64,000 nt of DNA from Leptospirales bacterium (GTDB lineage: Bacteria > Spirochaetota > Leptospiria > Leptospirales > Leptonemataceae), in assembly GCA_016788865.1 (NCBI GenBank), contig JAEUSB010000009.1:1-64000 (forward strand). The letters run 5' to 3'. The position numbers and the translations under genes are program-made. This document shows positions 1 to 64,000 of this stretch, piece by piece (the stretch's first letter is position 1; each line of letters starts with the position of its first letter). The notes under the pieces were generated by a model that searched no databases, had not been told where the DNA came from, and saw nothing but the letters and a program-made list of their open reading frames with translations.

Positions 1-22
1 GCTCGCATTCTCACCTGGACCC

Positions 23-412
23 ATGTGGATGTGGCCTGCTCTAATTGTATCGATTTTGCTCGGCGCGATGGGACAGATTCTCATGAAAATCGCCATGAAG
101 CAGGCCGGACCTATTCCCATTGATGGGCCTATACTTGATATTTTTTACTATTTTCTGCACGCCGGCCTTTCGCTTCCTTTGATTGGTGCTGGTATCTCCT
201 ACGGGCTCAGTTTCCTGCTATGGCTGGCTGTCTTGAGTGTGGCAGACCTTAGCCTGGCACGTCCCATCATGTCCGCCGGTTATTTGCTAACTCTGGTGTA
301 TGGTATTTTTGCCGGCGAGGATGTCGATGCAACGCGAATCATAGGCACGCTACTTATTGTGGTTGGAATTGCCTTTGTGGTTAAGAGCGGGCTTGGGAAG
401 GTAAGTGGATGA
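23..412 (+). CDS. Small 4-TM membrane protein, DMT/SMR-like (EamA/ArnE-like)
   Basis: 129-aa ORF that is hydrophobic throughout with about 4 predicted TM helices. The size and topology are typical of small multidrug-resistance / ArnE-ArnF-type DMT proteins. Confidence 0.55.
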   Translation: MWMWPALIVSILLGAMGQILMKIAMKQAGPIPIDGPILDIFYYFLHAGLSLPLIGAGISYGLSFLLWLAVLSVADLSLARPIMSAGYLLTLVYGIFAGEDVDATRIIGTLLIVVGIAFVVKSGLGKVSG

Positions 413-1434
413 AAGCAGCAGTACTGGAAAAGGGCGCTAGAAAACTGGAAATTCGGGACGTTGTGCGACCCGAGCTGCAACCAACTCAGGTTCGCGTCCA
501 GATCAAGGCCTGCGGCGTTTGCGGGTCTGATGTTCACCTGGTTTTACACGGGACAATGCCGGCCAAGTCCTATCCGCGAATCCCGGGACATGAATCATCC
601 GGAATCGTGCTTGAATGCGGAAGCGAAGTCACGAAGTTCAAAGCAGGAGATCACGTTGTTGTCGGTGCCGGTACCAGCTGTGGCAAGTGTCCGGCCTGTC
701 TTCGGGGGCGAGAAAATCTCTGCCCTGAAGTTGGTGTGCTTGGCTTTGACGCAGACGGTTCGTATGCAGAAGAAGTAGTGGTACCCCAGCGCTCACTCGC
801 TGCGATCCCACATGACTTCGCGTTTCCGCAGGCCGCCATCCTTGCCGATGCTGTCTCCACTCCCTATCACGCATTGCGTTTCGCAGGAGCATTGATTCCC
901 GGAGAAACAGTTGCTGTATTTGGATGCGGTGGACTCGGGATTCACGCTGTATTGATCGCGCGGGCCCTGGGTGCGCGGGTCTACGCTCTCGACGTAGACG
1001 AAGGGGCTCTTGCTAACGCTGAAAAAGCGGGCGCACATGAGATCATTGATTTGAAGGGGAAGGTAAACGCAGGCAAGGTTCTCAAAGAGAAGGGTGGAAT
1101 TGATTTGCTGGCCGACTTCTCCGGGTACTATAAGAATATTGAAGAGTCGATTCGTGCCATGCACCCCGGGGGAAGAATGATCATGGTTGGGATTGGGCGG
1201 GATGCCTTGAAGATTGGAATTCCAGCCGCACTGATTTTCAAGCAGATTCACATTTGCGGATCCTACGGATCTGATCAGCGCGCGCTCCCGGAGTTAATTG
1301 AGCTCGTCAAGAGTGGAAAACTCGATCTGTCCGGGTCCATCACGTCGCTTCATCCCCTGGAAGAGGCGCAGTTATGCCTGGAAAATCTGGAAAATCGAAA
1401 CGGAAATCCCATTCGGTTTGTGCTAACGCCATGA
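409..1434 (+). CDS. Zinc-dependent alcohol dehydrogenase family (medium-chain dehydrogenase/reductase; sorbitol/threonine dehydrogenase-like)
   Basis: 341 aa. It has a CGVCGSD structural-zinc motif, a GHESSG catalytic-zinc motif and a GxGxxG Rossmann motif (FGCGGLG). The start overlaps the upstream ORF by 4 bp. Confidence 0.85.
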   Translation: MKAAVLEKGARKLEIRDVVRPELQPTQVRVQIKACGVCGSDVHLVLHGTMPAKSYPRIPGHESSGIVLECGSEVTKFKAGDHVVVGAGTSCGKCPACLRGRENLCPEVGVLGFDADGSYAEEVVVPQRSLAAIPHDFAFPQAAILADAVSTPYHALRFAGALIPGETVAVFGCGGLGIHAVLIARALGARVYALDVDEGALANAEKAGAHEIIDLKGKVNAGKVLKEKGGIDLLADFSGYYKNIEESIRAMHPGGRMIMVGIGRDALKIGIPAALIFKQIHICGSYGSDQRALPELIELVKSGKLDLSGSITSLHPLEEAQLCLENLENRNGNPIRFVLTP

Positions 1435-1626
1435 GCATTGGGACCTGAGTCTAAAAATTTCCGCGGGATTTTTTTTTGCCTGCGAAGGGCATTGGGTTAG
1501 GCTGTTTGTTGGCCGATCTTCGTTCGGAGGGGAAAATGAGTTTCAAACTGTTTATGTCACTATCCTTTTGTACTGTGCTGCCTACCGGGTGCACAAATTC
1601 TTGACAACGGAATTCAACCCCCTTCC

Positions 1627-2502
1627 TTGAATGAAATGAGCCGAGAAATTGAGAACCTACTTCTCTCGCTTTACGACTGTAAGGACGAAAAAGAGTCAAC
1701 GTACCTGACTCGCTCGCTCTTCCGTGCTATACCGCTCGGCCATCATCCAATGCTCTATGTTGAACGCGTAAAGAATCCGGCGGTTCGCTGGGGTCTGCGC
1801 CACGTTCTATTCCCATCACTTTCGGATTTAAAAATTCGACATGATCTCAAAGAGCTGTTGAATCGAAGCAAAGACGATGGTGAAATTGATCTCGAGATGG
1901 GGGCCTTTCTCATCGCTCGTGCTGCAGAGGAAAGCGACGTCGTCCCGGAAGATCTCACACAGCGATTGGATTCACTGGCCAAGCCCCTCGCATTTGCGCT
2001 GAAATACGCAGCCGGTAATCCGGAAGCGCGTATGCAAATTTTCCGCTACTACATGTTTGATAAACTGGGCTTTCGCGGCAACGCAGCAGACTACTATGAT
2101 CCGGACAACAGTTTCATCACATCGTTGTTGCGGACGGGCAAAGGTATTCCTGTGACCATTTCGGTTCTGTGTATCCTGCTCGCGCGACGGGTTGGTTTGC
2201 CAGTGTATGGAGTGAACATGCCCGGCCATTTCTTGCTTACGTTCCGCGAAGGAGGACAGTCCTGGTTCATGGATCCATTTGATCAAGGAGCCATTCTGAG
2301 CGAAGAGGCCTGCCTGCAATTTCTCTCGCGTCAAAATTTACCTTCGGATTCGGTATACCTGAAGGCAGCAGAAAACATAACAATCTTGAAGCGCATGTAT
2401 CGTAATCTCATTCACATCCACTCTTCACGCGGCAATCGAGAACAGGAGCGCGCTCTCAGGCGGCACTTGTTCATACTCGAGAATGCTGGTGCTGCGCCTT
2501 GA
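1627..2502 (+). CDS. Transglutaminase-like / SirB1 (UPF0162) family protein
   Basis: 291 aa. The central segment (RTGKGIPVTISVLCILLARRVGLPVYGVNMPGHFLLTF) resembles the transglutaminase-like core of the YchA/SirB1 family. The C-terminus is TPR-like. Confidence 0.55.
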   Translation: MNEMSREIENLLLSLYDCKDEKESTYLTRSLFRAIPLGHHPMLYVERVKNPAVRWGLRHVLFPSLSDLKIRHDLKELLNRSKDDGEIDLEMGAFLIARAAEESDVVPEDLTQRLDSLAKPLAFALKYAAGNPEARMQIFRYYMFDKLGFRGNAADYYDPDNSFITSLLRTGKGIPVTISVLCILLARRVGLPVYGVNMPGHFLLTFREGGQSWFMDPFDQGAILSEEACLQFLSRQNLPSDSVYLKAAENITILKRMYRNLIHIHSSRGNREQERALRRHLFILENAGAAP

Positions 2503-3446
2503 AGCGGCTATCTTCAGCCGTACCGCTCAAACAAGTAGAAGCTAAGCTCGGCAAGATCATCGGGGAAGACCTCCCCATCTTAAAGAAAATCAAAAAGTAC
2601 ACAATCGAAGGTGGTGGCAAACGCATTCGACCACTGACGCATTTCTACACGCTGCGAATGCTGGGCTCCGAGCACAAGGAATGGGTCGATGTGGGTGCAA
2701 TAGGCGAATTGATCCACAATGCCTCCCTCTTGCACGATGATGTTGTTGATAAATCAGACTTGAGACGAGGGAAACCATCAGCGCCCGTACTGTTTGGGAA
2801 CAAGACGGTAGTCCTTGCCGGCGATTACCTGCTCGCCTGCGGATTAAACCATCTTTCAACGCTCGAGCAGAGCAAGGAGTTGTTGGTTATTTTTTCGCGC
2901 ACCATTCGCTTGCTGAGTTCGGGTGAATTGTTGCAAATGGAATGGGAAGGAAACCTGAAGACCACAACCAAGACGTACGAGCAGATCATATACTGCAAGA
3001 CTGGTTGTTTGTTTGGAGCTATGACTGAGTCTGCGGCACTTCTGGCCAGGAAATCGAGCAAGGAGATCGCTGCGTACAGGCAGTTTGGCGAGCGGCTTGG
3101 CCGCTACTTTCAAATTCGGGACGACTACATTGACTATTTTGCAGATGCAAAGGATTCCGGAAAGACAGAGATGCAGGATTATGAACGCGGCCTGATTACA
3201 TGGCCTGTTCTCAAGTTATTTGAGGCCGGTGGTTCAAAAGCACGCGGGGCTATCACACGTATATGGAAAGATCGGACGGCGAATTTGCCGGACATGCTGC
3301 GTTTGATGGACGAGCTCCAATTGAAATCCCGCCTCAGTCGAGCGCTCGAAACGGAGCTGAATCATTTGCTTGCGTTCGCAGAGAAGCATCCGCCTTCCGC
3401 CTATCGTGATACCCTGGCTTCCACTTTAGCTGCATTGCGCGTCTAA
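2499..3446 (+). CDS. Polyprenyl (octa/heptaprenyl) diphosphate synthase, trans-isoprenyl diphosphate synthase family
   Basis: 315 aa. The first aspartate-rich motif is LLHDDVVD and the second is FQIRDDYID, the canonical DDxxD pair of trans-prenyltransferases. It overlaps the upstream gene by 4 bp. Confidence 0.85.
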   Translation: MKRLSSAVPLKQVEAKLGKIIGEDLPILKKIKKYTIEGGGKRIRPLTHFYTLRMLGSEHKEWVDVGAIGELIHNASLLHDDVVDKSDLRRGKPSAPVLFGNKTVVLAGDYLLACGLNHLSTLEQSKELLVIFSRTIRLLSSGELLQMEWEGNLKTTTKTYEQIIYCKTGCLFGAMTESAALLARKSSKEIAAYRQFGERLGRYFQIRDDYIDYFADAKDSGKTEMQDYERGLITWPVLKLFEAGGSKARGAITRIWKDRTANLPDMLRLMDELQLKSRLSRALETELNHLLAFAEKHPPSAYRDTLASTLAALRV

Positions 3447-3488
3447 GGTTTTCTTTACAACTGGATTCGCTTTTTCAACCTGACCCCG

Positions 3489-4754
3489 ATGAATCGGGTC
3501 AGACCTTTGCTGCTTGTCCTGGGTATTCTGTTCGCTTCGGTGGTTCTGGCTGAATTCGCTCTGCGTGTGCTCAGGCCCGTTTCCCTTCAGTATTATTACG
3601 ATCTTAAGCGTCTGCATGCCTATCATCCTGACTACCTCGTTGCGCTTGCACCAAATGAGGATCGCGTAATCAAGCATCACCAGGACCTCTGGACCGGACG
3701 ATTTACAACCAATTCTCTGGGGTATCGTGGAAGCAAAGACCCGGATGATCGGCCCGTTCTGGCCTGTCTTGGAGATAGCCTCGTTATGGGTTTTGGCGTT
3801 TCCGACGAGGATACATTTTGCGCTCAACTCGATGGATCCGTTCTGGGTGGAAAAAATCATCAGGCCATGAATCTTGGCGTGGACGCATTCGGCTCTGTGG
3901 GCTTCCAAAAGCGCCTAACGGAAGCAGCGGACAAGTTGAAGCTCTCGACAGTTCTGCTCTTTGTTTCTCCTAACGATTTTACAATGCCTCCGGAGTTGGA
4001 AAAGCGCGGGGTGAAATCGGATGACGTAATTGATCAAGAGCGCCGGGATAATCCAGAGTTGCTGAAATATTTCCGTATTCAATTTGAACTGACTCGATTT
4101 TCTTACCTGTTACATGCTTCCAAACTTTCAAGCGAACAGCTTATCCTGGAGGCCAAAACCAGGCGGAATTCGATTCGCACCAACCTGATTCGCGCAGGCA
4201 TTGTCGCACCTGGTCCAGAAGAGACCACAAGATCAGAAGGCTTTGGACGCTACATTGCCAATCAATTCTATTCTTTCCCACCGCACAAGACCTGCGAGCC
4301 AACCAGTGTCAGCTCCTGGAGTTGCCCGGAGCCCATTCCGGAATATATCAAGGGCAGCTGTCAGGATAAACCTCCCCTGGCATCGGACCTGGCACCCCTG
4401 CCGGCAATCACACAAGAGTCTTATCTGAAGATGATTGAGTTATCAAAGGAAAAGAAATTCAAGCTCATTCCCATCTTCTTACCTGTTCAAGTCGAAGAGC
4501 TCTACTGTGGCATGCATGGAAAGTCACATCCATTGCATGACTATGCGGTTAGGGCAGCTGCATTCTTTGCCAGGCATAATGTTCCGACTGTCGATATGAA
4601 CACTCATATTAAGGATATCTGCGGTCTGCCCACGCCCAAAATTTCCGATCAGGTCATTCCCGGTGACGGTCATCTGACCGTTTCAGGAAACAATTGGGCC
4701 GCCAGGGCCATCCAGGCAGAATTGAAGAGGATGGATTTGAACCGTGCTTTTTAA
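3489..4754 (+). CDS. Signal-anchored SGNH/GDSL-type hydrolase-like protein (AlgJ/DltD-like partner of the downstream MBOAT)
   Basis: 421 aa. An N-terminal TM or signal segment is followed by a GDSLVMGFG block that fits the SGNH block I. It ends 11 bp inside the MBOAT gene, which suggests translational coupling. Confidence 0.5.
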   Translation: MNRVRPLLLVLGILFASVVLAEFALRVLRPVSLQYYYDLKRLHAYHPDYLVALAPNEDRVIKHHQDLWTGRFTTNSLGYRGSKDPDDRPVLACLGDSLVMGFGVSDEDTFCAQLDGSVLGGKNHQAMNLGVDAFGSVGFQKRLTEAADKLKLSTVLLFVSPNDFTMPPELEKRGVKSDDVIDQERRDNPELLKYFRIQFELTRFSYLLHASKLSSEQLILEAKTRRNSIRTNLIRAGIVAPGPEETTRSEGFGRYIANQFYSFPPHKTCEPTSVSSWSCPEPIPEYIKGSCQDKPPLASDLAPLPAITQESYLKMIELSKEKKFKLIPIFLPVQVEELYCGMHGKSHPLHDYAVRAAAFFARHNVPTVDMNTHIKDICGLPTPKISDQVIPGDGHLTVSGNNWAARAIQAELKRMDLNRAF

Positions 4755-6171
4755 TTCAGTCCATTTCCTTGTATTCGCGCCAATCGTAATTGGCCTGGTC
4801 TTTTTCATCCCACAGAAATGGCAACGATGGTGGCTTTTGGTAGCAAGCTTCTACTTCTATGCCGTCGCAAATGTCTCTTTTGTGATTCCACTGTTTCTCT
4901 GCATCTTCATTACGTATGTCTTTGTCCGCTGGATGGTCTCGACATCCAACCAGGCTATTCGACGTTTCACCCTGATTTGCGTGATTGTTGGAAACCTGAG
5001 CATCCTGTATTTTCTGAAATACATGGACCTTTCCTTCTGGGCCTGGAATCACATTCTGGGTCTGCGACCATGTGATCCATTTTATGCGCATGCCTGGGGA
5101 ATGATTCTGCCCATGGGTATTTCATTCTTCACCCTCATGGCGATCGGCTATGCCGTTGACGTGTACAAGGGTTTTGAGGGCAGACGCAGCTTCCTTGATA
5201 CGGCTCTGTTCCTGAGTGTGTTTTTCCATTTGGTGGCGGGTCCGATTCTGCGCGGTCGTGATCTTATTGATCAATTCAAGGCTAAGATTGTCTTCTATCG
5301 TGAGAATCTGGAGGAGGGCCTGCGACAGATATGTCTCGGTATCGTTAAGAAAACGTTCCTGGCAGACAATATCACACCGCTCGTTGATAAAGTCTTTGCG
5401 CACCCTACGGAGATGCACTGGATTTCGCTTCTAATGGCGGTGTTCCTGCATGCATTTCAGATCTATTGCGATTTTTCGGGCTACTCTGACATAGCGATTG
5501 GTTCTGCACGAATCATGGGTTTTCGTATTCCTGAAAACTTTCACCGTCCATTTCTTTCAACCAGCATGACTGAGATGTGGCGCCGCTGGCATATTTCATT
5601 CTCAAGCTGGGTCAGGGATTATATTTACTTTCCACTTGGTGGGTCGCGTGTTTCTCCGCCGCATGCCTACTTCAACCTGTTCATCACAATGTTCGTGAGC
5701 GGCGTATGGCACGGCCCAACTATGAATTTTGTGCTCTGGGGAACCATGAACGCGCTCTGGTTGGTGCTTGAAAAATTCTTCTTCTCATTTGCGCGCATCC
5801 GAAACGCATACGATGCGCTACCGGCTGTTTTGCGGATCACGTACGTGATGGCGGCATTCTCCCTTGCGCTCTTCTTCTTCCGCGCGCGGACTGTCGTCGG
5901 ATTTGATAGTGAGATGGAAGTTGGCTATTACATGCTAAAGCGTGCCTTCTCAATGGCCGACGGAACGCTGATTCTGCCGTCCGCTGGTCTCGCGCTCGGG
6001 ATTGCGGGCCTCTGGATTACGGAGATATTTCTTGAGAAGAATGAGAACGTATTCAAACCTCTCTGGGAAAGGAAAACTCTCTGCGCCGTTGGTGCAGGAA
6101 CGTTGTTCATCGTCAGTTTTTGTATCTATGCCGTGACCACGAACGCACCATTTCTCTACTTCCAGTTTTGA
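4744..6171 (+). CDS. Membrane-bound O-acyltransferase (MBOAT; AlgI/DltB-like)
   Basis: 475 aa polytopic membrane protein. The conserved MBOAT region includes WRRWHISFSSWVRDYIYFPLGG and an invariant His in VSGVWHG. Confidence 0.85.
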   Translation: MLFNSVHFLVFAPIVIGLVFFIPQKWQRWWLLVASFYFYAVANVSFVIPLFLCIFITYVFVRWMVSTSNQAIRRFTLICVIVGNLSILYFLKYMDLSFWAWNHILGLRPCDPFYAHAWGMILPMGISFFTLMAIGYAVDVYKGFEGRRSFLDTALFLSVFFHLVAGPILRGRDLIDQFKAKIVFYRENLEEGLRQICLGIVKKTFLADNITPLVDKVFAHPTEMHWISLLMAVFLHAFQIYCDFSGYSDIAIGSARIMGFRIPENFHRPFLSTSMTEMWRRWHISFSSWVRDYIYFPLGGSRVSPPHAYFNLFITMFVSGVWHGPTMNFVLWGTMNALWLVLEKFFFSFARIRNAYDALPAVLRITYVMAAFSLALFFFRARTVVGFDSEMEVGYYMLKRAFSMADGTLILPSAGLALGIAGLWITEIFLEKNENVFKPLWERKTLCAVGAGTLFIVSFCIYAVTTNAPFLYFQF

Positions 6172-6342
6172 GTTTTCGGTCGAGTCCAGGCCGGTGGCGG
6201 CAACGCGCTTTGGGTTGCTCTGACATCGTTGGCGCGAATGCATCACCCCAGTCTATCATACCGTGCAAGTGTGACACGTTTCGCTTGACTGCGACTAGAA
6301 TTGTGATACTGGCCCAGGCGAGGCAGCCCGAGGGGACGTGCC

Positions 6343-6415
6343 GTCGCGCAAATAACTCTAACCCACCTCCGCAAAGGAAGTCCACCCTCACAGGGGGCGG
6401 GCGAGGTGTGCCCGC
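6343..6415 (+). repeat. Repeat family copy C1 (short form): 5' box GTCGCGCAAAT..., 3' box GTCCACCCTCACAGGGGGCGGG
   Basis: It aligns over about 70 nt with 8363-8445. A potential 9-bp stem (CCCACCTCC/GGGGGCGGG) shows a compensatory U-G pair relative to copy C2. It lies 3' of the permease gene. Confidence 0.6.
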
Positions 6416-6437
6416 GGCGCCTGGAGAGTTGTGCAGA

Positions 6438-8084
6438 TCAGGTACGGCTCAGGTTTCGCAGCGCAGATTCGTCTGCCCGAGTAGGGCCATGGAAGTGCTT
6501 TCGCGAGTAGGCGAACCAGTAGATCGTCAGAAGGATGATCAGCCCGATCATGGACCAGAAGACCAGTTCGTTAGGCGGAAGGACGAACACCACGGTAATC
6601 AGTGCAACCCAGAGAATTGCTACGATGTTGATGATGGGACCAAACTTCTTCATGGTCCACGGCGCATTTTCAGGCGTAGTAAACTCGCCATTTGACTTCA
6701 GCTTGTTTCGCAAGTTCAGTGCAATCGGGATTACATATGCAATGTATAGCGCAATCGTGCTGATCGAAGTGACGACGAAATATGCTGCAGCATACAGGCA
6801 GATCAGGATTGCCAGGATGCTCGTGATCACAATAGACCAGACTGGCGTGCGATACTTTGCATGGATGCGCTTGATCTGCGCGCTTCCTGGCATGCCTTCG
6901 TCACGCGCAAACGCATACCACATACGGCCCATGGAAGTGATGGAAGCCAGGCCGCAAAGCCACATAGCGCCCCCAATGATCACTGCGATCAGGTTGGCAA
7001 AGAATGGTGAAAGGTTTCCATATACGATGAACAGTACGGGAGTTACGTCATTGGCCGTCGCCACTACGTCGCCATTTGGTATGCACCACGTTAATACAAG
7101 GAGCATTATATATCCAACGATCATCGAGATTCCCACAGAGAGGAAGACACCCCAGGCGGAGTTCAGTCTGGCCATGACCGTTTCTTCTGCGACGTGCGCG
7201 GAAGCGTCGTATCCAGTGTATGTCCATTGTGCCTGTAACATTGCCAGCAAGAATACTAGCAAGAAGGGCGCACCATTGTAGAGTTCCTTTAGGCCAGGAA
7301 TCATGAATAACGGCGATGCGAATTTGAAATCACCGATGACAAGAGCCGGCGCGATGTTGCCCTGGGAAATTTCCGCAGACGACGCGTCGAGTGGACTTAC
7401 TACAGTCCCGCTTTGCATTAGAAATGAGGCCGGATTATGGTGTTGCCCGAAAATTGTGAGCAACAGTGCAATAATGACAACGCCACCGATGTGCCACCAA
7501 ACGCTAAAGTCATTCAATCGAGCGGTGAGTTTGATTCCAAATACATTGATCAGCACCTGAGGTACCATGATCAATACCATGACAAGGATCTGGAAATACC
7601 AGTTTTGCACCGAGCCGAATACGGGAATCGAAACGTCGGGGGCTATGCCAAAGATTCTAAGGGTTGCGCCGATGATATATATGGACGCGGCTGCGTTAAT
7701 GCCAGCGGTAACCGTTACCTGGCCGAGCATGTTGAACCATGCAGTAATCCAGGCCCAACCCTTACCACCGAGTCTGTAGGCCCAGAAGTAGAGCCCGCCT
7801 GCTGTTGGATACATTGAAGCGAGCTCTGCCATGCTGGCTGCCACGCAAAGCGTGAACAGACTGACGACAGGCCAACCGACTGTATTGATAATTGGCCCAG
7901 CGAACTTCAGTCCATAACCATAGAGCAGTACAGCGCCCGTCAGGATGGATATGATTGAAAAGCTAATTGCGAAATTGGAGAATCCTCCCATTTCGCGCAA
8001 CAGCTGTTGTGCGTAACCCAGCTTGTGTAAGTCCTGGCTGTCGCTCTGTATGATTTGTTCGCGCGTTTGCTTTTTATCTGGCAT
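6438..8084 (-). CDS. Amino acid permease (APC superfamily)
   Basis: 548 aa with about 12 TM helices and composition typical of the amino acid/polyamine/organocation family. The opposite-strand ORFs across this span are spurious. Confidence 0.85.
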   Translation of the reverse strand: MPDKKQTREQIIQSDSQDLHKLGYAQQLLREMGGFSNFAISFSIISILTGAVLLYGYGLKFAGPIINTVGWPVVSLFTLCVAASMAELASMYPTAGGLYFWAYRLGGKGWAWITAWFNMLGQVTVTAGINAAASIYIIGATLRIFGIAPDVSIPVFGSVQNWYFQILVMVLIMVPQVLINVFGIKLTARLNDFSVWWHIGGVVIIALLLTIFGQHHNPASFLMQSGTVVSPLDASSAEISQGNIAPALVIGDFKFASPLFMIPGLKELYNGAPFLLVFLLAMLQAQWTYTGYDASAHVAEETVMARLNSAWGVFLSVGISMIVGYIMLLVLTWCIPNGDVVATANDVTPVLFIVYGNLSPFFANLIAVIIGGAMWLCGLASITSMGRMWYAFARDEGMPGSAQIKRIHAKYRTPVWSIVITSILAILICLYAAAYFVVTSISTIALYIAYVIPIALNLRNKLKSNGEFTTPENAPWTMKKFGPIINIVAILWVALITVVFVLPPNELVFWSMIGLIILLTIYWFAYSRKHFHGPTRADESALRNLSRT

Positions 8085-8361
8085 GTGTCTTGTTCGATTC
8101 GCCGCACCTTCCTGCCAGTAAAAAAATGAAACGGCCTGAATTTTGGGGTGGAATCCGGAAAATTTGGCGAAGGTCGTTGCGACGAATCTAAGTCCTTGGG
8201 TCTAGCCGCGTTAGGCGATCTTGCATGGATGGCTGCTTAATTTGCGAGCATTCTGAATCCTTTTATGTTCGTGATACTGCGTGTTTTCCATGTGTTAACC
8301 GCACCGGCTATCGCTCTTGACATTTCGCGCATCTCATGATATGCATGGCCGCCGCGCCAGC

Positions 8362-8672
8362 TCCCGATTCGCTTCGCGCAAGACCTCTTTGCCCACCCCC
8401 GCTAAAGAAATCCACCCTCATGGGGGTGGGGTAGATGTGTCCGGGGGGGATCGTGTTTGATGCGCCTCCTCAGGCCCCCCACATCCTTGACAAACGCGAT
8501 GCACACCGCCGAATCCGTCCGGGAAGAGTGGCTTAAGTATCGCCTGTGTTCGGACGTTCCAGTCCTGCGGTGCTCTCGGCTTCAGTTAGTCGGGAGTATG
8601 CCGGCGACCTGCTGCGCTCTTCCCTCAAGGACCTGTGGGTCGAGGGTTCGAATCCCTCATCGGGAAACCGAT
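8362..8672 (+). other. Candidate structured non-coding RNA with a tRNA-like T-arm, in tmRNA-like geometry; identity unresolved
   Basis: There is a canonical T-arm at 8642-8658 (GAGGG-TTCGAAT-CCCTC). It is followed by ATCGGGA, whose exact complement TCCCGAT sits 300 nt upstream at 8362-8368. Alternatively ATCGG-GAAA-CCGAT forms a local tetraloop hairpin. No G3:U70 pair and no convincing tag ORF are present, so the tmRNA assignment is not secure. Confidence 0.25.
8363..8445 (+). repeat. Repeat family copy C2 (short form)
   Basis: The 5' box TTCGCTTCGCGCAAGACC matches the 5' box of the long copies at 26.04 and 40.53 kb. The 3' box AAATCCACCCTCATGGGGGTGGG contains a perfect 9-bp stem, CCCACCCCC...GGGGGTGGG. 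Confidence 0.6.
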
Positions 8673-8941
8673 TAGCTCAGTGGCAGAGCGACAGGCTGCT
8701 AAGGTGTGGCGAGCCTCAAATTGCCAAAAGGGGAAGAGTCAGTCTTTCCGGCGAAAGCAACGGATCGTGCGTCTTGCGAACTGCGGATACCGCCGAACTG
8801 TGCCAGATCGTTTCTTCCGGGCTCGAGCGGTCACTGGATCGCAAGACCCCGGAAGTTCCTCGCTCAGCACACCGGCTCAAGCAAGCTCCCACTCACGGGC
8901 CGGGGAAATTCTGGCTCTTCTCTGCATTTCAGGAGTGATCG

Positions 8942-10054
8942 ATGCATATCAAAGAACATGAGCGCGGACTCGTCTTCCAGAAAGGAAACTACATTCGAAG
9001 AGTCGGCCCTGGATCCCATCCATTGCTTGGATGGACGCCCGGCGTCGATGTAACAATACTTGATACATACAAACTATTTAAGATTAGCCGTGGACTGAAT
9101 GCATTCAGGGCAGATGCCAGGCTCATGGAAGAGATGCGTTTGTTGGACGTCCCGGACAATGGAATCGCCCTCCACTTCACAGATGGCCACCTTGTTGACA
9201 TATTTGGCCCGGGGATTTACGGATACTGGAATGTGGCTGTGGAGCACACGTTCCACATTGCCAATCTAGGCTCTCCGCGCATTGATCCCACGGTAGATCC
9301 CAAAATTCTAAGTAATCCTGCTCTCAGAGACTACCTTCAACGATTCCAGGTGGATGCACATCAGAAGGGGCTATTGTTCTTTGATGGGATCTATCAGGGT
9401 GTGGTCAATCCTGGTGCCTACTATTTCTGGAAAGGATCGGTTCAGGTGACTCTTACTACGGTTGATATGCGACAGCTTCAGGTAGATATGACAGGCCAGG
9501 AGATCTTAACATCGGACCGGGTGAGTGTTCGAATTAACTTCGTCGGACAATATCGCATAACGGACCCAGAAAAGGCGGCACTTCAAACAAAATCGTATGA
9601 AGAGCAACTCTATGTGTCCCTTCAATTGATTCTCCGTGAATATGTGGGTACGCTCACTCTAGACGATTTGTTGCTCAAGAAGGAGGAGATCAACGAGTTT
9701 GTCCTTTCTCGCCTGAAAGCAAAGGGAGCCAGCCTCGGCGTTGAATTTTCGCAGGCAGGCGTGAAGGATATCATTCTCCCGGGTGACTTCAAAGAGATCA
9801 TGAATCTCGTCTTGATCGCAGAGCGAAAAGCCCAGGCCAATCTCGTAACTCGGCGGGAGGAGATAGCATCAACTAGAAGCCTGCTCAATACTGCAAGACT
9901 TATGGACGAGAATCCAACTCTCTACAGGCTCAAGGAGCTGGAGTTCGTGGAGCGCATGGCCGAGAAAGTAGGAAGCGTTTCCCTTTCGCCTGGAACCGGA
10001 TTACTGGAGCAACTGAACGGCTTGATCGCTGCCAGGAAGGCTGACTCGAAATAG
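8942..10054 (+). CDS. SPFH/Band 7 domain protein (stomatin/HflC-like)
   Basis: 370 aa. The N-terminal region ERGLVFQKGNYIRRVGPGSHPL is typical of SPFH domains. The C-terminus is a coiled coil ending in an IAERKAQANL...ARLMDENP-type heptad region. Confidence 0.7.
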   Translation: MHIKEHERGLVFQKGNYIRRVGPGSHPLLGWTPGVDVTILDTYKLFKISRGLNAFRADARLMEEMRLLDVPDNGIALHFTDGHLVDIFGPGIYGYWNVAVEHTFHIANLGSPRIDPTVDPKILSNPALRDYLQRFQVDAHQKGLLFFDGIYQGVVNPGAYYFWKGSVQVTLTTVDMRQLQVDMTGQEILTSDRVSVRINFVGQYRITDPEKAALQTKSYEEQLYVSLQLILREYVGTLTLDDLLLKKEEINEFVLSRLKAKGASLGVEFSQAGVKDIILPGDFKEIMNLVLIAERKAQANLVTRREEIASTRSLLNTARLMDENPTLYRLKELEFVERMAEKVGSVSLSPGTGLLEQLNGLIAARKADSK

Positions 10055-10135
10055 GACCCTGGAAGATGCCGGGAGGGCAGGAATTTTGGCTTGAACCTTT
10101 TGCCTTTCCGATTCGTCTGAACCCCGCAACTAATA

Positions 10136-11149
10136 GTGAGGGTATCTATGCGTCGATTTCTCCCATTTCTCCTGTTCCTCTCGCTGCCCCTGGCCGCTGA
10201 GGACGTGTCCTACCAACGAGCTATGTTCGACATGACTACCACCGGGACGCGAGCGGTTCTCGTGACGCTTGCAAACAATGGATCAAAGAAGCAAACAGAA
10301 ACGGTTACGGTGCGCGTCCAAACCAAAGGAAGCAGCCAGATGTTGGAAATCGGAAGCAAGACGGAACAAATCCCCGCGCATGCAGGGATGCTTTTTGAAA
10401 TCCCTGTCCCTGCAGATACGGTAAAGGCGGAGGTAATCTGGCGCGGACTCAAAAAGAACGACGTGATAGTGCCCGGTGCCCCTGCAAAGCCAGACACAAT
10501 TGCAAATTCTGGCAAAGATTGCTCAAAGAATAATACCTCGATCCGGCACAAACAGAAGATTCGCGACAAAGGTCGAGTCATGCAGTGCAACAACGGAGAG
10601 TTTAAATCCGTGAACGACGGATTTGCAGGCTTCTGTCCATCGGGTTTTGACATTGATCTAAACGGAACTCGTGGGCGGGCTGAGTTCAGCAGCCTGAGTA
10701 TCCTCTCATACAAAAGTGGCGTTCAGTGCTTTTACAAAACCTCCGTTGATCGGTACAGAAAACCATCCGGGCCCGCAGGCGGCGACGCTTCGAGCGTTTG
10801 TAGCTTGAGTCCAAAGAACCCCAGAACCGTAGTGTGTCTCAAGGTGTTCGTCGGATTCAGTATGCCGGAATCATACCAGGGTAAAGTCCTGGATTACGCA
10901 GCTCTCCAAAAGCACGGAACGGCGGATGGAAAGTGGGCCAGTGGAAACGGCGATACGGATTCAGAGGCGACCGTTAAGTTGAATTTTACTAAATCAAGCT
11001 ATGTTGAAGGCAAAGGCTTTCAGTTCACCTATGAGGCAACCGACGCTCGTCTGAAGCTGGAACTCAACCCTGACGATTTTGCACCCTGTGTATCCCAGTC
11101 AAAGGATAAGTTCAGTTGCCCGGCGCGCGTTGTCAAAGAGTTCAACTAA
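10136..11149 (+). CDS. Secreted hypothetical protein with signal peptide, Cys-containing
   Basis: 337 aa. The N-terminal signal peptide is MRRFLPFLLFLSLPLAA. No recognisable motifs were found. Confidence 0.5.
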   Translation: MRVSMRRFLPFLLFLSLPLAAEDVSYQRAMFDMTTTGTRAVLVTLANNGSKKQTETVTVRVQTKGSSQMLEIGSKTEQIPAHAGMLFEIPVPADTVKAEVIWRGLKKNDVIVPGAPAKPDTIANSGKDCSKNNTSIRHKQKIRDKGRVMQCNNGEFKSVNDGFAGFCPSGFDIDLNGTRGRAEFSSLSILSYKSGVQCFYKTSVDRYRKPSGPAGGDASSVCSLSPKNPRTVVCLKVFVGFSMPESYQGKVLDYAALQKHGTADGKWASGNGDTDSEATVKLNFTKSSYVEGKGFQFTYEATDARLKLELNPDDFAPCVSQSKDKFSCPARVVKEFN

Positions 11150-11192
11150 AACTGCGATCGCTAAATTCAAGAACTTAGGGCAGAATTTAGAC

Positions 11193-11219
11193 AAAAAAAA
11201 ACCCGCACTTACGTGCGGG
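11193..11219 (-). terminator. Rho-independent terminator for glnB/glnK (minus strand)
   Basis: On the minus strand the sequence reads CCCGCAC-GTAA-GTGCGGG followed by a T9 run. It lies 20 nt after the P-II stop codon. Confidence 0.7.
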
Positions 11220-11238
11220 TTCAGTGGGGGATGCTAAG

Positions 11239-11580
11239 TTAACCGATTGCTTCTTTACCGCGTTCGCCTGTGCGAATGCGGATGACTTCTTTCAGTTCAG
11301 TTACAAAGATCTTGCCATCACCAATCTTACCAGTGCGGGCACCTTCGATGACCGCTTTGATGGTTGGCTCTACATAGTCTTCGTTGACTGCGATTTCGAA
11401 TACTACCTTGCGGAGCAGATTCACTTGATGAACCGCGCCACGGTAGTTCTCGTCGTAGCCTTTTTGCTGACCGCAGCCCATAGCATTGAGCACAGTCATC
11501 TTGGAAACCCCTGCTTTAAACAGGGCTGTTTTTACATCTTCAACTTTATGAGGTTGAACCATTGCTGTAATTAATTTCAT
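11239..11580 (-). CDS. glnB: Nitrogen regulatory protein P-II
   Basis: 113 aa with full-length similarity to P-II proteins ([17 protein letters not shown]...[11 protein letters not shown]). It is immediately downstream of amt on the same strand. Confidence 0.9.
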
Positions 11581-11595
11581 AGTTATACTCCTATT

Positions 11596-13071
11596 TCAAT
11601 CATTGAACAGCTGGAAGCCACGATAGCCTTCTTCACCATGTTCACTGATGTCGAGACCAACGAGTTCAACTTCTTCAGATGCACGAAGTCCGATCGTGAA
11701 TTTGATGATGTAAGCAATTACAGTCGTTGCGACTACGCTCAAGATGAGAGTTACACCGATAGCTTTTACTTGCTGAATCCAGAGAGATCCGTTTGCAACA
11801 ATGTCCTTAAGGTTAAGGTCAAGGTTTGCGTTAACGGTGTTTGTAGCCAGGAAGCCAGTCATGAGTGCACCTAACGTTCCACCAACAGCATGTACGCCGA
11901 AAGTGTCGAGTGCATCGTCATATCCAAGCCAGCCTTTCAGTTTGTAAACTGCGAAGAATGGAATCGCACCGGCCAGAAGACCAATGATAACCGCGCCACT
12001 TGCATTTACAAAGCCGCAAGCAGGAGTGATCACAACGAGTCCAGCAACCGCACCTGAGCAGAAGCCCAGAACTGTTGGTTTTCTCTTGATGATATACTCG
12101 AGCATTGGCCATACGAAACTCGCAACACCGGTTGCAAGGGTCGTTGTGAGGAAGGCGTTAGCGGATACACCGTCGGCTGCAACAGCACTTCCAGCGTTAA
12201 ATCCATACCAGCCTACCCAGAGCATTCCAGTTCCAACCATAGTCAGAGTCAGGTTATGCGGATCCATTGCACGTGCACCAAATCCAATGCGCTTGCCAAG
12301 GATGATACAGAGGATCAGAGCAGACCAACCAGAAGACATGTGAACTACAGTTCCACCGGCAAAGTCAATTGCCTTAATGGTAGCTGCTGCATTCCATACG
12401 CCATTCATCCAGCCAGTTACACCCCAAACCATATGTGCGAGTGGGAAATAGACGGCGAACATCCACAGTGTTACAAACACGAGGATTGCGGAGAATTTCA
12501 TTCTTTCGGCGATTGCACCAATGATCAGTGCAGGTGTGATGATTGCGAACATCATCTGATACATTGAGAATACGTTCTGGGATACCCAGTATGCATAGTC
12601 AGTGTTGGGCAATGAGTCGACGCCTTTCAGGAAGAAGAATTCTTTTCCACCAAAGAAGGGACTTTCGAAGCTCTTGCCGAATACGAGGCTATATCCAACG
12701 GCCCACCAGAGTATGGTGACCAGCCCTGCGATTCCGAGGCACTGAGCCATTACGGAAAGGACATTCTTTGCGCGAGTAAGGCCGCCATAGAAAAGGGCCA
12801 GACCGGGCAGAGTCATAAAGAGGACCAACGCTGCGCAGACCATCATCCAGCCATTGTGACCGGGACCAGCAACTGCTACCTTGGACGTCCATTTAACGTC
12901 GCCCGCGGCTCCAACGCCTGTGTTATTGAGGTAAGCTTCCAGATCTGCGACTCTCTGATCTACCGTGGGGCCGGCCGGCGCGGGAGCAGGTGTCTCCGCG
13001 TACAATGCAGCACCAAATAGCAGAAAGCCCAGCAGCAGGAAAAAAGACCATTTCTTGAAATCCGATTTCAT
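11596..13071 (-). CDS. amt: Ammonium transporter (Amt family)
   Basis: 491 aa with an N-terminal signal peptide and 11 TM helices. Conserved Amt blocks are present, and it pairs with glnB. Confidence 0.9.
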   Translation of the reverse strand: MKSDFKKWSFFLLLGFLLFGAALYAETPAPAPAGPTVDQRVADLEAYLNNTGVGAAGDVKWTSKVAVAGPGHNGWMMVCAALVLFMTLPGLALFYGGLTRAKNVLSVMAQCLGIAGLVTILWWAVGYSLVFGKSFESPFFGGKEFFFLKGVDSLPNTDYAYWVSQNVFSMYQMMFAIITPALIIGAIAERMKFSAILVFVTLWMFAVYFPLAHMVWGVTGWMNGVWNAAATIKAIDFAGGTVVHMSSGWSALILCIILGKRIGFGARAMDPHNLTLTMVGTGMLWVGWYGFNAGSAVAADGVSANAFLTTTLATGVASFVWPMLEYIIKRKPTVLGFCSGAVAGLVVITPACGFVNASGAVIIGLLAGAIPFFAVYKLKGWLGYDDALDTFGVHAVGGTLGALMTGFLATNTVNANLDLNLKDIVANGSLWIQQVKAIGVTLILSVVATTVIAYIIKFTIGLRASEEVELVGLDISEHGEEGYRGFQLFND

Positions 13072-13103
13072 CGAATCCTCCTGAGTGATTGCTGCTGGTT
13101 GCT

Positions 13104-13120
13104 ATGCAAAGAGGATACCA
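13104..13120 (-). promoter_or_regulatory. Sigma-54 (-24/-12) type promoter upstream of amt-glnB
   Basis: The minus strand reads TGGTATCCTCTTTGCAT, with GG and GC separated by 10 nt, matching the TGGCAC-N5-TTGCA consensus. It lies about 30 nt upstream of the amt start codon, which has an AGGAGGA ribosome-binding site. Confidence 0.45.
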
Positions 13121-13203
13121 GGTGAGGAAATATACCATTTTTCGGATGTACCCGCAATCATGCCCCCATTCGCGGCAGTCCGCGCGGACCCTCCGCAAGC
13201 GGT

Positions 13204-14427
13204 TTAGCCTGAAGAGGCAGCTTGTTGCTTAAAAAATAGGCGATCCGCATCAATGCTCTGGACGGCGGTCCTGAAGATATCGAATGTCTTCTGGTTCTCA
13301 AAGTCCAGGGCTCTCAGGCGCTGGCCCCGGATCACGGATTCGCGCAGGGAGTCGTTCTTCCAGAGTTCCACAATCATTTCTGCGGTAGCGGCGAACTCCT
13401 TCCGTTCGAACATTACCCCGCTGTTTCCAAGCGTTTCCGGAATCACGGACGTTTTGTGGGCCAGGATGGGCAGCCCAAAGTGCATGCTTTCGAGCAAGGG
13501 CACAAAGAATCCCTCATGCTCGCTCATGGAAAGGAACACATCCGCAGAAAGATACGATTGGATTACCTGTTCGTCTGTGACCATTCCGGTGAATTCTACA
13601 TCCGTTAGTTCCAATTCACGCATCCAGTTCCCCAGTTCGGCTGTGTAACCGCGCATTTCGGGATGAAAGGATCCAACCAGCAGCAGGCGTGCCGTGGGTT
13701 CAATTCGCTTTAGAAAGTAGAAGGTCTTCAATAGATCTTGATGGCGTTTATTTGGGAATACTCGTCCCACAAATAGGACGGTAAGTCGGTCGTGTCGGGC
13801 GGCACCAGCATGACCCTGCCACAGGGGCTGGAGGGCCACGGGCAGAACTGTTACATCCGTGAATCCCATTGCCTGTAGGTCGTTGGCGTTGTACAGACTA
13901 TCGGCCAGTACAGTATCAAAGGTGCCGGTCAATGGAAGCAGGGATTCCCTGGCATGCTGCAGTCTGTCGGCAAACGCCCTGTTATACGGGAGAACGTATT
14001 CGGGCGGCGTGACATTGTGATAGAGTAGAATTTTCTTGCAGGGCAACCCCTGCAATCGACCAAGAAAACCTGTATCTATGGAATGATGATATACCAGGAT
14101 GGTATCTCGCGTAGCGCGAAACTTGCTCGCGTGCTTTACGCGAACAGCGTCACGGTCTGGAAATTGCTCTGCAAAAATTTCTGATTCAATCCCACAACTC
14201 CGGATGAATTTCTGAAGAAGCAGAGCCTCGTTTGAGATTGCATCGCCGGTGGCAAATCCTGCGCAGAATTGGTGGATTGCTCCGCGCAAATCAGTAACCG
14301 GATTCGGTGCGGATCTTTTGACAGGATGAATTGTTCTTGTGAACGGATCGCCTGGCATCGCAGTCGGCGGCTTGCGAGACAGCCTCCGAACATTCACGGT
14401 ACGCTTTGTACAGATCACTGCGATCAA
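13204..14427 (-). CDS. Glycosyltransferase family 1 (GT4-like, GT-B fold)
   Basis: The C-terminal EX7E region is EHEGFFVPLLESMHFGLPILAHKTSVIPE. The start is uncertain because the ORF as drawn overlaps 14291-14731 by ~137 bp. A GTG near 14301 is plausible. Confidence 0.8.
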   Translation of the reverse strand: MIAVICTKRTVNVRRLSRKPPTAMPGDPFTRTIHPVKRSAPNPVTDLRGAIHQFCAGFATGDAISNEALLLQKFIRSCGIESEIFAEQFPDRDAVRVKHASKFRATRDTILVYHHSIDTGFLGRLQGLPCKKILLYHNVTPPEYVLPYNRAFADRLQHARESLLPLTGTFDTVLADSLYNANDLQAMGFTDVTVLPVALQPLWQGHAGAARHDRLTVLFVGRVFPNKRHQDLLKTFYFLKRIEPTARLLLVGSFHPEMRGYTAELGNWMRELELTDVEFTGMVTDEQVIQSYLSADVFLSMSEHEGFFVPLLESMHFGLPILAHKTSVIPETLGNSGVMFERKEFAATAEMIVELWKNDSLRESVIRGQRLRALDFENQKTFDIFRTAVQSIDADRLFFKQQAASSG

Positions 14428-14731
14428 GAGGCTGACCGCTGGACGGATCCGTACTCAATCGACCGATCAGGCTGTACTGGCCCTTACGGCAGAATTCGCG
14501 CGACATGCGATTTACCACCATGTCCCGGCGTTCTGGCGAGGCTTTCATTTTAGCCCGCACTTCTTCTTTCATGCAATCGACCATTGCGTTGCAGAACACA
14601 TCTGCGTCCTTCTGATAGGCCTCGATGATCTGAGGTGTGACAGGGTCGCTTTTTTGACAGCTGACCCAAAACGGTACTGAAAAAATCAGAAACGACAGTA
14701 CAAGGGGTTGCGTGGTGCAGTTCATCCGCAT
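14291..14731 (-). CDS. Small putative lipoprotein (signal peptide with lipobox-like VSC)
   Basis: 146 aa with an N-terminal signal peptide, MRMNCTTQPLVLSFLIFSVPFWVSC. Its C-terminal region overlaps the glycosyltransferase N-terminus, so one of the two boundaries is wrong. Confidence 0.4.
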   Translation of the reverse strand: MRMNCTTQPLVLSFLIFSVPFWVSCQKSDPVTPQIIEAYQKDADVFCNAMVDCMKEEVRAKMKASPERRDMVVNRMSREFCRKGQYSLIGRLSTDPSSGQPLDRSDLYKAYRECSEAVSQAADCDARRSVHKNNSSCQKIRTESGY

Positions 14732-15197
14732 TCATCGTAATTGTCTGACAAACACCCCATTGCAAGCAGGTTTTATGGACGAGATTTACATACCACCCGG
14801 GGGACCGCCGCAGTCTCCGCCACCTTCGCGCGAGATTCTCGCAATGGTTGGGGAGCCGTATATTCGCAAACTCCTGGAAACCCACTATGAAGAGCTGGGC
14901 CAGAGTTCCATTGCGGGCATGTTTCCCTCAGATTTGAAGGAAGCAGCCAATCGCTCTGCGGATTTCTTTATCCAACTCCTGGGCGGCCAGCCTTACTTTT
15001 CGCAAAAATACGGGCCGCCGCGGATGCGAGCAAGGCACATGCCATTCCAAATTACGGACGAGGCGCGTCAGGTCTGGCTGGGCTGTTTTAAACGGGCCCT
15101 GGATAAGCTGGAATTCCCGGTCCAGTTTCGCCCGGAGTTTGACAGGTTTCTGGTAGAATTCTCGGCATGGATGGTGAATCGAAAATCACCGTCTTGA
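14712..15197 (+). CDS. Truncated haemoglobin (2/2 Hb) family protein
   Basis: The pattern F..QLLGGQPYF...Y...RMRARHMPF.I....VWLGCF...L matches the trHb signature (GGP..Y.G......H....I). The true start is probably the internal Met at about 14775. Confidence 0.6.
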   Translation: MVQFIRIHRNCLTNTPLQAGFMDEIYIPPGGPPQSPPPSREILAMVGEPYIRKLLETHYEELGQSSIAGMFPSDLKEAANRSADFFIQLLGGQPYFSQKYGPPRMRARHMPFQITDEARQVWLGCFKRALDKLEFPVQFRPEFDRFLVEFSAWMVNRKSPS

Positions 15198-15200
15198 GAC

Positions 15201-16199
15201 TCAGATATTCTGGGCTGCTTCCGACTCGTAGAATCGCCGTAGTCTTTCGCTAACATAGCTTCTGAGCGATCCATTTGCAACCGAGGCCTGAACACCTGGC
15301 AGGACCCCCTGGGTAATGGAATCCACCACGACACTTCGTTCGAAGCCTGAGTTGGCCAGGGCTGTCTGAATTTCAAGCGAGCCATAGTGATCAAGGAAAG
15401 CTCGGTACAACATTCGAATGATTCTGTCAAACAGGTCCGTTTTCTTGAAATGCTCCCAGGTTGCGTTGGCTGCGTCTTTTACTTTCTGATTTTGCATCTG
15501 CTTCAAATCGTCTGAAAAGCGTGAAAGTGGTCGGGTTGAAAAGTCGTCCCAGAAGCCGTCAGCAATCTCCCGAAGCATTTTCTCATCCATTTCAGCAGTG
15601 AGCACAGTCTCTGCATAGCGACTGACGTTGTCTATGTTCTTGTTAATAAAGTCGCGCAATGCGCGGCTAACGTTTTCATCCAGCCCTGGCAGGGTCTGGT
15701 TCACCAGATTCTGTCCAAATTTGAGCATGGACGCAACACCTGGAATGTTCTTTGTCAGCGCATTTTCTTCCGACATGAAGCGGCGCAGCGAGAAAAACAG
15801 TACTTCCGAAATCAGTTTCTTAAAGAATACACTTCGGGCAAAGTCACGGGCCACATCGCTTCTTAGCTCATTGGAGTTTATCAGTACTTCCGTCCATTGC
15901 TTCTGGATATCCTTCGTTGTGAGGTCCGACAGGGTTTCATTGCTGGATTTACTGAGCTCAATCGAGCGAGTGGCCAGCAAATCAAAGAACGTTTGTGCAT
16001 CTGGTGGAACCTGTCTGCTCCGAACTTCCTGAATTGCAGTTTCAATTTGCTTTTCTGTGACTACGTCCCGGATCTTCAGTGAGCCAACCAGCGTGAAGAT
16101 CCGATCTACTTCGAGACGAACCGACTGTTCCAATTGATCCGGTTCAAAGGCACGCATTTCAAAGTTGATATGCGCTTCAAGGAGGGCTTCCCATTTCAT
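15201..16199 (-). CDS. Hypothetical protein (helical, no recognised motifs)
   Basis: 332-aa ORF with coding-like composition. Confidence 0.55.
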   Translation of the reverse strand: MKWEALLEAHINFEMRAFEPDQLEQSVRLEVDRIFTLVGSLKIRDVVTEKQIETAIQEVRSRQVPPDAQTFFDLLATRSIELSKSSNETLSDLTTKDIQKQWTEVLINSNELRSDVARDFARSVFFKKLISEVLFFSLRRFMSEENALTKNIPGVASMLKFGQNLVNQTLPGLDENVSRALRDFINKNIDNVSRYAETVLTAEMDEKMLREIADGFWDDFSTRPLSRFSDDLKQMQNQKVKDAANATWEHFKKTDLFDRIIRMLYRAFLDHYGSLEIQTALANSGFERSVVVDSITQGVLPGVQASVANGSLRSYVSERLRRFYESEAAQNI

Positions 16200-16249
16200 T
16201 CGTTAATGGTTTGGATGGAAGCCCTCCTGTCATCAGGATTTCCTTTTTC

Positions 16250-16972
16250 CTATTCTCCGTCCTGGCCGCGGTTAAAGCCAGCCAACTGCAGGGCATAATA
16301 CAGCAGTGTTGCCAGTGCCGTTCCCGCGGCTGCAACGTACGTCCAGGCAGCAGCGTTCAGAACCTCGGCTACGCCACTTCCAGTTCCTGATTGCTGGATG
16401 CCCATTCCCTGCAGGACCTCTTTGGCGCGTCTCGATGCGTCGAGTTCAACTGGAACAGTAATCAGTTGAAAGAGGACCACAATTGCGAACAAAGCGACTC
16501 CCGCCACAGCGATGTAATAACCGAGCGACGACCGCAAGAAAGTCATCATTGCGAAGCCAGCAAAGATCATGATCCAGCTCGCATTTGAACTGAAACCGGC
16601 CATCTGCACAATAGTGGAACGAAAGGTCAGCATCGAGTATTGAACCTTGTCCTGAATGGCATGTCCAGCTTCATGGGCAGCCACGCCTGCCGCTGCGACG
16701 CTCGAAGAATCGTAGGTTGAATCCGATAGCCTCAGGGTCTTTGAGCCGGGATCGTAGTGATCCGTAAGCTCGCCCGGCACACGTTCGACTTTCACGTGGT
16801 ACAATCCCTGCGAATCAAGGATCTTTCTGGCTACATCCGCACCGGTGTATCCGGACGAATTGCGCACCTGATCCCATTTGCTGAAAGCGCTTTTTACCTT
16901 CCAGCCGGCCCAGAGACTGAGCAGCATGAACGGTCCCACGTATATAAAGTAAGACCAGTCAAAATGGAGCAT
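16250..16972 (-). CDS. Zinc metallopeptidase, YugP family (membrane-associated)
   Basis: 240 aa. The N-terminal TM is followed by a GADVARKIL...SDHYDP...VAAAGVAAHEAGHAIQ HExxH motif and C-terminal TM helices, collinear with B. subtilis YugP. Confidence 0.75.
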   Translation of the reverse strand: MLHFDWSYFIYVGPFMLLSLWAGWKVKSAFSKWDQVRNSSGYTGADVARKILDSQGLYHVKVERVPGELTDHYDPGSKTLRLSDSTYDSSSVAAAGVAAHEAGHAIQDKVQYSMLTFRSTIVQMAGFSSNASWIMIFAGFAMMTFLRSSLGYYIAVAGVALFAIVVLFQLITVPVELDASRRAKEVLQGMGIQQSGTGSGVAEVLNAAAWTYVAAAGTALATLLYYALQLAGFNRGQDGE

Positions 16973-17126
16973 ATTGCCCTCCTTTCATTTCGGGCAAAAA
17001 CATAGGAAAACCGGGGCCGGTCGCCAATCGATTTTTTGCGGATTTTTGCGATAAAAAACAACCATTTCAAAGATGATACCCCGGATTTTTCTTTGAACTG
17101 CTGCGCTTGAGGAAATTCTGGCATGT

Positions 17127-18398
17127 ATGACTGCGACTTCTTCGAATCAAAAACCAATCGGCATTGGACTAGTTTTTGCTCTGGCCGGAATTGTCATCGC
17201 CGGACTTCTGGTTTGTAAACACATCTTTCCTGAATATTGTCAATCGTCGTACGGTTGTGCAATCGATGGCGTAGATGGTTGCGCTGATCTGGGCAAAAGC
17301 GAAAAGTCAAAACTGTTTGGCATTCCCATTGCGATTCCCGGCCTGTTTTTTTACGCAACTTGTGCAGGACTTCTTTTTCTTTTGCTGCGCGAAGTAGATC
17401 GCGACCGGCAAGCTGGCCTCGCCACAATGTTGCTTGCACTCGCTGTCTTTGGAACCGTGTTTGATTTGATTCTGGCATACACAAATTTCTTTGTGCTCGT
17501 GGTTCCCTGCCGTCTTTGTATTTACACTTACTTCTGCACTGCCGGTATACTTGGCATTGCCATCTGGTTGAACAAAATGACAAAACAAGAGAAATCTAAA
17601 GATATTGGACTGGTCGAAAGTGCTAAGCTGGCGCTTCCGGGGGCTGGCATTGGCGTAGGACTGACGGTTCTCGTCTTCGCATTCATCTTCACAGCTTCAA
17701 AAGTTTCCGGCAAGCCTTCTGCTTCAGGTGACTTGCTTGAGCCTGCTAAGGTCACAGAAACCCTGCAAGAGTTTCGGGCTCTTACAAAAGTCGATCTGAA
17801 CACAGCCGGACTGGAAGGTTACGAAGGCCCGGCAAACGCTCCAATCGTAATTCAAGATTTTGCGGATTTCATGTGTCCGCATTGTTACCATGCAAGCAAA
17901 GAGATCCAGGGTCTGCTGAAACGCTGGCCAGGCAGGATCAAGGTCTACTATCGTCATTTCCCTCTGGATGGAACGTGCAACCCTCTGGTTCAAAGAAAGG
18001 ATAAGCACTACGGAGAGATGCGTTGCAACGGAGCGCAGGCAGCCATTTGCGGACCGGAACAAAAGATTCTTCCAGCATTGTACCACAACATCTTTGAATT
18101 GCAGAATGACCCGGAAGGAATCAGTGTGAGCAATCTGCAGGCAGCAACAGAGAAGAGCGGCGGTAACTGGCCACGTCTCTTAGCCTGTATGCAATCTCCG
18201 GCAACCAACGCAGCCTTGCAGCGAGACATTCGGGATGCGCAATCAATCAAGCTGAATTCCACGCCAACGATCATCGTGAACGATAGACTCCTTCCCGCCG
18301 GAACGCCGGATGAAACGTATTTCAAGCATCTGATGGATGCGCTCGTGTATGAGAAAGAAGGTGAGGCTGCGTACAAGGAATTTGGAGCGCGGAAGTAA
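17127..18398 (+). CDS. Vitamin K epoxide reductase (VKOR)-like membrane domain fused to a DsbA-like thioredoxin domain
   Basis: The N-terminal ~170 aa are polytopic, with loop cysteines and a CRLC motif in a TM helix (the VKOR CXXC). The C-terminal domain has a CPHC thioredoxin active site (FADFMCPHCYHASKE). Confidence 0.7.
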   Translation: MTATSSNQKPIGIGLVFALAGIVIAGLLVCKHIFPEYCQSSYGCAIDGVDGCADLGKSEKSKLFGIPIAIPGLFFYATCAGLLFLLLREVDRDRQAGLATMLLALAVFGTVFDLILAYTNFFVLVVPCRLCIYTYFCTAGILGIAIWLNKMTKQEKSKDIGLVESAKLALPGAGIGVGLTVLVFAFIFTASKVSGKPSASGDLLEPAKVTETLQEFRALTKVDLNTAGLEGYEGPANAPIVIQDFADFMCPHCYHASKEIQGLLKRWPGRIKVYYRHFPLDGTCNPLVQRKDKHYGEMRCNGAQAAICGPEQKILPALYHNIFELQNDPEGISVSNLQAATEKSGGNWPRLLACMQSPATNAALQRDIRDAQSIKLNSTPTIIVNDRLLPAGTPDETYFKHLMDALVYEKEGEAAYKEFGARK

Positions 18399-18435
18399 TC
18401 ATTGAGCGGGAATTCGCATTGAACGGAAGTACCCA

Positions 18436-18915
18436 TTGAACGAAGGATACACATCCGGGATTGCAAAGGATGCGGGCACAGGCCAGCGGCATGCAATTGT
18501 GCTGACGCGCTGGAACGCAAAGATTGTGGAGGCGCTGAAAGAGGGCGCGTTAGCCGAACTCGGTCGCTTTGGTGTCAGCGAGAAAGATGTCGAAGTCTTT
18601 TATGTTCCGGGCGCGTTTGAGCTCGGAAGCACCGCAAAAGCCATTGCGCTGACCGGTCGTTTTTCTTCCGTAATTTGCCTTGGCTGCGTCATTCGCGGTG
18701 ATACGGATCACTATCAGTTTGTGGCGGGCGAGGCAGCGCGCGGAATCTCTCAGGCGTCGCTTGATACCGGTGTTCCTGTCATATTTGGTGTACTGACAAC
18801 CAATACGGAACGCCAGGCGGAAGATCGCGCCGGGCCAACGGGCAATAAGGGAGCCGAGGCTGCGCAGACCGCCATTGAAATGGCAGGCTTGATGGCCAGG
18901 CTGAAGAAGCCATGA
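18436..18915 (+). CDS. ribH: 6,7-dimethyl-8-ribityllumazine synthase
   Basis: 159 aa with full-length similarity to RibH (HAIVLTRWNAKI...VPGAFELG...GVLTT). It is followed by nusB, as is typical. Confidence 0.9.
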   Translation: MNEGYTSGIAKDAGTGQRHAIVLTRWNAKIVEALKEGALAELGRFGVSEKDVEVFYVPGAFELGSTAKAIALTGRFSSVICLGCVIRGDTDHYQFVAGEAARGISQASLDTGVPVIFGVLTTNTERQAEDRAGPTGNKGAEAAQTAIEMAGLMARLKKP

Positions 18916-19364
18916 GCTCGTTTAAGAGACACAGGAACTCGCATGGTCGCGAGATTGCCCTCCAGGGCCTGTATCAGATCGAGATTGGCAATAGTCCCGT
19001 CGCTGAGGTGTTGCACTTCAAATGGCTGAACGAGCCTCTCGATAGCGAGGAAAGGGCCTTCTGCGAAGAGCTGATTGTCGGGGTTATTGACCACGGGCAG
19101 GCCCTGGATGATATTTTAGCTGCTTCTTCGACGGTAGATTTTAGTCAGATTTCAGCAATCGTCCGATGTATTATAAAAATGGGTATTTACGAAATCCGGA
19201 AATCCGGAAGGGAACCTTCTATAGTAATGGATGATCTGTTAAATCTGGCGCGCCGCTATGAGGGAGATCAGGCGGTTCCTTTCATCAATGGTATTCTGGA
19301 TCGTTACCTGCGTGATATGCAGGAGGCAGCTGTGAAGCGCCTGGCCCAGGAACCAGATGCATGA
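18912..19364 (+). CDS. nusB: Transcription antitermination factor NusB
   Basis: 150 aa with an N-terminal R-rich motif and a REIALQGLYQIE block. It overlaps ribH by 4 bp. Confidence 0.85.
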   Translation: MSSFKRHRNSHGREIALQGLYQIEIGNSPVAEVLHFKWLNEPLDSEERAFCEELIVGVIDHGQALDDILAASSTVDFSQISAIVRCIIKMGIYEIRKSGREPSIVMDDLLNLARRYEGDQAVPFINGILDRYLRDMQEAAVKRLAQEPDA

Positions 19365-21421
19365 CTCGTTTTACCCTTGAGGATGATTCCCGTACACCCT
19401 TGTTTGAGGGCGACCCGCTTAAACAAAGAAGACGATTTCGCCTGTATGTGATCGCAGGTGCGATTGCCTTCATATTGCTCCCAATCGGCGGCTGGATCGG
19501 TTACTATTATTGGAAGAAGGCGCACTCCGAGCCTGAAACGCTACTCGACCAAAAACTGCAGAGCCTGGACCTTGACGGGTTAAAGGACCGCATTTACATT
19601 CCGGAAGAGCAGGTTAGCCTGCCGCTTCAGAAGGCCATTGAGTTTTACAAATCCAACAATCGTGATCAGGCCAAACGCGAGTTCCAGAATTTCATCCTTA
19701 CGGGCGCCTCGGATCATGAAAAAGCAATTGCGCTGACGTACCTGGGCATCATGGCCATGGAGAGCGAAAAATTCCCGTTGGCGGAACACAATCTACTGCG
19801 CGCCATCAAGCTCGATGAGAAATTTGTTCCGGCACTCGTTAACCTTTCGATTGTTTCGCAAAAGCTAGGAAAAGTGGGCGAGGCCAGGCAGTTTGCAGAA
19901 CGCGCGCGCGAGCTTGCGCCAAAGGATCCACGTGTGGCAGCTCTGCTCGGGAATTTGCTTGCTGCAAACCAGGATCTGGCCGGAGCCATAGATACGTACC
20001 GAGAAGGTATTAAAGCAAATCCAGACGATGCAACACTGACGTACAACCTGGCCGTATCCCTCCTCAGAAGACAGAACTACGAAGAAGCAATACTTTATTT
20101 TTCTAAGGTAATCGCCATTTCTCCGGGCAGCGAGATTGCAGCCAGGTCGCAGGCACAGCTGGGCCAGATCTATTTTGCAAAAGGCAACTTTGAGATGGCC
20201 GCAGATCACATGCAGAAAGCGATCACAGTTGCTCCCGGAAATGCAAAGTATCTATACAATCTGGGCATCATTTATCTGAGAATGCGTAAGAATGCAGAAG
20301 CGGTCACAGCATTCAAACGCGCGCTGGATGCGGGCTCAGGCGACGCAGCAGTGTTCCGTGGCCTGGCGGCTGCTTTCTCTGAACTGAAACAGCCGGCTCT
20401 TGCAATCAAAGCTCTAAAGAAAGGACTCTATCTCAATCCAGACGACCTGGCGAGCCTGTTCTTGCTCGGCGATCTCTATCTGGACGAAAAGGACTTGCTG
20501 AACGCTGCTGATACCTATAAGCGAATTGTAAATATTACACCTGGCGACAAGAATACAGAGGATGCATTATTGCGGCTTGGGTCCGTTTATACGGAGCTTG
20601 AACGATTTAACGACGCACAGGACGCGCTTGAGCGTGTAACGTCTATCAATCCTGGAAATGTCCAGGCCAGCTACGCACTCGGAATCGTCTATAGAAAGGC
20701 CGGCCGTATGGAAATGGCTATTCAGGTCTGGAAACGCGCACTCAATCCCCCGGGTAATCCTGACAGCGACAGGACGGGACTGGCGCGTGAAGAAGAGCGA
20801 ACCATACGCATCGCACTTGCAGATGTGTACAGAAAGAACGGAGCGTTTGATCTGGCGTTGAATGAGTACAAGCTCATTGCGGCGCGAAATCGTGAAACGC
20901 CCGTGGTAGAAGAAGATCCATCGCTGGATCTCGATGTGGCGCGCACGTACCTGCAGCTGCGCAGCTATGATGTTGCAATCAAGTCTTATCGAATGGTGTC
21001 CGATGCACGCACTGCAACCCCGGAGCAACGAAAAGAAGCGTTTCGTGGTCTGGCTCTGGCTTACAGCAATAGCGGAAAACCTGAAGACCTGGATGCGGCG
21101 CGTTCTGAGATCAATAAAGCAATTCGTATGGATCCGGATGATTCCGATCTCCAACTCATGCGAGCTGGAATGCTGATGAAGACGGGCTCAATGGTGGACC
21201 GCGAAAAGGCCATTGAAGTTCTCACAGCTCTCACCGCCGGAGATATGGATTCAAACAAGGCATCGCAGGCGTACAACCTCCTCGGGCTTGCGTATCACAA
21301 GAACGGCGAATACAAGCGCGCCCTCCGAGCTTTTGACTCTGCAATCCAATTGAACCCGCAGAATCGCGAAGCCTACGAGAACCAGCGCGTGAGTTCCAAC
21401 GCCTTCGAAAATCAGCGCTAG
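19361..21421 (+). CDS. Tetratricopeptide-repeat protein with N-terminal TM anchor
   Basis: 686 aa. After the TM helix (LYVIAGAIAFILLPIGGWIGYYYW) there are more than 12 recognisable TPR units (W/LG/Y, A, F, A, P patterns). Confidence 0.8.
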   Translation: MTRFTLEDDSRTPLFEGDPLKQRRRFRLYVIAGAIAFILLPIGGWIGYYYWKKAHSEPETLLDQKLQSLDLDGLKDRIYIPEEQVSLPLQKAIEFYKSNNRDQAKREFQNFILTGASDHEKAIALTYLGIMAMESEKFPLAEHNLLRAIKLDEKFVPALVNLSIVSQKLGKVGEARQFAERARELAPKDPRVAALLGNLLAANQDLAGAIDTYREGIKANPDDATLTYNLAVSLLRRQNYEEAILYFSKVIAISPGSEIAARSQAQLGQIYFAKGNFEMAADHMQKAITVAPGNAKYLYNLGIIYLRMRKNAEAVTAFKRALDAGSGDAAVFRGLAAAFSELKQPALAIKALKKGLYLNPDDLASLFLLGDLYLDEKDLLNAADTYKRIVNITPGDKNTEDALLRLGSVYTELERFNDAQDALERVTSINPGNVQASYALGIVYRKAGRMEMAIQVWKRALNPPGNPDSDRTGLAREEERTIRIALADVYRKNGAFDLALNEYKLIAARNRETPVVEEDPSLDLDVARTYLQLRSYDVAIKSYRMVSDARTATPEQRKEAFRGLALAYSNSGKPEDLDAARSEINKAIRMDPDDSDLQLMRAGMLMKTGSMVDREKAIEVLTALTAGDMDSNKASQAYNLLGLAYHKNGEYKRALRAFDSAIQLNPQNREAYENQRVSSNAFENQR

Positions 21422-21882
21422 GATGCGCCAATGCTCCAACCGTATCCCAGAAATCCTGCCAGGACGATGTGAACTGCAAGGTAGAAAAGCAGCAGATAGC
21501 GCCGGGGGATTAGAAGCAGCGTGGCCGTGACAACTATGGGAACTGCAATCCCCATGATCACAGAAACGCTCATGTACAGGCTTTCCTGGTTTTGCGCGAT
21601 ACGATACAGCAGACTGATCTGTCGATCATAGAACGCAATTTGACGCGCATTCAAATGAGAGACCAGAGCGTATCCGCCGCTGCAGAGAGCCACGCCGCCC
21701 AGGAACAGTGCACCCATCCAGCCCTTGCGAATACAGAGAATGGCCGTCCAGAGAGCGGGAACAACCAAACAATAGACCAGGATATTCAATAGAGCATACG
21801 ATAGTCCGGTTTGTCCGCAAACCCATTCAAACAGTACGACCGTTTGATGAAACAGGTGTTGGGTGAAGTTGTCGCCCGTCAT
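21418..21882 (-). CDS. Hypothetical integral membrane protein (about 4 TM)
   Basis: 154 aa and hydrophobic throughout. Confidence 0.5.
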   Translation of the reverse strand: MTGDNFTQHLFHQTVVLFEWVCGQTGLSYALLNILVYCLVVPALWTAILCIRKGWMGALFLGGVALCSGGYALVSHLNARQIAFYDRQISLLYRIAQNQESLYMSVSVIMGIAVPIVVTATLLLIPRRYLLLFYLAVHIVLAGFLGYGWSIGAS

Positions 21883-21920
21883 GCGTGCGCGAGGATCTGT
21901 TCAGCGCTGGCCAGGAGTTC

Positions 21921-22532
21921 TCACGCGCCCCACAGGCCCATTGGCACTGTACTGTATAGATAGTAGGAACTGCCGATTAGGGCAAAATGGTAGATATCAT
22001 TGTGAAGCTTGCGGGTGCGCAACCACTCGACTCTTTCGAGAAGCATCCAGAGCGCGTTGGAGGCAATCAGAAAGATCCAGGCTATGCGCAGTTCCGCTTT
22101 TGATACGGCCGCACACAATCCGTAAATGCCAACCAGCGCAAGCGCTATGTAGCCAAATTTGCCCCACGATTCGCCGTAGAGAGAGCGAATGTACAGCCCG
22201 GCGAGAATTGCAGTCCACAGCAGCCCGGCTACCAGGAGCCATGGATTCACTTTGATGGCAATGAGCGTGAGGCCATTCAAGATCACGACGAAAACACTGA
22301 TCAAAATCCAGAAAAAGTTATGACGACTGCGCGTTTTGTCAATTGCAGGGATGTGGACGAGCATTCCCAGGAGCTTTAAGATGAAAACGCAAAGGAACGT
22401 GAGAAAAATAAACGCGGTAAAGTTTGGCTGCCCGGAGTTCAGGCCCACATATACCAGTACCGTATAGGTTCCCAGGGCAATTGCATGCATTGCATTTGTG
22501 ATCGAGTTGAGCATTGAGGGACAATAACGCAT
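21921..22532 (-). CDS. Hypothetical integral membrane protein (about 6 TM)
   Basis: 203 aa and hydrophobic throughout. Confidence 0.5.
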   Translation of the reverse strand: MRYCPSMLNSITNAMHAIALGTYTVLVYVGLNSGQPNFTAFIFLTFLCVFILKLLGMLVHIPAIDKTRSRHNFFWILISVFVVILNGLTLIAIKVNPWLLVAGLLWTAILAGLYIRSLYGESWGKFGYIALALVGIYGLCAAVSKAELRIAWIFLIASNALWMLLERVEWLRTRKLHNDIYHFALIGSSYYLYSTVPMGLWGA

Positions 22533-22597
22533 GTGACGATCTTCTCGTCAATTCACGCTTGACGCTCGACCCTCCAATCCGAGACTGCCCGGAAGCC

Positions 22598-22670
22598 GAG
22601 GCGTTAGCTCAGTCGGTAGAGCATTTCCCTTTTAAGGAAGTGGTCCCGGGTTCAAGTCCCGGACGCCTCA
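22598..22670 (+). tRNA. tRNA-Lys (anticodon TTT)
   Basis: Cloverleaf folded by hand. Acceptor stem GAGGCGT/ACGCCTC, D-arm TAGCTCAGTCGGTAGAGCA, anticodon stem TTTCC/GGAAG with loop CTTTTAA, T-arm CCGGG-TTCAAGT-CCCGG. Confidence 0.9.
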
Positions 22671-22717
22671 AATTCTGATTGCATCCACGCACTTTTGCAA
22701 AAATGCAGTCTGAAACC

Positions 22718-22789
22718 GCCCCGTTCATCTAGCGGTTAGGATATCGGATTTTCATTCCGAGCACAGGGGTTCGATTCCCCTACGGGGTA
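22718..22789 (+). tRNA. tRNA-Glu (anticodon TTC)
   Basis: Anticodon stem TCGGA/TCCGA with loop TTTTCAT. T-arm AGGGG-TTCGATT-CCCCT. Acceptor stem GCCCCGT/ACGGGGT with a 1-72 G-U, so the exact 5' end is +/-1 nt. Confidence 0.8.
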
Positions 22790-22924
22790 CATTTTTTTCC
22801 TTCTTAGATTTCCCTTCCAGTTCAGGGCTTCACCCGCCAATTCCCGGTTCCTATTGTTTTATGCGACAATCACTGTGTTCTGTCTTGACCTGAGACTGCT
22901 TTTGGGCAAATTGGTTTTTCCTTT

Positions 22925-22998
22925 GGAGTTGTAGCTCAGTTGGTTAGAGCGCCGGTCTGTCACACCGGAGGCCGCGGGTTCAAGTCCCGTCAGCTCCG
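22925..22998 (+). tRNA. tRNA-Asp (anticodon GTC)
   Basis: Acceptor stem GGAGTTG/CAGCTCC. D-arm GCTCAGTTGGTTAGAGC. Anticodon stem CCGGT/ACCGG with loop CTGTCAC. T-arm GCGGG-TTCAAGT-CCCGT. Confidence 0.9.
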
Positions 22999-23165
22999 CA
23001 TTTCACTTGCAATGTATGGTCCTCGCACAGGTCCAACCGCAGACGAGGTCAGGTCGACCCCTGGACTCCATTCAAATTGCAATGAATAATTCTCGCACCC
23101 TTCTAACCATTCCGGTGAACCTTTAGCGGAATCTGATATGGACAAGAAGATCAACTCCGTCCTGG

Positions 23166-23726
23166 TTGCGTTGGCCCCCCGCACTTCTTTGCTGGGGGGT
23201 CTACCTTGGATTCACGCGGTCGTCGATCGCAGGGGATATTTATGACTGGCAAGTCGCCGTGTTCGATAACATTCGCTCTGCGCGCATTGTCACGGCAATG
23301 ATCATGCTATTGCCCGGAACGCTTGTCATATTGTGGATCGGAAAACGCCTTGATTCTCAGCGGAACAGGATCCCGACAATGACCTGTCGGTGCAGTATTT
23401 GCAAAAAAATCGCGGGGATAGTTCAGCTGCTCCCTCCGATTCATCCGGATAGTGTATCGCAGAAGCATACACTATCCTGGGGGCTTTTCCATGAGAAACG
23501 GCGCATTGCGCTGGATAGAGTTGGTCAAATTGCTGACATTCTCAATTCGGGGGACGTGCTTGCTCTCTATCTCTTTCATCGCTTGTCGGCACCCTTCTAC
23601 TGCCCCGCTTGCCGGCGAAACTATTGTGAAAAACACTGGCGGGTCGAAAGGCATCATGACGGAATGCATGCCGATTTGTCCTATGGTTATTGTCCAGAGG
23701 GACACAGGAGAATAGTCGACGGCTGA
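23166..23726 (+). CDS. Hypothetical protein with paired CxxC motifs (zinc-ribbon-like)
   Basis: 186 aa with an N-terminal hydrophobic segment, then CRCSIC and CPACRRNYC motifs. Confidence 0.45.
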   Translation: MRWPPALLCWGVYLGFTRSSIAGDIYDWQVAVFDNIRSARIVTAMIMLLPGTLVILWIGKRLDSQRNRIPTMTCRCSICKKIAGIVQLLPPIHPDSVSQKHTLSWGLFHEKRRIALDRVGQIADILNSGDVLALYLFHRLSAPFYCPACRRNYCEKHWRVERHHDGMHADLSYGYCPEGHRRIVDG

Positions 23727-23786
23727 TTGGGGCGACCTCAATCCATTCTTTGTATTTTTTTGATGAACGCCCACCGGGCTCCCTCA

Positions 23787-24527
23787 AGGCCATCCAATCA
23801 GGTTGGACTTTTCCTCATCGGTCAGTTCGGTAACTTTGATTCTGTAGCTGCCGGGCTCAAGCCCAGAAGTCACAACAATATACAGCGTTCCGGGATTTAC
23901 AATTTGGTTTGAATAGTCTTTGCACAAGAACTTCTGATTCTGATAAACCTAAGCGCGCGGATAAAAGGACTGATTGGCCGGTAAATCCTCGCGTTGCACT
24001 CGAACCCGGACTCCTGTCTTGTTTCTGATTTCAAGCGAATAGAAATCGGCCAGGGAACCGTCAGGAAGTTTGCGGCTGCTTTTTGTAATGGACGACGATC
24101 GTTCTTCTCCCATGCCGATTGGAATGGAAGTCGGTGATTTGCTGACGTCAGACGGTACGCGAGTTTCCCGATCGAATGCGGCGAAGTTTGTATAGTTTTC
24201 GTAACTTCCGTGACCGCCCGTGTATCCTTCCGTGTATGTGAAGAATATCTTTGAATTACAGGTGAAGCCTTTACCCCTGGCCTCGATTTGCAGATAGCCT
24301 CTGCCGCGACTTCTACTGCTGTCCGGAAAGAGATCCGAGCTAACACTGGTGAATTCCATTGGCTCAACTGGCTGCCAGCCACAGACGGCCAGTGTCAGGT
24401 CAGAACCTTTCGCGGAGAACTGAGAACGTTCCAGCGTGCGAACGGAGGTTCTGATTTCTGAATTGGTCATGATACAAAAGGAGCTGAGCAATGGGAGGGC
24501 GAGCAATGCCAGTCTTTGCTTTTGCAT
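23787..24527 (-). pseudogene. Secreted protein gene interrupted by an in-frame TAG (pseudogene, sequencing error or readthrough)
   Basis: The 192-aa ORF 23949-24527 has a signal peptide (MQKQRLALLALPLLSSFC) and ends at TAG 23949-23951. The same frame then continues for 54 protein-like codons (VYQNQKF...NPGTLYIVVTSGLEPGSYRIKVTELTDEEK...), reading like a beta-sandwich strand, to TGA at 23784. Confidence 0.45.
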
Positions 24528-24551
24528 CAGATAAATCCTGGAGAACCGGGG

Positions 24552-24899
24552 CTACTTGACGCAACGCGCGTTGATCTTATCCGATTTCCTGGTATCGTAC
24601 GCGCTTTTGAAATCGAAGTTGAAAACGTACGCTCTTTCCGTATTGGTTTCGTGTTCTTCTGAAGTCCAGTACAGGCCGTAATCCCAGGCGCTGGTTGTCC
24701 CGGCCTTGTGGGCCGCCTCGATCTCTTTCCGTAGCGGAAGGCGCATCCCCTTTTCCTGGCATTGTAGTGACGATTCGGCCCAGTCCACTCTGCCAGGCAG
24801 TTCGTCGCTCCATTTGAGTTCTCCGGCATTCAGGTAAGCCGACCAAAAGGAAGTGAGGATTGCAAGAAGCAACGCTGTTTTGATTTTGAAGGTCTTCAT
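24552..24899 (-). CDS. Secreted DUF1566 (Lcl C-terminal domain-like) protein
   Basis: 115 aa with a signal peptide. The KWSD...CQEKGMRLPLRKEIEAA...YWTSEE pattern is typical of DUF1566 proteins. Confidence 0.55.
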   Translation of the reverse strand: MKTFKIKTALLLAILTSFWSAYLNAGELKWSDELPGRVDWAESSLQCQEKGMRLPLRKEIEAAHKAGTTSAWDYGLYWTSEEHETNTERAYVFNFDFKSAYDTRKSDKINARCVK

Positions 24900-24989
24900 T
24901 CTACGAGTAAGCCTGGGGGGATCTGGAAAATATTCAACTATTTTTAGCCCGTGTTTTCTGCAGCCTGTAGGCTATCGAACTGGCCAGAG

Positions 24990-25961
24990 CTAACGGTCTG
25001 ACAGGTCAATCCAGTCAAGCCTATCTGCCTGGGTTGTACGGAGCTTTGTCAATTGTCTACCGTTAGGCGATTTTGAATAAATCAAACGAATATTCTTTCT
25101 ACATCCGAGGTTGCCGCCTTCATCCACCATGCGGCAATCGTCTTCCTGGGAAAGAAGTACGGCCAGGGTTTGACCATCCGGTGAGAAAGCCAGATCCTTC
25201 ACTCCTTCGAAACCTCGACCGGTTAGAAAACCAGGAGAATCAAGGGCACGGAGTTTGAGAAGAATCCCCGGGCTTGATGCTGGACCGAACGCTTCACTGA
25301 TCCAGATATCCGCCGGTGAGAGCTTTTCATCCTGGCGCTCGATGGGTGAAATCCGCGCTGCAACAGTTCCAGTGCGAGAGATGGCTAGATCAAAAACATA
25401 GTATCCGCTGAGTTCGCCAACTCGAACAGGAGGTCCATTACGGCCAATCGTGTAGAAGGAAATATTCTGATTCTTTATCAGGCAAAACGCTCCAAGGCCA
25501 TGGCCGTTACCGGCTACTGCCCCAATCCGCTCATCGGGTCCTGCCTCGAACAATATTCGCTCCTCTGCCGGGCTTCCGGGCTGCGATGTCAGTATAAGTC
25601 TTGTCTCCTTCTGGTAGGTGCCAGAAGCCTTCAGGTACAACCCCGGCTCAAGCGGTCGACGTGGGCTCTCTTTCTCAACAATGGCCCATTCGCCGGATGA
25701 TAGAAATCGAAATGCTCCAAACGAGACGCCACCTGCAATCGAATCTTTCTTGAGCGCGGGATCGAGATCGTAGGCGGCTCCCGATTCCGGATCTACCAGG
25801 ATCATTCTGCGGCCATGGACTCCTTCGCGGCCCGATGAGAAGGCAAGAATGCCCGTGCCGGAATAATTTCGGAACGCCGGTTGCTCCTCAAGATACTCGC
25901 GCCCGCGGCAACTGTTCATGACGAACAAGGTCAATAGGAGAAGGATGCGCGACACGAGCAT
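24990..25961 (-). CDS. Secreted hypothetical protein, possibly beta-propeller (TolB-like repeats)
   Basis: 323 aa with a signal peptide. It contains repeated SPDGQ/G-rich strand patterns (FSPDGQTLAVL). Confidence 0.5.
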   Translation of the reverse strand: MLVSRILLLLTLFVMNSCRGREYLEEQPAFRNYSGTGILAFSSGREGVHGRRMILVDPESGAAYDLDPALKKDSIAGGVSFGAFRFLSSGEWAIVEKESPRRPLEPGLYLKASGTYQKETRLILTSQPGSPAEERILFEAGPDERIGAVAGNGHGLGAFCLIKNQNISFYTIGRNGPPVRVGELSGYYVFDLAISRTGTVAARISPIERQDEKLSPADIWISEAFGPASSPGILLKLRALDSPGFLTGRGFEGVKDLAFSPDGQTLAVLLSQEDDCRMVDEGGNLGCRKNIRLIYSKSPNGRQLTKLRTTQADRLDWIDLSDR

Positions 25962-26037
25962 AGGGTTCCTGTGGCTCAGTGAGTTTTGAAGCGCGGCGGA
26001 ATTCCAGTATTATTTTCGGCCACCTCTTATACGCTTC

Positions 26038-26198
26038 CGAAACCCGTTCGCGACAAGACCCACGCAGATTTATCCGGCCGGGCAGGTTGCGGTGTGTCGA
26101 GCGCAACAGCGCGGCCCGAGCGTCCGCAACGGCGGAGCGAAGGGCGATGCACGCAACTGCCCGACCGGCAAACCCGCGCGGGGGCCGCCGGAGCGAAG
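26038..26198 (+). repeat. Repeat family copy A (long form, upstream boundary of the giant-protein locus)
   Basis: The 5' ~40 nt (GAAACCCGTTCGCGACAAGACCCACGCAGATTTATCCGG) and the 3' ~35 nt (ACCGGCAAACCCGCGCGGGGGCCGCCGGAGCGAAG) match copy B at 40525-40688. The central ~85 nt differ. Confidence 0.65.
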
Positions 26199-26244
26199 TT
26201 TTTTTGATTGCACGATATTTGCCCTTGGGCGTCTAACGGTCCGC

Positions 26245-26892
26245 ATGGTCTCGCGCCATAGACACGGATTTCGCCTCTTTGTGCTTCTGGCATGTTTGTA
26301 TGCGCCAGCACTGTTGCATGCGCGCTTAACGTCAGAAAACATCGCTCATTCAGGCGATGCTGCAATGCAAGACGAATACGACATAAGTTCTCCTTTCGCA
26401 TCGAGCATTCGTGCGGCGAGTGGAGTAAACGAAAGTATCAATATCTTGCGCCGTGAAACAGCTCGCATGGAATCGGATTCGTTTGAGACGTTCCTGGTCG
26501 AGTCTGAATTGCGCGAAGAGCGCATTGCAATTGGTGCGCTACAGTCTGCAGAAAGATCTATTTCAACCGGAAAGATCATTGAGAGTATCGCGGTCACGGC
26601 CGGGAGTTTCACTCTGGATGGCCTGGATTCGCGCGAAACGAGATTCAAACATATAAAAGACGTAAGATCTTTGAACTCATTTACAGAAGGCGTGCGAATC
26701 GCCCTTCACTATCACTCAATCCGGCAAGGTTACATTCCGGATGATGGTTTACACATCTCTCTTTTCTTCCTGCCAGCGCGCTTTGTTCCATCCTTCTTCA
26801 CTCTTCCTCCTCCCATCATCCAACTAACTAGAACAACCACATGCGACAAGGGCTGTAGCCATTCGCGCGCGCTAATCGGGGTCCTCACATGA
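26245..26892 (+). CDS. Small secreted hypothetical protein (first gene of the giant-protein locus)
   Basis: About 215 aa starting at the Met that precedes the signal-like segment RHGFRLFVLLACLYAPALLHA. The longer ORF-track start at 26092 would run through repeat A. Its stop overlaps the next start (ATGA). Confidence 0.5.
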   Translation: MVSRHRHGFRLFVLLACLYAPALLHARLTSENIAHSGDAAMQDEYDISSPFASSIRAASGVNESINILRRETARMESDSFETFLVESELREERIAIGALQSAERSISTGKIIESIAVTAGSFTLDGLDSRETRFKHIKDVRSLNSFTEGVRIALHYHSIRQGYIPDDGLHISLFFLPARFVPSFFTLPPPIIQLTRTTTCDKGCSHSRALIGVLT

Positions 26893-29800
26893 AAATCAGA
26901 ATTCTATCCAGAAAGACACCTGTCATTCAGAGGTCTTTCCGGCTGCGTTTGCTTTCTGCGGTCATGAGCGTTGTGATGTTGAACGCGGCGCTCCTTCCCG
27001 GAGCACTGATTGCGCGGCCATATGCGAGCTTTGATGAGAAATCCAAAAAGAACATGGAGCAGTACGTTGAACGCGGCTCCAGGCTAAACGACGAAAACAG
27101 CTGGAATAACTATCTGAACCTGGGCGCTGCAACCGAAGAGGCGCGCTGGGAGATGGACGAATTCGAAGAGTTATCGCGTCAGCTGGACGTCATTGATAAA
27201 TCAGATAGTTCAAAAGCCCAAAAAGAAGCCGATAAGGCTGCGGCGGAACTGGCTTTCGACAATGCAAGGTTGGAGTGGGAAGCAGACGCGGATCAGTTCA
27301 TATTCAGCGAGCGGGGAGAGTTCAAAGCGCAGAAGGCGGCGCTCGATACGGTTGGCATAACAGATCAAGAATACGAAGCAATGATTGCACAGGCCGATGC
27401 CGCGGTTTCGAGTTATGCGGAGCTCACGCTCGACGTCTGGGAGAATGCCGTTGCCTCAGTTCACACTGGACTGGCTGCAGCTTTTGAAACTGAGCTGGGG
27501 CAAAAGGTAGCGGCGGCGCGAACTGCGAATCTCGCACTTACGGGTGCTGAGCTTGCGGCGTTTGATGCAGCTCTCACCAAACGAGAAGAAACCATTCGTC
27601 AGGAGTTCCTGATACGCGATCAATTCTTCCTGATCAAGGCAAAGAATCGCTATGTGGCCGTTATGCGCACAGACGATGTGAGCGGCAAATATCTGGCAGA
27701 TCAAACGAGCGCAAACGCAATCGGACAGGTTGTCTTAAATCAGACGCTCGAGCAACTTGAGGCGAATACAGAAAGTGCACTCACGCAGGCAAAAGAAGAC
27801 CTTAAACAACTGGAAAGCGGACCGAGCGCTTCGCAAAGCGATCTAACGGGCGTCTGGGCTTCAAAAATGGAGGCCGTGATTCAAACAGGTCTTGTGCGCT
27901 GGCAGCAGGCGGAAGAAGAACTGTACCGCGAGCGACTCCTCTGGACGGAGCAGACAAAACGATCTCGCGCGGAAGCGGAAACAATCTGGAAGGCAAACCA
28001 CGAGAAGCTCAAGGCTGCGCGGGAACTCTGGCTAAAAAACGTAACGGATAAGATCAAAGAGGGCCGCAAGGAATGGGACGATAAATACACCGAGTTTCAA
28101 AACAGTCGCACACTTGCAGAGCAGCAGCTGGCGCAGTTCATAACCGAAGAGCAGGGCCGACGCGACGCAGGGCTCGCATCGCTGGGCAACATGGTCCGGG
28201 GTGGGGGAGCAGCGCTTCTTGAGGCCAAGGATAGCTACAGATATTATCAATCCCTTGTAGAAAACATGGCATTTGCGCCGAGCCAGTGTCCCACGGGCTC
28301 AACCAATCAGGACCTGCAACTGTATTGCTTTTACGTGAAGCAGCGCGATATGATGGGAACGTCGATTAGCCAGTTTCAACAAATTCTGGCTTCCGCAGAG
28401 GCAAACCTCGACGCGAACATGAATTCAAATTCCGGCAGCACCGGACTCCTGAAAGACAAGCGCATTTTCGCGGGAGCGATTGCGGGTGAGATTGCAGCGC
28501 TGAGCACGAGCGGTTTCCGGAGTTCGCTTGAGTCGCTGGCCAGCCTTAAACAGGAGGATTTCCTCCTCTACAGAAGCGATCTGCGAAGCATGACCGATCG
28601 CAATGAGTTGTTTGTGCAGCGCACGGAGGAGCTGGCCGGGCAGCAGTTTGATTTCAACGCGGCTGCATCGATTGACGCACTGCGCGATATGGTGCTTGGA
28701 TTTGATTCCAAATTCAGCGATCAAAAGGTTGAGCTCATTCGAATCATCAATCAGGACAGAGGTTCGATTGACGATACGGCAAAACTGGCCGCGATCAAGA
28801 CAGATATTGCCGCGTGGTTTACGACTTCGCAGGATGAAGATGCAAGGCTCAAGCGCGAGGTAACAAAGTATTTTAACGATGGTCTGTCCGGATACTATCT
28901 CTCCGGCGAAGACAATGATCCGTACTTGATGACGCGCGCTGAATACGAATGGGAATTGCTGCGGCGTGAGCGCAATACGCTATCCGATCGTTTTAAACGA
29001 GCGGAGGCTGTGAAACGTTATGCTGACCTGGCAACCAAAAACCAGGCAGGGCTTGAAATCGCTTCAATTACGAACGAACGCGCGCAGATCTCAAAAGTTA
29101 GAACCGATTTGCGCGAAGTAAGCTATCTGATCCTTAAGGGCGATATTGCAATCGATCCGGCGGCTATTTCCAATAATGCAGTTCGCGATTCAGAATTCGC
29201 CCGCGTACTGGGCGAACGCGGGATTGACATTTTTCTGATCCTGGGGCGCCAGCTGCTTCTTTCAGAAGAGCAGGGAATCTTAAACGACATGGGCGGGCTG
29301 AGCAATCCGTCGCAGGCCGATCTGGCTGCCATCCGCGCGCGAATGGATCAGTATCTCAGCAAGATACCAGAAAGCGAACGGGCCTCGCATCGTTTGAGTG
29401 CGCTCAGAACAAAGCTGCAGGAACAAGAGAATTCGATGACGTCGGGTGATCCGGCCACGGTTGCGAATCGTTGGACGGTTCTGAGGAATGCAGCGCAGGT
29501 TCTGGCAGGTGAGGTGACGGCCCTCGCCGCCGACTACGATTTTACAGGCTTTCAAACGGAAGTGGATCAGATCCGGGGTCAGTTTGCACAGCGCAGTGTA
29601 GTTTCGCTGAGCGGTGATTTGACGCTCATTCGCGCGCAGATTGAGGCAAATGCAGCGCTCCTTCAAACGGCCAGGCAAGAACTTGAGCTTGCAAAGAAGG
29701 AATACCGGGATGCGCGGATTGATTTTGATATTCTCCGTTCCGGCAATGCGGAAGAACTCATTCGAATTGATATACTAAATACAACAACCCAGCTGTCGCA

Positions 29801-30134
29801 GACGTTAAACGGCATGTCAAAGGTCCAGAACATCCCTGGCTTTGACAACATGTTTGCTGATATCGTAAAACAGCAGCAACTGGCCTACGCAAATGAAGTG
29901 GCACAAAACGAAATTGCAAGGCGGGATCAGGACTTTACCCGGAAAGCAATTTCTGCCGTGACGGCAATGGGTGCGGCCAGGGAAAGAAGTGTCAAGCTTG
30001 AGGCCGTGCTTTCTGCGGGCAATGTGCCTGCATTGACGAGCCTTGCGCGGGCAGATCTATTTATCAGCAAGCGCGCGGAACTTGTAAACGAAGGGGCCAC
30101 AGATACGCCGGAAAGCGCAGTCATTCCATTGTAG
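26889..30134 (+). CDS. 1081-aa signal-anchored coiled-coil protein (unknown function)
   Basis: N-terminal hydrophobic segment LLSAVMSVVMLNAALLPGALIA. The rest is rich in A, E, L, Q and R with heptad-like periodicity. No enzymatic motifs and no Walker A motif were found. Confidence 0.8.
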   Translation: MKIRILSRKTPVIQRSFRLRLLSAVMSVVMLNAALLPGALIARPYASFDEKSKKNMEQYVERGSRLNDENSWNNYLNLGAATEEARWEMDEFEELSRQLDVIDKSDSSKAQKEADKAAAELAFDNARLEWEADADQFIFSERGEFKAQKAALDTVGITDQEYEAMIAQADAAVSSYAELTLDVWENAVASVHTGLAAAFETELGQKVAAARTANLALTGAELAAFDAALTKREETIRQEFLIRDQFFLIKAKNRYVAVMRTDDVSGKYLADQTSANAIGQVVLNQTLEQLEANTESALTQAKEDLKQLESGPSASQSDLTGVWASKMEAVIQTGLVRWQQAEEELYRERLLWTEQTKRSRAEAETIWKANHEKLKAARELWLKNVTDKIKEGRKEWDDKYTEFQNSRTLAEQQLAQFITEEQGRRDAGLASLGNMVRGGGAALLEAKDSYRYYQSLVENMAFAPSQCPTGSTNQDLQLYCFYVKQRDMMGTSISQFQQILASAEANLDANMNSNSGSTGLLKDKRIFAGAIAGEIAALSTSGFRSSLESLASLKQEDFLLYRSDLRSMTDRNELFVQRTEELAGQQFDFNAAASIDALRDMVLGFDSKFSDQKVELIRIINQDRGSIDDTAKLAAIKTDIAAWFTTSQDEDARLKREVTKYFNDGLSGYYLSGEDNDPYLMTRAEYEWELLRRERNTLSDRFKRAEAVKRYADLATKNQAGLEIASITNERAQISKVRTDLREVSYLILKGDIAIDPAAISNNAVRDSEFARVLGERGIDIFLILGRQLLLSEEQGILNDMGGLSNPSQADLAAIRARMDQYLSKIPESERASHRLSALRTKLQEQENSMTSGDPATVANRWTVLRNAAQVLAGEVTALAADYDFTGFQTEVDQIRGQFAQRSVVSLSGDLTLIRAQIEANAALLQTARQELELAKKEYRDARIDFDILRSGNAEELIRIDILNTTTQLSQTLNGMSKVQNIPGFDNMFADIVKQQQLAYANEVAQNEIARRDQDFTRKAISAVTAMGAARERSVKLEAVLSAGNVPALTSLARADLFISKRAELVNEGATDTPESAVIPL

Positions 30135-30232
30135 TTCAGCTGTTTGACTCGCTGAATCAACTCAAAACCCTGCATGCAACCAGAGAGGCGGCGATTGCAG
30201 GCGTCACAACCGAGACTCCGGAAGAAATCGAA

Positions 30233-33200
30233 GTGATGAAAGCCGGGCTATCGGACGTGAGGATTGCAATTGATAGAACCATTGAACAGATTGTAGCTGC
30301 AATCCGCGGCGAAGCAAAGGCCAGAACGGCCGGGGTGCATCAGATCCTGGAAGATGGCGTTGTGGATAAGAAAGCGCTGGCATCGAGCCTGGATCAGGAT
30401 GCAAAGAATCTGCAGACCAGGGCCACAACACTCGGCACAGATACGTCAGACGATCTGACGGATTTTCTAACGCTCAATCGCGGGAAGACGTTCCTGGAAC
30501 TCATGACCTTGATCAACGGTCAGGTGAATGCAGCCCAGAGTCTGGACCTGAGCGACGATGGCTATGGACTTGCAACGGCCGCAAATCCCCAGCTTGCAAA
30601 GCTCAGCATGATCCGGCAGTGGATTCAGTCGCATAAGACGGTAATCGATACGGCCAACCACGTTCCGATCCCGGCGGACACAGACCAGACGACGGTGGTT
30701 GCAAAATGGGATGCACTCCTCTTAACTCTTACGCCTTCCACTGTGAGCGCGCAAACTGCGTCGTATAGCCTGTCGCGCGATACGATTGGACTGACAATGC
30801 AACAACTGGCACTTTCGATTGGGCAGTCTGCTGCAGCCGTGGACACAAATCGAATGGCAGCGCGCGATCAGGTCAAAAGCATAATCGGGTTTTATAAGAC
30901 AGATGCAAACGGACGCGTTCTCAAAGATGCAGCGGGTAAACCGCTTGTTGCGCAAGAATTTGTGGATCTTGGAATCACAGATCCAGATGCAGATCTGCTT
31001 ACAACTCTTGCGGGCAAGCAGAGCGGTGTGAATCTGCAGCGCTGGAGCGAGCGGATTCTTGTGTACCTTTCGCAGCAGCAGAATCAGTCGGGCGTGGATC
31101 CGGCCGTGCTTGCAGGCGCACAGAATCTGGAGAAGGCACTGCGCGATTTGATTACAGCGCGCACCTATATTGAAAACAGAAACAAGACGGCCGCAGACAT
31201 GAAGGCCACGTCCAAACTGGACACGGAGAAATTCGGTGCGCTCACGGCCAAGGCCGGAATCTTTGCGCGCTTTGAATCGACTCTGGCAAGTGCTACGCGC
31301 CAGGCGCGCGATCAGGGAAATGATCCGGTAGATGCGGCACTGTCCGTGCTTGAGTCTGTCGATGCGCTGATCATGTTCAAGATGTTTCTGGGATTTGATG
31401 CTGCGGGAAAGGCTGATGGCTACGCCGATCCTGACATGCAGAAACGCGCAGATGAGCTGAAGAATCTGGCGAACGAGCTGCGTCGCACGCGCGAGATGCG
31501 CACTGTGACCGCTGTCTCTGATCTGTATGCAAGCATGCTCGACGACTACCTCCTTGCAAAGGAGACCGATCCGTCCGCTGTTGCGCCTGACGTGAACGTT
31601 TTTTTAACGGGACAGGGAGTTGTAAAAACAAACGATGCTGTCACGGCGATTACAGCCCTTGCAGACGCTGACTTTGATGCAAAGATTCGCGAGTGGATCA
31701 CGAATGCTCCTGCGAATGCGTTTTTGTCGCGCGGTCGCGTAATTGAAATTCTAAGCAGCAGCACAAGCACAGGTGCTGCACTGAAAGCGGAAATTCTGGC
31801 GGGCCTTGGCGTCTACACCACGGAACTGAGCGATCAGATGACTGTCCTTACAGGACAGCTTACGACTACGGCTGGACTGGATCGCACAACTGAGAAGGCG
31901 ATTGCAGATCTGCTCACGAAACACATTGCCAAGATGAACACGGCAGATCCGCCGGCGGATGCACTGGCCGTGGATCTAAGATCGCTACTGGCAACGGGTG
32001 TGGCAGCGCTCGATGCAATCATTGATGCAGAGGGGCATGCAAGTGCAACGGGTGCAGAGCGCGATGCACTGCGCGAAAACCTGCGAAAAGCAATGCTTGC
32101 AAATTACATTGCTGAGAACCAGGCGAGCTCGCCTGCGGCTGTGATTCAGCTCTTGCGTTCCGAAGCTGTGCGAAATCAGATCTATCCGGATGCAGCGGCG
32201 AAAGCGGGTCTGAATGAGTTTGTTAAAACAGAAAGCGGAAACTTGAATGTGATTGAGGGCCAGTTCTTTGCGGAGCTGGATAAATCGTCCAGCGCGCTTG
32301 CAGTTGCAGCCAAGAACGATCGAGGCAAGATGCTGGAAGCTCTGATTGCGCGCAAGCAGGGCCAGACAACAACGTATTACGATAGTCTTTCCCCGGCGCT
32401 AAAAGCGGAAATCGATTCCCTGAGCACTCGATTCTTTGCAGGGCTCGATACAGCGCAATCAACGGGGCTGATTGCAAAGAGTGGCGACTATTCCAGGATG
32501 TTTGACCTGCGCAGCGGCCAGGAACTGGTCACAAGCGGGATATTTGAGGGACTGGAAAGTTCGCTCTTTGCTGAAATTGAAAAGAGCGGCAATAAGACGT
32601 TAATCGATCAGGCTCGAAATAACAGAAATGCCCTGCTGCGGGCGATGATTGAACAAATGCAGGGTTCTCTCTCGGCTGAGAGCGCCACACTGTTTGGTTT
32701 GATTGGTGGTTCTGCGGTTGCGGTAACGCAGGCAATTGCCAGCATGAATCCAAATCTGAAGAATGTAACCCTTCAGGAATCAGTACTTGTGAATCGTGTA
32801 TTGACTCAATTCATGGAGGACGATGCACTGCGCGGCGATATTGAATCCATCCTGAATGATCCAGGACTCTTTGTGGGTAACTTCGCGAAGTCCCTGAGGC
32901 GCGATCCGCAGAAGAAACTGGGCGCTATATTTCAGAAGGGAACGGCGCTTGCAGATTCAATCTTAACAAACGGCGAGACCCACATCCGCGATATAAGCGG
33001 CATCATGCAGAACTACGGGCGGAAGCTTGAAGCTGCAGCAGCCCTAAAGGAGTTTGCAGAGCGCCGTGGCGACGATCCGCTTACGAGCAGATTCTCGAAC
33101 TACAGAACGCACATAGGTGCGGAACGCAACTACCAGATGGCCGCGTATAAACAGTATCTACGCGGAATGGGAATCAATCCTGATACGGCCGATCCAAACA

Positions 33201-36200
33201 ATCCCGGTGGCGGTGCAATGACCTTCACGCAGATGCAGGGCGGATTGCTCCTGGAGGCAGAATCGCTCAATCTGGACCCAACTACGATATTCAGCGACCC
33301 AGACTGGGAATCAAAGCTGATCAGCGATGATCCAACCCAGTTTGATTCTGTGCAGGTGGATCCAAACGATCCAACGACTACGATTCAAATCAAGCATGTG
33401 GGATCGATCTCTGATCCAGCATCCCGTCAGGGACTGGCAGCCGCAGACGAACTTGCGCGAACCTATCAAGAGAACCTGGCAAATAACTACCTGGAAGCTG
33501 TAACCAGACTGAATGCTGCATTCAACACAGTATTTGAGGCTGCAAAGATTTCTGATACAATGCACACAACGAGTGCACTTGCCACTCTGAAGACGAAGAT
33601 TGGTACATTTGACGCAGAAACATCTGCCGATCTAACCGATTTCACAAGTGCGTTGCAAGAGGCTAATGGACGCGTTGCAAACCACGGGGAAACACAGGTT
33701 CAGGGCAAAAAGCAGGCCATTGCCCAGAGCCAATCAGAATTCAATAAGTCTGCGGATGAATTTGCCGACGCTGCCCGCCGCAACCAGATCCGTACGATGA
33801 ATCTGCTGAGCCAAATCCAGGGCGTGTATGCCGCGATTGCGGATCAGTTTGAAGTGAAGAAGAATGCAGTAGCCGCCCTTTCAGACATTGCAACCAATCT
33901 GGAAGCGCAATTTGGAGCCGCCAATCAAACATACGTGGATGCATTGAATGAAATGGCAGACCGCTTCCGAAAAGTGGAAGGGTCGCGGAATGAGTATGAT
34001 ACAAGACTGGCCGTCAAAGAATACGCTGAGACGCCGTATCTGTACAGCGCAAGTGGCGATGAAGTAGCAGACCTGAACGCATACGCAACAGGTGCACAGG
34101 AAGAGTATGACAGGGCTGCCCAGGTGCTGGCTCTGGCAAATGAGAATCTGGCAAATGCAGGATATCAGGTACAGATTCAGGATAACCTTGCGGGATTCAA
34201 TGACGTGGCTGTGGGAATGGCAAATAACGTAACGTACGCGCCACTTTCTGCTGCGGAACGCGATCAATTATTGAATCTGAGGGATAAGAAGATTGTCCAG
34301 AAACAGACTCTGACCGCTCAGGAAGAACTGGACCTCAAAGCCCTAACAGACCGCGAAACCTATGAAATATATGGAACTCTGATCACTCTACGAGCTGAGG
34401 ACATCAAGCAAACCATGCGCGAAGTCCGCTTACGCAAAGCCAGCGAACTTGTGAACGGAGAGATCAATCGTTTAACGGGGATAGTAGAGGAGAAGAAGAA
34501 GAAATTTGAGACGGCACTGACGAACAACTTTGGCGGTGCAGATACAGATGAAATCAAAACCGCGCGAAATGCAGCGTATCAGCGGCTTGCGTCTCAGGTG
34601 GAAGCAGGAGCGGGAGATTTTTATAACGAGTTCCGCGGTTGGTTCTGGGGAAGTACAAACTGGATAGGGCAACTGGGTTCTAGCGCATTCAGCACGGCGA
34701 TTTCCGGTGGAAGTCAGATGCAAATCACACCAACACAGATGATGGAAGCCGCTGTTGGAATGGGGAGTGCGAACAGTGTATCTGCTGGAGATCAACAGGC
34801 TATTGCGAAGTGGTTGGGAAGTGGGCATTCAGTTGCGGAGTTCTCAGGATTTCAGGGTGTATACTTTGGCCTTCTCATGTCCATGATGAACCGCGACGTG
34901 ATGTACATCAAGAATGTGATCACAATGGGAATTATGATTCCGCTTATGAGTGCGGGATACGCACAAGTTGCGTATGCGAACTATATGGTGCAGGCAGCGG
35001 GTCCATTTGCGGCGTATGCTGCCATTGCGGCTGCGGGTATAAGGGCCGCGGGAATGGCTCAGATTGCCTACGGGCAGACGCAGATTGCTCTGTCTAATGC
35101 ACAATACCTGATGTCTAATATTATGATGTTTGGAATGCAGGTGGCATCCGTGCAATCGGCAGGAACGGGAAGCACACAGGCTGTATTGGCGAAACAGAGG
35201 GAATACGAAGCAGCACAGGCACAATTGAACTATTTCACAAAGGTGCCTGACGTTCAAACGATGAAGCAAAGGTTGATTCAATACGGTGCGCAACATGGAG
35301 ATTCCGAATCCGCGAATGCTTTGTACAGCCTTACAGACGAGGATTTGAAATACCTGTTTGATAATTCGTCCGGATTCAAGGATTCAAGCGGAAATGCGCA
35401 AACACTGAGCACTCAGGAAGAACAGGATGCCCTGGAAGTAACGACGGCCAAAGATCAGGCCACATTTGTGGATTCATACGGGAGAAGATACGATCCAACG
35501 ACCCTTGTGTACTCACCTCCAGGACCTCTGGATGGCGGTGTTTACAAGACAGGCTCCGGCGATTATACCCGAGTCCAGACAGCGACGCATAACGGTAGCA
35601 TGGTTTGGGGCTATGCGAAGATTGTGGGTGCCACGAATACCTACGCCGTGTACAACATGGGGCACATACTGGACATGCTGGTAGACCACGGACAGGATTT
35701 GAGAGATCAAGCCAGAGATGCCTATATTGCAGAGGGAAACAACGTTGCAACGCAGACAGACGACATGGCTTTTATCCTGGCCGAAAGAGACCAGACATTC
35801 GACGATCTATTCAACCAGGCCGCAGGTCGAGTGAACGGAGGACGCGAATTCTCCGGATACACAATGGTGTATGAGGAATACGGGCAAAACCAGCGCGATA
35901 TCTATGCGATGGAGCTTCAGCAGAAGGCGGCAATCCAGCAGAAGGAATGGGATTTGCGGGAGGCACAATTCCTGGCCAAAAGAGATGCATGGGACAAGAA
36001 GATGGCAGTCATCCTTGACCGCGGAAGAAAGGCGTGGGCATCGTCAGAGGATCAATTCCTCCAGAAGTGGAGAGACTGGGAGAAGCAATTTGATAAAGAC
36101 GCTGCGGCTGGAAAAGCTGAGTGGGACAAGAAGATTGCCCAGCATTTTACGGACAAGAAGAAATGGGAAGCAGACATCAGGCATAACGCAAGTGTTGCAA

Positions 36201-39200
36201 CGATCCAGAACACGCTGAGTAAGGCTATAGATGATCTGAATTCACAGATCCGAACCGCCCGAGAGAATATTCATGCAAATATTCCAGAGCTGAATACCAC
36301 TGCGATGGTTCAGGAAGCAATTGCTGATCTGAAGCGGAAAGAACCAACGTTAAGCGAGAAGTTCAAAGAGATAAACGCCAATATTGACAATTTCAATACA
36401 CGCCTTGCAATCTCCGAGATTACTGGCTCAACGACCATGGTCTCTTCCGCAATCACATCTGCGTATAAGAGCCAGATGGAAACGCATGAGAAGGGAATGA
36501 AGGTACTGGCAAATGTTCAAATATTTGAGCAGTACAGGCGTATTGTAGACGAGTTCAAGGTTGGAATTGAGAATCAGAATGTAGCTATTGAAAACCAAAC
36601 GAATGCAGCGGCTTTAGGGCAGGGCTTTACGAAGCTTGGCAGCACATTCATCAAGAAGGGTGCAATCTCCAGTGCCTGGGGTGCTGTGAACGCGTATTCA
36701 TGGTTTGATTCAGATTCAGCCATCCAGAGCGGTCTTCAAGAATCAGGCTTCACAAGTTTAACAGGCAATGCACTCACAAACTACCTGGAAACAAAAGATC
36801 AGGTGGAAGTGGATGCGTTCTTCTACACACAGAAGCTAGCGGTACAGACGGTATTTGAGAAGATCATGGGCAAGGGTACTGAGGCTGAACGGAAAGGCTC
36901 CCAGGATGAAAGGGTAATTGGGAAATTTGCCAAGTGGGCAGGGAAAGGACCGGGTTCTGAGGAACAGAGCACGATCCAGGGGCTAAATGACGCGGCGAAG
37001 AGTCACGGCGTGGAACTCAAGGCGCAAGAAAGTCAGCTGCTGAGTGCGGTGGGCGGTTTTGGTGAACTTGGAGAGTTTGGAACACGACCCGGTGGCGCTC
37101 CAATGGGCTTTTATCTGCAAATGCAGCTGATGGGAGCGAGTGTTAGCCAGGGCGATGCAAGCAAACTGGCGGGTATGGGAGGGGTGGATCCTCTCACGAC
37201 GATGATCAATCAGTACAACCCAATGGCCATGATGGCCAACAGTACGCTTAACGTTAAGATCGCTGCGGCCACATTGGGCAAGGACGAAGGCTACATGTGG
37301 GAAGCGCAGGCGATTAACCTCCTGAAAATGCCAATCACAATGGCAGGTTCTGCGTTCATGACGGCAGGCGTTGCGGCGATGGTGACCGGAATTGGCTTTG
37401 TGGGCGGGGCGATCATGGCAGCCGGGGGCATGGCTCTATCTGCTCTGGGCAATTCCATTTCAGTGAACCCCACGACGGGTGAGCGGATTACAAAAATGAC
37501 CGATCAGGCTGCGATGAATACGGGAATTGCCACGGTTACGTCCTTCCTTGGTGGGGCCGCACAAGGGTTCAAGGCGCTTGAAGGAGTGGCCAAGACAGCC
37601 GAGGCTGCCAAAGGGTTCGCGCAGAGTGCACAGATGGCACAGAGCGTTGCTGTGGCGGCAGGTATTGTTGGAACAGCGGCCACCGCAGGAACCAGATTCG
37701 ATGCAAACGGAAACAGGCAGGGATGGAGCGCAACGTCGCATAACGGAGACTTGCATGGCGAGAAGCTGTTGCTGGCGACAGGTGTCAGTGCTGCAACGGC
37801 AGCCGCAGGCGGAGCATTCGCGAAGGACCTGTCAGGGACAGCTACGAACGCAAATCTGGCGATGCTGGAAGGATTCAAGCAGTCGCTACGCAGCGATTTC
37901 ATAGGAACGGCGATTAACGTTACAGCACAGTATGGAGCAAAACAGGCATGGGGTGCTGAGCATTCAAGCTATGATGCGATGGCGCACGCGGACTTGAGCA
38001 GAATCGGGGGATTGGCCATGGGCGCGTATCTGGCCGGGAAAGATTCCCAGGACCGGTACCAACAGACAGAGTATCTCAAAGGAGTCTATGCGGACGCAGT
38101 AAAGCAGGGCAATACTGCAAAGGCTGCCGAAGCGTACAAAGCACTGGTTGCGATGGGAGTTCTGAGAAGCCGTGAGGAAGAGCAGCAGGAGATGATGAAG
38201 AAGGATCTTCCTGTGACAGGAAGTGACCTTGCGAAGTTGTTACGGGCTGCGTTCAACGCCGACGGAAGACTGGGCAATCCGAACGATCCGAAATCGTGGG
38301 AAGCAGGCGAGAAGATCACAACGGCATTGACCGCTGACGTAGAGGCACTTACGGCAGCTAAAGGCGGCAAGCTAACAATAGCGGACGCATTTGCGATTGC
38401 CGACGCGCATGGAATTGGCCCGAGTATATTATTCACCGGAGCGAATGCTGCGGAAGCACAGCGATTGTTTGGCCAGAACTGGAGCGGGGCGTATAAAGAG
38501 CTGTTTGGGGCGCAAGGATATGGGCTGCAGCAGATTAACAACGAAAGGACCGTTGGGTATACTTCAATGGATCCGCGCACTCCTGATAACGGAGGAGTCT
38601 ACAACGATCCCTGGGGACCGGGATTCAACATGAGTCATGCGAGTGGGGCGAATGTGTTTACAGACACTAACGGAAAGATACTGGACGTATCCGATCCGGA
38701 GGCACTTGCGCAATGGGAGGCGCAGCAACAGGCGATGCGGGAATTCCGGGATCATGTTCAAGCGATCCGCAATCAGGGAATGGACGTACTTGCGCAGGGA
38801 AACAGTGGAGCACACTGGTATATGGAGGCCATGGGCCCCGGTGGGGCCAATTACGGTGAGTATTATGAGCTGGGCTTTGGGGTTGGAAAGATGGGAGGCA
38901 TTGACTGGTCTGCGCGAGGGCTGGTAGGAAACTATGTTAAAATGTCTGGGCTGTTTTCTGGGATTGGTCCCATTGCGGATTGGCTGGCAAGTACGATGGA
39001 CAGCCTTACCGGGGTAAGGACGGCGCAGGAGAAACAACAGGCCAATCTTCAAACGCTCATTGATCAGGCCGGCGGTGACCCTTACAAGCTTGCCGGGCTA
39101 CTGAGTGGCTTCGAGGCTGGCGACGCAGGTGGTCAAGGCGCAGTAATGGTAGCGGATATACTTGGAGGCCTCATGGCTGGGGGTGGCTTTGGTCTAGTGA

Positions 39201-39616
39201 GGGGAATAGCGGCCGAACGGGCTGCGCTTCGCGCAATTAGCCTGGAGCGAGATGTTCTAATGGGTTCAACACCAGGTAAAGCTTCGTGGCAAGGGAAAGT
39301 AGTCATCGAGCGCATGCGGAGCTTGGGGCTGATAATGGAGGACCCATTGAAGGGAACCATGTTCAAAGACAGCAAGGGCGTCTGGCGTCCACTGGAACGT
39401 GGCGATATGTCACACAAAGTTGACGCAGTCAAATACTGGAACGAAATTGGACGTAAGCACGGGGCACGATCCGAAGAAGTACGAGCGTTTATGAAAGACC
39501 CGGACAACTACCACATAGACTATCGCGGCATTAACAGGGGCGATGGCGCTCGGATTAAGAATGCGGGAGCGCGGTATTTACCGCCGCTTAAACTGTACGT
39601 GTCTCCCATAAAATAA
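30233..39616 (+). CDS. Giant 3127-aa alpha-helical protein with two Gly/Ala-rich hydrophobic segments and a C-terminal HNH/colicin-DNase-like signature (unknown family)
   Basis: Uninterrupted 9.4-kb ORF starting at GTG 30233 or ATG 30236. The first ~1500 aa are coiled-coil-like. Two hydrophobic glycine-zipper-like segments lie at ~34850-35180 and ~37170-37720. The C-terminus reads SHKVDAVKYWNE...DPDNYHIDYRGINRG, resembling colicin DNase HH...DN...HIDIHRG. There are no RHS/YD, haemagglutinin or ATPase motifs. Confidence 0.85.
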   Translation: MMKAGLSDVRIAIDRTIEQIVAAIRGEAKARTAGVHQILEDGVVDKKALASSLDQDAKNLQTRATTLGTDTSDDLTDFLTLNRGKTFLELMTLINGQVNAAQSLDLSDDGYGLATAANPQLAKLSMIRQWIQSHKTVIDTANHVPIPADTDQTTVVAKWDALLLTLTPSTVSAQTASYSLSRDTIGLTMQQLALSIGQSAAAVDTNRMAARDQVKSIIGFYKTDANGRVLKDAAGKPLVAQEFVDLGITDPDADLLTTLAGKQSGVNLQRWSERILVYLSQQQNQSGVDPAVLAGAQNLEKALRDLITARTYIENRNKTAADMKATSKLDTEKFGALTAKAGIFARFESTLASATRQARDQGNDPVDAALSVLESVDALIMFKMFLGFDAAGKADGYADPDMQKRADELKNLANELRRTREMRTVTAVSDLYASMLDDYLLAKETDPSAVAPDVNVFLTGQGVVKTNDAVTAITALADADFDAKIREWITNAPANAFLSRGRVIEILSSSTSTGAALKAEILAGLGVYTTELSDQMTVLTGQLTTTAGLDRTTEKAIADLLTKHIAKMNTADPPADALAVDLRSLLATGVAALDAIIDAEGHASATGAERDALRENLRKAMLANYIAENQASSPAAVIQLLRSEAVRNQIYPDAAAKAGLNEFVKTESGNLNVIEGQFFAELDKSSSALAVAAKNDRGKMLEALIARKQGQTTTYYDSLSPALKAEIDSLSTRFFAGLDTAQSTGLIAKSGDYSRMFDLRSGQELVTSGIFEGLESSLFAEIEKSGNKTLIDQARNNRNALLRAMIEQMQGSLSAESATLFGLIGGSAVAVTQAIASMNPNLKNVTLQESVLVNRVLTQFMEDDALRGDIESILNDPGLFVGNFAKSLRRDPQKKLGAIFQKGTALADSILTNGETHIRDISGIMQNYGRKLEAAAALKEFAERRGDDPLTSRFSNYRTHIGAERNYQMAAYKQYLRGMGINPDTADPNNPGGGAMTFTQMQGGLLLEAESLNLDPTTIFSDPDWESKLISDDPTQFDSVQVDPNDPTTTIQIKHVGSISDPASRQGLAAADELARTYQENLANNYLEAVTRLNAAFNTVFEAAKISDTMHTTSALATLKTKIGTFDAETSADLTDFTSALQEANGRVANHGETQVQGKKQAIAQSQSEFNKSADEFADAARRNQIRTMNLLSQIQGVYAAIADQFEVKKNAVAALSDIATNLEAQFGAANQTYVDALNEMADRFRKVEGSRNEYDTRLAVKEYAETPYLYSASGDEVADLNAYATGAQEEYDRAAQVLALANENLANAGYQVQIQDNLAGFNDVAVGMANNVTYAPLSAAERDQLLNLRDKKIVQKQTLTAQEELDLKALTDRETYEIYGTLITLRAEDIKQTMREVRLRKASELVNGEINRLTGIVEEKKKKFETALTNNFGGADTDEIKTARNAAYQRLASQVEAGAGDFYNEFRGWFWGSTNWIGQLGSSAFSTAISGGSQMQITPTQMMEAAVGMGSANSVSAGDQQAIAKWLGSGHSVAEFSGFQGVYFGLLMSMMNRDVMYIKNVITMGIMIPLMSAGYAQVAYANYMVQAAGPFAAYAAIAAAGIRAAGMAQIAYGQTQIALSNAQYLMSNIMMFGMQVASVQSAGTGSTQAVLAKQREYEAAQAQLNYFTKVPDVQTMKQRLIQYGAQHGDSESANALYSLTDEDLKYLFDNSSGFKDSSGNAQTLSTQEEQDALEVTTAKDQATFVDSYGRRYDPTTLVYSPPGPLDGGVYKTGSGDYTRVQTATHNGSMVWGYAKIVGATNTYAVYNMGHILDMLVDHGQDLRDQARDAYIAEGNNVATQTDDMAFILAERDQTFDDLFNQAAGRVNGGREFSGYTMVYEEYGQNQRDIYAMELQQKAAIQQKEWDLREAQFLAKRDAWDKKMAVILDRGRKAWASSEDQFLQKWRDWEKQFDKDAAAGKAEWDKKIAQHFTDKKKWEADIRHNASVATIQNTLSKAIDDLNSQIRTARENIHANIPELNTTAMVQEAIADLKRKEPTLSEKFKEINANIDNFNTRLAISEITGSTTMVSSAITSAYKSQMETHEKGMKVLANVQIFEQYRRIVDEFKVGIENQNVAIENQTNAAALGQGFTKLGSTFIKKGAISSAWGAVNAYSWFDSDSAIQSGLQESGFTSLTGNALTNYLETKDQVEVDAFFYTQKLAVQTVFEKIMGKGTEAERKGSQDERVIGKFAKWAGKGPGSEEQSTIQGLNDAAKSHGVELKAQESQLLSAVGGFGELGEFGTRPGGAPMGFYLQMQLMGASVSQGDASKLAGMGGVDPLTTMINQYNPMAMMANSTLNVKIAAATLGKDEGYMWEAQAINLLKMPITMAGSAFMTAGVAAMVTGIGFVGGAIMAAGGMALSALGNSISVNPTTGERITKMTDQAAMNTGIATVTSFLGGAAQGFKALEGVAKTAEAAKGFAQSAQMAQSVAVAAGIVGTAATAGTRFDANGNRQGWSATSHNGDLHGEKLLLATGVSAATAAAGGAFAKDLSGTATNANLAMLEGFKQSLRSDFIGTAINVTAQYGAKQAWGAEHSSYDAMAHADLSRIGGLAMGAYLAGKDSQDRYQQTEYLKGVYADAVKQGNTAKAAEAYKALVAMGVLRSREEEQQEMMKKDLPVTGSDLAKLLRAAFNADGRLGNPNDPKSWEAGEKITTALTADVEALTAAKGGKLTIADAFAIADAHGIGPSILFTGANAAEAQRLFGQNWSGAYKELFGAQGYGLQQINNERTVGYTSMDPRTPDNGGVYNDPWGPGFNMSHASGANVFTDTNGKILDVSDPEALAQWEAQQQAMREFRDHVQAIRNQGMDVLAQGNSGAHWYMEAMGPGGANYGEYYELGFGVGKMGGIDWSARGLVGNYVKMSGLFSGIGPIADWLASTMDSLTGVRTAQEKQQANLQTLIDQAGGDPYKLAGLLSGFEAGDAGGQGAVMVADILGGLMAGGGFGLVRGIAAERAALRAISLERDVLMGSTPGKASWQGKVVIERMRSLGLIMEDPLKGTMFKDSKGVWRPLERGDMSHKVDAVKYWNEIGRKHGARSEEVRAFMKDPDNYHIDYRGINRGDGARIKNAGARYLPPLKLYVSPIK

Positions 39617-39629
39617 AGAAGGTGGAATT

Positions 39630-40022
39630 ATGGATGTGATGGAAGCCCTACAGCCTGCTGGAGCACTTTACAAACAAGGAGAATATGCTGCTGCTCTGCA
39701 GATAGTCAGGAATCTGTGGGAAAAAATTCCGGACCCCAAAACTCAAGATGGAAATGCATACAATGTAATAGAGTATGCAGTTGCACTCTGTATAAAGCTG
39801 AATGATCTGGACTCCGCGTGGTTGTGGGCAAACAAGAGTTTCCCCTTCGGGGAAAAGACGCACGTCATGGGCGAAGGTGAGTTCCTTATCGGAAAGGTGG
39901 CTTTCTTACGCGGTGATATGGATGCTGCTCGCGAAAATTTTGCAGTGGCTCACAAGAAATCGGGTGGTCGGATCTTCAAGGGAGAAGATCCAAAGTACAA
40001 GGCACTGCTAAAAAAGAAATAA
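39630..40022 (+). CDS. 130-aa cytoplasmic helical (TPR-like) protein, candidate immunity/partner protein
   Basis: It starts 14 bp after the giant ORF stop. It has no signal peptide and a helical-repeat composition. Confidence 0.55.
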   Translation: MDVMEALQPAGALYKQGEYAAALQIVRNLWEKIPDPKTQDGNAYNVIEYAVALCIKLNDLDSAWLWANKSFPFGEKTHVMGEGEFLIGKVAFLRGDMDAARENFAVAHKKSGGRIFKGEDPKYKALLKKK

Positions 40023-40524
40023 CGTAATCTCACTGAGAATGACCTGGTTTCAGGATGGAGCTCCCCCGCCATTGCGCATAATGCAGAGCTAACCGAAGCC
40101 CGGCAGGGTTTGGGCGCGCAGCGCGCCCCCGGGCGGCGAGCCATCGAGCCGAAAGTCGTTGCGGTAAAACGAAGCCCGATAGCGGTTAGGGTCAATTATG
40201 CGGGCAGTGGCGGAAGAGAAGATGTCGCAGTTCGAGCTGCCAAGCATTGTTTTGAAAGCATTTCGGGCCTACTACCTGAATTCAAATCCGCGCAGCGGAT
40301 TTGTTTCGTCCTCTTTCTTAGACGTTACACAGCATTTAATACCAAAAGAACCCCGGCCCCCCGTGATCAAACGGGTGGCCCAATCCCCGACGCGAAGTAT
40401 CCTATTTAGTACAAACCTTCAGTAGTACAAAGTAACCTCGCCAGCCCGTGCGGCCGCTCTCGGACATCCATGTCCTTCGCGGCACCTCGCCATCCGTGGA
40501 TGAGCCCGGCCCGCGCCAGACTCA

Positions 40525-40688
40525 GAACCCAGTTCGCGACAAGACCCACCGCAGATTTATCCGGTGAGAAGAGCGCGACGCCGTGCAGTGAGTCGGATAC
40601 GAACGGCCCTCGGCTCGGAACACCGCGCCGAGGGGCAGGCGCGCGCTCTCTCACCGGCAAACCACCTGCGGGGGTCGCCAGAGCGAAT
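40525..40688 (+). repeat. Repeat family copy B (long form, downstream boundary of the giant-protein locus)
   Basis: Direct repeat of copy A. The 5' box is GAACCCAGTTCGCGACAAGACCCACCGCAGATTTATCCGG and the 3' box is TCACCGGCAAACCACCTGCGGGGGTCGCCAGAGCGAAT. Confidence 0.65.
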
Positions 40689-41170
40689 TACTTAGCACCC
40701 GCCAGCGCTTTCTCCCGCATCTTAGTAATCCGCACAAGGTTCTTCTTCAACAAAGCAATTTCTTCGGCCGAGTAGTCTTTCAATTGTTCGGTCACGGTTT
40801 CTTCAACCTTCTGCCTGTCCGGTTCCGGGTGATCCTTAAATTTCTGTATCATATTGAGTGGCACGATGGCCCGCACAATGCGTCCATCCGCTTCCTGAAA
40901 CTCCGAGAAGTCCTCCCATCCGTTTGATGTGAGCAATTGATTCCGGCGCTCAATCAGTCCGTTGACCTTTGTGTCTTTGGCCTCTCCGTCTTTCATCTTG
41001 GAGGTGGAATCCAGTTCCATGAGGATTCTCCAGTACTGCGGGAAGATGGCCGTGTATCTTTGTATCACGTCTTCTGTGAGCACCATTGGCTCTGCATGCA
41101 GGCTATTCGTGGAAACCAGGACAACGCCCGATAGAATGCTCGCTGCAAACAAGGATCTGATTTTCATACG
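40688..41170 (-). CDS. Secreted hypothetical protein
   Basis: Signal peptide MKIRSLFAASILSGVVLVSTNSLHA begins at the internal Met. The ORF track extends the start to 41263. Confidence 0.5.
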   Translation of the reverse strand, partial: RMKIRSLFAASILSGVVLVSTNSLHAEPMVLTEDVIQRYTAIFPQYWRILMELDSTSKMKDGEAKDTKVNGLIERRNQLLTSNGWEDFSEFQEADGRIVRAIVPLNMIQKFKDHPEPDRQKVEETVTEQLKDYSAEEIALLKKNLVRITKMREKALAGAK

Positions 41171-41341
41171 TTCACCCCGGATTAAGAGACGTATCAGTGG
41201 CAAAATAGGTGTCAATAAAATGCGGCTGCAAAGCTGAAAAACTTGAATGCCACCTTCTTGCAAGGGATCCGTGGAGGCGCCAAAAGCGCTTGACCGTCCC
41301 GTTACGGCAGATCAATTCCTTGAAATTCACAGCCGGAAGAA

Positions 41342-42913
41342 ATGACAACGCAAGCGCTAACCATCCAGGAAATTGCTGCAATCGGCCCGCGGACGATTAA
41401 CCGGATTCGATTCTTCCTGGTCTTTCTGTTCTACGCATCAACAGCCGGGACCTGGGCGCAGAGTTCCATGTTTCAAAACAGTGCGTATCTCACGGGAACT
41501 ACGCTTCTCCTCCTGCTCGCCATTACCAATTCAATCGTAGGCAAATGGAAGGGTTTGATTCCCCAGCCTCTGGGGAAAGCGTCCATCATCATTGAAATTG
41601 TTTTATTCGGCCTGGTGATGGTCGTTTCGTCCATGACAGATCGGCTCAATTCGTCCAGCGTAATCGGCCATCTGGTGCTCTATGGAATCAGCGTCATCTT
41701 GATCGTCTACTCGGGATTGCTTCTGGCGCCTAACTTTGTGGTCTTTGCAGGTTTCATTGCAGTGTTCATGCAAATGGGCGTGATCTATAGCTGCTATTTG
41801 CACGGCGTGGAGTTCACAGAAGAGCCAATCAAGATAAATTCCCCGGGCTTTGCGTCTATCTCTGAACAAATACTGAAACTCGTTTTCCTTATAGTCATTG
41901 CACTCATCACCAGACGAGTGATTCGCATCTTCTTAATGCTGCGCGCAGCAGAAGACGAAAAGATGCAGGCAATTGAATCCTCAAGAAAAGAACTCGTGAT
42001 TGGAAAGCAACAGATGGCTGCCACGGCCAACTCCCTGCGCGCCCGTTCGAAGGAACTGCGTTCCTTCGCAGACGATTTTTCCGTTGTAATCAATGATCTT
42101 GCTTCCGCCTTTGAGGAAATTGGTTCCACCATGACTCAATTTCTTTCGCAGCTGGATGCCTCTGCGCAAAACGTATCCATTCAGTACGACAAGATAGACG
42201 AACTCACCAATCGCAGTGGCAATCTTCGCACCTTGATCGATAACATTTCCAGCCTGTCAGAAACCACGGGCACCAGTATGCTCTCTGCCAGGGAAGCGAG
42301 CCTCGATGTAACGTCATATGTCAAGGGTCTGTCGTCTTCGCTTGAATCTCTGGGAAAGAGTTTCAAGTCGGTGGCAGATGTTACCCAGATAATGGCAGAC
42401 GTAGCCGATCGAACCAATCTACTGTCGCTCAATGCTTCGATTGAAGCCGCGCGTGCGGGAGAGGCCGGTCGTGGATTTGCAGTTGTTGCCACGGAAGTTT
42501 CAAGGCTTGCAGAGAACAGTGCTAAGAATGCGGACCGTATTTCAAAGATTATCGCCGAGTCAACCATTCACCTCAATGACGGCCAGTCTTCGGTCAAACT
42601 AACAACTTCCAAAGTATCCGATCAGGAAGGCAAGTTCAGCCAATTTCTCGAAAGTTACAATCAGCTAGCAAAGCATCTCGAAGAACAGAAGGGCATCAAC
42701 AATACGTTCCTGGGCAGTCTCAAAGAGCTTCGCGATCTTTCTACGGGCATTGATCTGTCGGCGCGCGAACAATCACAGGGATCAAAGTCCATTCTTGATT
42801 CGATTTACAGGCTCCAGACGACGACCCAGAATCTAGTAGAAAAAAGTGAAGCTCTCTCCACTACCATTCGCCACCTGGAATCAGAAGCGAACACGCTTGC
42901 AGCTAACGAATAG
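41342..42913 (+). CDS. Methyl-accepting chemotaxis protein
   Basis: An N-terminal multi-TM region is followed by a C-terminal MCP signalling domain with the highly conserved [33 protein letters not shown] core. Confidence 0.85.
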
Positions 42914-42977
42914 GCGTGGCCTGGTAAGAACTCGATCCGCGCAAAAGACGTTGAGACTGCGCCCTGGTTCGACCTGA

Positions 42978-43760
42978 TTAAATTCCGTATCGACTTTTCA
43001 GGTAGTTGGTCACAGTTGTTCGCTCGCCTGCCGTCAGTAAGCGATTATAAGCGATGATCTCTGCAATATCGCCCACGAGCTGATAGGCTCCATTGCTATC
43101 TGCTCCAATCATGGGTGTTCCCATTGCCTGGGCGCCTGTGTTCCCATTCGTGTCGGCAAAACCATCAATCCCGAGAACGCTCGATCCCCCGTTGTAAGCT
43201 GCATAGATCACACGATAGGGAGCCGCGCTGATGACGGCTCCGTTCAGCGTAACTCCGGCATAGATAGAGTAATTGCCGCCCGCCAGATGATTCAGGTTGT
43301 GTCGATTTGCGTCTCCATCGAAGTAGGTATTGATAGTCGCTGCGGCTACACGACGCGCCACGAGAAAGAGTGAATTGGGTTGGGCCAGGGCCAGGTAACC
43401 CATACTCATTCGTTGTGTCCCATTAAAGTTCAACACGCCATGTCCATTGAGGCTATTCAATTGCTGCGTGGGTCTGAGTGCTCCAACCGACACGGCGTCC
43501 AGCCCATTCCCGGATTGATCTGCCCAGATCATGGTAGTTCCTACTGTGCTGACTCCGTAACTGCCCAGTAGCCAGAACTTGGCCCCGGAAACGGGCAGCG
43601 TGTACGGTACGCGGTTGTCCTGGGAGGTCGAAAGCAGGTTATACGCCAGCAGCAGCTGCGCCTGGCTTTCTCCATAATTATAGGAAACAGGAAAACGCAG
43701 GCAGTTCAGTCCGCCCAGGCAGAGTAAGAAAATCACGATCTGTTTAGTCTTCTGGAACAC
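42978..43760 (-). CDS. Secreted LamG-like (concanavalin A-like jelly-roll) domain protein
   Basis: Signal peptide present. The C-terminal GDIAEIIAYNRLLTAGERTTVTNYLKSRYGI is typical of Laminin_G_3-type domains. Confidence 0.55.
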   Translation of the reverse strand: MFQKTKQIVIFLLCLGGLNCLRFPVSYNYGESQAQLLLAYNLLSTSQDNRVPYTLPVSGAKFWLLGSYGVSTVGTTMIWADQSGNGLDAVSVGALRPTQQLNSLNGHGVLNFNGTQRMSMGYLALAQPNSLFLVARRVAAATINTYFDGDANRHNLNHLAGGNYSIYAGVTLNGAVISAAPYRVIYAAYNGGSSVLGIDGFADTNGNTGAQAMGTPMIGADSNGAYQLVGDIAEIIAYNRLLTAGERTTVTNYLKSRYGI

Positions 43761-43922
43761 GCTCGAATACCCCCAACCGGCGATGGTCGCGCGAAGAGCT
43801 CGCTGCCCTTTGAGCGCCTGACGGTAGCACTCTCGCCATGATTTAATTATCGGCCTGCTTGTGTCCAGGCAATTAGCCAGGTTTCCCCCAATAACGATAG
43901 GCGCAATGGACCCAGGCCCGGC

Positions 43923-44804
43923 TCAACTCCAGGTATATCTGCGCTGCCGCATCAAACAGAATACACCTAGAGCCAGAGGTAGTAAAATGAGCGTTGCGTA
44001 GATACCCGGATCGTCCAGCTTTCCTTCGCTGTAGTTTGCATAGGTGCCTAGTGCCATGAAAGCGCTTGCGAGAAGGTTTAGAATCCCCGCAATCATCCAG
44101 AAGAATTTCATGAATACGGACGGTTTGGGCGAGTTATCCTCAACGCTGGTCTGATACTTCCGCGCGTAGTACCGCGCGAATCCCAATAGTATCACAACAC
44201 AGCAAACCGCTATCAAGAATGAAATGCCGGGCGATCCTGCATTCATTGTGAAAAGGACGTGATCGTATACGCCGTGCAGAACAACGCTCAACACAAAGAG
44301 CAGGACAATACGCAGATAGGAACCGTGCAATTTTAGTCTGATCAGTCCGTATCCCAGAATGACTCCGGTGAATACGTGCAGAGGCACGGATAGAAAGGCA
44401 CGCATGACTCCAACGGCGAATCCATGCTCCAGTACATAAAACACGTTCTCGACCATTGCAAATCCGGCTCCCGAGGCTGCTCCGTATACAAGTCCGTCGA
44501 TTGTTTCGTCAAACTCCGGTTTTCGGTACGCGAATACGCGAATGGCCAGAAGTTTGCAGAGTTCTTCCACCAGCGAAACTACAAAGACCGAATAGATGAA
44601 CACGTTTATCGCGCTGCCAACTTCGGAAAGTCCCGTGAGACTGCTCAGGCCTATTTCTGCGAAAGCTGCCGGAAGAACAAAGATGCCGGCAAGGATTACT
44701 GTAATCCAGATATGATACCAGGGTTCAGGCGACGCATGGTCCTTCTTATAGAAGTAATAGAGCAGGATAAGTCCTGGCAGGATTGCAAGCGGCAGCAGAT
44801 ACAT
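43923..44804 (-). CDS. PrsW-family intramembrane metalloprotease
   Basis: Polytopic membrane protein with PrsW signature blocks: EELCK (EExxK), FAMVENVFY (FxxxE) and HVFTGVILG (HxxxxxxG). Confidence 0.65.
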   Translation of the reverse strand: MYLLPLAILPGLILLYYFYKKDHASPEPWYHIWITVILAGIFVLPAAFAEIGLSSLTGLSEVGSAINVFIYSVFVVSLVEELCKLLAIRVFAYRKPEFDETIDGLVYGAASGAGFAMVENVFYVLEHGFAVGVMRAFLSVPLHVFTGVILGYGLIRLKLHGSYLRIVLLFVLSVVLHGVYDHVLFTMNAGSPGISFLIAVCCVVILLGFARYYARKYQTSVEDNSPKPSVFMKFFWMIAGILNLLASAFMALGTYANYSEGKLDDPGIYATLILLPLALGVFCLMRQRRYTWS

Positions 44805-44995
44805 CGATTTGATCTCCGAGGAGGGATTATCTCGAATGAAATTCAGCCTCAGGGTTGATCAAGAAATTCTTCCACCAGTCCGGTTGTGATTGCTGGCATT
44901 CGGCCCGGCTTAGCCATGAAAGTCAAATTCGCGATCGGGAACTGCGCCTCAGTCAAGGAAATACCGTCGCGATTGGTTAAGGATTGAGCGACCAA

Positions 44996-45682
44996 TCAGT
45001 TGAGTCGCGTAAATGTAAAGGTGCCTATGGGGACGTATTGTCCGCCTACATAGAACGGATCCACGGCCAGTGGTTGAATCGGCACGCGCGGATTGGTATC
45101 AATGTCTGCTGCAGTAAAGGTTGCACCGCTATCGGTGCCAGCATCGTAAACAATCAGAGAAACCACCTTGCGGCTGGCCCAGGCGCCTGCTTCATACAGG
45201 GGCAGGTTTGAGACACCAACGAACCAATCGGGACTTGGAGCAACCATTGTGACGAGAGTAATGTGCGTCCGATTATCGTCCGTGCTAAAATTGAAGCTGG
45301 TCTTTCCGGGAGAGAAGATAGGGCTACCACGGAACGATTCCGTTCCGCTTAGCGCATTGAATTCCTCTTGCAAGATGGCCGTTCTCCCCATCTCGGCCAT
45401 TGATTCCATGCCGTTTGTGGAGATAGCTCCGCTGGACCAATGCGAATGCCCGCCGGGATGCGTCATCCCTACAAGGGTAGAAAAATGCGCATTGCTGGGA
45501 AAACCAAGGCCGGTGCCGTGCGTGGTCGCGCTCCAGGTTGATTCGAATTCCACGTTGTATGTATATGTTTTTGCGGGGATCAACAGCAGCGCGGCTAGCA
45601 GCTCGTTAGACTGCATCCCGGAAGGTCTGCATTGGGTTACAGCGGCTCCCAATGCCAGCAGGAGTATAGCAACGCGCGCCAT
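44996..45682 (-). CDS. Secreted spondin N-terminal domain protein
   Basis: Signal peptide present. TYTYNVEFESTWSATTHG and APSPDWFVGVSNLPLYEAGAW match the Spondin_N domain pattern. Confidence 0.6.
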   Translation of the reverse strand: MARVAILLLALGAAVTQCRPSGMQSNELLAALLLIPAKTYTYNVEFESTWSATTHGTGLGFPSNAHFSTLVGMTHPGGHSHWSSGAISTNGMESMAEMGRTAILQEEFNALSGTESFRGSPIFSPGKTSFNFSTDDNRTHITLVTMVAPSPDWFVGVSNLPLYEAGAWASRKVVSLIVYDAGTDSGATFTAADIDTNPRVPIQPLAVDPFYVGGQYVPIGTFTFTRLN

Positions 45683-45741
45683 TGAATCTTGGTCCGGGAG
45701 ATCAGAACTTCATTACAAACTTTTTTGGGATTCCACCGGAG

Positions 45742-46821
45742 CTACTGGCTCTCAGGCCTCTTTTGATGCGTTTGTAAGATCGCCATCACTTCCTCAATCA
45801 GCCGTCCGATGGGACTGATTCCCTCCCCACCATCGAGTACCGTGTAGTTGTCGATTTTCAGGCTTGATGCAATTTTTGGCAGGGCCTCCAGCAGCCCGGC
45901 TCTGAGCGCAGACTCGGAGAACGTCTGCTCAATCTCGCGACGCAACCGTTCTGTTCCCAGTTTGTGTTGTTCTGCCTGGCTTGCCAGATCCGCCATCCGG
46001 ATTGCAATTTCCAGCAACGGTATTTCCTGTGATTGTTTGAGGTGAAGCTCCAGCGTACGGATTGTTGTGGCCAGGTCGTGTTCCTTCTGAGCAACGTCCC
46101 GCTTGCCCGCCAGGTCTGTTTCTTTCAGGAACTTTTGCTTTTCCAGCTCCGCAAGCCCAAGCTTCTTGTCCGTGCTGAGGTTCTCCATTTCTGTTTCTTC
46201 TCGCTGCTGGTTTTCCTCCAGTGCGATTTGTCGATCTGCGTTGATTCTTGTTTTTGCCGAGTCCAGGCGTATCTTGTTTCTGTATTCTGCCTGGAGATCG
46301 TTAAAGACGTTAGCTGACATTACCTTGACGCTGCGGATTCCAACGTGGTGGAAAACAATGCCCCATCGCGATTCGATTTCCTTGAGTTGTTTTGTCAGCT
46401 CCTGGGCAATGTCTTCTTTTCTGCGATGCGCTTCTTCGATTGTCATGTTTGCGATTACGTGCCGAACTGCTTCCACGCAGATCAGCTGCAGCTCGGCGTT
46501 TGTGCGAGCCATAGGGTCTTCCTCATCAAAGAGGTCAAGAGTGGCGATGGCAACTGTAGGATTCTTTGTGTCAATCTGCCAGCTGGCAAAGCCTTCAATC
46601 CCCAATCCCTGGAAATCTACGTTGGCATTGTCCGTGCTGAATTCCAATGTTTGAATGGCGGCAGGAATGCGCATGAATTTGCGCAGCCCAAACATTCGGA
46701 AGCGGCGACCACCAAGGAGTGGGCGGAGCTTCCTTGCCCCAATTTGGACCAGATATTCGTTGGGAAGGGCCGATTCAAAAAGTATGCCGGTCAACTTCTT
46801 GCGCTTTGAGATATATTCCAT
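45742..46821 (-). CDS. Flotillin-like SPFH domain protein
   Basis: 359 aa with an SPFH-like N-terminal half followed by a long EA/Q-rich coiled coil, as in flotillin/YqiK. Confidence 0.6.
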   Translation of the reverse strand: MEYISKRKKLTGILFESALPNEYLVQIGARKLRPLLGGRRFRMFGLRKFMRIPAAIQTLEFSTDNANVDFQGLGIEGFASWQIDTKNPTVAIATLDLFDEEDPMARTNAELQLICVEAVRHVIANMTIEEAHRRKEDIAQELTKQLKEIESRWGIVFHHVGIRSVKVMSANVFNDLQAEYRNKIRLDSAKTRINADRQIALEENQQREETEMENLSTDKKLGLAELEKQKFLKETDLAGKRDVAQKEHDLATTIRTLELHLKQSQEIPLLEIAIRMADLASQAEQHKLGTERLRREIEQTFSESALRAGLLEALPKIASSLKIDNYTVLDGGEGISPIGRLIEEVMAILQTHQKRPESQ

Positions 46822-46993
46822 TTTGCCCCCGCTGTCCCTTTTGACGATACTTTGTAGTTCAAGTTCAGGATTGTCTGCTCAATTTCAGGGCTTGACGTTC
46901 TTCGAGTTTTGGCGCAATCCACCAGAATGAGCCGCATTCGACACAAACTGAGCACGGTGATTCAAATCGCCATGGTAGCAGGTCTGCTCGCCT

Positions 46994-47492
46994 CTTGCCT
47001 GGCGCAATTTCAGAGCTGAATCTCGGTCCGGGCTTTCTTCGTGGGCTTTCTGGAGCCGAGATTCACAAATACGTTGGTGATGAAGCCATTCTCCTCTGGT
47101 CGACGCAGCAAGGTCGTAAGACGCTAAATTGTATTCGCTTCTTTGGGCTATTCAAGTTGGCCCGCCAGAGAGCATCCGCAAAGTATGCGCGTCGATACGG
47201 CCTGCAGCCTGAGTTTCGCGCAGGACTTCACTTTGGAAAGGTTGTGGCAGGCGAAATGGGAAACCTCCGCAAGGAAGTGGCTTATCTGGGAGATGCAATG
47301 AATACGGGCGCCCGGATGCTCGATGCGGCAAAGAGGATGAATCGCCAGATCGTGATTTCTGAATCGGCGCGCGAAGCCCTGGATCCGCATCTGGAGGCTG
47401 AAGATCTTGGGGCGCATCCAATTCGCGGTAAGCAAAATGAAATGAGGTTGTATTCCGTGGACTATCGGACGTTAAAAGCTGGCTTCGAATGA
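46994..47492 (+). pseudogene. Class III adenylate/guanylate cyclase catalytic-domain fragment (N-terminally truncated)
   Basis: KYVGDEAILLW, RAGLHFGKVVAGEMGNLRKEVAYLGDAMNTGARM, QIVISESAREAL and IRGKQNEMRLYSV align to the C-terminal two-thirds of the cyclase domain. The first metal-binding strand (FADIVGFT-type) is absent. It has a TTG start, and only about 170 bp lie between it and the upstream gene. Confidence 0.5.
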
Positions 47493-47543
47493 ATCCCCGG
47501 AATGAGGACGTCCACAGGCAGTGGAATGTGTTTGAGATTTTGA

Positions 47544-48668
47544 CTACTTCTGAAAAGGGAAGAAGACAATCGGTTGCTGTGTTGTAATGCCCGTGGTAAT
47601 CGGAGAGGTTACCCGGGTTAGCATGCCCGTTGACGATACGGAGAACGTTTCATACTGCGTTGCAACGGTTGAGAATAGAAACTTCCCATCAGGTGAGATC
47701 CGGGCCGTACCGTAGAGAACACTGTTAACATTGGAAATCTGAGTTAGTGCTCCTGTCGACTGGTCAATCGAAAACGTTCCTGTGTTATTCCCACCCGAGC
47801 CCTGGTTGTAAAAAGCAAACCTGCCGTCGGGACTGATCGAATTAATGATCGTGGTGGTGAAGGGCATTACGGCGGTTCGTGCGGCCAGGCTAAAATTTGT
47901 GGCCTGCCCCTGGCCGGTTGAGAACACGAATGCATTTGCATTCGTGGAGACGTACACAAAGCGCGAATCCGGCGTCGAAACAACAGACCATGTGTTGTCG
48001 GTCGGGTCTAAGTTCCCAAGCAGATTCATAGTATTTTGTCCAACTGCGTACTCTCTGAAGCTGGGATTTCCGCCATACCGCGTGTAGAAATACGCGCCGT
48101 CGTGTGAGAATGCCGAGGCCGCGCCCCCTGTTCCTGCACCGGTCAGGAAGGCGAAGGTGAGCGTCCCATCCCCATTTATCCTGTAGGCTACAAGCTCTGA
48201 CGGTGGGGCATGACCCATCACCAGAAAGTCGCCGCTGGGTTTGGGGTAAAGGCCGGCGTAGTTTGCATCGCCCAGTGTGACCGAGCTTGCCAGGCTTATG
48301 GATCCTTTTGAAATTGCGAACACCTGAATCGTATCAAATCCACCGATGGCAGCAAGGCAATACAGGAATGGGCGATTGGGATGTCGCGCCAGGCCTTTGG
48401 TGCAATCAGCCCCTGCAAAGGATCCAATTTGCGCCAGCGCTCCGGTTTCAACGTTATACGAAAATGCGTACAATCCATTTGCGCCGCCAAGGTAGGCATA
48501 CTGTTCGTATTCCGGAAAGAACAACCCGAATAGCGAGTATTCGGGTTTGTACCCTGTTTGGGGGGGGAAGCAGGCCGCGACCAGAAGGCAGACGACCAAC
48601 GTTATCTGGCGCTGGAGGAGAATCATGTTCCATCCAGACGCTTGCCATCGCGTCCAAATTGGCAACAT
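47544..48668 (-). CDS. Secreted hypothetical protein, probable beta-propeller
   Basis: 374 aa with a signal peptide, rich in G, S and T with repeated strand patterns. Confidence 0.5.
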   Translation of the reverse strand: MLPIWTRWQASGWNMILLQRQITLVVCLLVAACFPPQTGYKPEYSLFGLFFPEYEQYAYLGGANGLYAFSYNVETGALAQIGSFAGADCTKGLARHPNRPFLYCLAAIGGFDTIQVFAISKGSISLASSVTLGDANYAGLYPKPSGDFLVMGHAPPSELVAYRINGDGTLTFAFLTGAGTGGAASAFSHDGAYFYTRYGGNPSFREYAVGQNTMNLLGNLDPTDNTWSVVSTPDSRFVYVSTNANAFVFSTGQGQATNFSLAARTAVMPFTTTIINSISPDGRFAFYNQGSGGNNTGTFSIDQSTGALTQISNVNSVLYGTARISPDGKFLFSTVATQYETFSVSSTGMLTRVTSPITTGITTQQPIVFFPFQK

Positions 48669-48706
48669 GATTTCTATGATTCAGGGGATTTCAGTTAAGT
48701 CGCATT

Positions 48707-50122
48707 TCATTTCGCCCACATGGCATTTGCATCCAGGTTTCCTTTCTCGGTTCTGAACTTCTGATCAAATTTCCGCACCCGTGGGCTTTCCTTGAGCATC
48801 CGGCGAGTCTTGAATGCCACCGGCGCTCCGCCACGTTCGCGCATTGCACCGAGGTCATCAAGGTTTGGCGGCGCAGGCACATCCGTTTCTTCTGTCTCGG
48901 TTGTGTCGGCAACTTCTGGTTGAAGAGGCGGCGTGACCGGCTTGTTCAGCGTAGTCTCAAGATAAGCAATGATTTGTTGCGAATAGGGCTTATCGCGGAG
49001 CCACGCATTGGCCGCCTCTATCTTCTTGATTATATCAATGTCTTCCTGAACCGGTTTTGCACCTTTTGCAACGAGAAACTTAAGGATCTCTAAATGGAAT
49101 TCCTCGCGGCCATACAGCTCACGTATCGAAGAACGTGGATTGGTAAGGTCCAGGGCGCCCTTCTCGATCATGTAGCGCGCAAGGTCAGGTTGCGAGTAGT
49201 TGATTGCCCAACCGAATTCCGTAAGCCCGCCACCGCAACCCTGTGTCTGTTCGTGGTCGGCCTTTGCGCCCGCGTCGATCAACATGCGTGCGATCTCAGT
49301 TTTGCGTGTCACGACTGCGTCGCGGAGTGGAGTGATGCCAGCAAAGTTAGCAAGATTTGTATCTGGTTTTGCGGCAAGCAAAGCCGAAATGATTTCTTTC
49401 TTGCCGCCCTTGATCGCGTAGTGAAGCGGAGTTAGTTTGGAAAGCTGTTCCTGGGCACTGACGTTGCTTCCAGCGCCAATCAACCGTTTTACAGCGGACA
49501 GGTCTCCCTGTTTCACTGCATAGTGCAACGTCTTCTTGTACGCTGATGTATCCTTTCCTTCGAGCTTGAGCGCCAGCTCCACAAAACCACCGATTCGAGC
49601 AAAATCCGCGGCGTTGCATTGTGTATTATCGCTTGTGCACCAACCAGGGGACGTGCGAAGCGATTTGTCTCCACCGGCTTTCAGCAAAAGATCCACGAGT
49701 TCATCGTCACCGTGTGAGGCTGCCCACATAAGGGCGCTTTGTTTTGTGCCGGGATTGTGGCCATTCCCCTTTGCACCCATTCGGATCATGCGAATTGCAA
49801 CCTTGCGCATAGGATGGTCGCGTCCCTCGCCCATACTACGAATAGCCCACATGATTGGCGGGTAATCGCCTTTCTTCTGCAAATTGACATTGGCCCCGCG
49901 ATCAAGGAGATAGCTTGCTATTGTTGGTTGGCCGCCATAGCAGTATGCCGCAAGTGAAAGTGCATACTCACCATTCTCAAGTGGTTTGTTCACGTTGCTT
50001 GCTGTGACGGATTTTTTTACCTGATCCAGGTTTCCATTGCAAATGGCATCATGCAGCGCATCAGCCTGAATGCTGGAGGTTGCAAGAGCCGCGAGGAGCA
50101 ATGCGATCTTGATGTTTTTCAT
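48707..50122 (-). CDS. Ankyrin-repeat protein with signal peptide
   Basis: 471 aa with more than 8 ankyrin repeats (G.TPLH.A...G....V..LL..GA..N). Confidence 0.85.
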   Translation of the reverse strand: MKNIKIALLLAALATSSIQADALHDAICNGNLDQVKKSVTASNVNKPLENGEYALSLAAYCYGGQPTIASYLLDRGANVNLQKKGDYPPIMWAIRSMGEGRDHPMRKVAIRMIRMGAKGNGHNPGTKQSALMWAASHGDDELVDLLLKAGGDKSLRTSPGWCTSDNTQCNAADFARIGGFVELALKLEGKDTSAYKKTLHYAVKQGDLSAVKRLIGAGSNVSAQEQLSKLTPLHYAIKGGKKEIISALLAAKPDTNLANFAGITPLRDAVVTRKTEIARMLIDAGAKADHEQTQGCGGGLTEFGWAINYSQPDLARYMIEKGALDLTNPRSSIRELYGREEFHLEILKFLVAKGAKPVQEDIDIIKKIEAANAWLRDKPYSQQIIAYLETTLNKPVTPPLQPEVADTTETEETDVPAPPNLDDLGAMRERGGAPVAFKTRRMLKESPRVRKFDQKFRTEKGNLDANAMWAK

Positions 50123-50307
50123 AGTTTCTTTCCGTTTCCCTGGGAGTTAGCCTGTTAGGTGAAGAACTTGCTCCCGGGTTGTTGTTTGCTTGGACGCGCA
50201 GGAGTTCAAATTGTTTTTGCAAAATCAGGCCTCCGGGAAACGTTTCCTACAATTAGCCTGCACCGCTCTGCTTGCGCGGACGTCCGTCGCGATGCCTCAC
50301 TACCCTT

Positions 50308-51360
50308 CTAGAGGTAGAAGATCTTTTCCAGACCAACCATTGTATTTCCCATCTTTTCTCTACGCGATTCCTGGTAGATAAAATAGTCCAGGATCACTTC
50401 CGAAGTTGGGAAGATCTGAATTGCGCCACCGCTGTTGGAGATAGAATACGATGTATAGCCCGGATAGCTCACGTTGTAGACCATTTCCCTGTATCCAATG
50501 GTGACCTTGAAATCCACGATTGCATAGAAGTTGAGAGCAAATAGCTTGTCAGTTCGCGTAAGTCTGTAGCTGGCTTCTGAACGATCATACGTTGCTTGCA
50601 TCCCGGAGCTGGCAGGCTGAAACACAGTGCGTTCCGCTTTCATGCGTCCGCGCAACGATTCGCTTCTATCAATGCGCGTTGTGACGCTCCATCTCTTAAG
50701 CACGGGAAGCGTTAGTTCGATTCCGCCGTACAGGCCAGACGCAGACGCTTGAAACGGATTGTCCAGAAGGCTTACCGCAACGCCGGACGTTGAAAATGCG
50801 AGTGGCTTATAATTGAAACCAAGTTTTTCACGCACAAACCCTGCGCGCAATGCCAGCAAAGACGTAGCATCGTTTCGAAAATAGCCCATGAAGTTGTAGG
50901 CCGCGCCTGCTGTGGTGCTTGTCCGCTCATAGCCAGAGAGTTCATTGATGTGAGTGCGCTCAGGAGCAGGGAGATCTGACAGACCAAAATGGGTTATAGT
51001 TCCGCGGACGCGAAAATAGGAAGCGTCGAAATATAGCTGCGGAAGGAAGTAGGGCGAGTAGTACGCGCGCACCGGCAGATTGAACTGCGGTTTGTTTAAC
51101 CAGCGATTATTCCACTGCGCCGCCGCAAGGGGCTGTGTGGTGGAATTCTGACCCCGCAGTAGATCGTCCTGGAAGAAACGCGTTTCGAGATCGGATTTGT
51201 AGAAATCGCTCTGCGTACCAGTCCAGAATTGTAGCTGGAGCCCAATAGTATTTCCGGAAAGTTTTTCGTCAGATTCGTTGGGCGCAGCGAATAGCCCCAC
51301 CGTGCAGGCCAGCATTATCAGGATGGCAGAAAGGCTATACGACATGGGCAAACCAATCAT
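50308..51360 (-). CDS. Putative outer-membrane beta-barrel protein
   Basis: Signal peptide at the internal Met (MIGLPMSYSLSAILIMLACTVGLFA). It has alternating amphipathic strands and aromatic-rich C-terminal strands. The ORF track extends the start to 51552. Confidence 0.4.
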   Translation of the reverse strand: MIGLPMSYSLSAILIMLACTVGLFAAPNESDEKLSGNTIGLQLQFWTGTQSDFYKSDLETRFFQDDLLRGQNSTTQPLAAAQWNNRWLNKPQFNLPVRAYYSPYFLPQLYFDASYFRVRGTITHFGLSDLPAPERTHINELSGYERTSTTAGAAYNFMGYFRNDATSLLALRAGFVREKLGFNYKPLAFSTSGVAVSLLDNPFQASASGLYGGIELTLPVLKRWSVTTRIDRSESLRGRMKAERTVFQPASSGMQATYDRSEASYRLTRTDKLFALNFYAIVDFKVTIGYREMVYNVSYPGYTSYSISNSGGAIQIFPTSEVILDYFIYQESRREKMGNTMVGLEKIFYL

Positions 51361-51556
51361 AGTCACGAGTCTTTGGCAATACTTTATCTCGGATTGCCAA
51401 TCAAAAAGACGGGCGCCAATGTGGGTTTCTGTCCGGTGTAACCTGTACTGACTGGACGGTCGGAGTGGCCTCGGGAGAAGTGGGTATGAGCGATTCGCAA
51501 GCAGTGACCATGATAGCAAATGGTACAGGTTCCTGCGCTTCGCCAAATCCAATCTA

Positions 51557-51838
51557 TTGTGTGCAACAATGAAACCGGAAGAGATTAAACAGGCTTTTGC
51601 AAAGATTCAGCGTCGCAATCTGTTTGCAGGTGTCATTGGGGCGTGCGTCTCGGGTCTGCTTCTACTTGCATTAAAGGATTCACTCTCTCCGGAAAATCTC
51701 CTGCTCATGGTTGCTCCCATGTTCGGAATTCTTTTATACGTTCATCTGGTAAACTGGCGCTGTCCCGTCTGTCAGGCGTGGTTGGGACGATTTTTTAACG
51801 TACGTGAATGCCCCGGCTGCAAGGCTAACCTTCGCTGA
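51557..51838 (+). CDS. Small membrane protein with C-terminal CxxC...CxxC zinc ribbon
   Basis: 93 aa with one TM helix, then CPVCQAWLGRFFNVRECPGC. Confidence 0.4.
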   Translation: MCATMKPEEIKQAFAKIQRRNLFAGVIGACVSGLLLLALKDSLSPENLLLMVAPMFGILLYVHLVNWRCPVCQAWLGRFFNVRECPGCKANLR

Positions 51839-51847
51839 AGTGATTGA

Positions 51848-53767
51848 TTATTGAATCTGAAGCTTGAGCTTCTTCCGTGAGAGTTGCCAGATTGCATTGA
51901 GGACTTCCCCGTCAATGCTATGAATCTCACGGGGCTTCGTTCTAAGAATTCTTTCTATTAGAGTGGCGTCAATGCCAAGCGATTGGCTGAGTTTTTCGAG
52001 CTGCACTCGAACTTTGCCATCCGCTTCGCGCGATGCGAGCAACACTACCCAGGCGCGCATCAGGTTTTCTGTTAGATGTTCATCGGCGCGTGCTGCTTCG
52101 AGCCCGGCCTCAAGGGTTTCACTGGACTCAAAGAACCGACGCGCCATAAGATGAAGCAATGCACGCGCAAAATCCGGATTGTTCCGCACAAGATCTTCCA
52201 GGTCGCGACCATCTGCAACCGTTAGAATCGAGTCTGTCTGGCACGTTGCAGTTGCATTCCGTGGCAATGATCCCGCAATCGCCATCTCACCAAGAATTTC
52301 TCCCGGTCCGAGCAAGGCCAACTCCTGTTCCACATTGCCAACGTGCTTTGTGACGCGAACGGTTCCCTGGCGAATCATGAAGAATTCATCGCCGGGTTCT
52401 CCCTGACGAATTAGAACGCTTCCCTTCGAAAAGTACCGCAGGTCACTCATTACACTCTCAGGCTGCACAAACAACCTGCGGATGACCGAATGGCCCGGCG
52501 TCTTGAAGAAGTAAGCTATGCCCTGCCCAATACGCATCATCCACAGGCGGAAGAGGAAATACCGTATCTCTCGATTTGCTTCTTGATCAAATTCAAACAC
52601 GGTTCCAAATTCCATCCGAAGGTTTTTATGGTTGTCCCAGATCGCACGGGCTCTTACTGAGGGGGAAACAAGCCGCCCCCTTGAAAAGTTAACAGTTACT
52701 TCTTCTCCAACGTTATGCGGCGTTGTGGTTTTTAAAAAGAAACCCGCATGGAAAAGATCATACGTGGTTGCGTGTTCGGAACTGCCTTCAATCCATGCCT
52801 GCATCACGAAAGGTATGCGGAGCATGCCCGCGCGGAAGAATCCGGGGTTAAATATTCCCGACGCAATGAGTGCAGCAAGGAGCAAGAGCGGCAATGTAAC
52901 GAGGAAAGCAGTGCGTTCGCTGGGTGGGATACTCCGAAAGATTACCGTATCCTGAAATAATGGAATGGCCGCAAACACCGACGCTAGAATGATTCTCCGA
53001 GGACCCAGCTTGAGTTTAAAGACAGGTGGGTACTCAGCTCGCTCGCTGGAAATCGAGCGCAGGATCCAGCGCTCAAATTGCGACTGCCTTTTCAGAATCA
53101 TCCACTGCGGGAAACGGAGTCCCATGCTTGCGACAATTGCGGGTGATGGGATGGATCGCGCATATGCAAGGTGCATGTCGAATAGAACAAGCGACGGAAA
53201 CAGGATTGCTGTGCTTGCAACCCAGGGTTTGCCTGCAAGTGTGAAGAAATCGAACAGCGCATGCAATAGAAATGGCAAAGCGAACGCAATTATGCAGGAT
53301 GCGACGCGTTGAAATCCGATTCGATTTTCCGCCATCCACAAATAGAAACCCATCAGACCACACGTGACCAGGTGAATCGGCACCGCTGACAAAAGTCGCG
53401 CGATTACGATTGGATCGCGCTGGCTGATACCGTACAGAAGATTTTCGCAGAATGCAAAAGCAAGTCCTGCTATAGCTCCAAATGCAACATCAACCGAGAG
53501 TGAATTCTTGCCGCGCCAGAATAGAATGCAGACAAACATTGCAAGCTTCTCGGGAAGAGCAGCTTGCAGAAAGGCGGTCATGCCGACTGTGGAAACGATA
53601 GGCGGAATTACAGCGGTCAACAGGAGCAGAAGCGCCGCGGCGAGAACTCCCCGGAACAGGGCATCTATCTGAATCGCCCATGCGTGATGAAACAGGAAGA
53701 AATCCCTGTATATCAGGTAGAAAAGCAGTACTGGCAGCGCGGCGAAAACTACCGCAAGATACCCCAT
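51848..53767 (-). CDS. PrsW-like polytopic membrane domain fused to a cyclic-nucleotide-binding (cNMP) domain
   Basis: The N-terminal ~300 aa are multi-TM with PrsW-like FAFCENLLYG and HLVTCGLMGFYL blocks. The middle has a CAP-family cNMP-binding signature (FFMIRQGTVRV...LGPGEILGEMAI). The C-terminal domain is helical. Confidence 0.6.
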   Translation of the reverse strand: MGYLAVVFAALPVLLFYLIYRDFFLFHHAWAIQIDALFRGVLAAALLLLLTAVIPPIVSTVGMTAFLQAALPEKLAMFVCILFWRGKNSLSVDVAFGAIAGLAFAFCENLLYGISQRDPIVIARLLSAVPIHLVTCGLMGFYLWMAENRIGFQRVASCIIAFALPFLLHALFDFFTLAGKPWVASTAILFPSLVLFDMHLAYARSIPSPAIVASMGLRFPQWMILKRQSQFERWILRSISSERAEYPPVFKLKLGPRRIILASVFAAIPLFQDTVIFRSIPPSERTAFLVTLPLLLLAALIASGIFNPGFFRAGMLRIPFVMQAWIEGSSEHATTYDLFHAGFFLKTTTPHNVGEEVTVNFSRGRLVSPSVRARAIWDNHKNLRMEFGTVFEFDQEANREIRYFLFRLWMMRIGQGIAYFFKTPGHSVIRRLFVQPESVMSDLRYFSKGSVLIRQGEPGDEFFMIRQGTVRVTKHVGNVEQELALLGPGEILGEMAIAGSLPRNATATCQTDSILTVADGRDLEDLVRNNPDFARALLHLMARRFFESSETLEAGLEAARADEHLTENLMRAWVVLLASREADGKVRVQLEKLSQSLGIDATLIERILRTKPREIHSIDGEVLNAIWQLSRKKLKLQIQ

Positions 53768-53836
53768 GACTTATTATCGGGGTGCATGGATCATTTTTTT
53801 TCACAATAAGTTGGGAAAAATCTGTCGTATGGACAT

Positions 53837-56743
53837 ATGACGAGTATGGCGATTCGCGCAATTTCAATGACAGTCTTAGCGTTCCTCCTGGCCTGCGGGC
53901 AGGGCAAAGAAGGATTCGATCCTTCCCTCTTGCTGGTGGGCGCCAGTGTAGGTGTTTCCCCATCCAATGCTGGCGATGGACAGGCTGCGGCATCGCCGGG
54001 AGCGGCGAGTGGTTCAGATCTTGAGAATTCTGCGAATCCTACGGGGACTAATCCACCATCGGGTAGCCCTGCTTCGAACACGCAGAACCCGGCAAATCCT
54101 CAGATCCCGCCCACAAGTCCTTCGTCATCAGCAGAAGATAGCACACCTCCACGACTCTTGCGCGTTGAATGGCCCGCGGATTGTCAAACTCTTCCCAGTG
54201 GATATTATCGCTGCGATTCCAAACCCACTGGACCAGAGTTCATTTTCGATGAGCCAATCGACTGTAACTCCGCGCCGCAGCTTTCGGGAACCACAATCCT
54301 GAATGGCGGTACAATCAAGGCCTACAGTCTCGACACGTATGATTTTGTGCCGGGCTTCGTTTCCGGACCAAGATCTTATTCTGTAAAAGGCAGAGATCAG
54401 AGCGTCGCAGTGCAGGCGAAATGTACTGGAAATCGAGTCCGGATTTTTCCAGTGACAGAAGAGCATTTGGGCGAGGGTAAATTCACAGCTGGAACATGGA
54501 CCGTAGTTCTGATCGGTGGAATCAAAGATATGGCCGGAAACGTGACACCGGACGGAGACTCCAGATTCACGGGGCCCGTTGGAGACGTTAGAAATCCTGA
54601 GGAGCTGGGCACCCTTTTCAATTTGAATGGGCCAGGCGAAGCACCGAGCGCCTATGTCAGCTCGTTTGCCGTGCGTGGTTTTCCGGGATCAAATTTCCTA
54701 AGAGATTTCTTTGTAATGCCCTATATCGATCAGAAGATTACGAGCAACGGAAAACTGAACATTATGCAGCCCAGTTTCCCTGTGAATTGCGAAAACACAG
54801 AGGAGATGAAGAAATACTTTTCTATTGAAACAATCAATGTGGATGATTTCTTTCAAGGCAAGCCGTTCAAACCGTTTCAAATCACGCAGACAACTTGCTA
54901 TTCCTATTCGGGCTCTTCCTTCCCCTGGGTCGTAGTCGATCCTCCCATGCCACCGGGGTCTCTGATTCGCCTGCGCGTAGATGGAACTCTTAGAAACAAA
55001 CAGGGTACAATGACTATGGGTTCCGGTAAGTATCTTGAACTGACCCAAATCGTATCAGGCGTAGCGCAACCGATCCCGAGATCAACGTACAACCTGCTGT
55101 ACAATTGGCCGGAGAATCTTGGAAAAGTTCCGGAATGCCACAACCTTGAGGTTGAACAAACGGTTACCCACTTCGACTCGAATCCTGCCTCCATGAATGC
55201 ATGCGGAGCTGTAAAGCTTGATACCGAGCCGCTGAATGGGTCTCCCGTGCACTACTTCTACCATGCGGGCGGCAACGTTCGCGCCATTGCCTCTGGTGTT
55301 TGCGCGGACTATACCGGGCCGAAATACCTGGCGGATTATCCGGAAGGTATGTACAATGTTTGTCAGGATCCATTCCCGGGCCCGGGTATTCCTGCGAGCC
55401 TGAGACCGCCGCAAGACTTTCCCTTCCATGCAGATGCGCCGTGCGAGAGTGTTCTGCCGGTGAGTGAAGGCGGCAAGTCCTACATAGATACTGGTGTCGT
55501 TGGAATGTGTATAGAAAACCCGGGCAAGGTTAACGAGTACGTACTCTACTACTTCGACTACGAACAGAAGCAAGCTGCTCGGGCGGCATGCAAAGGACTC
55601 TGGCGCGAGTCAGGTTTCAACTACGGTCGTCGTGGCAACTTGCCAAATGAAACTCCCGGCACGGTAAAAAAAGTTACGACGCTCGTCTGTCCCACTGCAG
55701 ACACCAATGCTGGCGGCGCTACAACCAAACCACCTACCGGTCAAACTTGTGAAGGCAGGTCGATTGAAATCGATACAACGGGTGGCCGCTGGTTTACTAC
55801 ACCGGAGAAAACAATTCCAGTTCCGGGTCAGGCGGGAAAGGTAACAAAGGTCAAGGGCATTCACACATACTGGCAAGACGAACCGCTGTCGATTCGCGTT
55901 AAGAAGAATTGCCAGGCTGGATACTATAAGCTAACATTCAAAGGCATGAACGTGGACGGGCCGCTTCCGGATTTCTACAAAGCGTATGCACTTACCCTTT
56001 CAAACAACGGAGAAGATGCAGGGGGAGTTGTGCTTGGTGCATCGGACACGGTATATGCCTCGTCATCGGTAACCGTTTACTTGAAAGAGGGAGACAGTAC
56101 ATTCGATGTTCGCTGGAAGAACGACGCGTACAAGAAAGGTGTGTACGATGCGAATTTCCATTTGAATGGAGTTACGATGTCTTACTTGCCGGACTATGTT
56201 CCAACACCCAGACTGGCAAAGAACGCGCGCGAGTTCTGCGACATCGATGGTCGGTTCTTCTTTGGGACAAAATCTGCGTGGACACCTTCCGCCAACCAGC
56301 AAATCTCCTACTGTTATCCGAGCCTGCCTTCCGGTAAGTATGAAGTTGCCATAACAGCTCGAAATCACGGAACTCTGCCCGCAGGCTATCAATCCTTTCA
56401 GTTGAATATTGGAGGTGACGGGGTCACTGGATCCATGTCGATTCCTGCCGCTTCCGATGCCTCAAAGACCGGCAAGGTTGTTCTGGATCTCACTCAGGGC
56501 GACAAGCGACTGGACTTGAAATGGACCAATGACGTCTATATTTCAGACGACATTGATTCTGCGATTGAGATTGAGACCATTCGCTTGAGGCGCATTGGGA
56601 ATTCCGAGCGTTCGCAGCTTGCTGCTTTCATGCCTCAGGCGGGGAAGACCAGGAACATCCTGTTTGTCGCGTTGGGGATGTTGATTGTCAGTGCTGCTGG
56701 AATCTTTGCGCTTCGCATATTTAAGAAGCGCGCGCAAAATTGA
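53837..56743 (+). CDS. Large (968 aa) surface lipoprotein with C-terminal TM anchor
   Basis: Lipoprotein-type signal (AFLLACGQG) and a Pro/Ser-rich linker. It ends in a TM helix plus basic tail (NILFVALGMLIVSAAGIFALRIFKKRAQN). Confidence 0.75.
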   Translation: MTSMAIRAISMTVLAFLLACGQGKEGFDPSLLLVGASVGVSPSNAGDGQAAASPGAASGSDLENSANPTGTNPPSGSPASNTQNPANPQIPPTSPSSSAEDSTPPRLLRVEWPADCQTLPSGYYRCDSKPTGPEFIFDEPIDCNSAPQLSGTTILNGGTIKAYSLDTYDFVPGFVSGPRSYSVKGRDQSVAVQAKCTGNRVRIFPVTEEHLGEGKFTAGTWTVVLIGGIKDMAGNVTPDGDSRFTGPVGDVRNPEELGTLFNLNGPGEAPSAYVSSFAVRGFPGSNFLRDFFVMPYIDQKITSNGKLNIMQPSFPVNCENTEEMKKYFSIETINVDDFFQGKPFKPFQITQTTCYSYSGSSFPWVVVDPPMPPGSLIRLRVDGTLRNKQGTMTMGSGKYLELTQIVSGVAQPIPRSTYNLLYNWPENLGKVPECHNLEVEQTVTHFDSNPASMNACGAVKLDTEPLNGSPVHYFYHAGGNVRAIASGVCADYTGPKYLADYPEGMYNVCQDPFPGPGIPASLRPPQDFPFHADAPCESVLPVSEGGKSYIDTGVVGMCIENPGKVNEYVLYYFDYEQKQAARAACKGLWRESGFNYGRRGNLPNETPGTVKKVTTLVCPTADTNAGGATTKPPTGQTCEGRSIEIDTTGGRWFTTPEKTIPVPGQAGKVTKVKGIHTYWQDEPLSIRVKKNCQAGYYKLTFKGMNVDGPLPDFYKAYALTLSNNGEDAGGVVLGASDTVYASSSVTVYLKEGDSTFDVRWKNDAYKKGVYDANFHLNGVTMSYLPDYVPTPRLAKNAREFCDIDGRFFFGTKSAWTPSANQQISYCYPSLPSGKYEVAITARNHGTLPAGYQSFQLNIGGDGVTGSMSIPAASDASKTGKVVLDLTQGDKRLDLKWTNDVYISDDIDSAIEIETIRLRRIGNSERSQLAAFMPQAGKTRNILFVALGMLIVSAAGIFALRIFKKRAQN

Positions 56744-56783
56744 TTCCAGTCTGATATTTTGTGCGCAGGCTAATCGACGCAGG

Positions 56784-57989
56784 CTAATAGAGGGAATACT
56801 CTAGAAGCTTGCACTCGATTGGCCCGTTGTAAAAGATTGTCTTTCGATCTGCACGCAGACCCACTTCCTTTGAAAGCATTGGGGAGCCCGTAAACACAAA
56901 CCCGCGCCAACCCTTGAACTTTTGTTTGTAAAGATCCCCCAGCGATCGATACAATGAAACCAGATCAGATTCATTGCCCAGGCGTTCGCCGTACGGTGGA
57001 TTGCAGAGCACTACGCCGTTCCCGGATTCACGGAGTGGGCCAGCCTCGTTAATATCGCGCAGTTCAAAATGAACAATTCCTTCAAGCCCAAGCCGCGCTG
57101 CTGTGTCCCGCGCAATCTCAACAGCTTCCGGGTCATTGTCAAAACCCACCAGCGGGAATTGTGCCTGGTCGGCACGCGCCCGCTCAAGGCCCACATTGCT
57201 GCATGCAATGGCCTGAGCAACTACCTCATCCCAGATTCTCCGTTTGTGTTGCTTCCACTTCAGAAATCCAAAGCGACTTCGGTCAATCCCGGGTGCAACA
57301 TCGCAGGCCATCCGCGCAGCCTCGAGCACGAGCGTGCCCGAGCCGCACATGGGATCTAGAAAGGTACCCCCGGCATCAAAAGTACTCTTAAAGTTTGCAG
57401 CAAAGAGAAGGGCCGCGGCCAGGTTTTCCTTGAGAGGCGCGCGCGACATCTTCTGTCTGTAGCCGCGCTCATGAAGGGGTGCACCGCTTAGATCAATTGA
57501 GAAGGTTGCCCGATTATTCAGTACGTAGACGTTGAAACGGACTGAAGGGTTTTTTACGTCCACGTCAGGTCGGAGTTTGTACTTGCGCATGAACTGGTCC
57601 GCGATCGCGTCTTTGGTTTTGAGCGCACCAAAGTGCGTGTGGGTAATTGCAGAACCCGACGATGCAAAATCTACGGCGAACGTCTCACTGATGTCCAGAT
57701 GTTGATCGAAAGCAATCTTCTGGACCCCTCGGTAGAGAGCCTCAGGAGACGATGCGTCAAACTGATCCAATACAAGCAAGACGCGCGAGGCAGTGCGCAG
57801 CCAGAGGCAGGCCAGGTAGCCGGCACTCAGATTTCCCTGAAAGGAAACACCGGCTCTCCCTTTTTCAATTCTCGAAATCTCCGCGCTTTCAAAGCGAGCG
57901 GCCAGCGATTCCACTTCCGTGGCGAGAATGGACTCAATCCCCTTTGCGGCGGAAGCAAAATAGCGAAAATCCGTGCCCACGGAGCGCAC
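56784..57989 (-). CDS. THUMP-domain class I SAM-dependent RNA methyltransferase (RlmL/YcbY-like)
   Basis: An N-terminal THUMP-like domain is followed by a methyltransferase domain with SAM motif I (DPMCGSGT) and catalytic motif IV (CNPPYGERLG). Confidence 0.8.
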   Translation of the reverse strand: MRSVGTDFRYFASAAKGIESILATEVESLAARFESAEISRIEKGRAGVSFQGNLSAGYLACLWLRTASRVLLVLDQFDASSPEALYRGVQKIAFDQHLDISETFAVDFASSGSAITHTHFGALKTKDAIADQFMRKYKLRPDVDVKNPSVRFNVYVLNNRATFSIDLSGAPLHERGYRQKMSRAPLKENLAAALLFAANFKSTFDAGGTFLDPMCGSGTLVLEAARMACDVAPGIDRSRFGFLKWKQHKRRIWDEVVAQAIACSNVGLERARADQAQFPLVGFDNDPEAVEIARDTAARLGLEGIVHFELRDINEAGPLRESGNGVVLCNPPYGERLGNESDLVSLYRSLGDLYKQKFKGWRGFVFTGSPMLSKEVGLRADRKTIFYNGPIECKLLEYSLY

Positions 57990-58026
57990 AATTTCTTGAC
58001 GCGGCCTGTTTGTATAGACAAACTTA

Positions 58027-59142
58027 TCAGGTCTTCTTGATTCCGCAAACCTGGTTATAAAGATCTAACTGCTTTTTGCGAACCGTTAGTCGATTTTCGT
58101 TTATCATTTCTCTTACATATGCCTGGATTTCATGCAGGTTTTCTTTGAGAGCAATGTAGATGTTTCTGTCTTCAATTCCAATGTGCGAGACCAGCCACTC
58201 TTTTAAATCTTCAACCAGATGTTGGGCCGCTCGTGGGTCACCGCCTGTTCCCTCCGATTGCCGATTGTTAATCATTTCAATGAAAGCGCGATGCTGCTTT
58301 AAATGTCCTGGAAGCTGTTTGTATCCAAACTTCTCCATTATGCTTTCCTCTGTAGAAAAATGCTCTCTGGTGTATTCGATTGCTCCAGCAACGACCTTGT
58401 TAAATATTTTCTGTCTTTTTGCCGTCCCGACGGTTTTACTTGCAATGTCAAGCTCGACGATCATGCTGATTAGCCACAAATGTTGCAAGTCAATGATAGG
58501 GATATGAACTGCCAGGTTGTGAGTCTGCCAAATACGGATGACATTTGCCAGAATATTTTCGTTTATGATCTCTCCAACTTCTGATTGTCCGGAAATCGCA
58601 TTGTAAAGCGCCGCCTGAGCGCGGTCAATTGTGAGTTCATGTCTAGCGATGAGTTGCCCAAAGTACTTATTCAGATTTGCTCCGCTCTGGACGAGGAAGT
58701 CCTTGTACTGCCTGTCTTCTTTCTGTATGTGCATTGTAAGCCAGTCCATCAGGAAATTTACAAGCGACGCAAGGGAGTTCTTGTTTCCCTCTTTGATGTC
58801 GACCAGGCGGCTGCGCATGAACTCAATGAAATGGTGATGTTGTTCTTTGTGTGAAACGTGTTGTGGGTACTCGAATGCGTTTGTCAGTCGCTCTTCAAGC
58901 GAAAAGTGCTCCGTGGCGAAATCAATAATCTCCAGTAAAAGTCGCTTGATGCGATCCGGGTCCGCGGAAGTTGTATCTGCCTGTGCTTCAAAAGCAAACT
59001 CCTGAATCAGGGCAACCAGCCAGATATGCTGCAGGTCAATGATCGACAGATCAAGGCGAATGGCACCAGTTCCCCAGAGTGAGCGTAGTTGCGCTTCCGT
59101 ATGCTGGCTTATTCCAGTATTCTGCAGTAAATCAGTTTCCAT
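58027..59142 (-). CDS. Tandem hemerythrin-like (HHE cation-binding) domain protein
   Basis: Two repeats carry H...H...E/H ligand patterns (e.g. FSLEERLTNAFEYPQHVSHKEQHHHFIEFM and FSTEESIMEKFGYKQLPGHLKQHRAFIEMI). Confidence 0.7.
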   Translation of the reverse strand: METDLLQNTGISQHTEAQLRSLWGTGAIRLDLSIIDLQHIWLVALIQEFAFEAQADTTSADPDRIKRLLLEIIDFATEHFSLEERLTNAFEYPQHVSHKEQHHHFIEFMRSRLVDIKEGNKNSLASLVNFLMDWLTMHIQKEDRQYKDFLVQSGANLNKYFGQLIARHELTIDRAQAALYNAISGQSEVGEIINENILANVIRIWQTHNLAVHIPIIDLQHLWLISMIVELDIASKTVGTAKRQKIFNKVVAGAIEYTREHFSTEESIMEKFGYKQLPGHLKQHRAFIEMINNRQSEGTGGDPRAAQHLVEDLKEWLVSHIGIEDRNIYIALKENLHEIQAYVREMINENRLTVRKKQLDLYNQVCGIKKT

Positions 59143-59746
59143 TTCGCCTCGTAGCGGTCATGCTTCCCAAAGAAGTTTCAAGCAGGGCCGAGGGGAACGG
59201 GTTTCTGCAGCGTAAATAGCTTTCATGAGCTAGTATTCCTCATCTGGTTTTATTGATGGATGTCAGCGTCTTTTCTCGAGGCAGGGCGCATGCGGCCCGG
59301 CTGGATTTTCTGGCGACGGCGGCCTGGACTTCCTGAGGATTCCAGAAATTGGCATGGGGTCGAGGCCGCAAAAACTCCCCGCGCTAGAAAAAATTGAGAC
59401 GAATGCACCCGTCAGACATAGATACAATGTGGAAGGGAGTCAGGGATTCGCATTTGGCATTTTTGACGATGGCTTTGAACTCCGGGGTTGGCTTGAGCCA
59501 GTTGGCGCGGGCAGGTTTCGGTTTGAGAAATCTGTGGCCGTGGGGCGCAACCTCGTTGGCCCGCGTGCGCTCGTCCACGTCGACGGCCGGGTGTTGATTG
59601 ATTCGGCGCTCCCACCGCTAACCGTTGGTGATGATGTGTTGGGCTTCGGAATTGGACGTGAATCGGGTGGCCTTTGGATTACCGTGCGAATCGCGCAGAT
59701 AGCGCGCCATTACCATGGGATATTGATTGAAGCCGAGTCCAGTCAC

Positions 59747-60163
59747 CTAACCGCCAGATGAATCCTCGCGCATTAGCCATTTGAAAAAGCTGTCCCATTG
59801 CGGGCCCTGGACCTTCCGGAAAATCAGAATGGCCGGGACCACTTGAAGCAGCCCGAACAAAACTCCGGGACCCGGAACCGCGGACGCGAAAGCGGACGCT
59901 CGAATCCATCCTCGACTGCGCAATAGAACGCTGAAGCTAGCGCCGATGATCACATAGAGCGCATGAACCCCGCTATAAATCGAATAGACAATTCCAGGAT
60001 CGAAGTGCGGACTGATAATGTGCGCAGCAAAGGCCGGTGGACGGGTACTAAAATAGAGGATGGCCAGTGCCCAGAGCATCTGCAGCCCGGCGGTTACTAT
60101 CAGGAAGCTCACGTACCTGCGAAAAGCTGGGCGGAGCGCCGACGGATGGACAAGTACACTCAT
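59747..60163 (-). CDS. Hypothetical 4-TM membrane protein
   Basis: 138 aa and hydrophobic. The start is uncertain and overlaps the MORN gene start by ~18 bp. Confidence 0.4.
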   Translation of the reverse strand: MSVLVHPSALRPAFRRYVSFLIVTAGLQMLWALAILYFSTRPPAFAAHIISPHFDPGIVYSIYSGVHALYVIIGASFSVLLRSRGWIRASAFASAVPGPGVLFGLLQVVPAILIFRKVQGPQWDSFFKWLMREDSSGG

Positions 60164-61210
60164 ATCAGGCCGCGCTTGAGTCTCGCCTGCATCATCACAC
60201 TTGCAATGCTTTTATTTAGCGTACCTGCTCTCTCCCAGGAAGGCGGTAGATGCGTTTCCGGTGTCTGTACGCGGGGGAGTGGGACGGCCGTTTGGCCCAA
60301 CGGGGATGTTTACACGGGCGAATTTCAGGATGGCAAACCGTCCGGTCAGGGCACATTCAAATATTCAGACGGCAGGTCGCTGAGCGGGGTTTTTCAAAAC
60401 GGCACGGCTACCGGTCGGTTCCAGGTCAACTACCCCGACGGCGGCATTTATACAGGCGATCTCGTTGATGGGCGCAAACATGGAAAGGGGATTCTAAAAG
60501 GATACCGGGGTACATACACAGGCGAGTTCGTCCGCGATGAAGCACAGGGCGAAGGTCGGTTCGATTTCCCAACCGGAGACGTTTACACCGGTGAATTCAA
60601 GGCAGGATCATTTTACGGCCAGGGCAGCCTGAGGTTTCGCGATGGCCTTCTCTACAAAGGCGAGTTTGTGCAGGGAAACATGACGGGCAAGGGCACGCTG
60701 AAATTTCCCGACGGACGCGTCTATGAAGGCCAGATGGAAAACGGCCAGATGCAGGGGCGCGGCAAGCTCACGTTCACTGACGGATCGGTTTACGAAGGTC
60801 AAATGAAGGCCAATCAAATGGACGGTCAGGGCACACTCACTTTCGGCAACAAAGACAGATATGAAGGCCAGTTCGTCAAAGGTAAGATTGAAGGGACCGG
60901 GAAAATGGAATACAGCGTGGGTACAGTGTATGAGGGCACCTTTCAGAATGGAGTACCGTCTGGTAAAGGTACCCTGGTTGGGCCAGGCGGCATGAAATAC
61001 GAGGGCGACTTTCGCGCAGGCGAAATGGACGGTCAGGGTGAAATCGTCTATCGTAGCGGCGCGCGCTACGTTGGATCGATTAAGAAGGGCAAGAAAGACG
61101 GTCAGGGTGAGTGGACACTGAGCGATGGACGTGTTCTTAAGGGCGAATTTAAGGACGATCGTTTCATCGATCCTGCGGCAGCGGATAAAACCAAACCAGA
61201 CAAGAAGTAA
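60146..61210 (+). CDS. MORN-repeat protein with signal peptide
   Basis: Starts at the internal Met (MDKYTHIRPRLSLACIITLAMLLFSVPALSQ). More than 12 MORN units (YxGEFxxGkxxGxGt) follow. Confidence 0.8.
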   Translation: MDKYTHIRPRLSLACIITLAMLLFSVPALSQEGGRCVSGVCTRGSGTAVWPNGDVYTGEFQDGKPSGQGTFKYSDGRSLSGVFQNGTATGRFQVNYPDGGIYTGDLVDGRKHGKGILKGYRGTYTGEFVRDEAQGEGRFDFPTGDVYTGEFKAGSFYGQGSLRFRDGLLYKGEFVQGNMTGKGTLKFPDGRVYEGQMENGQMQGRGKLTFTDGSVYEGQMKANQMDGQGTLTFGNKDRYEGQFVKGKIEGTGKMEYSVGTVYEGTFQNGVPSGKGTLVGPGGMKYEGDFRAGEMDGQGEIVYRSGARYVGSIKKGKKDGQGEWTLSDGRVLKGEFKDDRFIDPAAADKTKPDKK

Positions 61211-61450
61211 CCTCTGTTCTTAATGTCAGCGCGCTCGCTTGTCATCCGGACAGAGAGCTTCAAGTCAGCCCGGCCCGGGATGGATCGCATGAAAATCTCC
61301 CCCGAACTGGCTTCCTGGCTGCGAGCTTCTACTTAGAACAAAAACGGGCCAAAGCGCTCGACATAAAGGCCTGCGAAGCGCATTCTGCCGGGGGCAAAAC
61401 AGCCTCATTCCCCCGGTTTATGCCCAGGAATGCCTGTTTTTTAGCCGATC

Positions 61451-62965
61451 TTGAACAAGGACATGAAGAAAGACTCACAACGTCGCAGCTCGCTGCGCCT
61501 CCAGATCGGCCTCTTATATACCGTACTGGCCTTCGTTAACATCATTTTCTTTTCGGTGATGATTTTCTCAAACCAGCGCGACCTGTTGATTTTGAATTTT
61601 CGCTATCAGGCTGACAATCTAGTGAAGTCTGTGCAGGAAAAACTGGAAAAATCAAACGTTCCCGTGGCAGACACCCCCGAGTACGAGGACTTTCGCGAAG
61701 CACTTTCAGCCAACGATATTAAAGCGTATGTAATTTTCGATGACAAAGGTAAGATCTGGCACAACGAACCGGACAAGACTCAGAATGGAAGCCAGGTCAG
61801 CGACGATTTGCGCCGGAAGTCAGTGGAACTTTCTGCCGATCTAACGTTATATCGCTCTTCCTATCTAAAGCAGATCAATGAGCAAGACTTCACGGTTTCA
61901 TTTCTGCTTCCGCTGAAAGGGGAAGGGAATCGGACTTTGTTTCTTTCCACCAGTCTGAGTATTCAGTCCATCCGCGATAGCCTGCGAAGCATATACATCC
62001 AGATCGCCGTTGCCGTTGTCTGGGGTGTTGTCTTTCATGTGCTGTTTGCAATCTTTGTTTTCAATTTGATTTTCCGCCGCGTCGAGATTCTCAAGCAAGC
62101 ATCCAACCAGATGGCCGAAGGACACCTCGAAACCCGCGCAGAATGGAAGAAGAAGCGACACGATGAACTGGATGATCTGGGGCAGGCCTTTAACTCAATG
62201 GCATCGTCTATACAGGATAAAGTTCAGACCATTTCGAACCTGAATGAAGAGATTCAAACGGAACTTCGAATTGGCAAGGAAGTTCAGAAGCAGTTTATTC
62301 GCGGAGAAGAAATGCTGCCAAAGTTCCACGGCGAAATCTATTACCGGCCAATGCGCCAGGTGAGTGGTGACATCTACGGACTTTTTCCGTTTGAAAAGGG
62401 ATTCAGTGGATTCTTTTTTGCAGATGCTTCAGGCCATGGGGTTTCTGCGGCATTGATTACTACTATTACCATCCAGAATCTGGAGAATGCGCTCAAGAAA
62501 TTCATGAATCCGAGGAAGATCGTTTTTAGTCTTAACAACAGTCTCGCCGCGCGATTTGAATCCTCCCATTTTGCGACGGGGGTGTTTATCCTGTTTCATC
62601 CTGATGGAAACGTGCTTCTCACGAATGCCGGGCATTTACCGCTCCTGATCTTGCGACCGTCCACCGGGGATGTAATCGAAGCCGGAAAAATGGGACCACC
62701 AATGGGACTGATGGACGATTTTGACTATCCGGTGAAACGGCTCAGCACCCAATCCGGAGATCGAATACTTGTCTACTCGGATGGGTTGATTGAAACAAAC
62801 AATTCAAACAAGGAGCAGTACTCGATCGAGCGCGTACGTGAAAAGTTGGTCGCATACAAAGATCGGCCAGCGTCTGAGTTCATGCGCGACCTGGTTGCTG
62901 AATTTGAAGAATTTGCCGAAGACTATCGAGATGATGTTTCGGCTATATTGCTGGAAGTGCCGTGA
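61451..62965 (+). CDS. PP2C-family serine phosphatase (SpoIIE/RsbU-like) with N-terminal TM and HAMP domain
   Basis: TM helix, a HAMP-like helix pair, then a PP2C/SpoIIE core (VSGDIYGLF...FADASGHGVSAAL...YSDGLIE). Confidence 0.85.
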   Translation: MNKDMKKDSQRRSSLRLQIGLLYTVLAFVNIIFFSVMIFSNQRDLLILNFRYQADNLVKSVQEKLEKSNVPVADTPEYEDFREALSANDIKAYVIFDDKGKIWHNEPDKTQNGSQVSDDLRRKSVELSADLTLYRSSYLKQINEQDFTVSFLLPLKGEGNRTLFLSTSLSIQSIRDSLRSIYIQIAVAVVWGVVFHVLFAIFVFNLIFRRVEILKQASNQMAEGHLETRAEWKKKRHDELDDLGQAFNSMASSIQDKVQTISNLNEEIQTELRIGKEVQKQFIRGEEMLPKFHGEIYYRPMRQVSGDIYGLFPFEKGFSGFFFADASGHGVSAALITTITIQNLENALKKFMNPRKIVFSLNNSLAARFESSHFATGVFILFHPDGNVLLTNAGHLPLLILRPSTGDVIEAGKMGPPMGLMDDFDYPVKRLSTQSGDRILVYSDGLIETNNSNKEQYSIERVREKLVAYKDRPASEFMRDLVAEFEEFAEDYRDDVSAILLEVP

Positions 62966-64000
62966 ATCGCAGTCGGATCATTTTTCCGGTTATTCTGTTT
63001 CTGGTGCTTCTATTTGCGCTCATTACGCAGTCCATTGTTAGCGTCACACTCCTCGAGCTACGAGTTCAGATCGCCAGTGAAAGGATTTTGAATTTTGAGC
63101 TCTCTTCGCGCATGCTCAAGACCCGTTTCCGGCAAATGATTTCAGGAGAAGACAACCTCAAAGCTGAAATCAAAATGAATGTGCTCGAATCAAGCGTGTT
63201 GAACTTTGACAGCTTTGAGCTCGAAGGCAGCGAAAGCATCCTCAACCGCTTCGGCGTGATTGTGATCAACGGTGTGCGCCGTCTAAATTTCAAACCGCCC
63301 ATTCGACTGCAGGAAGACAAGGAATTCATGACCACCCTGCAATACGCTTTCTTTCTGGAACGGAATCGCAGATACGATGCTGCGCATGCCAAATATCGTC
63401 AACTGATTGATGGCTCCGGCGGATCAAGCGATACCATGGGATTTTTGAAGTTGCACGCCGGTTATTGTGGTGCGCTAACCGGAAAGACAGACGAGGCAAT
63501 TGTCGAGCTTGAACAGGTTGTAAAGGAATACGCTGGGACGCACTATGCGGAGACCGCACAATTGATTCTGGATATCCTGCGTGAAAGAAAACAGAAAACA
63601 GACAAACTCGCATCCTCATCACTGTCGGACAGGGAGATGGCAGTTGCGCTCTTTAAGGCCGGGAATTTTGGCGAAGCGCTGAATCGTTTCAAGAAGCTTG
63701 AGTCGCTTAGTCTCGACGAGCAGTACATGCTCTCCCGCTCCAACGAAGAAACGGGTAACATCAAGGATGCAATCGCAGGTTATATTGATATTGTGAATAA
63801 GGGCGGAGGAACGGACCCGGCCGTAAAGTCCAATCGCCGCCTCATGCTGATTGGGAATTTTTACAACGGTGGCAAAGAGGTTAGAGAATTCTCCCAGCAG
63901 ACCGCCGTGAAGTTGAAAGATACGGCAGTTTTGCAAGATGTCCAGGAAGGAAAGGAGTTACAGCTCAAACCGGTTATTGTTGAGAAACTCCTGAATGCAA
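62962..64000 (+). CDS. Partial CDS (runs off the window end): membrane-anchored TPR-like protein
   Basis: GTG start overlapping the PP2C stop (GTGA). A 346-codon open frame runs to the window end with no stop. It has an N-terminal TM helix (IIFPVILFLVLLFALI) and TPR-like helical repeats. Confidence 0.5.
   Translation, partial: MNRSRIIFPVILFLVLLFALITQSIVSVTLLELRVQIASERILNFELSSRMLKTRFRQMISGEDNLKAEIKMNVLESSVLNFDSFELEGSESILNRFGVIVINGVRRLNFKPPIRLQEDKEFMTTLQYAFFLERNRRYDAAHAKYRQLIDGSGGSSDTMGFLKLHAGYCGALTGKTDEAIVELEQVVKEYAGTHYAETAQLILDILRERKQKTDKLASSSLSDREMAVALFKAGNFGEALNRFKKLESLSLDEQYMLSRSNEETGNIKDAIAGYIDIVNKGGGTDPAVKSNRRLMLIGNFYNGGKEVREFSQQTAVKLKDTAVLQDVQEGKELQLKPVIVEKLLNA

Follow-up and report, generated by a model that had tools for sequence, protein, structure and literature searches.

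Four sequences, C1 to C4, lie in direct orientation in a stretch of 64,000 nucleotides from a Leptospirales bacterium (the window). They raise the question whether one repeat family brackets two sets of cargo genes or whether separate elements mark the edges of transcription units. A first-pass annotation described a single family with a short form (C1, C2) and a long form (C3, C4), and compared it to MITE-like elements, boundaries of variable islands or structured-RNA genes at operon ends. The four copies were located in the orientation described, with refined limits (Table 1). The short copies flank the permease gene and the long copies the giant-protein locus, as annotated, and hairpins were found in all four. 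They look like GC-rich hairpin elements that form two separate pairs, one at the edges of the permease gene and one at those of the giant-protein operon.

Table 1. Position of the elements, their hairpins and the flanked genes in the window.
Feature	Position	Strand	Context
C1, short-family copy	6338-6422		between MBOAT stop (6171) and permease stop (6438-6440), 16 nt from the latter; conserved core about 6362-6415
Terminator-like hairpin within C1	6372-6400	minus	CCGCCC CCTGTGA GGGTGG, then ACTTCCTTTG on the permease sense strand
Permease gene	6438-8084	minus	flanked by C1 and C2
C2, short-family copy	8363-8454		279 nt upstream of permease start (8084), 33 nt upstream of conserved TTGACA (8487); core about 8392-8446
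Terminator-like hairpin within C2	8402-8429	minus	CCACCC CCATGA GGGTGG, then ATTTCTTTAG; stem retained in L037 and L039
C3, long-family copy	26034-26199		5' box 26034-26077, core 26078-26164, 3' box 26165-26199; between 323-aa minus-strand gene (start 25961) and giant operon (start 26245)
T run directly 3' of C3	26199-26206	plus	also in relative L034, behind a different hairpin
Giant-protein operon	26245-40022		flanked by C3 and C4
C4, long-family copy	40520-40688		5' box 40520-40564, core 40565-40653, 3' box 40654-40688; last base abuts stop codon (40688-40690) of a conserved minus-strand gene of ~150 aa

One family or two

Within each pair, the similarity is not a chance match. C1 and C2 share about 78% identity across about 75-85 nt and reach a local alignment score of 54, compared with 14.1 +/- 2.3 for shuffled sequences. 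C3 and C4 score 70 (shuffled 19 +/- 2.6), with 39 of 45 nt identical at the 5' end (33/34 in the inner box) and 30 of 36 (~83%) at the 3' end. None of 1000 shuffles scored as high for either pair. Each pair occupies neighbouring long spacers, an arrangement with a chance of ~0.1 per pair given about 19 spacers with a length of 100 nt or more.

The two pairs did not recognize each other. The long profile had no match to C1 or C2, and neither the short profile nor the covariance model had a match to C3 or C4, even at E<=10-100. The 5' box TTCGCG-CAAGACC, annotated as common to all copies, is present among the short copies only in C2 of the window (13/14 positions shared with C3 and C4, p about 0.02). 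At this position the C2 orthologs have CAGAATCC and CGGAAAATCC. Against the long boxes, scores no better than chance were obtained for C1 and its ortholog as well as for the two C2 orthologs. Neither C1 nor C2 ends near GAGCGAA, in disagreement with the annotation. A short form derived from the long form by loss of the core would agree with the box in C2 and with a loosely colinear AAnCCACC..GGGGGT stretch; against the missing cross-matches and the loss of the box in the orthologs, this derivation is very unlikely.

A fifth partial box (8838-8853), previously counted to the family, belongs to another conserved element, an RNA-like block with a Y-RNA-like (YrlA) module. Positions 8634-8693 match YrlA below threshold, and no other block matched YrlA.

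The short elements

The short family consists of a conserved sequence of ~55 nt. On the permease sense strand it carries a GC hairpin of 6-8 bp with a U-rich tail, placed identically in C1 and C2. C1 thereby resembles an intrinsic (Rho-independent) terminator, with a GC-rich hairpin and U-rich tail directly after a stop codon on the minus strand. The tails are only moderately U-rich, and a prediction tool found terminator-like sites equally often in the real sequence (2) and in shuffles (2.5). Loop and tail are more conserved, between paralogs and orthologs, than a plain terminator requires. The C2 hairpin is present as well, but it lies in a divergent spacer that lacks an upstream gene for termination. 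No base pair changed on both sides among the short-family copies compared. The supposed compensatory U-G pair of C1 is a one-sided wobble change, accompanied by an A.C mismatch. A small peptide gene was rejected, as the ATG is not retained in C1, and a G-quadruplex likewise, as C1 does not contain four G runs.

From its position past the permease stop codon, C1 most likely ends or stabilises the permease mRNA. C2, upstream of the permease, may be an old paralog that selection has maintained, and would probably serve as an insulating terminator, an attenuator or a binding site for a factor shared with C1.

The long elements

No 120-nt fold in the window is more stable than those of C4 and C3 (-71.4 and -63.1 kcal/mol). 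Shuffle z-scores for fold stability ranged from -2.2 to -8.9, varying with copy and strand. The long element is predicted to fold into a rod of 155-170 nt, in which a closing helix (UUCGC/GCGAA) is followed by a second helix that contains a bulged A, then by an internal loop and a stem of 22-23 bp leading to a three-way junction. The cores of C3 and C4 adopt the same architecture with unrelated sequence. Their annotation as non-homologous holds for the pairwise comparison within the window (52/94, the level of shuffled sequence). An ortholog (L035), a mosaic, connects both cores. The C3 fold is more stable on the minus strand (-91 vs -77 kcal/mol on the plus strand; G-U pairs 8 vs 2). C4 is equally stable on both strands, and G-U counts and z-scores gave no choice of the presumably active strand for the elements.

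C3 has a promoter-like site about 25 nt upstream and is followed by a U7 run, so that hairpin and run resemble an intrinsic terminator on the plus strand. Its stem is far longer than usual, and C3 lies, like C2, in a divergent spacer without an upstream plus-strand gene that requires a terminator; C4 has no clear U tract. The T run is part of the operon upstream region and not of the repeat, because a relative (L034) carries it behind another hairpin.

Independent paralogous small-RNA genes have been considered for C3 and C4, and possibly for C1 and C2. The basal helices and loops would bind a protein or target, while the apical domain varies. Conserved ends around a core that varies in sequence and keeps its structure point in this direction, as do the promoter-like site and U7 of C3, the minus-strand G-U bias of C3, which hints at pairing on the RNA level, and the nearby Y-RNA-like module, which suggests that the region encodes structured RNAs. 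On the other hand, C3 and C4 have neither a promoter nor a terminator in common, with upstream similarity ending about 12 nt before the closing helix. The U run occurs also in a relative without C3, C4 overlaps a stop codon, and no Rfam 15 family reached gathering score or, at E<=10, rose above noise on C1-C4. Bacterial Y RNAs (YrlA/YrlB) carry the Ro60-binding motif GNCGAAN0-1G in the stem, and their genes have a Ro60 ortholog no more than 4 kb away (PMC4201824). C3 and C4 read AGCGAA(G/T) instead of this motif, and a TROVE gene is absent from the window, so an identity as Y RNA stems was rejected. In sum, small-RNA genes are a rather improbable explanation.

As boundary hairpins, C3 together with the following U7 run would be part of the leader of the giant operon. 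C4 lies downstream of the operon, against the stop codon of the convergent gene. Most likely, both serve to stop read-through, to attenuate transcription or to protect the ends of the RNA.

Occurrence in related assemblies

C1, C2 and C4 occupy the same sites in relatives (L037, L038, L039 and L035), i.e. orthologous positions across 12-22% DNA divergence. They are also conserved, as annotated. C1 is 98.8% identical to its ortholog in L037 over about 84 nt, with flanks at 60-75%. The C2 core is 100% (L037) and 80% (L039) identical, compared with 15-70% in the surrounding spacer. In the relative of ~88% identity, which has the C1 and C2 values of 98.8% and 100%, the flanking spacer is 35-80% identical. 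In another relative (L031), the C1 hairpin next to the stop codons is kept as GCCCGC ACA GCGGGC, with one two-sided change, and the rest of C1 is lost.

The C4 ortholog in L035 abuts the same stop codon, next to a protein with 91% identity. Its apical hairpin is C4-like (23/25), while the lower stem and 3' box are C3-like, the 3' box being identical. Long-family copies appear to exchange sequence among themselves, yielding mosaic copies whose arms stay complementary. The 3' half of the long element matches its ortholog in 63 of 79-80 bases (about 79%) and the adjacent gene is 88.6% identical, i.e. this half diverges faster. The L035 contig ends inside the long element; assemblies often break at repeats.

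A more distant relative is devoid of C2 and C3 and keeps one hairpin of C1 only. In GCA_021413825.1, C2 and C3 are absent, the block holding C2 is replaced, C1 differs by an indel comprising its 5' half, and synteny ends exactly at the 3' end of C3. As proposed, the elements border on variable DNA; absence of elements was observed only in the genome of ~76% identity, where the surrounding genes differ too. The interpretation of the repeats as brackets around a cargo was not supported: a relative carries the giant operon without a C3-like remnant and the permease without C2. Nor do the long elements accompany giant genes in general, as a distant homologous locus (L043) has ordinary hairpins only.

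Mobility and recombination

The exact long 5' box was found 30 times in 185,579 species genomes; every hit was either a chance match within a gene or part of an unrelated Cytophagaceae repeat. JGI metagenomes had no match to this box and none to a degenerate short core. Viral contigs gave zero matches, or three chance coding matches, and BLASTN against plasmids and phages gave none. Searches with nhmmer and covariance models revealed no extra copies in the window or the relative loci. The lineage DNA covered comprises the 64-kb window and about 75 kb of relatives (~140 kb in total), with two copies per family. The best explanation is a confinement of both families to one uncultured Leptospirales lineage. 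Pfam matches of the window ORFs included no transposase, integrase, reverse transcriptase or Ro60 family, and no Y1 transposase or RAYT gene.

Dispersed selfish foldback repeats of the REPIN, ERIC or MITE type, moved by a transposase encoded elsewhere, would bracket the genes incidentally. Several features fit: the imperfect terminal inverted repeats of the long element (TTCGC..GACCC(A)CCGCAG matches its own reverse complement at the 3' end), a GC content of 65-72% in a genome of 52%, the differences to GCA_021413825.1, and the mosaic copy within which the assembly breaks, a hint at a pool of copies. However, target-site duplications are absent from the flanks of C3 (..CCCG / GTTT..) and C4 (..CCAG / TTAC..). 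About 33 kb compared at 12% divergence contained no lineage-specific insertion, every copy of the relatives being orthologous. The conservation of C1 and C2 far above neutral spacer, the lack of a transposase or RAYT gene in the window and the empty searches in genomes, metagenomes and viral, plasmid and phage sets also argue against selfish spread, which is considered unlikely. The MITE-like mobility of the first-pass annotation was accordingly not supported.

REP and REPIN sequences are present in tens to hundreds of copies per genome together with a RAYT gene. In the 64 kb of the window and about 75 kb of relatives, two copies per family were seen; the window ORFs gave no RAYT gene, and the positions are conserved across species. 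REP/BIME elements are similar as GC-rich imperfect palindromes in spacers, often just past stop codons. They are thought to serve termination and mRNA stabilisation, and their arms remain complementary, as here. The short core hairpin fits the REP/REPIN size (imperfect palindromes of 20-40 nt), but the long elements are four times as large (155-170 nt). REP/REPIN sequences are marked at one end by a conserved tetranucleotide, GTAG or CGTC (PMC3733652). This tag is not conserved here: only C2 of the window and its L037 counterpart contain GTAG, L039 has GGAG, C1 has GCGAGG, and C3 and C4 have none. ERIC elements, enterobacterial imperfect palindromes of ~127 bp, resemble the present elements of 100-170 nt in that the RNA forms long hairpins. 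ERIC elements are transcribed together with neighbouring genes and vary in size via internal changes. They differ by the lack of sequence similarity and belong to a different phylum. Bacterial MITEs (Correia, RUP) are likewise short and non-coding, their terminal inverted repeats are imperfect too, and their fold is rod-like. Unlike them, the elements here lack target-site duplications and a parent insertion sequence, and the relatives examined show no insertion polymorphism.

Site-specific recombination sites (integron attC, dif or att-like) would delimit exchangeable cassettes. Each pair is direct-oriented and brackets exactly one transcription unit, conserved ends enclose a variable, structure-keeping, hairpin-forming centre as in attC, and the synteny break with GCA_021413825.1 coincides with the C3 end. 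The ends, though, read GTTCGCG...GAGCGAA (plus) or TTCGCTC...CGCGAAC (minus) and not R'' RYYYAAC and R' GTTRRRY. Window ORFs include no integrase or recombinase, the bracketed units have not been seen moving, and the permease keeps its location in four genomes whether or not the elements are present. The giant operon of the relative has no C3-like remnant, and the unit of 14.5 kb far exceeds integron cassettes. Recombination sites are hence highly improbable. Integron attC was rejected for its boxes and the missing integrase, and island att sites because both copies are full length and a relative has the operon without C3. Retron RNA was dismissed for want of a reverse transcriptase and for its different topology.

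Biological role

The reading adopted here, with about an even chance of being correct, takes C1/C2 and C3/C4 as two unrelated small families of two copies each. These would be non-coding, GC-rich, hairpin-forming cis elements that arose by local duplication, are fixed at the borders of transcription units rather than mobile, and act as boundary hairpins (terminator, attenuator or stabiliser). Structured elements at operon ends come closest among the earlier proposals. A more specific version is doubtful, with a low probability. It regards the long element as an undescribed structured RNA of Leptospirales, a rod of ~155 nt with conserved basal helices and internal loops as protein-binding platform and a fast-evolving, structure-keeping apical three-way junction, which would control read-through or stability at both ends of the giant operon. 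A second motif of this type, the short element, would serve the permease.

The practical value lies in a correction, namely two families instead of one, and no evidence for a carriage of cargo. If the elements are not boundary markers, they are ordinary spacer repeats. If the boundary reading is true, the long element is an example of a long hairpin that keeps its shape while sequence swaps between copies. Elements that truly mark and insulate transcription units would provide a way into gene-boundary control in an uncultured and little-studied branch of the Leptospirales.

Two repeat families

All four repeat copies reported in direct orientation by the first-pass annotation were found in the sequence (window GC ~52%), which its protein names assign to an uncultured Leptospirales MAG. 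C1 and C2, the short copies flanking a permease gene, share ~78% identity across 75-85 aligned nt. Their local score of 54 was reached in 0/1000 dinucleotide shuffles (14.1 +/- 2.3). C3 and C4, the long copies flanking the giant-protein operon, score 70 (shuffles, 19 +/- 2.6) and consist of a 5' box, a core and a 3' box. The 5' 45 nt are identical at 39 positions (inner box, 33/34) and the 3' 36 nt at 30, while the cores (87 and 89 nt) match at 52/94, the shuffled expectation.

The sequence comparisons point to two families and not to the single one proposed earlier. A C3/C4 profile did not recover C1 or C2 in the window at E<=100, and the reverse search was likewise negative. A covariance model built on five members of the short family recovered those five and nothing else at E<=10. 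Short and long copies are linked solely by the 13-nt TTCGCG-CAAGACC carried by the window's C2 (p ~0.02). Against the long boxes, C1 and its ortholog score at chance level, as do the two C2 orthologs, which have CAGAATCC and CGGAAAATCC at the CAAGACC position. The GAGCGAA ending ascribed to all copies is absent from the short ones. Elements of this general kind are already known; these sequences fit no described family.

Repeat copies (refined limits) and other features of the window, with fold z-scores of the long copies
Feature	Positions	Strand	z-score, plus strand	z-score, minus strand
C1	6338-6422
Permease gene	6438-8084	minus
C2	8363-8454
Non-coding block, ~460 nt, upstream of SPFH gene	8477-8941	plus
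YrlA-like module	8634-8693
Fifth box	8838-8853
C3	26034-26199		-2.2	-4.6
Giant-protein operon	26245-40022	plus
Terminator-like hairpin	40284-40306	plus
C4	40520-40688		-8.9	-5.8
Guanylate cyclase-domain ORF	46995-47492	plus

Predicted folds

Among 120-nt folds across the 64-kb window, C4 and C3 rank first and second in stability (-71.4 and -63.1 kcal/mol), and the region around C1 third. The long copies are predicted to adopt one common shape. A closing helix UUCGC/GCGAA and a loop are followed by a helix in which one A is bulged, an internal loop (AUUUAUCC/CAAACC), a stem of 22-23 bp and a three-way junction from which two hairpins extend, a small one with a tetraloop and a longer one. C3 is 14 kcal/mol more stable on the minus strand, with six additional G-U pairs; C4 has no such gain. 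In the short family, two alternative stems, one of 9-10 bp (CCCACCNCC/GGGGGNGGG) and one of 6 bp (CCACCC/GGGNGG), are each ~93% paired across five sequences, and neither contains a two-sided pair change. The U-G pair formerly termed compensatory is a wobble change on one side. The second-ranked rival would read these folds as small-RNA genes; no Rfam matches were obtained.

Conservation and mosaicism in relatives

Related loci were compared from GCA_021413825.1 (L031, L034; ~74-83% DNA identity to the window), Logan SRR31912325 / SRR31912327 (L035-L038; ~82-90%) and Logan ERR15459719 (L039; ~77-82%). C1 and C2 occupy orthologous positions in L037 and L038, as does C2 in L039. C1 is 98.8% identical in L037 between flanks of 60-75%, and the C2 core is identical at 100% in L037 and 80% in L039 within surroundings of 15-70%. 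The short elements are conserved above their flanks and are therefore under purifying selection. L031 lacks the 5' half of C1 but retains the hairpin (GCCCGC-ACA-GCGGGC) right after the MBOAT stop codon, where one pair has changed on both sides and one mismatch is repaired. GCA_021413825.1 has no C2. It carries an unrelated 366-aa gene instead of the window's ~8227-11238 (permease to P-II gene), a stretch comprising C2, the RNA-like block, the SPFH gene and a 337-aa gene; synteny is intact on both sides. Between its Zn-peptidase and 332-aa genes, L037 holds an extra ~1.5-kb segment (3774-5303) that includes a 406-aa gene and is missing from the window. The closest named homologs of the permease outside the lineage are annotated as Gemmatimonadales, not spirochaetes (71-73% identity), a pattern that hints at horizontal transfer.

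L035 begins inside the C4 ortholog, so that the contig ends in the element. Its readable 3' half is mosaic, combining a C4-like apical hairpin (23/25) with a lower stem and a 3' box of the C3 type; the box does not differ from that of C3. Over the aligned part of the element, 63 of 79-80 bases (~79%) agree with the window's C4, and the adjacent gene is 88.6% identical. About half of the inner-stem positions of the window's C4 differ from this ortholog, with almost perfect self-complementarity in the window, which makes independent point changes implausible. The stem can be explained if copies exchange sequence or if one arm is copied from the other; judged by the sequences, the long family shows exchange between copies. 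GCA_021413825.1 lacks C3; homology to the window starts exactly at the T run that follows C3 in the window, and a different hairpin precedes this run there.

The giant-protein operon contains four genes (215, 1081, 3127 and 130 aa), whose products have no Pfam match at E<=0.001. At E<=1e-20, database relatives of the giant protein number only 9, mostly proteins of 4,800-5,000 aa at 27-39% identity. The guanylate cyclase-domain ORF encodes 165 aa in the window and 345 aa in L035 (7951-8988); the window copy may be a truncated one, or its start may be set wrongly.

Bracketing and mobility

Any two direct copies bracket something. Here, each pair lies in neighbouring long spacers around exactly one transcription unit (chance ~0.1 per pair; ~19 spacers of at least 100 nt). 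Local duplication would produce this arrangement, and so would a role at both ends of one transcript. In the genomes compared, the bracketed genes do not move along with the elements. Among the rival readings, dispersed REPIN- or MITE-like repeats rank first and recombination sites third. The mobility once suggested gained no support: the window ORFs include no transposase, integrase, reverse transcriptase or Ro60 families, C3 and C4 show no target duplication, and no additional copies occur in the window or ~75 kb of relatives. Searches of species genomes, JGI metagenomes, viral contigs, plasmids and phages likewise gave none, and such hairpins do not flank a distant homolog of the giant gene. 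An unrelated local repeat of ~40 nt (..TTCGGTGCTTCGCGACAAGACCCTTGCAGGGTGACAAG..) in the Cytophagaceae MAG CAZKBP01 includes the 15-nt long-family box by chance, in several nearby copies (L015 ~740-890; L029 ~5690-5900).

The fifth box, GATCGCAAGACCCCGG, belongs to a different element and not to the repeats. It is conserved in a predicted helix of the ~460-nt non-coding block, which is 93-100% identical in L037 and 70-97% in L039, above coding DNA. The extended predicted fold of the block shows many wobble-compatible and five two-sided changes. Inside the block, a permuted tRNA-like module matches Rfam YrlA (Y RNA-like) in three genomes, its 35-40 bits falling short of the gathering score (69); the window contains no Ro60/TROVE gene. 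The block may represent a large structured leader, or a non-coding RNA, in which a Y-RNA-like domain is embedded.

Position and proposed roles

On the permease sense strand (minus), the C1 and C2 cores both read as a GC hairpin with a U-rich tail after it. C1 starts 16 nt past the permease stop codon. C2 lies 279 nt upstream of the permease start; the conserved TTGACA with which the ~460-nt block opens follows 33 nt downstream of C2. A promoter-like site precedes C3 by ~25 nt; a U7 run follows, then 46 nt to the first operon start codon, which is supported by the L034 alignment. C4 lies ~500 nt past the last operon gene, its last base adjoining the stop codon of a convergent gene of ~150 aa (91% protein identity in L035). 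A hairpin ~230 nt before C4 (AAATCCGC-GCA-GCGGATTT, then GTTTCG) looks like the operon's own terminator; its T tail is too weak for the terminator scan to have reported it.

C1-C4 are best read as fixed cis elements of two independent families that form hairpins and sit at the borders of transcription units. Their sequences, folds, positions, conservation and mosaicism are directly shown, and we infer their transcription, strand and function. C1 would most likely be a permease terminator or 3' stabiliser. C2 would be a selected paralog, acting as insulator or attenuator or binding a factor in common with C1, and C3 and C4 would be hairpins at the boundaries of the giant operon and of its convergent neighbour.
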